A stretch of 64,000 nucleotides of DNA from Octopus vulgaris (lineage: Eukaryota). Both the position numbers and the translations under genes were made by a program. This document shows positions 1-64,000 of the stretch, one piece after another. The DNA lies in assembly GCA_951406725.2 (NCBI GenBank), contig OX597827.1, positions 83,080,001 to 83,144,000 of the forward strand. Direction: 5' to 3'. Each line of letters begins with the position of its first letter. The first letter of the stretch is position 1. Under the pieces are notes generated by a model. The model was not told the DNA's origin and ran no database searches. It worked only from the letters and a program-made list of their open reading frames with translations.

Positions 1-305
1 ACCCTGTTCAAAGATGTAGGGTGGCACGATGTCATCCTCCCTGGAAACACATCCAAAGACCATCACAGTTTAGGGGAACTTGGTTTCCATGATACATGGG
101 GCCTCACATGGATTGTAAGCAAGCCATCTGTTGTTCTGGGTGTTGGGCAACTGGTCCTGGCAGTTCTTTTCATCTGAGAAAAGCTCAACAGGATGCCGGA
201 GATTGTTCAGGAGCTGCTTTGCCCCTGTCAAGTGGCTCGCCTTGACTGTGGCTGTCAGAATTTGTCCCTTGCGACTCTTGTACGAGAAGTAGTGAAGATC
301 CTCAA
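1..305 (-). mobile_element. Tc1/mariner (maT/DD37D-like) transposase fragment
   Basis: Minus translation LFSDEKN...QNNRWLA...TKFP*TVMVFGCVSREDDIVPPYIFEQG with a stop; related to 40383-41250. Confidence 0.75.
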
Positions 306-890
306 ATCACAGCTGAGCCATGCAAATATAGTGATGATGCCGCCATGGTGATGATGATGATAAGTAAATGCCCCTAATATTGAAAAAGGTGTGGACAAAG
401 TCACCCCTAAGAACCAAGCCAAGTGTTGGTTTATGTAGACTGGACATAACACCAGAGAAACTTGTCAATCTTTGGCTTATTTTAAATTTTTTCAATGCTT
501 CACAACACACAAATATTTATATATATCATCATCATCACTGCCAATATATACATGCACACATTTATATACAAGACAGATACCCTTCCTGTAAGCAACTCTT
601 GCCTGTTTTTTAAGTGAGGTACTTTTATTCCACAGGTCTTCACATGTTGAAACTGACAAACACCCCAAATGACAAGATATTGTTTACAGATGTATGTCAT
701 CCAAACCGTGTCAGCGTTAAGACACACGGAAATAGACGCACACACAAACATTTACGTGTAACACATACACACATATCAAACTGTATTGACCAAACTATTA
801 GATATTGCTGCACACCACTGATCACAATGCATGCACCACCTTATGCTGTTTAAGCTTTTGAATGATTCTGCCCTGTTGGCTGGGCAGGTC

Positions 891-921
<31 letters not shown>

Positions 922-1065
922 CTTGTAATCCATTATCTTTCCAAAACAATAGAATGCTTCAATTGCATCAACAAACTATCGTTGTTGTGAAGTTAAGAGA
1001 ACAGAAGGAAAAGGGGTCTCTACTAACCAACAAACAGAAGCATCCGTTGGGGCTGACAATCTTAC

Positions 1066-1179
1066 CTTTATTCATGCCCACTTCATAACATTTGCGTAAG
1101 CGACAAGCTTGGCAACTCTTACGTCGATGTTTATCAATTGTACAGCTGTTGGTGGCAGGACACACATAATCAACTGGAC
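1066..1179 (-). CDS. ER: Estrogen receptor exon: zinc finger 2 ([39 protein letters not shown])
   Basis: 114 nt, tttAG acceptor, AAAG|GTAAGA donor. D-box CPATN and [18 protein letters not shown] are typical of ER; intron positions match vertebrate ESR genes. Confidence 0.97.
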
Positions 1180-1515
1180 CTAAACATAAATAAATAGAAA
1201 ATGTCAACAACTGCAGAAAAAATATTCCACAATGAAATCAGAAAAAAAGGTGAAATAATAAAGAATTAAATAATCAAGTTCAAACAAAATTCTGCTTGCC
1301 CCACTAAACATCAAAAGTACAATTCACTAACAGCATTACCATATTATTTTCAGGTCATTACTATGGCATAGAAGAGTTGTTTCCTCTTTTGCATAAAGTT
1401 AATTAATGTTTAATATTGTGGGATGGCATAATTATTCTATATTCTATATCCATAAAGAGTACTTTTCCCCATATTCCGGTACAATGTGATAGGTATATGA
1501 TAAGTTATATATATG

Positions 1516-2436
1516 TATTGGATCATCCCATAAATAATAGCTTTTTTCAATTGCATGAAATAAAAGTCGGAAGGGGCAGGATAAACTACCTGCATCAACT
1601 TGCTACAAAAGCAAGTAGTCATTTTACCTTGTGCTTATTCTTAGTGCAAGTTTTGAAGAGTGTAGTTCGATTTTAACAATTATTTTTTCAAAGTTATAAT
1701 GGAAGTGACAAACGAGCACATTCGGTATATTTTGCTTTAGGAGTTCCATAAAAGCAACAACACAACGGAAAGTGCAAGGAATATTAATGCAGTATATGGG
1801 GATCGGACAATAATCATCAGCCAGTGTCAACGGTGGTTCCAGAAACTACAGCCTAGAAGATGAGCCTTGTCCTCGAATAACTGCAGAGCTTGACGAGGAC
1901 ATCCTGCAAACCCTGATGGGAAAAAACCCCATCGTAACTGTTGAGGAACTAGCAGAGAAGCTTGGATTTGGTCATTCCACCATTCATTGACACCTGCGTG
2001 CCATGGGAAAACAATCATCTTTGGTTTCAAGATGAAAGGTGTTCTTCCATCAGGATAATGCTTGGCCACATACAATGAGGATGACATTCCAAAGGCTGGA
2101 GCAGTTTGAATGGGAAACGATGCCCCACCCACCATATTCACTGGACATTGCCCCATTTGATTATCATTTATTCTGCAATCTTTAAAACCATTTGGATGGA
2201 AAAAAATATGAATTTTGTAGACAAGGTCAGAATAGTAGTGGAAGAGTATTTTATGTCACAGACAAGTGAATTTTAATTTTGGAAGAGAGGCCTTGCAAGT
2301 CTACCAGACAGATGGAAGAACAGTGTAGAAAATGAAGGAGAGTATCATTTAGATGAAAAAAGAACTTAGTTCATCTTAATTTTGAAAAAGAAAGGAAGTA
2401 TAAAAAAAACTGCATTATTTATGGGATGGGCCAATA
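1516..2436 (+). mobile_element. Internally deleted mariner (DD34D-type) element with TIRs
   Basis: TIRs TATTGGATCATCCCATAAATAAT / ATTATTTATGGGATGGGCCAATA. Remnants LEDEP...TVEELAEKLGFGHSTI, FHQDNAWPHT and HPPYSLDIAPFDYHLF. Confidence 0.9.
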
Positions 2437-2956
2437 TATAAGTTCTGACCGAAAAGTATGAGGACTGTTGTAATGGTAATGAAGATAAAGTCCACAGAGT
2501 GAAGCTGTTTGGCACCATCTGACCTTCAACTCTGTCGTGGAAACACACTCAGTTATAACGTCCTCACTCACTTCCGTTGTTTGTAGAAGTGTTTGGAAGT
2601 AAAGTGTGTAGAGTGTTTGGAAGTAAAGTGTGTAGAGTGTTTGGAAGTAAAGTGTGTAGAGTGTGATCGTCTCCAAAAGAAAATCAGGTTTCAGCTGTGC
2701 AGAATCTCGTTGATCGTGTTAGGAAGACAAAAACTATTTGAAAACAGTTACAACAGGTGAGGAATCATAGGTCTTCATAGCAGAAGACCCCAATAAGATT
2801 TCAAGACATTAAGAAAATCCAAGAAGCACCTGCTCACTATCCCAAACGAGGAGCTCCAAAAAAAGCGTCCATCAATGGAAACAACGCTAGATAAAGTGTG
2901 TGGCTTCAGAAGAGGGATGTAGCACCAGTCCTGATACTTTTTGATCAGACCTTGTA
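2437..2956 (+). mobile_element. Non-autonomous mariner derivative (~520 bp)
   Basis: Imperfect TIRs TATAAGTTCTGACCGAAAAGTATGAGGACTG / CAGTCCTGATACTTTTTGATCAGACCTTGTA. Transposase C-terminal remnant (RFQDIKKIQE...WKQR..KCVASEG). Confidence 0.75.
2583..2663 (+). repeat. 24-bp tandem repeat x3 (AGTGTTTGGAAGTAAAGTGTGTAG)
   Basis: Three exact units read directly; explains the TLYTLYFQ x3 ORF. Confidence 0.95.
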
Positions 2957-3308
2957 TATGACTATTCTTAGTGAATGCCCAGTAACAATGTCGTTGTCCA
3001 ACGTTGAGAACAGTTACAGGTTTACAAGCAAATAGGTAGAGATAGTTCTTGTTTGTTAGTCCAGCAGATGAACCAACCAAAGGAGTTCAGTGACTCCTAA
3101 ATCAACAATAAATTCCAATCTAAACGAAGAACTAGCCCTAAGGGATCTTCTTCAACATTTTTTAATCATGACTAGATTCTGGTCTGTTCCTCAGATCACA
3201 TTGGAAAACAATTCTGCCACAAGTCAGACACTAGTTGTATCACAACCACATCAAAGACAATTACTCTAGCAAAAAGTAGAACCAAGAATGAGAAAGCAAA
3301 TCACTTAC

Positions 3309-3428
3309 CTTGAATACTTCGTTTAAAGAAAGCTTTACAACCTTCACAAGACCATACACCATAATGAAATCCTGAAGCATTGTCATCACACACCTGACAT
3401 AACCTGGTAGTGTTACCCGTGCTACTAC
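3309..3428 (-). CDS. ER: Estrogen receptor exon: zinc finger 1 ([41 protein letters not shown])
   Basis: Translated by hand (absent from the ORF track). 120 nt, ttgtAG acceptor, CAAG|GTAAGT donor, phase 1/1. P-box CEGCKA is ER-type (ERR has CEACKA). Confidence 0.97.
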
Positions 3429-4437
3429 CTACAACACAAGATGAGAGGCAAACATTTTATCAATTGACAACACAGCAGACAACATGCATTAATATTATTT
3501 TAACAGAGCCTCATTACAGCAGACAACAGGGGAAACGAATACTGAGACATCTGTAGAGAGTCAGTAACTCTAAATACAAGCTGAAATCACATCATAACAA
3601 TCCATTCAACATACTGGAAAGCAGGGATACAAATGATTAGGAGGAGGCAGCTATGTTCTCATCTGATGCGTAGATGTATTATTCTTTATAATGGTGGCAC
3701 AGAAAGAAATACAGAGTAGTTTAATTTACTCATTACACTATACAGTTTTGAGTTTTTGTATGTGTACAGAGTTTTTTGTTAAATCATTCATTATTCATGC
3801 TTACACACATACATATACTGTCTGAGTAGTAACAAAATGAAAGCCCAACTTCAAATAAATGAATATATGCATATACAATATGTAGGCACACACACACACG
3901 TGCTGCTTTGTGGTTGGTGACTAACTGCTGTGTATGGCTCCCTTTTACACTTCCTCTCCTTTAAAGATGGTCTGCCTCTTTGTCATGGATTCTACACTAA
4001 CTTTTTAGACCTGTTGCTGATCTGCAAGTTGTGTTTCAGATCTTACAGATGTTGGGTGCCAACACAAAATGAATTTGTTGATTGCCACTGCCATGGGACT
4101 TTGCTAATAGACCTTCTTAAAACCTGATTTGGGCCAACAGATTTGATTGCAAGTCAGGCCTCTGAAAATGTTTGTCTACCTCACAAGTGACTTTGATTGA
4201 TTAAGAGTGCGTGTGGGTGGGTGGGTTAGGGGTACCTGCCCTATTCTTTGCCCTGTTACAAGTCCTATGTTGCTTAATCTTGCAAGCTTCACACAACATT
4301 GTGTGTGAGATACAATCAATCTCTATTTTGCCTCTATTGTCATAAATCTATTTTTTGACACTCAGCAAAATCTCCAACCAATCTCTCTCAATCTTTGTAC
4401 TTCTCTTCAATCAAACTCAAACAATTTCTTCATAAGC

Positions 4438-4484
<47 letters not shown>

Positions 4485-4679
4485 TGTTCATGTGTGTCTA
4501 TGAGCATGTGCACAAATACACACACGCACACATATACTGCAATGACTATATAATTAAAGAGGTGTTCCTGATTGCAAGGCAGAGTAGCAAAGAGAAGTGA
4601 AACATATTTGTAGATAAGTGTATCAAGAGGGATAACATTACATTTACTCATTCTGACACTACTCAGGTGGGGGAGTCCT

Positions 4680-5035
4680 AGAAGTGCCTCACCTGATAGG
4701 CCATGAGAAGTTGTTAAATGAAGAGAATGTGTTGTCGAGTGAGAGTCTACCTGAAGAAGATGTCACACAGAAATGAGCCATTGAAGTGGACATTAATATC
4801 GTAGCAAGCACAATTAAGAATATGAAGGGAGGAGGGACAGCACCTGGTCCATCAGGAAAGAGTCACTGAAATGATCAAAGTATCTGTTGAAGTAGAGCAG
4901 CAGAAGATAATCGAGTGGCAGAGGAAGCTGTCAGAGTCACCGACTGACATAATAGGTTTATCATGAAACTGGAGCAAACGAGAGAAGCAGTTACCCTGAC
5001 ATCAAATTCTTGAGCCAGGTCATGAACGAGTTAGA
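4680..5035 (+). mobile_element. Degraded RTE LINE ORF fragment
   Basis: Remnants LLNEENV and APGPSG...EMIK, resembling the RTE pre-RT region. Confidence 0.5.
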
Positions 5036-5844
5036 GTAGTGGTATGCTTTGAATATGCTTTCAAAAGCCATTTTGGAGGGTACTGGCCTGTTTCCCCAAT
5101 ATAAAGGAGACTACAAAATTTGCCTATGATACAACATATGAAGTGAAACAATATGCAACAGAAGTCCCGAGCAACATGATATCATGTCTTCGGCCCAGTG
5201 ATGCTTGTAGTATTGCTAACGTAGGCACAGGTGTTGCATCATCAGGGAGTGTGTTTAAGATGGCCTGGTGGTGTAGAGCTGGGAGATGTGGCACTTCTTA
5301 CTGAGAGATTTCCAAGGTTTTAATCCTTTTTAAAGGCAAGATGTGGTACAGCAAAAATTGGAGCAGTTGTATGTATGTGTGTGTAGGTGTATGTAGGCTT
5401 AATCCACTGTCAACATATGTGTATTTACCATAAAAATGTATGAGATGATTTATGAAACACTAATTAATATAAACAACCATGCATTAGAGCATTTTAGCTC
5501 CTATTATTAGCAATGTAGGTATGTTGACACCCTCAGTTACACTTAGTGACAATTACATTTTTCCTTTATGCTAACACATTGTGCATAGCCATATATCTAT
5601 ATCCATCTTTGTTCTATTGTCCACATTCCCATGCTAGCATGGATCAGACAGAATTTGTTCCTGCAGCTGTTTCTTTTCCCCAACCTTCACTTGTTTCCAA
5701 GTTTACTAATATTTCCCATGAGCAGACATGTTTTCATGGGCAACTAGAAACGAAGGTCACTACTTCCATGACACTTATTTGCAACTGTATGTGAAGTCAA
5801 GGCAAGGAGAGAAGACACTAAAACACACACATACAATCATGACA

Positions 5845-5975
5845 GACATCTTTCAATTTCTGTCTGCTAAATTCACTCACAAGTTTTTGGTAGAAGACAC
5901 TTGCCCAAGGTGTCATGCAACGGGACTGAACCCGAAACTATATAATTGGAAAGTAAACTTCTTACCACATGGCTA
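5845..5975 (-). mobile_element. tRNA-derived SINE (same family as 23830-23995)
   Basis: Reverse complement GGGTTCAGTCCC...CACCTTGGGCAAGTGTCTTCTA matches the 23830 copy. Confidence 0.75.
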
Positions 5976-6319
5976 CACATATAAATGTATGCCCTGATGA
6001 ATCTCTCCCTACCATTTCACCTTCCTAATCGCCCTCCCTTCCACTCCCCGCAATACCCTTTCCCACCATTCTATTGCCAACTCTCCTCTCACCCTCTTGT
6101 GAACTTCCTGCCCACTTACCCTGACCAATCCAATCTACCACCTCACTTATATTCACTGCTCTTTGAGGGCATGCTCTCCACAACGTCTTCCTCACCATCT
6201 CTCTCTCCCTCACTCGCTTTCCAAATGCAGTAGGCATGTGCCTTCTTTACAAGGCACCTGTTTCATTCTCTCCTACCATTACCTACCACAAAACCACCTC
6301 TTGCAAATTACCTACTCAT

Positions 6320-7087
6320 CCCACTGGTGCTGGTGCTGATAGCACATAAAAAGCACTCAGTCCTCTTTGTAAAGTGGTCGGCATTAGGAAAGGCATGTAG
6401 TCGGTGAAATTATGCCAAAGCAGACAGTGGAGCTTGGTGCAGTCTTTTGACCTCTTTCCAGCCTTAGTCAAAGCATTTAACCCATGTCAGCTTGGAAAAT
6501 AGACATTAAATGATGATATGTATACATAGCATGATCTTCGAACTTTGGGTCTCATGGAAGCAATGACTAGTGATCAAGACCTTTGGTGATATGCTGTGCT
6601 TGAGAAGACCAGTCAATCCAAACGAAACTGTAGTTGTGGCCGCCGCTAGCATCACATAACTGTCACCCATGCAAGTGGCATGTTGAAAGCACCTTTTGAG
6701 CATTGGGCCTCTCAGAGACAAAGTGGCCAATGCTGGTAGCATGTGAAAAGCACCTTTCGAGTGTTTTGGGCCTCACAGAGGCAAAGACGAATGACCGAGA
6801 CCTTTGGCATTACGCTGTGCTTGAGAAGAAGACCCATCGAGTGAAGCAAAATCACAGTCATGGCAAATACTGGTGTCATACAAATGGTACCCATGCTGGT
6901 GGCATGTAAAAAGCACCCACTACACTCTTGGAGTGGTTGGTGTTAGGAAGGACGTCCAGCCATAGAAACCATGCCAAATCAGACTGGAGTCTGGTGCAGA
7001 CCCTCAGCTTACCAGCCCTGGTCAAACCATCCAACCCATGCCAGCATGGACAAGCGACATTAAATGATGATGATGATGATGATGATG
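6320..7087 (+). mobile_element. Cluster of RTE LINE 3' ends with (GAT)n tail
   Basis: ORF end LGLTEA...DRDLWHYAVLEK occurs twice, followed by the window-wide 3'UTR motif CCAACCCATGCCAGCATGGA...TTAAATGATGATGAT. Confidence 0.8.
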
Positions 7088-7147
7088 TATATATATATAT
7101 ATATATAAGGAAAGAAGGGATGTGTTTCCATGCAGGAAAACCTACAG

Positions 7148-7401
7148 AATTTGTTGCTGAAAATGCACCTGAATTTGAAAAACTTATAATTGTTTGTAAA
7201 TGAATTTATTTATCTACATACCAAACTAGTTTCAACAATTTTTTTGTATATCAGTGATATAAATCTTAATTTTTTAAAATTTCACACGTTTATACTATTG
7301 ATAAACAAAAAGTTGTTGAAACTAGTTTGGTATATATAAAAAAATTTATTTACAAACAATTACAAGTTTTGCAAATTCAGGTATATTTTCAACAACAAAT
7401 T
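7148..7401. repeat. Long inverted repeat (~115-bp arms) with a degenerate hammerhead in each arm
   Basis: Arms are reverse complements with scattered mismatches, between (TA)n at ~7088 and ~7406. Motifs ATACTA-TTGATAA-ACAA..TTGT-T-GAAAC-TA-GTT-TGGTAT (7292-7333, +) and ATATCA-CTGATAT-ACAA..TTGT-T-GAAAC-TA-GTT-TGGTAT (7218-7260, -). Confidence 0.85.
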
Positions 7402-7402
7402 T

Positions 7403-7438
<36 letters not shown>

Positions 7439-7697
7439 AATAGTGAGGGGTTATTAATCTGGACAAAATACTCGATAAGCTCTGCTCCCTGTCGGCACCC
7501 CAGGCTAACAATATTACTTAGATTAGTGAAGAACTCCAAGTGGTCTTTCGGTAGGGTCCAAACTTAGGGTTCATCACAATTCTCTATTGAAAATACGTGG
7601 ATGAGCTTCAAATAAACTGGTTTTTACAGAGAGATATATAAAGAGACAAGTAAAAATAGGGGTCATTACGCATAATTCCTTTATTATATAGCAAATC

Positions 7698-7785
7698 TGG
7701 CTTACAGCTGTTTCCAGTAGATAGGTTTATTCACTTGGGTAAATTGAAAGGCCTAAGAAAATTAATGATACCTTCGTCAGAGCCA
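7698..7785 (-). ncRNA. Minimal type-I hammerhead ribozyme motif (PLE-type), intact core
   Basis: TGGCT-CTGACGA-aGGTA...TACTg-GAAAC-AGCT-GTA-AGCCA: perfect 5-bp helix I, full core, palindromic helix III ACAGCTGT. Confidence 0.8.
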
Positions 7786-7857
7786 TTTTTGGAAATAACA
7801 AACAGAACACTTGAAGAATAGCTATTTTATGGAGGAAATGGGAGAAGATTGGGATGT

Positions 7858-8086
7858 TTAATCCTTTCGTAACCGACCTGGCTGAAACCAGCTCTGGCTC
7901 TGAGGACAAATGTCTTGCTTTCATAAGTTCTGAATTAAAATCTTCCACCAAACCCTAGTCACAATTTATGTTCCTAACACTAGCTGAATGATAACTAAAT
8001 TATTGTACTAAATTCTTTGTTATATTTACAAGTAATTGAAAGAAACACAAAGCATCTCAAAATAAATACAGTAACAAAAGGGTAAA
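7858..8086. mobile_element. piggyBac-like MITE
   Basis: Ends TTAA-TCCTTTCGTAAC ... GTAACAAAAGGG-TAAA, a degenerate TTAA-CCCTTT TIR signature. Confidence 0.5.
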
Positions 8087-8156
8087 GTAGAAAAAGGTAA
8101 AGGCAGTTTACAATGGGGTAGTAGCAATTGAGGGAGAGGTACATAGTAGAAGTATG

Positions 8157-8190
<34 letters not shown>

Positions 8191-8360
8191 ATAGGAATTT
8201 TATGGACAGTCACAAACATAGGTCAGCAACATTACCATATTGGCATTGTATGCAGGTCAGACATTCTCCAGCCAATCTGTTGAAATTTGATATGGGGTGT
8301 CTAAGAGTGATTTTCAGTTTTTATTCTAGCATTGTGGGAGAATAATTTTAGAGGATTATT

Positions 8361-8395
<35 letters not shown>

Positions 8396-9156
8396 CTGTA
8401 GACATATGTGTATGCGTGCATGCATATATATTGTTGCTATTATGCAAAAGTGTCATAAATCCAAAACGTTTCTGTATCAGAAAACAAAAAAATAGTTTCA
8501 CCATTCCGTAGCAAAACCATTGTACTCCATTTTGACAATTTTTGATATCACATTTAAAGCAGCTGGAGATATGGTAGTTTGACCAAAAGAACTGGCTATT
8601 GCAAGCAAAAATAAATATTGAAAAACTGCATTTCCCCAAATTTGGACATATGACAGTTTCACATAATAGTAATGAGACACACGCACACATATATCTCATC
8701 ATCTTCTTCGTTTAACATTCATGTTCCAAGCTGGTATGGGTAGGGTGGTTTCACAGTAACCAATGCGTCCCAAGATGGCATCACGCTCTGTTATCTGCTT
8801 TGGCATGGTTTCCATATGGCTGGATGTTTTTCCTAACATCAGCTACTTTATAAAGAAGCAAACTCTTCTTTATAAACATGTTTTGCAATGCTGCAGTTTC
8901 TGTCTACCAAATTCAGTCACAAATTTTTGTTTCAAGATCCCTATCTCTTCAATCAAAATTCACAATCTACGTACCTGTTATTCATAGTTATCTTTTATTC
9001 TATCTGAAGTTCAATATTTCATGTTATCCTAAAGAACATCTTTAAAAGTACAAGTTAAATTTATTTAGGGCCCATATTTTCATGATCTTCAGTTCTTTAT
9101 TTAAGAGATGAGGAATTATGTACATTATTTACATTCAATGTCTTCATCTTGTTTGT

Positions 9157-9205
9157 TGTTAACATGTTTCGGCTGATATACCCTCCAGCCTTCTTCAGGT
9201 ATCCT
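9157..9205 (-). ncRNA. Hammerhead motif in the PLE 3' region (helix I damaged)
   Basis: CTGAAGA-aGGCTG-gagggtatat-CAGCC-GAAAC-AT-GTT: core and helix II intact, helix I not complementary. Confidence 0.65.
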
Positions 9206-9252
9206 GGGTTCTCATTCCTAAGGTATTTTTTGATGTTATTATTTATTATTGT

Positions 9253-9322
9253 CACTGCCGGGAATCGAACTTGGAATCTTGGGGTTAGTAGCCTGCACTC
9301 TTAACCACTACGCCATATGCTC
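9253..9322 (-). other. tRNA-like Pol III cassette (A and B boxes) inside the PLE tail
   Basis: A box TGGCGTAGTGG (9315-9305) and B box GTTCGATTCC (9270-9261). No clean acceptor stem, so not called a tRNA gene. Confidence 0.7.
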
Positions 9323-10439
9323 GTGGGCAATTATGGAGTGAATTTTAGCGCTTATAAATCTAATATTCTCCTATCCTTCCTTGATACCGTTTCCCATATG
9401 CTATTCATATCTGCACTCGGTCTGCTTAAGAGGTAGATGTGTCCTAGCATATGTGCTGCCTCTTTTAGTTTTCGTATTTTCCAGTAGTGCTCTCTGTCGA
9501 TTATTTTAACTTCATCCCTCAGGGGGAGGTGATTTCCAACCATCCAACCCATGCTAGCATGGAAAACGGATGTTAAATGATGATGATGATCATCATCAGC
9601 TATACCCGATTTATCAATATCTCCTCATGTCACAGCTTTGCGATGTTCGTCTACCCCTATTTTGAGGGGGCAGCATGTTCCGCCTTTGTATAAACTACCA
9701 CAGCTGCATGGGATGGAGTACATGCAGTTCTTAATCATATTCTCTTCTGTTGGTGGTTTTACTCGAAGGAGATATTTGCAAAGTGTTGTATTACTCTTGA
9801 ATACTGTCCTGATGTCATATGGGCCACATATCTTTTGTATCTTTTCAGAGAGGCCTTTCACATAGGGTAGACAGACTGTGGACAGTTTATTGGCCTCATC
9901 CTCTCTCTTCTTCATAATTGGAGTGGATAATATACTTTTGGGGTAGTTGTATAGATTCAGGAGATCCGTATACCGCAAGCCGACCCTTACTGGACAATAC
10001 CTCAACTTCAATTCCCACCATCCATACAGTGTAAATACAGGGATTGCTCAGTGCCTAAAACATTGTGCAAAGAATATAAGTAGCGATTATGATACACACC
10101 ACGAAGAAATGATCAAACTCAATAACAATCTGTTAAGCAATAACCATGCCAAAACAGATATGGAGCCTGGTCAGCTCGTGTCAAACCATCCAACCCATGC
10201 CAGCAAGGAAAACGGATGGTAACTCATAATGATATTATGTACGTGTGTGTGTGTGTGTATGGATGAATAGATGTATGTATGTATCTTTTAAATTTGTTTA
10301 CAGGAAATATTTGAAATATGCAAATCAAGCTCCTATTCCATTATGCCGGTCACAGTCTAATGATGCTGACTGGTGAACCAGCCAGCATCATTATATATGT
10401 ATGCATGCGCGCGCGTGTGTGTGTGTGTATATATATATA

Positions 10440-10905
10440 ATTCCAAAAATTTGGAGTCAACAAGAAGAAGTAAAGTTGGACATTTATTTTCAATTACTAC
10501 ATTTGTTTTGATAAACTTAGTGGCTACTACTAACTCTAGGCCATGACAGATAGAGAGGATGCTCTGGAAGCCAAGAATTTGAACTTATGGAGACAATATT
10601 TACATACTGCCTGAGGAAACACAACTAGATCTCATAATGCAGGGAAACAGGTGCATAATCAAGTATCTATAAGCCTGGAGAACTGCGTTGCAGAGAAACA
10701 ATTGTAGTGATTGCAAATAAATGTCCGACACTACTCCTTTTTGTTGACTCCAACTTTTTCAACTCTCTATTCACACATGACAGGAGCCCAAAAGCAAACC
10801 TGGAAACATGTATAATACTACCACTGTGTATGATAGCACAGGGTAAATCTGAGGGTGGACGAGCTTTATACTGTACTCTACTAAGTTCTTAACATAATAT
10901 GCCAC

Positions 10906-10907
<2 letters not shown>
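10440..10907 (+). mobile_element. PLE-tail-like element between (TA)n tracts, with ~60-bp inverted repeat and hammerhead
   Basis: 10451-10509 is an imperfect reverse complement of 10695-10753. Motif GC-CTGGAGA-aCTGC-gtt-GCAGa-GAAAC-AATT-GTA-GT at 10673-10708 has one core substitution. Confidence 0.7.
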
Positions 10908-10936
<29 letters not shown>

Positions 10937-11095
10937 GGTTATGAGAGGTACTAGTAGTGTCAAGAAGACCCAAAGGTGTCAGGTAATGCTGAGTAAGTGC
11001 TATGGACAGACTATAGTTAAGCTCCAGGGTCGGTGATTATGTGAATGAGGAGTCCAGCGTAGGTAATATATACCAGCATGCGTGTATGTAAAAAA

Positions 11096-11388
11096 TTAAC
11101 AGAATGAAATAAAAATCCAAGGCTGTGAAAGATTTCAGAACATTTATAAAGAGAAGGTCTTACAGCTGTTTGTGGGATATTTTATATATCCCTTCATCGG
11201 AGATGGTGTGGTTCTCTCACTTCACTCTCTATTTCACATCTTCTCTAGAATAACTATTGCTTAACCATTTTCTCACACCATCTCCGATGAAGGGATATAT
11301 AAAATATCCTGGAAACAGCCGTAAGACCTTCTCTTTATAAATGTTCTGAAATCTTTCACAGCCTTGGATTTTTATCTCATTCTCTTAA
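11096..11388. repeat. Inverted repeat (115-bp arms, 63-bp spacer) with hammerhead motifs
   Basis: Arms 11096-11210 and 11274-11388 are nearly perfect. Plus arm: TCT-CCGATGA-aGGGATAT-ataaa-ATATCCTg-GAAAC-AGCC-GTA-AGA (11281-11326). Minus arm has CAAAC-AGCT-GTA. Confidence 0.9.
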
Positions 11389-11427
11389 TGTTATAAATAT
11401 ATATTCATAAAAGAAGGAAAAAAATCT

Positions 11428-11510
11428 TAAATAGATTTTCTTTTATTGTCAGCACAATACATGTAAAAAATATACATATATTGCGCTGCCGGTAGAAGAA
11501 AATCTATTTA
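11428..11510. repeat. 83-nt imperfect hairpin
   Basis: TAAATAGATTTTCTT...CATGTA pairs with TACATAT...AAGAAAATCTATTTA. Confidence 0.8.
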
Positions 11511-11957
11511 TAATTTCATCTTGAAATTAGCTAATTCACAATTAATGTGGAGACTTTTTAAATATCTTCTCATTAGCCCACTTTCAATCACATTTATTTA
11601 TGGCATTTTTCGGTACCTTCATAATGTTTGTACATTAAATAAGTATGGAGGAGACAAGTCTTGTTTCAGCTTTCTCCCTTAAAATAAATAATGTTATATA
11701 TATATATATATATATATATACATGTTGTACATGGGGTAAAGGTGCTTGAAAGTTGTGGCTTTTTTGGTATGTTTGTTCCCAAACAGCACTTCTTTTAGTA
11801 CTGTCCACACTGACGGAATGGTACTGCCCAAGTCTCGAAACCATAATAATATCTGTGGGGCAGCTGATGATGGACCTATGTTGGATTGTTGGTATGGCTG
11901 TTTTTGTATATATGTAGAATAGAGTTATACAACATCCTTTTGATATATATGTGTATG

Positions 11958-12025
<68 letters not shown>

Positions 12026-12028
<3 letters not shown>

Positions 12029-12188
12029 CATAAATCCTTGAGTATAATCCGCATTTTTCCCCCAAAATTTAAAGGTTAAAATCCCTAGTGCGTACTATAT
12101 ACGAGGTTAAAAATGAAAAATATTTTCTAAGCAATGTCCGAGTCTCTATTTGCACTCCGGCAATGTTTATTCAGACGCATTTTGTGAT
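12026..12188 (+). mobile_element. DNA transposon end (pogo/Tc1-like TIR), truncated
   Basis: TA-CCATAAATCCTTGAGTATAATCCGCA start right after a (TG)n tract; no partner TIR found. Confidence 0.45.
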
Positions 12189-12189
12189 G

Positions 12190-12762
12190 TCAAGTGTGGA
12201 AACAAGGATCAGAATCGAAGGGCCTTAGAGTCAACCTAGCTAAAACCAAAGTCCTATTAAGTAGGAAGGCAGGCAAACCACATATCCCTTCAGGTAGATG
12301 GCCCTGCTCAATCTGTAGAAAACCTAGCTTCCACACCCGAAATTTCTTTTCTAATTCTGGTAGTGATTCTGCTATGAGGGCCAGGTCATCAGAAAAGAGG
12401 AGCTCCCAGGGGCAACCTGTCTTGAATTCCCCTGTTATTACCTGGAGGACTATTATGAATAAAAGGGGACTGATCGGATTGGAGCCTGGTGCAGCCATCT
12501 GGTTCCCCAGTCCTCAGTCAAATCGTCCAACCCATGCTAGCATTTATCATAGTCCTCCAGGCAATAATGGAGGAATTCAAGACTGAATACCCCTGGGAGC
12601 TCCTCTATGCTGACAACCTTGCTCTAATTGCTAAGTCACTATCAGAACTAGAGGAGAAGTTTCAAGTGTGGAAACAAGGATCAGAATCGAAGGGCCTTAG
12701 AGTCAACCTAACTAAAACCAAAGTCCTCATAAGTAGGAAGGCAGGTAAACCACATATCCCTT
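12190..12762. mobile_element. Rearranged RTE reverse-transcriptase fragments (+/-/+)
   Basis: PWELLYADNLALIA...GLRVNLTKTKVL on plus (the GLRVNL part is duplicated at 12190-12322) and SPLLFIIVL...PWELLFSDDLAL on minus (12325-12475). Confidence 0.85.
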
Positions 12763-13479
12763 CACTTGTAATGTGTTTTTCTCTCCCCAAATCTCATGCT
12801 TGTGATGGCTATCTTGAGTTACTAGCGGATGAATCTAGTTTTTGTTTTGAAGTAGTGGCTATTCAGCAGTTCTTAAACATGTTGCACCTCTTGGATTCTT
12901 TACCTGTTATAGAATCCAAGGAATTGTTAGTTAAGGAAATGAAGACATGTGTGTAAGCTGGATATCCAAGTGCTTTTCTGAGGTTCTAAAGCTGAGGGCT
13001 GTACATCTGTGTGCATTGCATTTGTCCTATATGCAAAGTGAAAGTATTTTTAATTTAGAGGGAACATAGAGATTTGTTGTGGTGTTAGTCTGTTGTAGGT
13101 GATATTTTCCAACTGGGTAGAATAAATTTGTTTCCAAGGAAACATCTGGTAAATAAGTGCTCTCAAATTTAGATATGGTGTTCTTTCTGCCATAAAAAAA
13201 AAAAGCTGTGTTTCTTGAATCTGGTCAAGTATGGCATTGAGCTTCCCAAAATCCTCCGCCTGATGCTGCCAGACATAGTTTGCTAACATCATAGTGTTCG
13301 TTAGTGTGTCTAATTGATAACTTACTATAAAATCTTTCCTTGGCTTCACCGTCACACATACCAATCTACTTTTTGTCATTTACTGTTTGGTTTGGCACGT
13401 TTAGGGGACGGGACTCCTTTATATATTACAAGCTCAATGTTGCGTGCCTGATCTGATTGTGCATATCTGAGGGTGGTCA

Positions 13480-14160
13480 CTATTGAGGGAAGGAGTATGG
13501 GAGGAGGAAAGGAAAGGGATTAGTGTGATTGGTTAATGAGAAAAGAAGGGACAACATTGTAAGGGTGATGAAGGTTGAGTAGACTGGGTGCAGGTCTATC
13601 TCACATTATTGCGGGGGAGGGAATATAAATGGAAGGCCGGGGAGGGGGGGAACAGTATGAAAGAGAAAAACAACAGATGAGGATGGCAAAGGACCATAGA
13701 AAGTCCTTGAAAGAGGAGTGTCATGAATGGGTAGGTGGAAAGAGAGAGATAAGAGGGTGTTGAGGTGGCAGAGAAATGTAGGTAGAGAAAGGGAGTAATG
13801 GCTGGCAGTGGATGAGTGAGAGAACATCACTAGTGCTAAGATGAGACATGATTGATGTGAGTGAGGAAATGGATAGAGGAAGGGACGGTAGGCAGAGGCA
13901 GAGCGATGAAGGGGAAGGGGCAATAGAATCTCTAATACAAAGGTTGAGTGAAGGATGGTAGAGTAGAATGATTGGGTGGTATACAGGGTGGCCAGTCACA
14001 GTGTGGTGGGGGACATAAGTGAGAGAGGGGTATGAGTGAGAGAGAGATGAGATGATTGAAGTGAATAAGACAATGGATGAAAGAGGGGAAAATGATTAAA
14101 AGGTAGATAAGAAGTGGAGGTTTGGGGGGTGCAAAGGGTAGCAGGAAATATAAGCTTGGC
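13480..14160 (+). repeat. Purine-rich (GA) low-complexity block
   Basis: Strong G/A strand bias. Similar blocks at 43830-44460 and 46480-46740; pyrimidine-strand versions at ~6000-6230 and 28780-29130. Confidence 0.7.
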
Positions 14161-16187
14161 AGGATATAAATATATACACACTTGCATGCATAAACATGCA
14201 TTTGTGTAAATATACACTCTCTCTCTATCTCACACACACACACACACACATACACATACAAGATGGGCTTCCTTCAAATTCTATCAAGCAAATTTACTCA
14301 GAAGGTTCAGGTCAGTTCAGACACCTCTGGACATGCCTTGGGCAGCTCTTATTAACTGTTTGTCTACCCCTAGCTTCTAGGGAACCTGTTGAGGTCCTTT
14401 TCCAGGTTGAAAAATGCCAAGTACAACAGTTAGCTTTTGGTTAAATACTTCTCCTGCATTTGTCTTATTCAAAAGAGAGCATCAGTCGTACTTTCCCAAA
14501 CTGCATCTCATCTAACCTAATTCTCTTCCAAGTTAGTTGAGCTATAACTCTTTCTCTAATTTTCATGACCCAGAAATATATCATCATCATCAATAGCATT
14601 ATTTTGTTTGTTTTCCAACTTGGCCTAAGTTGGATGGGTTATCATGACCCAAGTCCTCTCTCAAAGTGCTCAAACATGTCATTTGGCTTCGTTCCTATGG
14701 TCTGATGCCCTTCCTGCTGTCACCAACCACTTCAGATGAGGACACTCAGTGCACAGAAGTAGCAGAAACGTGTCTGTTTACATTACAAGTCTCTACATTC
14801 TTATATATCCCAACAACCAAATACTGAACTAGCTTTCATTCTTGCAAAATCAACTCAGAATACCAGTAATATACTGGTATCAGTTCTATTCACTCTAGTA
14901 ACCACCATCTCAAATGTCAACATAAAAACTCATCAATATCATCATATTGTCAATTCTTGGTTATTTTTACAAGATTTCCAAAGTTCACATATTTTCTTCT
15001 AGTATTTACAAATTATATTTTCATAAAGAAACAACCTAAACTCTCTCCCCCCACCCACAGATATGTGAGAGAATATATCTTTCAATATGTATGTTTAACA
15101 CACACACACACCTGCACAAACATATATACATCACAGTATTAAACTTGTTACTGTTAGCAATCATATATGGTAATCATTATTGATAACCTGTGTCTGTGAT
15201 GTCAACAGTGTAATATTTGCAGTAAACAACAGAGTACAACACACACACACACACGTGTGTGTGTGTGCGTGTGTTGTACTTTCTACAACAAAGTAAATAC
15301 CACCCCAAGTATGAGAAACTTACTTTTTGGGTTTGTCATCGGCCTATGGAGGACTAGCAGCATGTATAAAAGAATAAATATAAATGTAAATAAAAATATA
15401 AAACTGAAGGAAACATCTCTGAAAATCAAATTTGCCAATATTTCTACAACCCTTTTGCTTTCTTTCAGTTCCAACAATTTTACACCAGGTGTTCCATCTA
15501 AACGACCCTAACAACAACAGCAGCCACCATGGTCCCTCACAAACATCCAACTTGTGTATAAAATAGATAAAGTTGAGGCCAGAAGCAAAAGGGGAAGGGA
15601 AAACAGTAGGGTTAGGATAATGATCTCTTGCCTATAAATGAAGAGTGTTCTTTGAGATGTCAATATTAAAAGCCATCTCCTATGACACTCCTTGATCTTG
15701 TCCTAGTACCATGTCTACATAACCTTCCTCACACAACACAGCCACCAGACTAACTCAAATATGACAGTTACTTTCATCAAATCTAACTGGCTTCCTGCAA
15801 AATACAACATAATTAGTTTTCACTAAATCTCAAGAAAAATGTCTAGAGAAATTTTGTTCTGTTTATGATACAGAAGAAAACTTTAAATAACAAACTGTCC
15901 ATGAGATGACACTGGAGGAGATGACAGAGGGCTGAGATTGCTGTGCTCAACTAGACCTGCCCACCACAACAAAATTGAGATCCTAAAACCAAGGTGCTAC
16001 ATAAAAAGTATTGGTGTGTGGGCTGGGGCCATGTGAAAAGCACCCAGTACACTCAGTAGAGAGACTAGGATGAGGAAGGGCATCCAGCCAAAACAGGCAG
16101 TGGAATGTGGCCTTGCCAGTTCCTGTCAAGCCATCCAACCCATGCCAGTATTGAAAATGGATGTTAAATGGTGATGATGTTGCTGTC

Positions 16188-16630
16188 CCATGTCACACTA
16201 ACATTCTACTATCGTATGTCATTGTAACATATCACTGTACCATGACAATGTAACACAGTACAGTCCCATGTTGTAGTAACACAGTGTTTCATGTCAAGGT
16301 AACCTAGTACTGTCTCATTTCATTGTAACACACTACTGTGTCATGTGGAGACACATGGCTTAGTGGTTAGGGTGTTGGACTCCTGATTGTAAGCTTGTTG
16401 TTTCGTGGACTGGGCGATGCACTGTGTCCTTGAGCAGAACACTTCATTTCACGTTGCTCCAGTCCACTCAGCTGGCAAAAATGAGAAATCCTGCAATGGA
16501 CCAGTGTCCCCCATCCAGTTGGAGAATTCATACACCATGGAAACCAGGAAACTGACACTTGTGAGTCAGCATGAGTCAAGAAGTTTACCTTTACTATTGT
16601 GTCATGTGATGGTAACACAGTACTATCGCT
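16188..16630 (+). repeat. Degenerate ~26-bp minisatellite interrupted by a tRNA-SINE
   Basis: About 7 units of ATGTCATTGTAACACAGTACTGTCYC-like sequence; the array resumes after the SINE at ~16593. Confidence 0.75.
16348..16592 (+). mobile_element. tRNA-derived SINE with target-site duplication
   Basis: A box TGGCTTAGTGG and core GTGTCCTTGAGCAGAACACTT, flanked by ACTACTGTGTCATGTG / ACTATTGTGTCATGTG. Confidence 0.8.
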
Positions 16631-17744
16631 TTCCATGGTAATGCTGCATGGTCCAACATAAAGATCCCATTTTATGACACAACATGCTCACAAAGAACTG
16701 TTTCCATTCTATAATACGTGAGGTTTGCTTCTGCTAAAATTGGTCGTACGTTAATATTTTTATTTTTAATCAGCTTTTCTATTCAGTTAAACAACTGTAG
16801 TGTTGTAAACCTTAGTAACATCAAAACAAAAAAACCAACAACATAATGGTCTAAGATTATTTTCTAAGACATGATACCCTGGATGATGAAATTGCTGAGG
16901 TTTCCATGTCTGGATGAGTTGAATTACGGAGAAAATAGCAAAGTTAAATATAGTAGGGGCTGGAGGTTTGCTTTCTATGTAACAAGACAGGAAACCTGTT
17001 GTTGGTGTCAACAGAGGAGGATGGTAATTTGTTGTGAGGAGAAGCATTTGGAGGACAAATGCCTGTCACATGAATGACGCTGAGTATCATCAATAATACC
17101 ATACTCCTAGGTACACAATGACACTAATATATTCTAACAGTGTGTCATAGCATATTTATTTTTTCATATAGTTATTTAATCCCTAAAAGAGCAGAAGTCC
17201 TTTCATCAAAGACAGTCCAGTTGTGACCATCTGGTTTATTTACAACTACTTTATTCAGTGTGTCCTTTACTTTTTATAATACTAGGAATGATCGGTTGCT
17301 GTTTCTCACAGTTTGAATGACGAACTCTACAGAGATTCCTTCAATGTTTTGATGGTGTCTACATTATATAGTAATAGCAGCCAATACATATATATATATA
17401 TTCTGTATTGTTAGTAGTGTACAGAATGATAGTTACTATCATATGGTCCCATTACCTGTGATATTGTAAGTCATTAGTTAGTCACATAGTTAGGTCTGGG
17501 TTAGTTTCAAAACTTCTGCTTTACACCAAGATTTCATTGGCTAAAATATCAACATTTCTTTTCACTCATTTTCTCAACATCCTATTTTAAACTTTCACTT
17601 TCCAATGATAATTGCTCTATGTTGTCTCCTGATTACTTCTAGCCTGCCATCTACTATCACCATCATCAACACAAGTGTACCTTTTAGTAAAACACCCGCC
17701 TCTAGTCACTCAACATAATCCATTAACGTTAACAGTCGAAATCA

Positions 17745-18075
17745 CTCAAATGTAAAGGTGAGATCTTCTTTGATTGCAAGGACATTTGTTCATCATCATC
17801 AGACAATCAATAAAAGGTCTTATTTGGATGATGTGACACAGTTGAGAGAGGTAATGCAAAGAAAGAGGTCTGAGATACAAATAAAACCTAGATACTGCAC
17901 CCTGATAGAAGAGATCAAAGAAAATTTGACAAGAGAACTGTACACTACCCCCAAGAATTATAGTGTACAGACAACTGTACAGTACACTCATGTTCAACAA
18001 GCTGTTTCAAAACTGGGGGAAAATGTTGGGAGCAGTTTATTGATAGTCTGGGACGAAGGGCGATTTTGACTGTAA
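17745..18075 (+). mobile_element. Mariner transposase remnant
   Basis: INKRSYLDDVTQLREVMQRKRSE and RYCTLIEEIKENLTREL resemble mariner catalytic-domain segments joined by a deletion. Confidence 0.6.
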
Positions 18076-18917
18076 TAAGTCTGATTAAATGTAAGTAAAA
18101 CAAGAACTTAGATTTTTAAAAACTTTTGGTTTCTTTTGGAATAAATCCCATATATGTGTGTCATCGTCATCGTTTAACGTCCGCTTTCCATGCTGGCATG
18201 GGTTGGACGGTTTGAATGGGGACTGGCAAGCCAGGAGGCTGCATCAGGCTCCAATCTGATCTGGCAAGGTTACTACAGCTAGATGCCCTTCCTAATGCCA
18301 ACCACTCCAAGAATGTAAGTGGGTGCTTTTTATTAAATGTATTTAAGATTTTTTTGTACATCAACTTGGCCTTACTTGCTTGTCCTTATATTTGCTTCTA
18401 TATTTATTTGTGTGTGTGTGAAGCGTGAATGTGATTAAGCTTTTACTTCTACGGGGTCACTTTTGGCTTATATATCCATACATAAGACAATAAGACATGA
18501 TTTGAAGGTAATTTGATTACTATTTCTATCAGGTCAAGCTATCATGTAGAGGATTCCCTCATACCATATATACATGCATAAAACAAAACAGTATAGCTTG
18601 ACAGAGATTTGGTTACAATTTCTACTAAGTCTAGCTACCATGGAGACATCTCTTCAGTTGGCTCATGCATCAGGCCTGACAGAAGGATGTCATCTGAGGA
18701 AGGTATGCTTATCATTTCTATCATATCTCCTAACTACAAAGAGGATCTTGTGTTCTCCCTCTTGGTGACAATACCAAACCTACATTTTATTAAATTGGCT
18801 TCGTATTAACCACAGGAAACATCATCCTCAGCAGTGTTACCATTATTTTCTATGAGTATCTGAGTGCTGTATACAATATGCGTATCATCATCATCATTAT
18901 TATTGTTGTTGTTATTA

Positions 18918-19130
18918 AGGCTGTGAGCTGGCAGAATCATTAGCACACTGAACGGAATGCTTAGTGGTATTTCGCGCGTCACCATGTTCTAAGTTCAAAT
19001 TCCACTGAGGTCAACTTTGCCTTTCATCCTCTCAAGATCGATATAAGTACCAGTTAAATACTAGAGTCAATGTAATGGACTAACCCACTTCACCAATATT
19101 TCAAGCCTTGTGCCTATAATAGAAAGGATT
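18918..19130 (+). mobile_element. SINE with Meta-domain-like core
   Basis: GAGGTCAACTTTGCCTTTCATCC...AAGTACCAG core; further copies at 32150-32350 (-), 44850-45045 (-) and 50660-50815 (+). Confidence 0.75.
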
Positions 19131-19458
19131 ATCATTATTTCTTCCCCACAGAGTGGCCAACTTCAGTGTTCTGTATGTTTTGTTTTTAATGAGAGCGACA
19201 GGGAATGAGGAGGGAACTACTTCAGTTCAGCTACAGGCTACTTATCTAGGAGAGCAGGAACTCCAAAGAAGGATAGCAATATCACTGATGGCAGCTGAAT
19301 CAAGAAGGATTTATACAGAAGGAAGAATACAAGTGCTACCTGATTCTTACCTAATACAAAACTAGTTGCTCCAATCCAGCAAAGAAGGGTTTTAAAGTGA
19401 AGTATCTTCCTCAAATAAACACCAAATATATATATACATATATTCATATTCTCATATA

Positions 19459-19496
<38 letters not shown>

Positions 19497-19532
19497 GAAA
19501 CCAGTGAAATAAAGGTGACTATAAATACTAAC

Positions 19533-19902
19533 CTGCAACAACACTATCATATTTTTTCTTAAAGTCAGTCGTTAGTAGAGCTGTGTCTCCAGCTACAGTC
19601 GTGGCCAATTGTACTCCTCCACTTTCGCCAGCAGTTTGCATGTCAGCCATTTCCAGAGTAGTTGATGTGGGTGTTTGAGGATTAGCTGATGATGAAGATG
19701 ATGATGATGATGACGATGATGATGATGATGATGACGATGAGGTGGAGGAGGAAGTGGTGGTGGAGGAGGATGTTGTGGCAGAATGGCCTGAAGATGAAGA
19801 AGCTGCTGTGGCAGCATGGCCAGTAGATCCATGGATGTGAGCACACCTGTCAGGTGAGAGCATCTTGATGTCATCTGCCACTGTTACCTGCTTATCGATC
19901 AT
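19533..19902 (-). CDS. ER: Estrogen receptor (molluscan NR3) first coding exon: N-terminal A/B domain with poly-Ser
   Basis: ORF MIDKQ...KKKYDSVVA(G). Acceptor tttcAG at 19908-19907, 4 nt before the ATG (exon starts 19906). Donor GCAG|GTTAGT at 19533/19532, phase 1, splices in frame to the zinc-finger-1 exon. Confidence 0.85.
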
Positions 19903-21137
19903 CTCTCTGAAATTAAAGAAATTACAATGATAAGAGAAATATCTTAGTTGTAGGATCCTTCAAACAATATCATAATCTTACCAACAGTTGACCTGTGCAG
20001 GCCAGCTATTAGCTCAAAAGAACAACAACTTCCACATTTCAGAAAACAAAAAAATATTCATTTCTTTGTGTGAAACTAATATTGAAATAAAATATTGCAA
20101 TAAGTGTGAAAACACTGCTCCAATCATTTCTCAACTGAAAATTTCATAAAAGATAAGCTACAATGGTGGTGGTGATGGTCATGATTGGCTTATCAACTAC
20201 TGGTGCAAATATTTCTTGTATGATAGCCAGTGGTCCAGTTTATGTTGTAATTTAATAATTGAAGTGAAAAACATGGAAAAGAGGAGTTCCAAAGGGAAGT
20301 AGTTATAAGGAAGAAGGGTTGTATAGGGTTGGGGTGATGAAAGTGAGTATAGAAGATAGTAGGAGGTGAGTTGAAATAAAAAGAAAGAAAGTTTTGAAAA
20401 GGGTAATGGTTAACAAATGGTTCCTTATCGAAACAATCAAAACGACATGAAGAAGATATAAACTGCCAACGTATCACAACAAATCTGACCAGGAATAATA
20501 GGTTTTGTAGTGAATAATTTCTAAATATCAGTCGATCTCCCAAAACAAGCTAACTCTAATCACATTATCATCTTTAACAACAAACTGTCTCGTTTGTAAT
20601 ATGTTTCATCTCAAAATTTTGTCCATTATTTAATGACAGGAAGCACTTATTCTGGTAAACTTTTATGTCAGGTCAATGTGGTTGATTTATACATAATAGT
20701 AGTGTGGTGCCATGTGCTGTAGAAGATCCACAACTATCTAGAAAGTAAAATATTGTCTGAATCAAAAGAAACTTGTTAGAAACATAGATTGTAGTTTTGG
20801 TTATGCAATCTAACATCTGTAGTAAACTGAATCAACCGTTGTCTATAACCCCACTAGTTTTACTCACTGTTTATTGCTGTACAATGTTATATATATGTAT
20901 ATATGTATGTATGTGTGTGTGTGTGTACGCATAGATATAATTTCACTTATTGTTACGTCCATTTTTCCATGTTAGCATGGGTTACACAAATGTTACTGAG
21001 ATATTGTTTTACAACTGGTGCTCTCCCTGTCACTAACTCTTAACTGTTTCTCAAGTAATAGATCTCTTATCTCACAAGGTTTTGAAAGCACAAAGTGAAT
21101 GTATGACATAAACGGGGGAAATACCAACAGAACACTA

Positions 21138-21156
21138 TGACCTTTCATGACCTTCA
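21138..21156 (-). promoter_or_regulatory. Perfect DR4 nuclear-receptor element (AGGTCA-TGAA-AGGTCA) with ERRE extension TGAAGGTCA
   Basis: Plus-strand TGACCT-TTCA-TGACCT-TCA, 1.2 kb upstream of the ATG exon. Motif only. Confidence 0.35.
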
Positions 21157-21268
21157 AATAAGGGAGCATTAGATGTAAACAAACAAACACCTTTTTAATG
21201 ACAAGTGGAAAGACCATCCTAAGTGTCTGCTGATATGACTTCTATTACAACAATATTACTGCTATACC

Positions 21269-21315
<47 letters not shown>

Positions 21316-22383
21316 AGCAGTAATACAACACTATGGACAAGGAGACAAACAAAGCCAAAAATTAGAGAGAGAGAGATTATTTTCTATAAATAATCGGATG
21401 CCAGGCCTTCCTGATATTACATGGCAGAAGTCTCTAGAAAAAAAAATAGCAAAAACTAATGAGCAAAGTAAATGTAGTAAACTGTAAGCTTGGATGTTTA
21501 ACTCTTTCCCTACCAAATACTTGATTACTTCCCTTCACACACATATCAATGATGTATATGTACTTAATATACACTCTATTACAACACTTTACAGCAGCAG
21601 TGAATTTTTGTGTATTTTACAGTAATTTAGAGCTCATTAATATTAGAGCATATTGAAATATGTCAACTTTGACATATCAATTCCCCTTTTTTCTGTATTT
21701 TTCCTCTGTTGATCCTAAATCCTTATTATGTAATGCCAACATCTCAATATCTATCAATTCCCCAGTATTACAACTCAACACAATCTTATCATCAAAATTT
21801 ATAAAAGTCAATTTGTACACATCTTTTAGCAGTAAAAATATCCAAACTTTCCTGATGATTTTTGTTTTTAATGGATGGGGACCATTTTAGTTTTTCAATG
21901 GCTTTTTACCAGTGTGTTTAAGTTTTTTTATCATAGAGATGGTATGGAAGCACATACAGTGTATACTGTTGTCAGAAGAATATTCAATTATCCCAAACCC
22001 TTTTAAACAAGTAAAAAATGTTACCAGAAGTGGTAAATGGTGGAGCATCAAAATGAAGTTTTAGCACTGTTTCAGCTTGAATCATTTGGATGGCCATCAA
22101 TAATGGATGTTGAAAGTCCAAGGGATGACAGGATAAGGAAGGTAGAGATGAGGCCAGAAATAACAAGAAGTCTTTTAGAGGTGTCTGTTGAACAATGATA
22201 ATAGATCTAATAACACTAACACTATGCAATTATGCACATATATATGTGGTTAGGGTGTTCAGCTTATAATCATTAAGGCTGAATCAGGTAGCATGTTGTG
22301 ATCTGGAACATTTCACATTCTCCCCTCAAATATTACTAAAGTCACAGAAAACCATGAACACCACCACATCAAATAGCTATATA

Positions 22384-22793
22384 AGATTTAAATATATCAT
22401 TTTCAAACTAGCTACTGCTATTGTCTCAATGGTCCTGTGGGTAAAGACATAGCAACATATATACCCCTTGGACAAAGGATCAATCTTGGCCCATGGCCTA
22501 TACTGATTGTGGGTTTTTTTCTTCCCCTTTTTAACACATCTCTAGAGAAAAATAAAACTAAGTGAGATCATATCACAATCCCTACCCGAGACTGAAACCT
22601 CCATCTACCCCACAGTCTTGTCTGTCACCAAACACCCTTGGCCACAAGGCCAGTAATACTACTTACACAAAATATGAGATTTTTAAATCTATTCTAATGA
22701 TTGGTTATTGATTATATTTGTCTGATAGATTGAAATACATTATTTTCAAACTAGCTATTGCTGTTGTCTCAATGGTCTTGTGGGTAGAGACAT
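22384..22793 (+). repeat. Direct repeat pair of ~67 bp, 343 bp apart
   Basis: 22384-22450 and 22727-22793 share TTTTCAAACTAGCTAYTGCTRTTGTCTCAATGGTCYTGTGGGTARAGACAT. Confidence 0.85.
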
Positions 22794-23072
22794 GGACACA
22801 GCAACACGTCTCTCAAAATATCCCTTATATGATACATATTGCTTACATAGACTGAGGAACATTTCTTCGTATTCGAGAGATTTAGTGAAAACTGTATTAT
22901 GCTTCCACAATTTACCACTCTATCTGGTAAGCCTCCACTATTACTGTGTACTTCATCAACAACTATCAAAGAATGATATCAAATGGTTAACAAGAAAAAT
23001 TATACAAAAACAAGTCTGTTTAATTCTGTCGAATTATTGGAATGTTTCCAGAAAGATATCTCAAATGTGCTT

Positions 23073-23156
<84 letters not shown>

Positions 23157-23829
23157 GGAGCAAGAAGGTCAGAAGCATCATTATCAATTTCAGAGGATTA
23201 TTGCAACATGTGTCTGTGTCCATGTACACACACACGTATGTGTGTGTGTATATATACCATCATCATCATTTAACGTCTGCTGGCATGGATTGGGCATGCA
23301 TGTGTGCATTATAAATATGCACACACGTATATATACACATACAAATATATAGATTCATCATCATCATCATACGTCCATTCTCCATGCAAGCATGGGTTGG
23401 ACTGTTTGACCAGGGCTGGTAGCTGGAAGGCTGCACCAGGCTCCGGTCTCATTTGGAATGGTTTCTATGGCTGGATGTCCTTCCTAACACCAATTATGCA
23501 AATAAGCACCTAAAACTCCTTGGTTTTGATATACAGAATACATATACATGTATCAAACCCAGGGAGTTTGATCTATTTATTTGCATCATTGTCTCCCTAT
23601 CTGCTCATTTGGATTCCCCTTGGAGCAAATCTATACCCAATTGACTTGGTCCTCAGTAAAGATTTCAGAGTGCAAGCTCAAATCTTTTGATCACTACTGT
23701 CTTCTATATATAGAGAGATAGATACTCTCAAATTTATCTGTTAACCTTACAAATATATATCTCTTTATATATATACATATATACACACATACATACACAC
23801 ACATATATACACACACAGCATGGCCGCAT

Positions 23830-23995
23830 GGAGGTGCAGTATGACTGTGTGGTAAGATGCTTGGTTCTCAACCACATGGTTCTGGGTTCAGTCCCACTGT
23901 GTGGCACCTTGGGCAAGTGTTTTCTATTATAACCTTAGGCCGACCAAAGACTTGTGAGTGGGTTTGGTAGAGAGAAACTGAAAGAAGCCCATTGT
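23830..23995 (+). mobile_element. tRNA-derived SINE
   Basis: TGTGTGGTAAG...GGGTTCAGTCCC head with GGCACCTTGGGCAAGTG core, ending in a microsatellite. Confidence 0.8.
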
Positions 23996-24004
23996 GTATG
24001 TATA

Positions 24005-24076
<72 letters not shown>

Positions 24077-25319
24077 CAGGGGGTGGACAAAATAATGGAA
24101 ACAATTTTGAAATATCTATAAAACTGACAAAAGCTTGTTTATTTTTGTTTTATTAATAGTGTTGTTTAATATGTTTTGCTAAAATTGTGGTTTCTTTTGA
24201 GATATCATCAGAAAAAGGTAATTAAAATTCATTAAAATCACAGATCTATCAGACTTTCAAAGAGGTGAAATTGTTGGGCTTGCATGGCAGGTGCTAGTGT
24301 AATGAAAACAACTGAAATGTTTGGTGCATCCAGAAGTACTGTCTCGAAAGTAATGAGTCTTTGAGAAAGAGGAAAAAACTTCCTCGTCGAAACAAAGCTC
24401 CGGAAGAAAACCAAACCTTTCAGATTTCAGATAGGGACCATCGGACTCTTACACAAATTGTTAAAGAGAATCACAAAAGAACAGCTCCCAAAATTACTGC
24501 AGAGCTTAATGACCACCCCGAGAACCTAGTTTCCACAAAACCTGTTCACTGCGAGCTGCACAAAGCCGGATTTCATGGGAGGGCTGCAATCAGAAAACCA
24601 CTACTTTAAAAAACAAACGTTGCAAAGCGTTTAGAGTGGAGTAAAAAAAAAACCTACAGAATTGCAGTGGAAGAATGTTATTTTTTCGGACGAGTCATCC
24701 CTTACCTTATTTCCAACCACTGACCGAGTATACATGTGGAGACAGCCAAAAGAGGTATTTGACCCAGAATGCTTTCTTCCAACTGTTAAACATGGAGGAG
24801 GATCTGTGATGATTTGGAAGGCTATATCTTGGAAATCCACCAGCCCAATGGTTTCCCTTCATGGCAGAATTAATAGTCAAGACTATTTAAGCATTTCATC
24901 TGATCCAATTCATCCTATGGTAGCGGAACTGTTTCCAGGGGGAAACGCAATCTTTCAGGATGATAATGCACCAATTCACACAGCTAAAGTTGTTACTGAA
25001 TGGCATGAAGAACATTCTAGTGAAGTTGAACATCTTATCTGGCCCCCACAGTCCCCAGATCTCAACATTATTGAACATTTATGGTGCATTTTAAAAAAAC
25101 AAGTAAGGAGTCGATATCCTCCATCATCCTCACTACAAGAACTGGAGACTGTTTTAGCTGAAGAATGGACAAGAATTCCTTTGGAAACAATTCAAACTTT
25201 GTATGAGTCCATACCTCGTAGGATTCAAGCTGTAATTACTGCCAAAGGTGTTCCGATCCCATATCAAAATAAATTTGTTCAAAATGTTAAGGTGTTTGCA
25301 TTATTTTGTCCAACCCCTG
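24077..25319 (+). mobile_element. Full-length Tc1-like transposon (DD36E), frameshifted transposase
   Basis: TIRs CAGGGGGTGGACAAAATAATG / CATTATTTTGTCCAACCCCTG; FSDES, QDDNAPIHT, WPPQSPDLNIIE; split over ORFs 24361-24609 and 24662-25441. Confidence 0.95.
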
Positions 25320-25364
25320 AACGGATGTTAAACGATGATGATGATGATGATGATGATATATATA

Positions 25365-25585
25365 TATGTTTTTGTGTGTGTCTATGTTTGTCCTCCTGCC
25401 ATCGCTTGACAACCAATGCTGTTGGGTTTATGTCTCCGTAACTTAGCAGTTCAACAAAAGACACTGATAGAATAAGTACCAGGCTTACAAAGAATAAGTC
25501 CTGGAGTCGAATTCTTCAACTAACACCCTTTAAAGTGGTGCTCCAGCATGGCTGCAGTTAAATGACTGAAATGAATAAAAGTAGA
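25365..25585 (+). mobile_element. SINE 3' part with CR1/L2-like tail
   Basis: GATAGAATAAGTACCAGGC...GTGGTGCTCCAGCATGGCTGCAG...GACTGAAA; a reverse copy lies at 27610-27815. Confidence 0.7.
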
Positions 25586-25734
25586 AGAATATATACACAC
25601 ACATATACATAAAAGGAAAGAGATTTCTCAGGGAAAGACTGTGCAGGGGGGCATGGACATAAATGATATGCTTTCATGGTCTCAATTTTACTTAGCTGGG
25701 TGGACCTTCAGAAGTATTAAGTATAGTAAATCGT

Positions 25735-26145
25735 TAATCATCTTGGTCCTTTACATCTCTGGGAGGCTCAACATCTGAAGATCATTTTTCACCACTTCAT
25801 TCTACATCTCCCTGGGTCTCCTTCCAAACTTAGCGACTGCCACTTCTTTATGCTGCTATCCTCGTCCTTACCCATCACATCACCATACCATCACAGTCTT
25901 CTCTCTGGCACACTACATTTAATACATCTTACCCCCAAATTTTCTCTCAATAGATTTACATTTTGCTCTACATGCATACTGACATTGCACATGTAGCAGA
26001 GCATGCCAGCCTAATTTCTTTCAAGAATTTGCATGTCCTCAGCATCCACAGCCCACATTTCACTACCATGTACACAACACATGCCTCTCACTCTGAGGAA
26101 GAGACCCTTTTTTACCAACAAAAGTTAATAGCTCTCTGAACTTTG
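25735..26145 (-). mobile_element. RTE LINE C-terminal fragment
   Basis: Minus translation HGSEMWAV...LERN...RRL*WYGDVMG...VVKNDL. Confidence 0.8.
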
Positions 26146-27825
26146 ATAGAGAAGAAAGAAAATAAAGACATAATATGGAGGACTATTGCTCTATGAGACA
26201 ATGGAGATATATATTAGTGCCAACACTGCAAATATTACTAAGATTATCTATATACACTAACAGTTCTAACACAACACAGACATCTTTAGCAATAAGAATC
26301 TTTCAATTCAGTCTCCCATAGAAACAATCTAACTATTTAATCCTGTTTCCATAACAATAACATCTGTTTTATCTCACTAAAAAGTGAATTGCTTATTGCC
26401 AAATTTTGGACAGCACGGACATCAGTTACACAGCCTCACTAATTAGTGTACTCTCTCTCTCTCTCTTTGAGAGAACACATGGAAAGCCTGTTTGTGACAT
26501 CATTTCATTTCACATTTAAAATCTGAACCCTTTTACTATAACAGAAACTGATGTGGCTTTTTGGCAAATAAAGTGAATAGAAGAGGATGCCAGGACTTGA
26601 ACCCCTACAGAGGTTTGTACTCTACCCAGCTGCTCTAACAAAGTAGACATCTCTAATGTTTACAAACAAATATGATTCATGCTATTGACACACTTAGTAT
26701 TGAGGTGTGTTTGAAGGTGATATAGGCACAGTACATATGTAGGACTAAATTTACAAACTTGGTTAAATATTGAAGGGACGTGGCAAAGAAGTCCAGTAGA
26801 AATCAGTAAGACAATTATGATAATTAATAATGGTGTTTAAGCAATGTTGGTATGAGGGACATTATACAGAGAGTGTGCATATAGCAGGATAGATGTACTG
26901 GAGTACATGAGATAAGAATGGAAGTCTAAGAAAGCTTCTTGGTTTTGGTAATACTAGACTGTGCAACACAAAGACAAGAAAACCAAGCAAATGGTGCTCA
27001 GTGATTCAGGTGATTGCAGCATCAGAAGAGATGCAAAAGTGGCATGAACAAAAAATTCATCCCTTACAACATATATGTCAACAAAGATGGTGGAGACCAA
27101 TTACCTCTCTCCACCTTCCCCTTGACCATGCTTCTATCTATCTGATACTCTCCTTCACACACCAACAAACCCAACCACACCACTTGTCTTCATTTTCCTC
27201 TTCAACACCATCTTCTCTCCTGCTCTCCTTTCCCAAACCGGGTGACCCATGTCTCTGCTCTACAGCAAGGCACCTGTTCCTGTCCCTCTATCACCTCTCA
27301 TCACTTCGTTGAAAGCCACCTCCCTCAATACCACTCCACCCACTCCAGTTGAGGGATTCTTGTTACCTGCTCACAGCACCAAGGCACAGAGTATACTGGG
27401 TACTGCATGAAAAGCATCCAGCAAACACTGTAAAGTGGTTGATATTAAGAAGGGCATCCAGCTGTAGAGAGCATGCTGGACCCCAACCTAATGTAGGTTG
27501 GGGCAGTTTTCTGCATTGCCAGTTCTTCTCAAACCATCAAAACGCGACAGCATGGAAAACAGATATTAAATGAGGAGGAGGAGGATAAATACACACACAC
27601 ATGTAAACCATTTATTTCCTATTTGTTTCAGTCATTGGACAGCAGCCATGCTGGGGCAGTGCCTTAGTCAAGCAAATTGACCCCAGGACTTCATTTTAAG
27701 CTTGGTACTTATTCTATAGATCTCTTTTGCCCAGCCGCAAAGGTACAGAGACATAAACAAAGCAGTACTCACTGTCAAGGTGGTGGTGGTGGGGGAACAA
27801 ACACAAACAGAAAGGCAGGCACACG

Positions 27826-27871
<46 letters not shown>

Positions 27872-27877
27872 TACATA

Positions 27878-28001
27878 CAGTAGTACCTCGGTTTACGAAT
27901 GCCTCTGATCACACGAATAAGTCAGGCTTTATATATATATATATAAAAATAAAGCATGATTTATTCGTGATCAGAGGCATTCGTAAACCGAGGTACTACT
28001 G
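27878..28001. mobile_element. 124-bp MITE (pogo/Tigger-like) with perfect 35-bp TIRs and TA TSD
   Basis: TA-CAGTAGTACCTCGGTTTACGAATGCCTCTGATCAC ... exact reverse complement-TA, with a (TA)n centre. Confidence 0.92.
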
Positions 28002-31000
28002 TACACACACACAATACAAATACATTTTCATTAAAACTAAAGCAGAATTTAAGTGAATTGCTTGAAAACACAACACCAGTGTAGTGAATGGCAAGGTTGG
28101 TCTGTAATATCTGTGGCTATGTAAGTTGATCAAGAGTTGGGCTCATTAGTTATGAGCAAAACTACAAGTGTCAAGTGTCATTTTGTCTGAGTGCCCAATG
28201 GTCTTAATGGTCAGTGATGGTCTTCTTCAATCACAAGTGGACAGCCATCATATATATCTAAATATGCATATATCTATATATTTGTGTATTTGCATGCATA
28301 TGTGTGCAGGAAAGATGCATGCTGTGTTCCACATAGATTTTCATAATCCAGTTTGCATTCTGTAGTGTTGTTAAGTAATTACTATACTGAGTGGTGTTAC
28401 TAGTCATGAAATACAGAGGAAATGTAGGAGAAATTAACTCTTTTTTGCATTATGTTACAAAGAACTAATGACATTGGTTCCCTGTAACTTAAGGCAAGAA
28501 AGTGTTCCCTGATAATCTGCTCTATTTAAGAAGCCAAATGCACTTCAAACAGATGATGCAAGGTTCCAAGCAACTCAGAATGGTGAAACATACATAGGAA
28601 CTAATAAAATAAACTTGTGCTTACCTTCATTTCTCATCCACACACACACGTATATGTATTTCTATCTCATCTTCCTAACCCCTGTCCCTTCATTACTCTT
28701 CTAACTACAGCACTTCTGCAGCTGCTTTAATTACAATAATTATATGAGAGCAAGGATGCACACATTTCATCTTCAACAGTTTTGTGCCATCAGTTTCCCC
28801 CCTCCTTCGATCCACCTCCTCATGTCATCCCATGCCACTACTGAACTCCATCTCATATCAGCATTAACAATCCTCTCTCTCTCTCTCTCTCTCTCTCAGT
28901 ATTCACTCCTACATACCTCTGATCTATACCCTTGTCATTGAGCACCCCTCCCTCTCCCCCTAAACTGATATTCACCACTGACCACCATGCTCCCTCTCCC
29001 ATTCACTGCATCACATATATTCCTTTATTCCCTACAGCTAACAATCTCATGCAAATTTACTCAACCCTCTATATTTGTAACCCTCACATCCTCTCCTTTT
29101 CCAGCTGGCATAGCCATGTAACTCCTCCACAGTAAGACATCTGTTCCTATTCCTGTAGCAGACTCTTGCCTCCCAACACCTGGGGTCTTGTGAGTTACTT
29201 GGCAACCTCACTGGTGTTGGTGATACAAAAAAGCACTAAGTACACACTGCGGGTATCCAGCCTTAGAAACCACAGCAAAATAAACACTGGAATCTGACAC
29301 AACTCTCTCTCTCTCTCTCTATCTACACTGACCACACCTCTACCCTTGTCCATCACTCACTGCAATCACCTCTATCCCTATCATTAACCATTTGTCTTTC
29401 TCTTTTCATTCTTGCAAACATATTCAGCCACCTGTCCTCAATCCCCTCTCCCTGTTCTCCCATTTATCTGCCCTCTTGGAACTTGAGAGTACACTTTGTC
29501 CTGCTGGGATAGGTATGTCTCTCTTTTACAGCAACACTCCTCTCTCTGCCCAACTACCATCACCTGGCTCAAAGCCCCTCCCTCAATACTGCAGCACCCA
29601 TCCAGGCTTTGGCACGTCACTAGTGCTGGTGCTGTGAAAAATAAACACCTGGAACACTTTGCAAAGTGGTTGACATTAGAAATGGTATCAGGCCAAAAAC
29701 AGGCGTTGCAGCTCAACACAGCCGTTTGACTCTTATGATCCTGTCTCACCATCTGACTCATGGCAGCATGTAAGTCACACATTAAACGATCTTGATGACA
29801 GTTATGACGATGATGTCAATAAAGTTTGGTAGTTTGTGAGCTGATTCCTAGTAAGATGCATGTTTTAACAAAGGCTGGTGGTTAGCAAGTTCAGTTTATG
29901 GAAAGGAAGTAGGAGAGAACCAAGATTGTGTCAAGGTTATTAAGGATTTCTGTAAGCGACAGCTTCCAAAGCACAAAGGTACAATTATGTAGAATAGAGC
30001 TGGAAGTCAACAATAATAAAACAATGGCTTTTGGTGGAGGCATTCTAATGAGATGGGGGAAGAAAACAAAATAGAAAATGGTATCAAAAACATTACTTGA
30101 TATATACAATGCAGTAGACCAAGGAAGGCTTCAGAAGAGCTCAGATCACATCTTAAAGGTAATAGACAATCAAGATACACAAACAGACAGTGTGTGCGAG
30201 ACAAGTTCAACCAATGTCAAAATGATGATAACAATAACAATTATAAAGGTGATGGTATTGGTGGTGATGATGATGACCGTTTTCTATGAGAAATTCAATG
30301 ACCATTTGAGAGTGATGATTCAGTCATCTAACCAATATCTAACACCTAAGTAAAGAAAAAGCATTTAAAAGCTGTAAATGATGGCTATAGTATTGATTAG
30401 TAGGTGTGATTTCCCAAGAACAATGTTGATTTAGTACCACAGATTAATACTGTGTGGTAGATGTTAGTTTTGAAAAGGTGTTTGAAGATACTAGTAAACT
30501 CAGTGAAAAGTCTATTTTAATTTCAATTGGATCCAACAGTAAGGTGAAGAGGGAAAGAGAAAGACAATAAAATCAAAGGGCGATCCTCCAGTAATGACAC
30601 TGACACAAGGTTGTTAACATACTATATGGAAAGACATATTGGGCAAATAATGTTGTAAGTACAATTAAATGTGAAGGTTTTGTGAAGGATTATTTAGAGA
30701 TCAAAATGGCCCAAACAATTAGAAAACCTTTATAACTTTGCAAATAATTTAAATAATTCAATCCAAATAAATTTGATAAAATAAAAGTTTAAACAACATG
30801 AAATGTAAAACATTAATAAAATGACAATAACCCAGTGCTGTGTGTGTGTGAGTGCGCGCGCATGCATGAAAGAGAAAGCGCTAAGAAGGTATTCCAGATT
30901 TAGTAGTGCCTAGAAATATGGTTGCTGTTTGTGGTGTCGGTAATGGTGATATGGAATGAAGTTGATACAGCGGATTTTGATAAACTGAAATGCCAGAATC

Positions 31001-31576
31001 ACTGAACAAACAACTGAGATGGAAAGATTTTCTTTAGCCTCAAAATATTTGAAGAAAATAGTTTTGCAGAGAGATTTTTCTGTAGAAGAAGTAGAACTGT
31101 TCACATTTGGTCGGGAACTGAGATGGTTTGGAGATTGAGGTTTTCATATTTTACGACAGTGTAGACACAAAATCTGATTACAATGAAAGCTAGCAACAGC
31201 TCAATGGGTTTACATGTGTAGCATAATTTTCTAAGTGTATTAAGTGATTAAATTAGTGTTTATATGTGTCGTAATCCTCAAAACTGACTATATAGTTTGT
31301 AATACTGAGATTTACGAAGGAGCTGCAGCCAAGGTAGGTAATCCATCTAGAAAAATAATAACTGATAGGAGGCGCTGAGTGAAGTCTTTACTCTACTACA
31401 GACAGCCTGTCTCTTGCTGTATCCAGTCTTACTGTAAAATACTTGGTAAAAGTAAGGATAACCAATTAACAATGAGGGAGAGGAGGAGGATGTACCCTGC
31501 AGAACAAACCTCATTAGCATATTACAAACTTTACGTATAATAAACAACTAATAATGTCAAGCAAGTCAATAAAGAG

Positions 31577-31659
<83 letters not shown>

Positions 31660-34600
31660 TTCATACAAACTTTCTAAAGCTGTGATCTATGACAGTAAGC
31701 TTTCAAACCCTTCACTTTCGCCATCTACTGTACAAAGTGAGCCTTAACAACTTAGTGTTGAGTAAATATTGACCATTGCATTCTGAAAGTCACAAATGTG
31801 AAATTTAAGTAATAAGAGAAATGGTCAAGGCTCCTGTGATGGAATAAACACATACAACTGTAAAATATTCCTTAAATTGGCAATGGAGATAATAACTGGA
31901 ATATTTGTTAATACTAGTTTAAATATTGTTACGGTTTCATATTAGCAATAATTTATGCTAAAATAATCAAACGTTTAATCTCATTTCAAACCAGTTTAAA
32001 TGTTCCTCCTGTTAAATATCATCAAAGCTCATTGTTTACAAGAATATTCCTGTTACCATTTGTTAATGGAGACGCAAGACAGACAGAGACAGGAACATCA
32101 GACAAAATTACTCATAAACATTAGATGGATTGCTTTATATATATAAATATATTTCAAATATGGCACAAGGCAAGCAATTTTGGAGGAGGGGGTAAGTCGA
32201 TTAAATTCATCCCAATGCGCAGCTGGTACTTATTTTATCAACCCCAAAATGATGAAAGGCAAAGTCGACCTCAGCGGAATTTGAACTCAGAATGCAAAAT
32301 CACTAAGCATTTTGCCCACCATGCTAACAATTCCGCCAGCTTGCCGCCATATTGCTTCATATATATTAAAGAAGGGTTTTTTTTGTCTCAATTAGGATCA
32401 CCCGAATAGTCTTTTTTGTTTAGAAAAACAAAAATGTGAAAATACAATTTCTCAAGAGGATAAAAATCAAGAGGCCCTTCCTAGTTGGATGATTCAACAA
32501 GATTGTTAGAGATACAAGATTTGTTAACAAATAAACTTAGATTTTTGTTTGAAACTGATCAGAAGGTTGAGAAATCACTTTCAATAATGTGTTGCGATGT
32601 TTACCACATTGTATAAGAGTAATTGTTGCATATTTTAGTGTGACTTTGCTAACCGAGGCTAAGTTCACAACGTCATGTTAAACGAACAATGGACTAGGGT
32701 CCTTCACTAAAATTAAACAGAAGGTTTTAGCTTATAAAATAGCGAAGATTTTAAGCAGGGGATATTTCAACCTTTGAGAATGATGAAGATTATGTAAACC
32801 ACATGTTAAGCATAGATTTTAGAAGTTTACTAATTATTTTGATGATCAAAAACTGCTGAAGAAGAAAGGATATATTAAACAGGCAACAGACACTTGATAA
32901 AATGGCATCCTGGGTAGAAAAACTTTCATTGGTCCATCAAATAAAAACCGGCTTCAAAAACTGCGCAGTTCCAACAGAGACTAAAATCATACAAAAATGG
33001 AATATGTTTTTGATAAATCTACATAAAAAGCATGAAATTTGACTTATGATTTCTTCGAATGTGAAATGTTTCCAGAAACCCATCAAAGAAATAAGACAAC
33101 TATTGCAACAAATATTGTCATTATCACTGCATACAGAGGCTTCTAATAATTTGCTAAAGAAATAATCTACTGCGAAAGATAGCGGCGATGACTTAAAGTT
33201 GAAAGAGGTTAAAATATCATCGAAAGACTAAATATCAGACGACATTTTACATATATTGTAGTGATGCACCTTCATTAACAGATATATGAGCCACTTCTCG
33301 AACTCTCATACCATAGAACTCGTCCACATAAATTACCAACTTGTCGCTGCATTTTACAAGTGGATTCGAAGGAGATTTTTGAAGATTCAAATTTAAATGT
33401 ACACCTTTTCGTTTTTGAAAATATACTTCTTCTCCCAAGTAAATTAGTCGATAGAACCAGAAAGAGGACATATCATGAAATCACTTTAAAACAAAACACA
33501 ACTGCATTTTATTTCGGTTTCAGGCCACCAGGCTACAACTGCACATCTCGAGACTGTACTGTGTGCAAACCACAATAAAAACTGTTTCCAATTTTAAAAA
33601 AAAATTAGAGTAACAACTTGCTGTAACAAATAGCCTGGCTGTAAATAAGAAGACTGCAAAATATGGTGTTAGCTGTTGCCAAAATGTGGTGAGTGCAGTT
33701 GCAAATTCCCCCCACACTTTTACACATGCAGTAGATATCAATTGTCATGACCAAGCAGTCAGTTGCACATAGATTGCATAGTGTCTGCCAATGCACACAA
33801 CCTCATGCAGACCCAGAGAAAACAAAGAGAACAGGCTGAAAATATTAAAGTAAAAATAGTTTAACGAAAGAAAAACTATTGAAGATTGATATGAGGTGAG
33901 TAAAATCAAATGAGAATCTATTGATTGTATTGGTCGACTTAAACTATGTCGAGTTTTGTACTAAAATTTAAAAAAAATATAACTTACCTAAAGTGTTCGA
34001 CTTGATTATAAACGATATTATAATAATAGACTGATATAAAACTAATATCTACAATAAATTTACCAATCTTTAAGTTTCACATGAAATTTTTTCGCGAATT
34101 TCTGACAAAGCTTACAAGACTGAGAAGGGACATGCGCACACTGCACACACTGCACCCTGGATGTTTCAGAAAAATATAGCAGTAGGCTTAATAAATTGTG
34201 TCTACCACTGAACCTTCATTAGAAACAGTTTTCACTGAATTAGTGGGGTTTTTTTTAATCATTAAAAATACATAATTGTAAAACTTTTAAGAAAACGCAA
34301 ATTATTATAAGAAACTTTGGCTTCTATATTTCACATTATTGTCATTAAATATTGGTTATCTTAAGTTAAATTTTACATGGAAGATGTCTTCATAAAAGTT
34401 GAGTTCTTACCATTTTGAGTGAACATTTGAGAGTCAATCAAGTTTACTGATGAATTATTGTAAAGAAAACACTTACTTGTGCATTGATACAACGTCTAAA
34501 GGAAACCCCCGACAATAATATCAGATGTTTAGAACCAGTAATTGCTAATAGCACAAGAAAAACTGAAGCAAGGGAAAACTTTCTTGGACAGTTAATTCAT

Positions 34601-35765
34601 ATAATGTTATTGAAAAAGAAGTTATTGGTTAAGATCCGCAAAAAGAAGTATAGGTGCAATATGGATCATATCAAAGTGTTTATCAAATGACGAATACATT
34701 TCACCTGTGTTAATGCATTTTCACAAAATGTAAAACAATGTTGGTTTGGTTGAGTTTCTGAAAATTGAGCTCTTTGGGGTTTTTTAAATCATAATGATCA
34801 GGAAGAGGGAAAGGAGGAGGAAAAAGACAGCTGTGTTCGATTAAACAAGAATAAGTTTGTATTTAGAGGATAAAGTCAGTTTGAAAAATAAATGAACTTG
34901 AATTTCAAGGAAAACTATAAAAAGTTTGATGAATGTGACTTAACAGAAACAAAAGCTTCATTGAGAACTTCTGTTACAACCAAAATTCTCTGACCGAACC
35001 AACTAAATAAAATCGAGAAATAACAACACGAATTCTCTAAGCTTTTGTCTAGAAAAAGTACAGACTATAAATAGAAGGTACGACAGAGTTGAGAATGGAA
35101 TAATAATAATAGTAATAATAATTTGGAGCAGTTAAGATTGGCAATCAAAAAGAAATATTGAGGAGAAAACAAAACTAAATGTTAAAAGATGAAAGAAATA
35201 TTGAGTTTGTTATGAAATAAAACAATGTTTACTGCGACTAGAAAAAACAGTAAAGAGAGTGGAAACAAGTCGTGAGTAGAAGGAAGTAAGGTAAGTTTTC
35301 AATGAAAAGTTGAGAAAGCTTCCAACCAAATTGAAGAAACTAACGAGACAAACCGAAAATATTGTGGGAACCGACACTGGAGACATGGAGACATGGAGCT
35401 GTTCCACAGACATAAATAAACATGTTCCTATGTACACATAGGTGGTGCATGTCTAGCAGACATGCACCTATACAAAGACACAGATGCATACAGACACTCA
35501 CACACTCATATATATATATCTATATATACACATACACACACATTCTGTATGTGTATGTATATATACATTCACACACATATGCATAAATAGTTGTCTATAC
35601 ACACACACACACACACACACATTAATATATGTATGTTTACATGCATATGATGTGTGTGTCCACACACACATGAGTAGAAAGCATATAAACCAATGCAAAC
35701 ATGTAGTGAGAGTGACTAAACAAAAACAGAAGAAACCTAAAAAGTATTATCTACTACCAACTCAC

Positions 35766-36125
35766 CCTTACATACATTATATAATGTTGGTGGTTTAGTT
35801 TGTTAGATGCATATAGCTTTGGTAGACGTAGTCTCAGTGAGGAATGGGAAAAGTTGGACAGCCAGCACACAAGTTTGAGGGGAAAGGAGTAAAGAGAGAG
35901 AAGTGGACTTCAACCGGTCGAGTTTGCCAAAGTAAACTGTTCAAGCAAGAAGCAGATATATGTAAGATGGCGTCGTAGCTGCAGCTGAGGTATCGGTTAC
36001 AAACTGCACAGACACAGACAGACGGCTGCACAACAATGCAGCAGCAGCTACAGCAATGACAGAATTAGTAAGAGTTGCAACAGCAGCAGCAGCAGCAACA
36101 ACAACAAGAGCGGTCAGAGGAAAGA
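35766..36125 (-). other. Candidate non-coding first (5'UTR) exon of ER
   Basis: TE-free, relatively CpG-rich stretch ending in strong donor AAGG|GTGAGT (35766/35765), with TATA-like TTTAAATAG about 25-30 nt upstream of its start. The 5' end is a guess. Confidence 0.45.
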
Positions 36126-36149
36126 GAAAGATAGCAGCAGACAGAGAGC

Positions 36150-36160
36150 TCTATTTAAAA
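36150..36160 (-). promoter_or_regulatory. TATA-like box of putative ER promoter
   Basis: Minus-strand TTTTAAATAGA directly upstream of the candidate exon, inside a TE-depleted region. Confidence 0.3.
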
Positions 36161-37371
36161 TCAAGACTGCATGCACACCTGACAAACTAACACAACAAGC
36201 GAGTTAATATTATTTGAAACTGCTACAAAACAATTCAAAGGTTCCACTAGAAATTTAACTATACAATATGTTGCAAGGAAAACAACTTTATTTGTTTCTC
36301 GAAAGCCTAAAGAAAGTTGAAGCAACTACTTTAAATGTGTAACAGGGAAAGAAAGAAAGTCGAGCCATTTCAATAAACAGTTTAAAATGCACATCTAAAT
36401 ATAGCCACCATTATACTTGTGATAGTTGAAGAGCCTACCTGCAGTTAGATACCCAACCCAGTCCAAGAGGATTTTATTGTCAGCAGGCTTTCTACTCATC
36501 ACAGGACCGATGACCTCTAAATTCTAGAACCTTATTATTCCTTTTTGCATTCTCATACTGCACCATAGTCCTCACTATCAATAGACATGCGCAGAACATT
36601 TACATTTATTAAATGCACAGGACAGCATTCTAGCTGGAAAAACCTCTGTGCTGTGACTGCATAGTTGCACATGTTAGATACCAAGCAAGTCTCTTCACAT
36701 GCTCAAGTTACTACTACTTACACTCATGCGCATGAACAGAAAACGCCATCTTCCTGATTATTTACTTGCACATCTAGAATCCCATTAATATCTAAAACTT
36801 TGCAGCTGCAGTTTCAAATTTAAAAGATGGGAAGGTAACCCGAATTAAACCACTTTTGATCCAGAAAAGCCCTTTTGAAAGACTCTCGTAACTACTATAA
36901 GAAACAATATAGGAAATGTTTGGCGACACCATGTTCAAAACTGTTGTCTTCCATAGATACACAGATGGGTTTCCTCAAAGTAATTCCAACCAGGAAGCCA
37001 GAAAAAACTTCAGAAATATTTTTCAAACACCAAAGTAAAATAGGAACTAAAATTTACACCTAAAGATGACTTTTGCTAATGTTTTCTTGTGGCTGGGGAT
37101 ATATAAAGTCATACTTCCTGAGAGTTGCAGTGTGTTTCGGGTTCATAATTATGATTGAATTCTATAAAGTTGATATATTTTACTAATAGCTGTGACTAGG
37201 AAAACTTGTAAAATAATTATATTACTAGAAATATTTTACCAAGAGACAATATGACAAAATTTCAGACAGAATTTTAACATAACTGCATTCATTCTGTTTT
37301 TTCTCGCCTTATGATACAAATACCTAAAGTGTCCAGGAGGTAAACTATAGAATGACTCACAAGATATATAT

Positions 37372-37413
<42 letters not shown>

Positions 37414-40382
37414 GCATATACATTTATAGTTATATATAGTTACTTATATAATATTGTGTTGATGTGTTAATATAGTAATTTTGTGTATGTATGCGTGTGT
37501 GTACACATGTAAAAATGTGAAGATGCATGTGTGTACGCATATATATGTCATTGATAAATTAACACTGCTTGCTTGTCGGGTAGGCGATGTGGAAGGGAAA
37601 CGTTGTGAAGAGATTGCAATAAAATCTCAAATAGAATTTTAAACTATTGTTATTATCGAGAAGAAACAAGTTGATTAATTAACTGAATACAAACTAAATA
37701 ATGAAGCCAAATAAGATTATATAATTAGTGAACGCTATCAAAACAGTAGAAATATATAATATTTGAAATTTGTGTATGAAGTCAATTTGATATACAGGAA
37801 ATTGAATTCTGTGTGAGATTGCCATTGAATTATGGGAATTCATTAAAAAGAAGCTGTTTAAAAAATAAACTTTTAAAGATGAGCGGCAGGGAAGGAGACA
37901 ATATTTTCATTTAGAGAACTTTTGAACATACAAGACAAAAATACAATGTAACAAGAAATATAAAAGTCCCCAGAATCATGAGTATTCTGATAAAATTTGC
38001 AGAGTGAATCTTGGCAAAGTCTTCAAAGCACAGTGGACAGAGAATTCTGGGTAAAAATTTCTATCATATAGCCATCTTAATAAACGAACATTTTGTAAAT
38101 AATTACTTGCATTTGGTCAACATTAAAAAATCAGTTGTAGCAGTTTCATTTGGAGACAAAAAAAATCAACTAAAATCAAAATTTTACACATACAAGTTGG
38201 GCAGTTCGGCAATAAATGTCTATATATTTGTAGCCATGAGAGAAATGTATATGTGTTAATGATGATAAATTTAGGTCTGTATGTATGAGGATGCATTCTG
38301 TTTGAATGTACAAATGTCCCCCAAAAAGACAAAATAGACATAACAGGTGTTACTAATTTTTTCAAAGCTAAACCTTTTTCAACATCTGCTCTGAATTTTT
38401 TATTTCTTGCAGGTTAAGTCGACTCGAAGGACATAAGTGAAACTGGAAACTCAGAGTAGTGCTTTACTTTCATGGGCAGGTGTGTGAGTACTTAATGAGA
38501 GCAGTCTTTATTTGATCAACAGAAGCTGATGATCCACTGTAACACTACGTGTCATCATTGAGGTAACATTGCTTTGCTGTCCAAAGGATTACAACTTGTG
38601 AGAAGCTGAACAGGGACACAGCCATGTATCAGCATCTTCCACATTATATACACATGTGTGTATATAATTTAACATCCATTTTCCATGCTAGCATGGGTTG
38701 GATGGTTCGACTGGGGTCTGGAAAGCCAGGAGGCTGCACCAAGCTCCAGTCTGATCTGATAGTGTTTCTACAGCTGGATGCCCTTCCTAACACCAACCAC
38801 CCCATGAGGGGCCAGAGGAGGCTGGTAACAGCCATGATCGGTTGGTGCTTCTTACATGCCACCAGCATGGAAGCCAGTGCATATATTTATACACACACAC
38901 ACACATATATATACGTATAATATATGTGTTAGTATACACACACATACATATATAAATTAATAAATGAATGACAACAGGAGTTACATAATCATCTTCTTTA
39001 ACTTACAAAATGTTTTGGTCCGAAAGAAATGTGTGCCCAGAGTTGAGTGCACAGAGATGACATCTTATAGATGTCTTTTTAAAGTTGGTAAAGAAAGTAC
39101 CCATGGGGAAAGAAGGGGTTAGAAAGCAAGCCATTTTGTCAGAGAAGTGCCGCAACTAAATGATCAAATAAACAGTGTGAACACTAATGAGAATATTTAG
39201 GATCTTTGAAAAGATAGACGCAGGTTCAAAGATTTGTTTAAAACTGTTGGAATAAATAATTAGGAAACAAAATATTTTAAATAAATTTGAAAAATGTGGT
39301 GACATAGTTTGGACTGGAAAAAACCAATGAGAAAGATCAATAGCAAGTGATTACTTGAGTAATGTTGAAAATGCTATTGACAAGTTGACAGAGTTGTTAG
39401 AATCTCCATCAAATCACAACCAACCACCATCTTAAAAAAGGAAGGACAAGGACACAACTGCAAATAGACAACAATAAAAAAAAAACAAAGCTGGAAGGCT
39501 TTGGTCTAACCAAGGTTAATCAGGGGCTCTATTTATAGTCTATAAGCGGTAATGGGTACTCTACAGTGTAATAATAGTGTGGGGTACATTAAGGTGTAGT
39601 GGTATGGGGTACCATAAATCATATTCAAGCATATGTGATGTGGTGGTGGTGGTGGTGGTGTAGGCTACAACAACTCATTTCCCACTGAACTCTCGACACG
39701 TTTCATAAGATCAAATCTGAAGCCTTCTCAGATAGCAGACACAACAGGACCTGAGTACAGTGTTGCCTTCTGTGACAGACATAACTGCAGCATCATCATC
39801 ATCATCATCGACTTGGTTAAGAACCAAGAAAGAAACAAAACAAAACAATGGAGTTGAAAGATTCGATCATGATGGTTATTGTTGTAAGGGGGAGGGGGAC
39901 AATCCATTAGTGGCTGCAGCCATCTTATTGTACATTTGATGAGACAACAGAAAGGAGGGGGGGAGACAACAGATGAAACAGAAACACAATTTTTCCTCTT
40001 AAAAAGGCAATTTTGTAAGGAGGGAATAGTTTCAGATGGGTTTCATACTATTTGGATTTAGTAAATTGTTAACTCCAGATTAACTGCAACAATGCAGACC
40101 TGTAATTAAAGACATTCCAGCTATGACTTCCCTGTCTTTTCTATATTATCTAACACATTCTTTATTTTAGATGGTACAGTGTGATTCAACAACTAGATCT
40201 AACAGGCTGAGTGACCCTGTCGAATCTTTCACATACGCAGCACAGTAGGTTACAAAGACAGGGGTGTTAATGGATATAGAATCCAAAGGTAAGCAGATTT
40301 CTGTCGAAAAGGGAGCTGCTTAACTATCTTGTAGTAGTAGTGTGTGCATGCATGCACACACGCATATACATGCACACTCTTA

Positions 40383-41250
40383 TGCAGGTTGCAGTGAATA
40401 AACTGTCCTTTAAATTACGCAAAAATGAAAATACCACTGACATCTCATTTTAACAGATATATTTACCAAAATTACACAAAAATAACTTTAAATGCTAAAG
40501 AGTAAATTTATTCAATAAAATCGCCATTGGCTTCAACCAAGGCCTCCAGATGACTTTGGAATCTCTTCTCTTCTGGACAGTCTCCTTGTTTAGTTGGTGA
40601 ATGCTGCCATAATCCTAGCGTTGGGGTTACAAGGAGTTTTGATGGTCGCTCACTCAACTGTGTCCCACACATAATGAAGGAGGTTGCAGTGTAGAGAGTT
40701 AGGTGACCAGATTTTAGGGGTGATGTGGTTGCAGAGTCTTGTTGCCAGACACAGGATCTTCCAGCAACCACCCTCTTGACCCAGGGCAGCTCTATTTTGA
40801 ATCTGAGACTGTGTGGGAAGATGAATGGAGGCATAACATACCCATCACTAGTGATCACTCCTGGTACATGTTTTGGGACACAGAAAACCAATGGTTGCTC
40901 TGTATATTTACCATCTGATCCTAGCAGAAAATTTTCTCGTCTGAGAAAAACCAAAGCATGTTCAGTAGGGGGGGGATGCTTGAGTTTCTTCAAAAGCTTT
41001 GTAGCTCAGTCTTTTTTCTTGTCTTCATGACTTGGGATAAAAATTGTCCCTTTCTCATATGCTATGTGGAATACCAAATGTGTCCATGCACTACTTGTCT
41101 AATAAACTCAGACACTCCCATGGACCTGATTGACTTGGAGGGATCCTTGTCAATCATCTCCTGGATCTCACCAACAAATTCAGAAGTTCTTTTCTTATCA
41201 GAGTGAGTTTTCTGAGCTACCGTACCTTCATAATCACAATTAGACTCATC
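40383..41250 (-). mobile_element. Tc1/mariner (maT/DD37D-like) degraded element
   Basis: EIQEMIDKDPSKSIR, GVITSDGYVMPPFIFPH, VWQQDS, RFQSHLEALVEANGDFIE; terminal sequence near 40383. Confidence 0.8.
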
Positions 41251-41269
41251 CAACTCTTTCCAAATCCTC

Positions 41270-41565
41270 TGCACTGCATAGTACCAAAGATCCCAACATT
41301 GCCATCAAAATACGGGACCAAATGCTGCCAGACCTTGGGCTTCGCAGGCCCACAAGTTTTGAATATCCTTCTTCAAAATAAAACTGGATCTCCTCCTGTC
41401 AAGGATTCTGGATGAACCTACCTACCTTACAGCAGGAAATGCAGCAGCATTAAACTCGCTCATTCACCAAATGCCACATAGAGGAGGTTTCAAATAATGA
41501 AAGTGTAGCAAATCTAACAGTGGTGTCCCAGCATGGCTGCAGCTCTTGAGATGAATTGAATTAAA
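41270..41565 (+). mobile_element. CR1/L2-like LINE 3' fragment
   Basis: HCIVPKIP...LGFAGPQVLNIL and tail GGTGTCCCAGCATGGCTGCAG, as in 59000-60900. Confidence 0.75.
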
Positions 41566-41591
41566 GACTTATACATACATACATACATACA

Positions 41592-41624
<33 letters not shown>

Positions 41625-41627
<3 letters not shown>

Positions 41628-41838
41628 TAAATTAGAAAAAAAAACCCCACCTTTTATCAATTCAATAATGAAAAATTAAATTATACCATCTAGAAAATTA
41701 CATATTATAGAATGATTAAATAATCTTATATGTTTTATCTTATATTTAATCTTTCTATAAAATGTAATTTTCTAGATGGTATATTTTAATTTTTCATTAC
41801 TGAATTGATAAAAGGTGGGGCTTTTTTCTAATTCATAT
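41625..41838. repeat. AT-rich inverted repeat (~97-bp arms, ~20-bp spacer) abutting (TA)n
   Basis: CCCCACCTTTTATCAATTCA...TACCATCTAGAAAATTACAT is mirrored by ATGTAATTTTCTAGATGGTA...TGAATTGATAAAAGGTGGGG. Confidence 0.9.
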
Positions 41839-41849
41839 AAATCAAAATC

Positions 41850-42250
41850 AAAATCGATCAACATCAATGGAAATTGTAGCTGTGATACCAGTGCCGGTGG
41901 CACATAAGAGAACCACCCGAACGTGGCCGTTGCCAGCGCTGCCCCGACTGGCCTCCATGCCGGTGGCATGTAAAAAGCACCATCCGATCATGGCCGTTGC
42001 CAGCCTCGCCTCGCCTCCGTGCCGGTGGCGTGTAAAAAGCACCTTCCGATCGTGGCAGTTTGCCAGCCTCATCTGGCACGTAAAAAGCACCCACTACACT
42101 CATGGAGTGGTTGGCATTAGGAAGGGCATCCAGCAGTAGAAACATTGCCAGATCAGACTGGGCCTGGTGCAGCCTTCTGGCTTCCCAGACCCAAGTTGAA
42201 CCGTCCAACCCATGCCAGCATGGAAAGTGGACGCTAAACGATGATGATAT
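41850..42250 (+). mobile_element. CpG-rich (likely young) RTE-tail repeat with internal subrepeats
   Basis: GCCGGTGGCRYGTAAAAAGCACC-like unit repeated 3-4 times, then the standard tail CCAACCCATGCCAGCATGGAAAG...(GAT)n. Confidence 0.8.
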
Positions 42251-45200
42251 ATATATATTAACATGGATTAGATGGGTCATCAAAGCCGTGTGAATCTGCC
42301 TCTTCTGCAGTCTTGCTACCTTCCGAGATGGGTAAAAAGATTGTTTCCCTTGTACATTTCATTTTTATCATGGCTTCTTTAGCTGGAAGCCCTTCTAAAC
42401 ACCAAAATCTTAACAGGTGCCTTGTATTGTGGCACCAGAACTGGGGAGGTTGTCTTGTACTCTACATGCAACAAGGTCTTCATCTGTCCATTGTTGTTCA
42501 GGGCATTGTGACTTTATAAAGTGGTTAGATGAATATGAACTGAGTTAGAGAGAGAGAGAGAGAGGTAAGAATGTATGATGGATGTCAATAAAAGAGTGAC
42601 CCAAATGAGAGGGGATGGTGTCTAGCACCATAGAAAGGTGAATGGAGATACTAACAGCTCCAATGTAATCCATCTTTACTCGGATGTCATGATGTAAGAG
42701 AGACATTAATGACAATTACATATTTGCTGGTAAGATATGTGTATGTACCCACCTGTTAATCTATTATGTTGACTTTCTATTTTGGCATGGAATACATGTT
42801 AGTGTAACTATGTAGTACCTACACTAACTGAGAATTTACTATACTAACTGAGGATATGTGTGAAAAGTCGTGAATAAATATTGTTAAATATTATATATAC
42901 ATATATATATATGTATGTATGTATTGTTTGTAAAAAAACATAAATCTGAAAGAAGCACACTCTAAGATGTGGAGCAGAATATATTAAAAATGGGGGAAGC
43001 TAGTTTATGGGGTTACCTTAGGTTTCCTGTCCATAAAGGCATATCGTAAGATCCTAAAAACCTGTTGGCCCATGACCTCTTAAAAATATGGAGGAGGAAA
43101 TGCCCCACTACTGGGGATTGTCTTCCTTTGTTACTTGGCCATCGACTTCCAGATGTGCTGCCATCTGTTAGGAAGGGCATCCAGTCATAGAAGCCATGCC
43201 ACAACAGGGTAGCCACGTATCTCTTCAAGATATATGTGGCTACCCTGCATTATATAAGAATGGGTGTGTGGGGAGAGAAAGAGATGGCATAGAGCTGAAT
43301 GGTGAAGAGGTGGCCAACACTCTGTAAAGTGGTTGGCATTAGGAAGAGCATCCAGCTGTAGAAACCATGCCTCAACAGACAATTGGAGCCTAGACAGCTT
43401 CCTGGTTGACCCAGCTCCATGTCAAATGATGGTGATAATGATATATAATGCAATATATATATATGTTGTACATACACACACGTGTATGTGTGTGGGCATG
43501 CAAGTATGCATAAATCTTATCATCATTTAATGGTATGGGTTGGATGGTTTGATAGGATCTAATGAGTCTGACAACTGTATCAAGTTCCTATATCTGTTTT
43601 AGCAGGGTTTCTATGGCTGGATGCCCTTCTTAAATCCAACTACTCTACAGAGGGTCCTGGGTGCTTGTTCCATGGAACCAACACTTGTGATGTCACTAAG
43701 TAACTCACAAGATTCAAGAGCTCCCTCTACTGAGAGCGAATACAGTAGAAGGGTGGAGGGGGATAAAAACAGGTTTCTTGCTTTAGAAGAGATATGTGGC
43801 CACCCAGCATTATATAAGGATGGGTGAGTGGAACTGGTAAGGTAGATAAAGAAGGTGATGATGAGCTATCAGAGCATTCACTGCGAGGTAGCCGGTGATT
43901 AGAAGAGAGTGTGAGGAGAGAAGATCAAGAAGGATGAGAGTAGGGAGGGCAAAATTGATTGCAAGAGTGTGTGGAGAGAGCGATGATGGTTAAGGATGGT
44001 GTAGAGGTGAATGGCAAAGAAGGATGGAGAGGTGGCCAACAGTAAATATGAATTTGGGAGGGGGGTGAAGGAGTTAAGAATGAGGGATGGCTGGCAGGAA
44101 AAGGGAAGAATGAGAAATAGGGAGATGACAGGTGGGGTGGGTGAATAAAGGTTGTTGCAAGAATATGGGGAAGAGTGAGATATATATAGTGATATGGGTG
44201 AAGGTGGAAAGAGCTACCTAGGATGAATGAGAGGTAAGCCTAAGTGGAGGGAGTTGGTTGATAGTAAATAGGAGACAGTGTCAAGAATGAGGGCAGGGTC
44301 TCAATAGGAGGTGGTTGAAGGGAGAAAGAGACATAATTGGTAGTACAGAAGAGGATGGAATATATACTTCAGCTACTCAATAATGCAATAGTTAAGAGAG
44401 TGATAGAAGGATGAGGGGGAGAGAGAGAATGGATGCTGGATGAGGCTTGACAAGGACAAATTGGGTAAAGAGTTTAGAATCCTAAGAAATAGTTTTGAGA
44501 TTTGAGTAGACTTGTTATCACTAAAACTCAAGACAACATCCCTGCTGACTAATACAGCATGTAATAGTAATAATGAGGAGGAGAAGGAGACAGTGGAAGA
44601 CTAAGACAACAATTATTCGTGTAGTGATTATTGTATTTGGTACAGCAGCCAAGGTGCTCCCTGGAAGAGATTGGAATTGAAAGTCACTCTGTTTAGCTGC
44701 AAGAGAGTACCATCATATATTCTGCAAGAATCTTAAGGAAAGTTCTTGAAATTTGAGATTTGTTGTCACCAACCATCAAGATAAAATACCTGCTAACTAA
44801 ATTAGCAAACACTAGCTTAAGCATCATCATCATCATCATAATAATAATTCTTTCAAATTTTGGGAGAAGAGGGTAGTCAATTATATCAACTCCAGTACTT
44901 GACTGGTAATTTTATTGATCCCCAAAAGGATGACAGGCAAAGTTAATCCCAGTGGGATTTGAACTCAATACATAAAGAGGCGGCTGAAATGCTTATTAAG
45001 CATTTTGTCTGATGTGATAAGAATTCTATCAACTTGCTGCCTTAACCACAACAATAACAATGATGAGGTAAACAGGAGACTAAATTTTTTTAAATCCTTG
45101 GTGTCACTTAGCTCTGTTAGATAGCATTTTCCCTTCTTGGACTTTGTGCAACAGAGCAGAGAAATAAAAGGTTTAAGGGGAGACAAAAATGAATTGTGGA

Positions 45201-45299
45201 ACAAAAAAAAAAAAGAAAAAAGGGCAAAAGAGAGAAACAATATTTCATGTAGATGGAGGAGAGGAGAAATGAGAGAGAAGTGGGGGGGGGGAGACATCT

Positions 45300-45910
45300 A
45301 AATCAGAAAAACCTAATCATGAAAAGACAATGGCTACCTAAGTTTGAGCTGGAAGAGTTCATCAAAACAGGAAAAGAAGAACAAGGCTCTGAAAAAGAGG
45401 AAATTGAACAAGACATGTCAGAATGACTGATGAAGCATCAGTAAAAAAGAAATAGTAATGAGGGTGAATACAATTTTTACTTTGTGGAAGGAAAAGATAC
45501 TACAGAAGAAAATAAAACTACAAAGTTTAAACGAGAAGTGAATTAGTAAAAGAATGAGAGGAACCAAAAGTGAAAATCTGTGAAGAGGCTGGATAAGCTA
45601 CAAATGAGAATCAATGATGAGAATATAACAGATGTAACAGAGCTCATATACTGTGCAGCGTCTGTTGGTGTAGAAGTAGTTGGAGTTAAAAGTCAAGCAG
45701 AAAGAGAAAGAGACAAAGGCTGTGAGTAGAAACGGTGAGTTGAGAATGAAGTTGAAGAGCTCAGTAAGGATCTTGAAAGGATAAATACAATAACTGAAAA
45801 GAAAATGCAAAAATGCTGAAGGAGAGGTAGAGGAATGGGCTCCAGACAAAGAGGATTACGGACAAAGCAAAAAGTTAAGATAAAGTAGAGAAGAAACAAA
45901 ATACTAGATA
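45300..45910 (+). mobile_element. R4/Dong-like LINE N-terminal remnant
   Basis: NLIMKRQWLPKFELEE, ENITDVTELIYCAAS and KVEELSKDL resemble R4-clade pre-RT motifs, from memory. Confidence 0.45.
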
Positions 45911-47835
45911 AAAATTAAACTTATGAGTGAGATATGGTCCTCCATCCAGTCTAGAACAGCAGATGATGATGACAATACACACACACAAGACAGAAAAAGA
46001 CAAACCATGATGAGTATTGTGGTCATAGAATAACTAAATGATTTAAATAACACCAGTAAAACCATGTCTGTGAGTATTCCCAGTAATTTGTCTACATGAA
46101 AACATCTATTTTGGCAGCGCAGAACCACCACCACCACCACCACTTTACATCTATTTTCTATGTTGGATATGTCACCTAACATCTTATTCAAAGTTACTGC
46201 TCTTGAAGCTGAGATGGAAGACCAGATCTTACTCAATTATGGTTTCTAAGGCTGAAAGCCTTTCCTAATACCACTTTACAGACAGTACTGGTTGCATTTC
46301 ATTGTGAGACCAGTATTACACAGGTCTGCTATGATTTCCAAATTTCCCTCTCTGCTATACAGCAACCATTAGTGTAGTGAGGGTATTTTATTATGGAACC
46401 AGCACTAGACAGGCTGCCCTGTTCTCAGCAAGACCATAAACTTGATTCAAAGTAAACCTGATTGGCTGAGTAGAAGAGACAAAGCGTAGTTTGATGAGAG
46501 AAACAGACTGACAGAGGTAAGAAGACAGTAAGAGAAGAAGTAATGTGAAAAAGAACGTAGTAGTAGTAGTAAGTACATGCTAGTAGTTGATAAGGAGGAG
46601 GCTGACTAGAGAAACAGTATGAATGGTATAGGATAAAGTTGGGAGATAATGTAGTGAGAATGGTAGATGTCAATGAAGAGTGGGAGGGGAGAAGTGAGTG
46701 AGTGTGGATGAGTAGCAATATAGATGAGTGATGGGAAAAGGGTACTAAACCTGGGTAGATCTATGCCATCCCTTATTACACAGGCATCATGATGGTAGAG
46801 TGATTAAGATTAATAGAGGAGGAATTAAATATGTACAGATCAAACAACTTCCCTCATTATACAACTGGTGAGAGAGAGAGAGAGTAATAGATGGAGACTT
46901 AACTGAAATATATTGGGTGGGAAACCCAGGGTGGATATGCTGTACAACACCCAGTAATTAAGTTGGAAATATTTATAATATAGTCCACTCCAATTAGTAG
47001 GATGAAGGAACAAACACAAACAGTAGAAAGTCTAAGATGGTTAGAGATTTTCAAAGGCCGTATTTTCTGTTTGACCCCCTAAATAACCAGTCATATACTC
47101 AAACTAAACTGATTAGACACATTTCACTGCTATGTCAATAAATTCTAATGTCTAACCGAGAAATTCAAGTAAAAACACAGACCTGACTGGAGCAACATTT
47201 AGTTCAAGCAACACACAAGGCAGTTAATAACCATCCAAATCTCTCTCAACGTATGTTCTACTATAAACAAAAAGTAAAATTGAGACTTATGTATCTTACC
47301 TGAAAATCAAAAAAAAATCAAATGGTCATAACTGGAACATTTTTGATCACAAAGCTGGTGGATCAGGGTCAACATGGGGTTAAATAATAAAAACTGTTTT
47401 TGAGAGAAATCATTTCAACCAATCCTGGACAAGTGGGTCAACATTTGAATGTGTTAATTTCATGACACAGAAAGATTATATTCATAGAATATCCAAGTTA
47501 TATTATTGATGCTGTTGTTGCCATCCTCAACAGCAGCAGTGGCTACATTAGACCTGCTTCTTATGTATAGAAAGGCCATGTTAAAAACATAGAGCTTTTA
47601 TCTCCCCATCTATCAACATCAGCTCCATTAGACTGGTTAGTTATACAGTGTTTCTTCAGAAAGACCATGTGGATAGCAGATCCAACTTATAACACTTTTA
47701 TCTCTCATCAGCTTCATACAGTGTCAATATATCTTCCAAAAAATTTAGCAACAATTTAAGACTGAAGCCTACAGAATAATCTTAGTTTAACATTGATGTT
47801 AAGACTTATAACTAAGGAAGTCACACATTTGTATT

Positions 47836-47884
<49 letters not shown>

Positions 47885-50800
47885 GCTTTGATATTTTAAA
47901 TAATAATTAAAAATCCAGCCAGCCATTTCAGTGAACTTAGTGATTACATCATTTACTTTCATTGGGAAAGACAGGTATTTCAATAATTCATATTAGAGAC
48001 AAGACAAGTATTTTTGTTATTTTATTACAGTGATATGTACTGTCAGATAAAATATCTAAACTTTGTTATGAACAAAGCAGTTTCTGTGGAAATCTAATAC
48101 TGAGACACAAAGTGTAAGAATGATGGAGCCACTACAAATACAATATTACACTGCCACATATCAAGGAAGATGTTGTTACAGCTCAATACCCACCTTTTAT
48201 TTATATTTCATAAAACTTACAGTTACTCACCACCACCACCACAACCATATTATCAAGTAATAATACTTCAAACTTACTTTAATGTAATAGTACTTTATTA
48301 TTTATCTTTCAGTCAAACACCAGCTGCTGACTTAGCAGATCATGCTAATACAACAACAGAAATTATTCATAAATTTACAATATAACTTGTGGACATTACT
48401 ACTCAAAATATTTTTTCACAAGGATATCTATGTAGAAAATAAAGATTTTGTTCACCAAAAAATTAACAGACATTTCAAACATTTTAGTCAAATATTATGT
48501 TTATTATAACTCTACTTCAAGAATCAACAGGGCCAGTCACTAGTTAGAATGCAGTATGGATCCATCGTGTCAGCATCCTACTAAGATGTACATCAAAATG
48601 AGAGGTAGTGCAGTGAATAGGATTTGATATCATTCAATTCAATTGATTCACAATAATTAGGTTCTCCACAATCCCTCATTCTGGTTGTAATATTGGTAAC
48701 TATGGTAATATAACTAGACGCCCCCCCCCCCACTATTCACATCCAACAATAGTGAACCCAAGTTACCAATATCTCAGAAATTATCAAACTAATCTTTCTA
48801 GTTACTCCTTTGAAGATTTTTTAGGTGGATTACAGCTTCTCCCTATTTTCCAACAATCTCTCTGACTAATCTTTCTTTGGTTCATTCTTTCCTTCTTCCA
48901 CAACTCAACTATAAATCCCATTCTATATTTCAAATTTGCTAAAACATGCTACAGACTATCTTCAGCTACTTATTATCCACTAGCCTAGTCTACCAAGAAG
49001 TTCCTTGTTTCCAGGATATGTCCCAAAACAGAATGGTCAAAGACTGACATTAGCTAATCTTTTAAGAACACCCAGCTAACCTCTGTATTATGAAAGCCCT
49101 TGTTGCTTAACACCACATCAGCCTTGACCACACAGATCTATGATCAAAAGTAATCCAGCTGGGATAACCATATCTTTTATTCAGGCATTGTATATCTAAA
49201 GCAACATCATCTAATGTGGCTTCACTTAATTTTGTTTCTAAAAAAGAAAAAGACATGAGAGAGAAAGAGAGACAAACAGACAGACGGTCAAATATGATTT
49301 GAGGGAAATCTGGCAGGAGTTCCCGGTTTGTTTTGACCACCATACTTTAGAGCAAATATTATTTCAGCACACTTGCTGCATAGAGTAAAATTAATCTAAA
49401 AGCAGATATTTATATATTTTATCCTATAAATATAATTTAAGCTAGAAAAAATTAGCTCCTTACAATATTGTGTAAAGCCTAGAATTTCAGTTTCTATTTT
49501 TTGCATATTTTTAAATAAAATTTTAGTCCTTTCACACTTGTGCTTTAGAAATTAGCACAATACTTTTGAATCCCCTTTTATTAATCTTTATTACTAAGGG
49601 TTGTCTAATGTAGTATGGTCTCTAGTCATCCAATCTACATTGGAAGTAGAGATTACAGTATAAAAAAAAATCACCTGAAAAACATCAGTAATTCCTCTAA
49701 ACTTTGATTTGCTTTGGTTGTTTAGTGGAATAGAAGCCTACTAATGGACAATAGCTGTCAGTGCACTCACAACTAAAAATACTGTCTCTAATTAAACAAC
49801 TTTACACTAGTTAGTACTCTAAAAGTAAACATTATATCATTTAAATGTTTCCTCCCACCCACTGGAGAAGTTCATTAAAAGTGGCAGGGTTTTGCTTGGT
49901 AACAAAAACCTTAATTAAATAGCATTGAACCAATGAGATATTAAAACAGGATCTAAAAGATATGATGAATAGAAATATATAATACAGAATATAGAAGTGA
50001 CAACATAACTCAGTGACAACATAACTCTATATTCAATAACACTAATACTGATGATGGGAAGAAGAAGAAGAAGAAGAAGAAGAAATCTTTTTCATAGTAA
50101 CAAAATAAAATGGTTTTGAACTTTCATTGAATAGTAAAGAATTATTTTTAACCTTCCTCACTAGAAAAGAGTAGGAAATACAATATAATTGGAAGGAAGG
50201 AGGGGGGGAGACAGTATTATGAGTATATTGGAAACTGTTTACTGAGTAGCAGAGCTCTTTAGTACATTTGGTAGAACATTGATAAGAGTCAAGGGACATT
50301 ATCCTAGCAACATTTTACCCACATGACAAGGATAGCGTCCCCTTAATGCAGCAATTCTCCAATGAGAAAAGGTCATAATCTGCTATGATGACCAGCATTA
50401 ACAACAGTGACTTATTAATTAACCTCTTCCTACAGGTTACACTACCTACAAATGAACCAATGAGGAATCCTACAAGAAATAGCAGCCAAATCTTCATCCA
50501 ATCACACCTAACAATCTTTTTGGAAAGAGCATAATAAATAATGTAGTCACAGATGTACTCAATCAGGATTATACTGAGTAACGAGCATCATTGATGAGAG
50601 CCAATTAGAAAACTTCATGAACACTAAACCTTAAAATACCATACAGAATTTCTTCTGGTTCTTTACATTCTGAGTTCACATTCCACTGAGGTCAACTTTG
50701 CCTTTCACCCTTTTGGGGTTGACAAAAATAAGTACCAGTGAACAACTGGGGTTGACATGAACAACTAGTCCCTCTCCCAAGATTTCAGGCCTTGTGCCTT

Positions 50801-53800
50801 CAGCAGAATGGATTATTATTATTAGTAGTAGTAGTAGTAGTAGTAGTAATAGTAGTGGTGAAGTCTGGCGTAGCATGGTAAATTCCATTGTCTCGACCAC
50901 AGTCGAACGATGATGATGATGAGTAGTAGTAGTAGTAGTAGTATTATTAAGAAGACAGACAGAAAAATATTTAATATTCTTCAATAAAAACATAAAGATT
51001 ACAAAAGTGGGAGAATTAGTTCTGTAGGTGATTGAGCTTATTTAAATAGTATAAGATTGAAAGTAAATGATGATTTGGTGCGATAATTAATTGAAATAAT
51101 TATTTCAGCAACAACAGTCTTACTAGATGAAAACAATATTGTTTAATATCTAAATATCTAGAGGACAGACTAACACCCCCCCACACACACACACACACAC
51201 ATTATATTAGCTGTCAACAATGTATTTCCACCTTAATATCCTCTCAGTAACTGTAAACTAGCAAGTCAGTCCATAGCATTTTGCCTGATGTGCTAACAAT
51301 TCTGCCAACTTGCCACCTTTAACGTACTAATTATTAATCTTAATTAATCTTGTATTTTTGCTCTCACCAAGTTAAACTTCATAAAAGATTAATCAAAGCA
51401 TAAAACCGTCTTTGAAAGGTTAGGCAGTAACAACTCTATCAAACACCACAAAGAAGGGTTAGGAATCCCCTGAGACTTCCCTATTCCACAGACTGACAAA
51501 TAAAAATGATTTCTAACATCTGAGACAATAAAAACAGATTTTAGGAGTGAGAGCAATTAATTAAATCAACCTCCTTTACTTAATTTGCAGAGACTATCTT
51601 TCTTTCTAAGATTTTTCTAAACTTGTTCTTTGTCGTATACAGACACAAGAGGGTCTTCTCGACTCTAGCGTATTGTTTGGAAGCTATTTATGTCTGACTC
51701 AACAATATTTGGACAACTCTCTCACAGTGGTTGGTTAAGGGAACAATGATTCTATTATCCACACACTGTGTATCTCCAAAGACATGCAAATCCTAGCATT
51801 CGTATGTAGTGAGGAAACCCTTAATAGGGAATAGTAGAGGAATCTAGTCTCAGCAAGGTCTTGGTTGAGACAAACTTTTCTAAATCTTCTTTGTGTGTCT
51901 CCTAAATTTAGCTTTGACAAACTTTTAAAACAGTTTTAGAATTTGGTTATTTTGTTATGAAATTGAACTTTTTGGAGAGAAAAATAAAGGATTAATAATT
52001 TTTATGTAGAAATTCCCCGAGATATGTAATATTAGTTAAATGAACACACCAGCACATAAATATAAGGGATATCAAAAGAACCAGATGGGGAAGTGTTCTG
52101 TATGAGGTCACTGATGAGCCAAAAAGAGTTAAGAAACTGCTAATTTACTGTTTTCTGGCTCAGGCGTCTCACCCCAACCATATCTAAGAAGAACTGTTGA
52201 CAATATTAGGCTGAAGTCTATAATTCATAGCAACATTTGCAGAACCCCAATGTGACATTCACATATTTTATACAGTGCACAGCAATCCAATCCTATCTGA
52301 GGCCCTAAAATGATCAACCCTAATCCATGGTAAGCCATGTTTCTACAACATAAGACATTACAAACCAGAAGCTGCATCAAGAACACCACCACAACACAAC
52401 ACTGCACGTAACCCTTCTCTCTCTGCATAAAACTCACAACAAAACAACTCTGAAATAATATTTAATTTCTCTCAGTTGAATTATTGTGTTCAGTTACTAA
52501 TTATAAATCATAGAATTGCAAAAGGAATAGAGAGAAAGAGCAGTGAGAAGGGAGAGAGAGAGAGAGAGGAAAGGTTTAAAAACATCAAATAAGTTTTGTG
52601 TAAGACTGCACGAATAAATATTGGAGTGAACTCTTCTAATTACCGAAGGTGGAAATATTGAAATAGTAGTGCTGTTGACAATTCAGTTTTAGTATTGAAG
52701 AATACATCCTATGGGAAACAAATGATATAGAATGTCTAGACCAGTCAAATTGATCAGTGATCAATATTTAATAATCAATAAGAGGTAGCAGACATAGAGC
52801 GCCAGACTACACACTTTACAAGGAAAATAATATTCAAAAGTGAAGATAATGAGGATCAAAACAGAAGGATTTCATTGTAGGAGACATTTTACAACTGCCC
52901 CATGTATATTACTGGTACTGATGTTACTGAATGGCCAAGTCAATAGAGATAACACTAGAAAACAGTAAAAGGACAGAGGAAGATAAAGCTAGTGTGCTGT
53001 TATGTTTAATTTATAATAGGGTCTCTTTGACACAAACAAGGAGTTGGGGTGTTCAGGGAGAGAGAAAAATCATCGATTGAATGACATTTCTTTTAGGGTT
53101 CAGTTACATGGAAGAATTCTTCAAGGAATTGTTATGGCAAGTGTGTGTGTGAGAGAGAGAAAGCTGGTGTCTCCTTGATTTGGCATCATATGATTGTTGT
53201 AAAGAAGCATCACATACAAGTGATGTTGTTCATCTCCAATATTCCATGAAAGACATGTCTGGCCAAGAGGAACCATTACCTTACTTGGAAGCGGGTAAGA
53301 GTTACCACAAGAAGAACATCTAGCTGCTGAGAATTTGCCTCATCAAATTCTGTCTGACCCATGCATGCATGGGAAAGTGGACACTGAGATGATGTAATGA
53401 TCATGATGGGGAGTGATCTGAGATTTGGCAGCTATTTCTAGGAGGTTAAGCATCAGTTCCCTTGTTCCCACAAAACATAAGATTCAAGTGGCTTACTTGG
53501 GGATGATGATATATTTTGGCCTTGGATCATGCCTGACAGACTAGGCCTAGGAGCACAAGACCATAGCCAGGCAATTACCTATTTCCAGACATGATCTATC
53601 AACAAGCTCTTTATCCGATATGTTTTTCCTTAAAGGATTCAGGTGTGATTTGAGATGTACCAATCTACAGACTCCCTCTTCGGACTGTTTTGTTGTAGTT
53701 TAGTCCAAATTCGTCCCCTAATCAAACATAGTGCAGCCATGCCCTTCACATATTTTTATAACTCCATAACTATATCCTTTATGTCTTTCAATGTAGGATA

Positions 53801-53999
53801 TAATTTGAGAGTGATTTAGCTGCTATTTCCCAACTGGCTCAAAGTGTATTATAGTAGTAACAGAAATGCAGCTGTGTTTGTGGTATGCTGCAGGGGGGGT
53901 GGGGGTGTTCTCATGTACCTCTGTCCACATAAACTGAAACGGATTTTCTCTTGTCCCCCTGGTAATTCAAATATCCCCAACCTGATGCCTCTACACTTA

Positions 54000-55640
54000 T
54001 TCGTCTGGCTGAACTTGTTCTCTCCCTCAACTGCTTCTCATTGGTGGGGGATTTTTACCAACAGGTCATGGGAATGAGAATGGGCCCCAACGATGTGAAC
54101 CTGTTCGCTGGCTACATTGAGACCCAAATATTCTCATGATTCACTGGTCCCACACTCCTGAGCTATAATGGTTGTTATATTGATGACTGTATTGGTGCGA
54201 CCTCACTCTCTCGTGAACAACTACACTCCTTCCTCTCTTTTGTCCAAACCTTCCATCCTGCCCTCGAATTCTGCACTATTTCTAACACTTTCATCGGATT
54301 TCTCGACATTTCTGTCAACGTCCACCACTCTGCTCTCACTACCTCCATCCACAACAAACATACCCCGACTCACACTCCTACCTTAACTTCTCCTTCTCCC
54401 ACCCTACCCACACCCCCCTGTCTGTGCAGGAGCTGCAGTGACAACCATGACTCTGAGACTCAGTCTCAACTCATGGCTCACCACTTCATCATTCATGGAT
54501 ATACCCTCACCACTTGGTAGAACACGTTCCGTGGACCATGCTTCTGCTCTCTCTCTCTCTCTCCTTACACCCACTCTGCCATTGCCTGTCTCCCGGTTTT
54601 CCTCACATACCACCCCTCCAACGCACCATTCTCCAAGCCTTCTAGCGACTCCACTCCAACCCCTGCACCTCACACATCTTCCCCAACCTACCCCTTCCCT
54701 CCTTCAAACAAGCCCACAACATGCATGACCTCCTGGTCCACAGTTTCTTCACTTGGCTCGTTCCCTTGCTCCTGCCCACGCTGCCACACTCGACCCTACC
54801 TCTCCAACACCACCATCCACACAGGCACCCATCATCGTCCCTATCATATCACCAACTCCTTTACCTGCACTTCTAGCAACATCATTTACTGCATTTTCAG
54901 CTCTTTCTGCCCTTCTCTGTACATTGATCAAACAGGACCACTTGGCTGACTGGTTCACACAGCACCTCCAAGACATCAGACTCAGCAATGGTCTCGTGCC
55001 ATTTCCACTCTACCGGTCATTCACTACAACACTTGTCTGTGTTCAAATTGTCTTTGCTGTGAACAGGAATTAATCTTCTCTCTTCGCTCCATTGTGCCAC
55101 ATGGGCTCAACTTCTCCCCTCTCTTCACTCCTACCTACCTTCTCTCTTGATACCATCACCCCCTCTACCCACACACTGCCACTACTCCCGACACCCTGTC
55201 CACACAACCCCACTCCCACCACTCCACGCACATCAGCACTGACCACTTCTCAGCACCCACACCACACACCATCATCCACACACCAACACATTACAAACAC
55301 ACTAATCAAAGTCACTAGCCCCTATCCACATATGCACACATTCTCACATATAAACGCATGTGCACATTCATTTTGGGATCACCAATACTTTATTATCTCC
55401 CATTCTTTCAACCTCTCCTGTCAAATCTTTTTTTCCAACCAGTCACCATACTTAACTGCTAAATCCACAAGTTCTTTTATTCTCTCTCTGTTTATTTTCT
55501 ATTATTCCTTTCTGTTGAAGAGCATAGGCTCAAAATGTAGAAGACTTTCTCACTTTCCCGAGCGTCAAACTATTACACCTGCTTGTTGGTCCTACACCTG
55601 TTTTCGTCTTTTGCTATTCTGTAAATTTCAACGAAATATA
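54000..55640 (+). mobile_element. Penelope-like retroelement (Neptune-like), degraded
   Basis: RT remnants GMRMGP, YIDDCIG, FHPALEF, FLDI, HSYLNF; Cys-rich linker CSCPRC and FTCTSSNIIYCI...LYIDQTG (GIY-YIG). Degenerate hammerhead CTTT-CTGTTGA-aGAGC-atag-GCTC-AAAAT-GTA-GAAG at 55508-55543. Confidence 0.85.
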
Positions 55641-55652
55641 TATATATATACG

Positions 55653-55706
<54 letters not shown>

Positions 55707-55712
55707 TACGTA

Positions 55713-56975
55713 AACGAGTTGGACAAAATAATGGAAGCACCTAGCATCATTGCATCATAATTTTGAAATATCTATAAAACCATCAAAAGCTTGTTTATTT
55801 TTATGTTTTTTGATTTATTATTAGTGTTGCTTAATATGTTTTGCTAAAATGGCTGTTTCTTTTCAGATATCATCAGAAAAAGGTAATTAAAATTCATTAA
55901 AATGACAGATCTATCGGACTTTCACAGAGGTCAAATTGTTGGTGCTTGTATGGTAGGCACTAGCGTAATGAAAACAGCCGAAATGTTTGGTGTATCAAGA
56001 AGTACTGTCTCGAAAGTAATGACAGCCTTTGAGAAAGAGGGAAAAACCTCCTCGTCGAAACAAAACTCGAGAAGGAAACCAAAACTTTCAGATAGGGACC
56101 GTCGGACTCTTATGCAAATTGTAAGAAAGGATCATAAATGTACAGCTCCCAAAATTATTGCAGAGCTTAATGACTACCTCGAGAACCCAGTTTCTACAAA
56201 AAATTCACCGGGAGCTGCACAAAGCCGGATTTCATGGGCTACAATCAGAAAACAACTACTTTCAGAAACAAACGTTGCAAAGCATTTAGAGTGGAGTAAA
56301 AACCTACAGAATTGGTCCCTAAAGCAGTGGAAGAATGTTATTTTCTCAGACGAGTCATCCTTTACCTTATTTCCGACCACCAGCCAAGTATATGTGTGGA
56401 AACAGCCAAAAGAATTTGACCCAGACTGCCTTCTTCCGATTGTTAAACATGGAGGAGGATCTGTGATGATCTGGAGGGCTATATCTTGGAAATCCACCAA
56501 CCCAATGGTTTCCCTTCATGGCAGAATTAATAGTCAAGACTATTTAAGCATTTCATCTGATCAAATTCATTGTATGGTTGCAGAACTGTTTCCAGGGGGA
56601 AACGCAATCTTTCAGGATGATAATGCACCAATTCACACAGCTAAAGTTGTTACTGAATGGCATGAAGAACATTCTAGTGAAGTTGAACATTTTATCTGGC
56701 CACCACAGTCCCCAGATCTCGATATTATTGAACATTTACGGTGCATTTTAGAAAAACAAATAGGGAGTTGATATCTTCCACCATCATCACTACAAGAACT
56801 GGAGACTGTTTTAGCTGAAGAATGGACAAGAATTCCTTTGGAAACAATTCAAACTTAGTATGAGTCCATACCTCGTGGAATTAAAGCTGTAATTACTGCC
56901 AAAGGCTGTCCTACCCCATATTAAAATAAATTTGTTTCAAATTTAAGGTGTTTTTATTATTTTGTCCAACCCCTG
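55713..56975 (+). mobile_element. Second full-length copy of the DD36E Tc1-like transposon
   Basis: Same TIRs (right end TTATTTTGTCCAACCCCTG-TA). 289-aa ORF 55902-56771 with HTH and DDE motifs, compensating frameshifts and a premature stop. Confidence 0.95.
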
Positions 56976-57094
56976 TATGTATGTATGTATGTATGTATGT
57001 ATGTGTATATATATATATATATATATATACATGATGATGATGATGATATATAGATATATTAAAGATATATATATATATATCCTTTCATGCTTTT

Positions 57095-57400
57095 ATTCTT
57101 TTAAGTGATTTAGCTTTTAACGCTGCAGTCATACTGGAGCACCACCACTGGCTGTGCTACACTATTATTTCAAACCTCCTCTGATACATGGCATTTCATG
57201 AATAAGGGAGTCCGATGCTGCTGCCCCAATCTATGTTTCCTGCTTATGAGCTTTATCGGAGGAGATCCAGTTTTGTTCTGAAGACACCTACATCAATACC
57301 ATGCAGGTGTCTCATGTATTTTGGAAGGATATTGAAGAGCTGTGGGCCCTTGAAACCCAAGCTGTTGCAGTATCTGGTCCTGTATTTTGTGTCTGTGCAT
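57095..57400 (-). mobile_element. CR1/L2-like LINE 3' fragment
   Basis: Minus RTRYCNSLGFKGPQLFNILP...VFRTKLD plus the shared tail. Confidence 0.8.
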
Positions 57401-57403
57401 TAC

Positions 57404-57438
<35 letters not shown>

Positions 57439-57475
57439 CAGAGACAGACAGACAGATAGATAGATATACACATAC

Positions 57476-57669
57476 TAATAGGAGGGGGCTAAGGACTGAA
57501 CCTTGGTGGACCCCTACCTCTACCCGGAATTCTTCACTGTACTCATTGCCAACCCTCACCTTACTGACAGCGTCTCTATACATGGCTTGCACAGTTCTCA
57601 CTAACCATTCATCTATCCCTAGTTTCCACATTGATCACCAGATAAGGGATCGGGGGACCCTGTCAAAGG

Positions 57670-57670
<1 letters not shown>
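57476..57670 (-). mobile_element. RTE reverse-transcriptase fragment
   Basis: AFDRVPRSLIW...LGIDEWLVR...VGVHQGSVLSPLL. Confidence 0.9.
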
Positions 57671-57716
<46 letters not shown>

Positions 57717-57865
57717 CATTTTACTGGAGATTCTTTTCCTCTGTCTTCCTTTTCTCTTGGAATTTCCTTCCGTGAGTGTCTTCTAATACTTTGTATGTAC
57801 CACGTCATCACTTTGTTGATTTTTTCTTGTTCTGTTTGTACTTCATTTTTTGGTGGGTGGGGATT

Positions 57866-57911
<46 letters not shown>

Positions 57912-58004
57912 GTATGTATGTATGTATAATTGTTAAACAGGACAGTAAACATTATGACAAGGCAAACATCTCAAGTCATATACAATATTATTAATAAATT
58001 CAAA

Positions 58005-58060
58005 ATCTTACAGCTGTTTCTGGGATATCCTTGAATATGGGATATTCCGTCATCAGAGAC
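58005..58060 (-). ncRNA. Minimal type-I hammerhead ribozyme motif, intact core
   Basis: GTCT-CTGATGA-cGGAATATCC-loop-GGATATCCCa-GAAAC-AGCT-GTA-AGAT. Confidence 0.8.
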
Positions 58061-58355
58061 AAATAAGGAAAAAAAATAGGGAAAATGGGAATGGTATATA
58101 TTAATAAGATGACGACATAGAAGAAGTGAGTAAAAGAATAAGGAGATGGAAAGAAAGACGAAGAAAGAAGCATAGAAGTTCATAGTTCAACTTTCCAAAG
58201 TTATAGAAACCAGAGCATGAGTCCTTAGGTGCAATCCTGCATAAGATCCATGTGGGTTAAAATCCTGATATAGAAGACATCCCAAGACAAAAGATGCAAA
58301 CATATCAACGTTCAATAACACACACACATCTATATATTTATATGTGTGCATGTGT

Positions 58356-58382
<27 letters not shown>

Positions 58383-58388
<6 letters not shown>

Positions 58389-58538
58389 TTTATAGAAGGA
58401 GCTTCTACAGGACTAGAACTGTTTCATTCAAAAGAAATCATCAGGAAGCTAGGTGACAAGCTTGTCACCTAGCTTCCTGATGATTTCTTTTGAATGAAAC
58501 AGTTCTAGTCCTGTAGAAGCTCCTTCTATAAAATAAAT
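58383..58538. repeat. Perfect 156-bp palindrome (no spacer) centred on ACAAG|CTTGT
   Basis: Base-by-base symmetry about 58460/58461; (TA)n abuts the left end. Confidence 0.97.
58471..58521 (+). ncRNA. Type-I hammerhead ribozyme (identical copy on minus strand at 58400-58450)
   Basis: AGCTTC-CTGATGA-tTTC-tttt-GAAt-GAAAC-AG-ttctagtc-CT-GTA^GAAGCT: 6-bp helix I, full core, 4-bp helix III; predicted cleavage after 58515. Confidence 0.85.
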
Positions 58539-58713
58539 TAATTTACTCTGCTATGTATTGAGTACCTTATTTTCTGTGGTTAACCCCGACTCAACCTGGG
58601 ACATATATATATATTAAATATACCTATAACAGTGTAAACTTGCTAGGCCACTTTATTATTCTCATCATTATTATTTATAATGGTAATGATACCTATTTAA
58701 CTTTAAATTGTAA

Positions 58714-58759
<46 letters not shown>

Positions 58760-58761
<2 letters not shown>

Positions 58762-58990
58762 CAGCATGGTTTTCGATCAGGTAGGAGCTGCTTGACCCAG
58801 GTCCTACAGCACTATGACTGGGTGTTGAGGCAGTTACTCAACAACTCAAATGTGGACGTAATATACCTTGAGTTTGCAAAAGCTTTTGATAAAGTGGATC
58901 ATGGTATGATATGCCACAAACTGTGTGATCTCGGCATAGCTGGAAAAATTGGTGAGTGGTTACATGACTTTCTGAAAGATAGAAGCTAGG
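58760..58990 (+). mobile_element. CR1/L2-like RT fragment
   Basis: QHGFRSGRSCLTQ...VDVIYLEFAKAFDKVDHG. Confidence 0.88.
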
Positions 58991-58999
58991 GCAGTGGAA

Positions 59000-60900
59000 A
59001 ATATAAAAAGAAACACTAAAACCTTCTACAAGTTCACAAAAGAGTCTGCCTCAGTGCGATACAGGATAGGGCCACTGTTTGATGAAAAGGGCTCATTGAC
59101 TGCAGACCCCAAGAGAATAAATGAAGCAATTTAATAAACAATTCCAAAGTGTTTTCACCTCCCCACCAGAAAACATGAAAATAAGCAGACCTGATGAGTT
59201 CTTCAACACCTCCAACCTATAAGAGAGAAGATGGCAACCCTCAATTACATTGACATTACAGAAGAGGATGTATTGTCAGCCATTGATGAGATAAACCCAA
59301 ACTCTGCAACAGGCCCCGATGGACTCCCAGCAATTTTGTTAAAAACATGCAAGAAAGCTCAGAAAGCTCTTGTAAAACCACTGCAAATACCTTTCCAGAG
59401 TTCCCTTGAGTGTGGTACATTTCCTCAAACGTTAAAAGAAGGAATAATCTGCCCTGTCCACAAAGAAGGAAGCAAAGCAGTAGCTATAAACTACAGCCCT
59501 ATCTCTCTGACCTCACATGTCAGCAAGATCATGGAACGCATTGTCAGAAAAAGCCTGACCATCTTCCTAGAGGAAAATGGCTTGCTTACAGACATGCAAC
59601 ATGGTTTCCGTCCTGGAGGGAGCTGCCTAATACACCTACTACAGCACTTCGACTAGGTACTAAAACAACAGCTCTGCCATTCAAATGTAGATCTGATGTA
59701 TCTCGACTTTGCCAAGGCGTTTGACAAAGTTGATCATGGGATGATATGTCGCGACTTGCAGGACTTCAGTATCACTGGTAGACTGGGAAAGTGACTGCAT
59801 GATTTCCTAAGGGGTAGAAGTCAGGCTGTCACAGCAAATGGTGCTCTCTCTCTCAAGTGAAACCAATCCTCAGTGAAGTCCCCCAGGTAACTGTGCTGGG
59901 TTCACTACTGTTTGTGATTGCTCTCTCGGACATGCCCTCACCCATAAAGTCAGCCACACTCACCAGCTACGCTGATGATACAAAAGTATCGCAGTCAATC
60001 AAGGATCCTACTGACATCCGAAGACTGCAGAATGACATGAACGCAATATATAAATGGGCTGATAAGAATAATATGCAGTTCAATGGCACAAAATTTCAAG
60101 CACTCTGCTGTCAGCCCACAAACATACTTCATCTAAAGTACACAGATCCAGCAGGCAATGTAATCCCAGAGTTAGAGTTGGTGCATGACCTGGGAATTCA
60201 CATTAGTAACGACACAACTTTCCATGTGCACATTGCTCAGATGGCAACACTATGCAGGTGGGTGGCAGGTTGGATCCTTAGTTCCTTCAGGACCAGGAAC
60301 AGAGACACAATGCTTCTGCTTTTGAGAACCTTTGTCCTCATTCGTCTGGACTACTGCTCTCAATTGTGGTCCTTACACAGTGTAAAACTTATTGTGGAAC
60401 TAGAAGTGATCCAAAGCCACTTCACAAAGTTGGCTACTGGGAGAGATTGAGGGAACTAGGACTCTACTCCATGAAGAGGAAATGTGAGAGATATACAGTG
60501 CTATACATGTGGAAAATAATCAAGGGTCTGGCTCCAAATTTAAGAATTGAAATCTACAACAATCCCTGAACTGGATAGCACTGCACAGTACCAAAGGTCC
60601 CATCTTCTCCATCGAGGATACAAACCCAATATAGTAATAGCTTGCAATTCAAAGGACCACAAGTTTTTAATGCCCTGCCACAGAACATCAGGGATCTGCA
60701 AGGTGTAGACATGGAAGTCTTCAAAAAACATCTAGACAGTTTTCTACCTGCAATTCCAGATGAACCCACATTGTAGTGGGAGGCACATAGAAGAGCAGCA
60801 ACATCCATCTCGCTATTTCACCTGAAGCAATACTGGAAAAATACCTGAATACAGTAAAGGTAGTGCACCAGCATGGCCTCAACTTCTGGCCGAAACCCAT
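59000..60900 (+). mobile_element. CR1/L2-like LINE ORF2 (RT to 3' end), pseudogenised
   Basis: SATGPDG, NYSPISLTS, QHGFR, YLDFAKAFDKV, VPQVTVLG, YADDTK, LDYCSQLW; several stops. Confidence 0.92.
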
Positions 60901-60943
60901 AAGATATATGTGTGTGTGTGTGTGTATACATATATATGTATGT

Positions 60944-61382
60944 ATAAAATATATACATACAATATTAGATATGTACATATATGCATAAGAGTACTACAAG
61001 AGTACCTATACCACCAGTGATAGAAGTCAAAAAATACTTCTGTACCACCGAATAGTCACAAATCCATTACAGACAAGACAGGAAAAAATATCAGTGAACA
61101 ATAATAATGTCTTACCTCAAATGGGTCATAACAAGTAAATGCCTGGGTGGCACTAAATTTTGAAACCGGTGCCAAGTTGACCAGCATTTACTTGTTATGA
61201 CCCATTTGAGGTGAGACATTATTATTGTTCACTGATATTTTTTCCTGTCTTGTCTGTAATGGATTTGTGACTATTCGGTGGTACAGAAGTATTTTTTGAC
61301 TTCTATCACTGGTGGTATAGGTACTCTTGTACTACTCTTATGCATATATGTACATATCTAATATTGTATGTATATATTTTAT
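60944..61382. repeat. Near-perfect inverted repeat: 199-bp arms, 41-bp spacer
   Basis: Arms 60944-61142 and 61184-61382 with 2 mismatches by my reading. Spacer holds a GGCAC/GTGCC stem and GAAACCGGT; microsatellites on both sides. Confidence 0.95.
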
Positions 61383-61454
61383 TAATTTGCCTGTACAGCT
61401 AATAATTCGCTTACCACTTGTGATGGTATTTTAATAATACCATCCCCATATTTA

Positions 61455-61518
<64 letters not shown>

Positions 61519-61639
61519 CACACACATACACACACACACATATATATACACATAAATGTATAAACTTAACTGGAAATGGATGTGTAGCATTCAATCAAAT
61601 AATATAAATAATATATTTATACATATACATATATATATC

Positions 61640-61670
<31 letters not shown>

Positions 61671-61864
61671 GCATATATGGGTACAAGAGATCACCAACTG
61701 TGTAAACAACATGAAATACAAAAACAAATGAGTTCGATACACAAACAATGAGAGAAACAAATGGAAAATAGGACAAGTAACATAAAGAACAACTCTTCAT
61801 CAGTTGTCGGCTGTCTATCTACTCCTCATTTCAAGCATTGAGCGACAATATGAGTCTTCAAAGA

Positions 61865-62790
61865 ACCCCAGCAATGTTGCACATCTGCAGCTGGAATTGG
61901 ACTCAATCTACAGATGGGCTGCGGTTAATAATATGTAATTTAATGCTGAAAAATTCCAAGCCCTGCACTACCAGCATCCAAAACTGAATATGAAACTTAC
62001 AGAGTACACTGATCTAAAGGGAATTTCAATCCCAGAGCCTATATCAGTGAGGGACCTGGGTATCGACATGAGTGATGATACCTCTTTCCAAGTGCACATT
62101 ACCAGGATGACAACAAAGTGCAGACGACTGGATGGATCCTAAGAACATTCAGAACCAGAGATAAGGAAACCATGATGGTCCTCTAGCGGACATTCGTCCT
62201 CAGCCGCCTGGATTACTGCTCCCAGCTATGGTCACCCAATAGTGTAAAATTAACAACAGACCTTAAAGCAATCTAGTGAAGCTTCACAAAGAAGATCGTC
62301 TCTTTGCAACTGCTCAGCTATTGGGAAAGGCTGAAACAGCCAAGACCCTACTCCCTGGAGCGAAGGCTGAAGAGGTATGCAATAATATACATCTGGAAGA
62401 TTCTGGAAGGAATTGTACCAAATTTTGGCATTGAAAGCTACACCAATGCCAGAACAGGCTGACACTACATAGTGCCAAAAATCCCAGCAATGCCATCACG
62501 CTTCAGGACCAGTTACTGCAACAGCCTGGGTTTAAGAGGTCCACAGCTTTTTAATATTCTCCCAAAGAGCCTGAGAGGCCTACACAAAGTGGATGTAGGT
62601 ATTTTCAAATCAAAAGTGGGTCTCTTCCTGTCGAGTCCCATATGAGCCTACCTCGTGGCAAGAGGTGCAAATGAGGGTAGCAACATCAAACTCCCTTATT
62701 CACCAAATGCCACATATTAGAGGAAGCTCTCAATAATCATGTAGCAATACGGCAGTGCCCCAGCATGGCCACAGCTTTGAGCTGAAACTA
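61865..62790 (+). mobile_element. CR1/L2-like LINE 3' fragment
   Basis: LQLELDSIYRWA...VRDLGI...LDYCSQLWSP...GPQLFNILP and tail GTGCCCCAGCATGGCCACAG. Confidence 0.88.
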
Positions 62791-62796
62791 AAAAAA

Positions 62797-62824
<28 letters not shown>

Positions 62825-62831
<7 letters not shown>

Positions 62832-63770
62832 GCTATTCATGAAGCAGATCATATTCTCTCCAATCAGGCACAAAAATATCCTGGACCTCTGTTTTACAAA
62901 CAATGTGGAAATTATCAAAAGTATCGCAGACAGTTAGGAACCGAGAGGAGATCATAAAACTGCAGAAAGACCTGAATGAAATCTACAAATAGGCTGACAA
63001 AAACAATATGCAGTTCAATGCTATGAAATTTCAGGCACTTCACTATCACTCTAAAATCGGTAAACGCCAGACCAGAAAGTAATACGAGAGTGGCTGGCTG
63101 GATTCTGAGGACATATAAAACCAGGAAAAGAGAAGCCCTGCTACTCCTAAGGAGGGCTTTTGTTCTCAGCCACTTGGACTACTGCTCCCAACTATGGTCC
63201 CCAGAGAGTGTGAAACAAACGCTGGAACTCGAAGCAATCCATTGCCAATACACAAAGGAGATTGATTCGATGCATCCCGTCTTTGCATCGAATCAAGAGG
63301 CTAAAGGGGCTGAGTCTCTATTCCCCGAAGAGAAGACGAGAGAGATATGCGGTGATATATATTTGGAAGATCTTGGAGGGTTTCGCATTTTGGAATTGAC
63401 AGCTATACCAATCCTCGAACTGGACGGCACTGCATCATACCAAATTCCCGTCTTTCCCATCTAAAATAAGGACACAGTACTGCAATAGTCAAGGTTTCAA
63501 GGGCCCACAATTGTTCAACATCCTGCCAGGCAACCTTAGAGATTTACACGGTGTTCATGTGGAAGTTTTCAAGGAACATCTGGACACGTTTCTGTCTGAG
63601 ATAGCGGATGGACCCACAACGTGACAGGAGACACAAAGAAGAGCAGCTCTGTTCAACTCGCTGCTTCACCCAAAACAATATCAGAAACAATACTGAGTAA
63701 CTACAGGTGGTGCAGCACCAGCATGACCTCAGCCCTGGGCTGAAACCAGTAAAAGATAAAAGATTACATA
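62825..63770 (+). mobile_element. CR1/L2-like LINE fragment with internal deletions
   Basis: NILDLCFTN (endonuclease end) fused to LQKDLNEIYK...LDYCSQLWSP...; same 3' tail. Confidence 0.85.
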
Positions 63771-63771
63771 T

Positions 63772-63822
<51 letters not shown>

Positions 63823-64000
63823 AGTAGATAATAAAGCAAATGGTTTATAACCTGGTAGCTTACTGGTAAAGCACAGTCACTGTCACAGTGTTTGTTAAGA
63901 ATCTGGCTAATGAGAGACAGAAGATAGAAGATATGAGAGTTTTTATTAATCATTAAAATTGTTTCAACCCTTCTCCCATCGATCCCTCATGGGTGGGATA

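Follow-up and report, generated by a model that had tools for sequence, protein, structure and literature searches.

Eight loci in the 64-kb window (the whole stretch of Octopus vulgaris DNA analyzed) are probably 5′-truncated 3′ ends of Penelope-like retrotransposons (PLEs; pseudo-LTR pieces) from several families, inverted at insertion. The fold-back was likely formed anew at each insertion, and the loci likely belong to an already described class of debris and not to a new mobile element. Multi-copy families, loss of cover toward the 5′ end, junctions that differ between copies, membership of one tail (locus F) in its family and the occurrence of one family (D/E) both as a fold-back and as a single arm were seen directly; we infer PLE parentage of A–H, priming from two strands and any ribozyme activity. 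In the proposed mechanism, a PLE protein would nick both strands of a (TA)n target, and each nick would prime reverse transcription at a different one of two start sites that lie close together in the element, leaving a tail at one end only. Both copies would stop after about 50–400 nt, and joining of their truncated ends would produce a head-to-head fold-back with a junction that varies by locus; copying of one strand only would leave a single arm (B, E and a Naiad stub). The hammerhead would be a passenger because of its position ∼80–270 nt from the 3′ end.

Fold-backs were called by masked self-blastn and repeat finding across the window. Loci were labeled A (7148–7401), B (7433–7790), C (10440–10907), D (10936–11388), H (41625–41838), E (57925–58060), F (58383–58538) and G (60944–61382). 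Their features are given below, with strand where a feature has one and the method in brackets.

7088..7107: (TA)10 tract on the left side of locus A (self-blastn).
7108..7147, minus strand: 40-nt extension of A, on one side only, a candidate PLE tail (anatomy).
7148..7401: locus A, a decayed fold-back, 83% over the whole self-match (self-blastn).
7298..7327, plus strand: hammerhead-like motif of A, with a 7-bp stem I and a palindromic stem III (descriptors).
7406..7433: (TA)14 tract common to the 3′ ends of A and B (self-blastn).
7434..7790, minus strand: locus B, a single arm with a hammerhead at 7780–7703 and a long stem II region, followed by 270 nt to (TA)n (descriptors).
10445..10759: locus C, a fold-back with 64-nt arms (10445–10508/10696–10759), 86%, and a marginal hammerhead at 10675–10706, plus strand (self-blastn, descriptor).
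10760..10908, plus strand: 150-nt extension of C, on one side only, up to (TA)14 at 10909–10936, a candidate tail (anatomy).
10937..11084, minus strand: 149-nt extension of D, on one side only, up to the same (TA)14 at 10909–10936, a candidate tail (anatomy).
11085..11399: locus D, a fold-back with 126-nt arms (11085–11210/11274–11399), 93%, and a 63-nt spacer (repeat finding, self-blastn).
11284–11323, plus strand: hammerhead-like motif in the right arm of D (scored descriptor).
41625..41838: locus H, a fold-back, 87%, without hammerhead, adjoining (TA)13 (repeat finding, self-blastn).
57925..58320, minus strand: locus E, a single arm of a high-copy family, whose 3′ end meets a (TA)n/(TATG)n run, with a hammerhead at 58056–58009 (contigs, descriptor).
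58384..58537: locus F, a spacer-free 154-nt palindrome, 100%, with a Hydra-type hammerhead in each arm, at 58444–58406 (minus) and 58477–58515 (plus) (self-blastn, descriptors).
58538..58602, plus strand: 65-nt tail of F, on one side only, of family sequence, followed by (TA)n (contigs).
60944..61382: locus G, a fold-back with 199-nt arms, 99%, and a 41-nt spacer, without hammerhead core (repeat finding, descriptor).
61383..61448, plus strand: extension of G, on one side only (about 66–80 nt), ahead of (TTTA)n(TA)n, a candidate tail (anatomy).

The preliminary description had assigned one fold-back architecture, in whole or in part, to all eight loci; six (A, C, D, H, F and G) are fold-backs, and B (7433–7790) and E (57925–58060) are single arms, as self-blastn and repeat finding detected no inverted arm at either. 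No direct repeat or head-to-tail tandem was found at any of the loci by masked self-blastn. Extensions overlooked earlier lie between one arm and a second (TA)n in A (∼40 nt), F (65 nt), G (∼66–80 nt), C and D (both ∼150 nt), and contig comparison carried E beyond 58060 to about 58320. Extensions of 65–150 nt among A–H exceed the published 30–40 bp tail, which counts against a PLE origin. Of the nine strongest local inverted repeats, four (A, C, H and F) had at least five TA units within 10 nt of an outer end, where 1.2% per locus was expected (binomial P = 3e-6); D and G adjoin imperfect TA runs only. For G and H, the lack of a hammerhead also counts against truncated PLE ends, as do the symmetric ends of H; by fold-back anatomy, those of G are asymmetric. 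These two loci could instead derive from DNA transposons, in the manner of MITEs, and have no relation to the hammerhead loci, since neither has a hammerhead core, Rfam finds no ribozyme in G, and Tc1/mariner elements and a probable MITE also lie at TA runs in the window. We consider this origin unlikely, because G and H lack the CAG...CTG ends of the probable MITE (27876–28003), the one-sided extension of G resembles that of F, and Naiad PLEs, which are hammerhead-free, target (TA)n according to PMC8557442.

Public contigs from four runs (X2, X7 and X13, which are DNA-type, and X1, RNA by guess only) were compared with 57906–58716 using summed contig depth. The comparison with other copies covers E and F; A, B, C, D, G and H were placed by anatomy. 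The interval holds two high-copy families, E and F, and cover drops several-fold toward their 5′ ends. Summed contig depth, which is not equivalent to copy number, fell in E from ∼1.1–1.2e5 at the 3′ end and hammerhead to 2.3–3.4e4 and then to 3.7–7.1e3 upstream (X2, X7), the single X2 contigs listed for E having depths of 32–73; the outer arms of F were 5.0-, 4.7- and 8.4-fold deeper than the inner arms in X2, X7 and X13. Truncation at the 5′ end is variable in E and F, with cover falling 5′-ward in the three DNA-type runs and divergence contributing. Depth steps are also expected where this copy departs from the majority (many loose ends lie at 58072 and 58240). An A>G excess in the contigs was considered as RNA editing and rejected because the DNA-type runs show the same excess.

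The parents of E/D and F may have been linear, non-autonomous PLE derivatives, a few hundred bases long and lacking an ORF, that were mobilized in trans, with the fold-back still made at insertion; this overlaps with the best explanation and differs in the parent alone. Such parents would fit the summed depth, which is very high for pieces so short, the 250 nt without protein-like sequence upstream of the E hammerhead, and the existing descriptions of non-autonomous PLEs (MRC1) and PLE-derived retrozymes. They are rather doubtful, since E cover declines as far as 58325 with neither a fixed 5′ end nor a shared start listed (contigs being weak evidence on this point), and since ORF-bearing PLEs do leave equally short pieces, as the 225-bp stub from an autonomous Naiad shows. 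Translation of the arms and of the upstream part of E (12 sense pieces) gave no convincing PLE protein start or end, a PHG tripeptide upstream of E being disregarded, nor did any frame evidently begin at the hammerhead. None of the families A–H was connected to an ORF.

Junctions crossing the center of F numbered 3 among the 15 of 101 joints listed and 3 among the 12 of 53 rows listed. No two of these six are alike, and none equals the junction of F itself; they are offset by 5–73 nt and have depths of 21–115, near single-locus. When mirrored, none of the six has the core in both arms and three have it in neither. Loose ends at 58460/58461 in X7, X13 and X1 (1–3 contigs each) have non-palindromic letters upstream, i.e., a linear continuation past the center. 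The depth of the F tail is 400–730 times that of the flank, so the tail belongs to the palindrome's family, and 22 X7 contigs continue past it into (AT)n behind 58614. For E, two opposite-strand joints (depth 43–108) were among the rows listed. None of the 15 of 101 joints listed was head-to-tail. The fold-back D aligns with the single arm E through arm and spacer (z 12.7), the D spacer matching E upstream of the E hammerhead, which suggests that a single family takes both forms here.

The F junctions, the 5′-ward loss of cover and the two forms of the D/E family support extremely truncated or inverted PLE tails, the first of two alternatives put forward in the preliminary description. The refuting condition named there for the second was borne out in part, as regards junctions unique to each copy. 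The second, palindromic ribozyme retroelements moving as a fixed unit, is very improbable, at least as an F subfamily: although the palindrome of F is perfect and both its predicted hammerheads are intact, and collapsed contigs would hide recurrence of its exact junction elsewhere (15 of 101 joints being listed), the six other junctions are each different, a few contigs continue linearly past the center where cover is 5–8 fold lower than in the outer arms, D and E are one family, and the hairpin is predicted to outcompete the ribozyme fold. Quite improbable, too, is that the F family is an ORF-less Hydra-type PLE derivative with about ten thousand arm copies, some re-mobilized as fixed palindromes with two hammerheads; if true, these would be a head-to-head counterpart of tandem retrozymes, seeding perfect double-stranded RNA hairpins genome-wide. 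Alternatively, the same debris might owe its inversion to a single copy that primed itself at a short palindrome, in place of two-strand priming at the target. Palindromes at the inverted junctions of rotifer Penelope led to this proposal (PMC3846280), and the spacer-free center of F would agree with it. Self-priming is an unlikely route given spacers of 41–187 nt in C, D and G, the 5–73 nt offsets of the F-family junctions and the both-strand extension demonstrated in vitro (PMC11167929), and alone it leaves the one-ended tail unexplained.

A first, stricter type-I hammerhead descriptor gave no matches in the window. A descriptor in which stem II may have a single unpaired base at its foot gave 3–4 (A, F twice, and B if stem II may be long), compared with 0.07–0.10 in 30 block-dinucleotide shuffles, and a scored descriptor gave 6 (A, B, the right arm of D, E, F twice), all within five listed loci, compared with a mean of 0.2 and a maximum of 2 in 40 shuffles. 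The contrast with the shuffles is inflated, because both later descriptors were relaxed after the loci had been viewed. At least five TA units lay within 300 nt downstream of 5 of the 6 matches (background 14%), the two F matches not being independent. Hammerheads had been reported in A–F; those of A, B, D, E and F were recovered by descriptor, and C is marginal, passing only if a core mismatch and a stem I of 2 bp are allowed. Likewise, H (41625–41838) and G (60944–61382), noted earlier as without a clear ribozyme, contain no core by descriptor. The D core carries U4>C in both arms, and the A core, in one arm only, reads as a U3-A8 variant but could equally be a decayed core.

Rfam gave 110 matches at E ≤ 10 across the window, none to hammerhead or twister; the matches are to miRNA models driven by microsatellites. 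The F arm alone gave only a truncated Hammerhead_3 match (E 1.1), and no hammerhead or twister was found in the Naiad stub, in G or in the PLE 3′ region. The whole F transcript is predicted to fold into one hairpin (−131 kcal/mol, versus −7.3 for the hammerhead fold), so the palindrome would serve poorly as an intermediate bearing a ribozyme.

Other PLE sequences in the window were as follows.

9161..9198, minus strand: hammerhead-like core in the 3′ region of the PLE at 9370–10111 (core listing).
9370..9966, minus strand: decayed PLE ORF, C-terminal part, 62% identical to P0001 residues 391–578 (protein comparison).
9956..10111, plus strand: preceding ORF segment of the PLE at 9370..9966, inverted, 71% to P0001 residues 336–386 (protein comparison).
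11721..11945, plus strand: 5′-truncated Naiad-type PLE 3′ end, 225 bp, between (TA)n tracts (match by eye).
53975..55635, plus strand: decayed PLE with an ORF, 58% to P0042 across the RT; (TA)7 follows its end directly (protein comparison).

These provided controls within the window: the Naiad stub between (TA)n tracts, the ORF-bearing PLE ending at (TA)7, and the inversion inside the ORF of the PLE at 9370–10111. We take the PLE at 9370..9966 to be Poseidon-type and that at 53975..55635 to be Neptune-type. The core at 9161..9198 fails the descriptors because stem I does not pair, and a degenerate hammerhead-like motif is visible by eye at ∼55512–55539 in the other PLE. PLE RT together with GIY-YIG endonuclease was found only in these neighbors (9370–10111 and 53975–55635), and Pfam recognized none of five decayed PLE frames. 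Both PLEs, proposed earlier (as 9095–10143 and 54000–55640) to mobilize the loci, are real, but they are probably not the parents of A–H, since their 3′ ends align with none of these (0 cross pairs reach z 3.5). By eye, the stub matches, and ends with, the sequence preceding the Naiad_Ovul header in the supplement of Craig et al. 2021 (PMC8557442), which is taken to be the end of Naiad_Obim. Six arm motifs had no exact matches in that supplement.

In wider searches, the B/D/E form of the hammerhead pattern had no matches in viral or metagenome contigs, and the F form had 7 viral and 62 prokaryote matches, which were dismissed as chance because none had a PLE protein match or similarity to A–H. 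Comparison of P0001 with metagenomes gave 9 distant loci, none resembling A–H, and ARAGORN gave no tRNA genes.

A specialist would not be surprised by this architecture, because it is published PLE behavior. The families A–H are apparently unnamed, as no description emerged from the papers searched or, by motif, from the PMC8557442 supplement (Repbase and Dfam lay outside that search). How PLEs form inverted copies and choose microsatellites is a listed open question (PMC8557442). The value is practical, a dataset on the formation of PLE inversions: with thousands of tiny two-ended, one-tailed insertions, counting alone could tell both-strand priming from self-priming. If transcribed, near-perfect hairpins like those of F and G would form double-stranded RNA, for which a link to cephalopod RNA editing is possible.

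Dimeric PLE hammerheads have reportedly been described by Lunse et al. The non-LTR retrozymes of animals (PMC7229834; bioRxiv 10.64898/2026.07.22.740005) resemble the window loci in being non-coding and PLE-derived with a type-I hammerhead, but are head-to-tail tandems of a fixed monomer, whereas the window loci vary in length and occur singly or head-to-head. Minimal hammerheads in the pseudo-LTRs of metazoan PLEs (Cervera and de la Pena 2014, PMC4209133), in which an unpaired base 5′ of stem II, a U3-A8 variant and opposite-strand pairs 100–700 bp apart are described, share with the window loci the 5′ unpaired base, palindromic stem III, U3-A8, dispersed single motifs and opposite-strand pairs; B, D and E differ in an extra unpaired base also on the 3′ side of stem II, and the available text names no cephalopod. 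PLEs are known for inverted truncated copies, a one-sided 30–40 bp tail and a (TA)n bias (PMC8557442; PMC3846280), and in vitro both strands are cleaved and extended, two RT start sites bound the tail and hammerhead cleavage is dispensable (PMC11167929). The inverted pLTRs and tails of Penelope/Poseidon (Arkhipova et al. 2013, PMC3846280; Frangieh et al. 2024, PMC11167929) and the window loci have in common head-to-head inverted ends, a tail at one end and an AT-rich target, but in the window loci both copies are too short for any ORF. Octopus Naiad PLEs in the PMC8557442 supplement share with G and H the (TA)n target and lack of a canonical hammerhead, and neither locus matches the Naiad 3′ ends listed there by eye or by exact motif. 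Among the Hydra rows listed in the same supplement, 26 of 27 have a (TA)n target, one is from Octopus bimaculoides and one has an inverted 5′-truncated copy; the window loci are alike in the target and the inverted copy. F and Hydra-clade EN+ PLEs, including Hydra-1_Obim (PMC8557442), both have a type-I hammerhead near the 3′ end with the same form of core, a short stem II with an unpaired T-T at its foot, and a stem III of 3 bp, although the F ribozyme sequence is unlike that of Hydra-1_Obim, F was connected to no ORF and its tail is 65 nt rather than 30–40. The window loci thus appear to share traits with the published PLEs compared, most closely with the Hydra clade, where the agreement is in ribozyme form and target only.

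Fold-backs were judged by repeat search and self-comparison after masking microsatellites, with the following outcome at the eight loci:

Locus A, 7148-7401: fold-back
Locus B, 7433-7790: single arm
Locus C, 10440-10907: fold-back
Locus D, 10936-11388: fold-back
Locus H, 41625-41838: fold-back
Locus E, 57925-58060: single arm
Locus F, 58383-58538: fold-back
Locus G, 60944-61382: fold-back

The inverted arms of the preliminary description were borne out at the fold-backs (arm identity 83% in A to 100% in F) and not at B and E, which had no inverted partner in masked self-comparison. When the nine inverted repeats scoring highest as local fold-backs were taken, four had (TA)5 or longer within 10 nt of an outer end (1.2% per locus expected, P = 3e-6); one (TA)14 was faced by both A and B and another by C and D. 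In all ribozyme-bearing fold-backs the 3′ side of the ribozyme pointed outward, toward (TA)n, and a one-sided extension ran from arm to second TA run in A (~40 nt), C (~150 nt), D (~149 nt), F (~65 nt) and G (~66-80 nt). Other repeats in the window were:

11422-11516: 95-nt inverted repeat (78%), immediately after D
12323-12679: LINE fragments coding for RT, arranged as a fold-back (72-78%), with an RVT_1 match (E 3e-5)
24103-25317 and 55759-56973: Tc1/mariner-type pair, 88% identical, each beside TA runs, the second with DDE_3 and HTH matches
27876-28003: probable MITE, 128 nt, CAG...CTG ends, TA on both sides, central (TA)8
58760-60900 and 61885-63758: several decayed non-LTR RT fragments with 65-78% similarity to one another, lying between F and G and beyond G

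Rfam returned no hammerhead among 110 matches in the window at E up to 10, and a strict hammerhead descriptor gave 0 matches there. With one unpaired base permitted on either side of the stem II foot, A and both F arms were matched, and B was added when a long stem II was also permitted (control, 0.07-0.10 per shuffle, n = 30 shuffles). A scored descriptor gave six matches in the whole window, one each in A, B, D and E and two in F. In 40 shuffles the mean was 0.2 and the maximum 2; the size of this excess is optimistic because the descriptors were loosened once the loci had been seen. Predicted hammerheads thus stood at A, B, D, E and F, C was marginal, and G and H were without a hammerhead core in the descriptor searches. 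The G spacer (61150-61185) has GAAA, then the palindrome CCGG and a stem of 5 bp; this resembles a hammerhead 3′ half, except that the cleavage position is G and the core is missing. At 18657-18610 (minus strand), which the descriptors did not match, the letters after a CTGAAGA core resemble stem II in the Hydra-1_Obim ribozyme as published.

When locus sequences were aligned pairwise, arm-to-arm pairs aside, only D/E and A/B among 66 exceeded z 3.5. The right arm and spacer of D aligned with E at z 12.7 (60 shuffles), so one family occurs as both fold-back and single arm and the D spacer is element sequence from upstream; the A/B alignment was marginal (z 3.6).

Other copies, of E and F only, were sought at 80% likeness in public contig runs (X2, X7, X13 and X1, from three coded organisms; collapsed contigs only). 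For reference, listed single contigs in X2 have depth 32-73. Summed depth over E fell from ~1.1-1.2e5 at the 3′ end and ribozyme to 2.3-3.4e4 upstream and 3.7-7.1e3 farther (X2, X7), and contig cover extended to 58325. Over the outer arms of F it was 1.5-1.7e6 (X2, X7), exceeding the inner arms 5.0-fold in X2, 4.7-fold in X7 and 8.4-fold in X13; some depth steps fall where the window copy diverges from others. Summed depth is not copy number, and arm copies are put roughly at thousands for E and some ten thousand for F. The 65-nt extension of F had 400-730 times the depth of the flank, and behind it 22 X7 contigs ran into (AT)n; the extension is therefore a family tail and the target is family-wide.

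Three of the 15 joints listed from 101 spanned the F centre and two switched strand in E; among 12 listed from 53 further rows, three more spanned the F centre. These six F junctions, among the rows listed, all differed (depth 21-115 in collapsed contigs), and when mirrored onto the element left the ribozyme core in both arms in 0/6 and in neither in 3/6. The F centre was exited into non-palindromic sequence by 1-3 contigs each in X7, X13 and X1. The full F palindrome transcript was predicted to form a hairpin at -131 kcal/mol, versus -7.3 kcal/mol for the hammerhead fold, which argues against the palindrome as a working RNA. A fixed palindromic ribozyme element as a subfamily of F is improbable.

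Neighbouring PLEs (Penelope-like elements) were as follows, with identities given to the PLE proteins P0001 and P0042:

9370-9966: PLE, 62% identical to P0001 residues 391-578
9956-10111, opposite strand to 9370-9966: adjoining P0001 residues 336-386
From 53975: PLE, 58% to P0042, terminating directly at (TA)7
11721-11945 (plus strand): stub between TA runs, matching by eye the printed 3′ end of an octopus Naiad consensus and ending on the same letters

The interval 9370-10111 is an ORF-bearing PLE inverted during insertion; its consecutive ORF segments on opposite strands resemble a twin-priming inversion, a label from L1 work. Together, these three elements indicate that autonomous PLEs produce non-coding stubs as short as these within (TA)n. 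In the Naiad-type stub, where Rfam found no ribozyme, GAAA precedes CTGATGA, i.e., permuted half cores. G and H could be Naiad-like stubs, or MITE-like. Proteins like those of the two ORF-bearing neighbours had been proposed to mobilize the loci; these PLEs are present, but their 3′ ends align with none of A-H, which makes them unlikely parents, and within the window an ORF was tied to none of the loci. Between the stop codon of the PLE at 9370-9966 and its hammerhead-like motif, 9255-9325 (minus strand) is tRNA-like (A box 9315, B box 9270; no call by ARAGORN or Rfam) and may represent a Pol III promoter internal to the pseudo-LTR (pLTR) or a SINE insertion.

The papers below and the anatomy of the loci suggest how the ends arose. 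Most likely, a PLE ribonucleoprotein would nick (TA)n on both strands, each nick would prime at one of two start sites, and both copies would abort early and be joined head to head; a ribozyme would be retained only if the truncation point lay upstream of it. Cleavage and extension of both strands, a tail bounded by two RT start sites, and in vitro insertion without hammerhead cleavage are reported (PMC11167929, in excerpt). Self-priming, suggested for head-to-head inverted pLTRs of which one has a tail (PMC3846280, in excerpt), is a competing explanation of the inversion step.

The loci are real features and, in our judgment, probably of an ordinary kind: truncated and variably inverted ends that unnamed PLE families have left behind in (TA)n. 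Inverted 5′-truncated PLE copies with a 30-40 bp tail on one side and a (TA)n bias are described (PMC8557442, in excerpt), and inverted pLTRs and 3′ extensions are routine curation features (PMC8969392, in excerpt). Retrozymes are by definition tandems (PMC7229834; bioRxiv 10.64898/2026.07.22.740005; both in excerpt). Minimal PLE hammerheads are described with a base left unpaired on the 5′ side of stem II and with a U3-A8 variant, and occur mostly as dispersed single motifs, with opposite-strand pairs 100-700 bp apart (PMC4209133, in excerpt). Hydra-clade ribozymes, as tabulated in the excerpt of PMC8557442, combine a T-T stem II foot with a 3-bp stem III, as does F.
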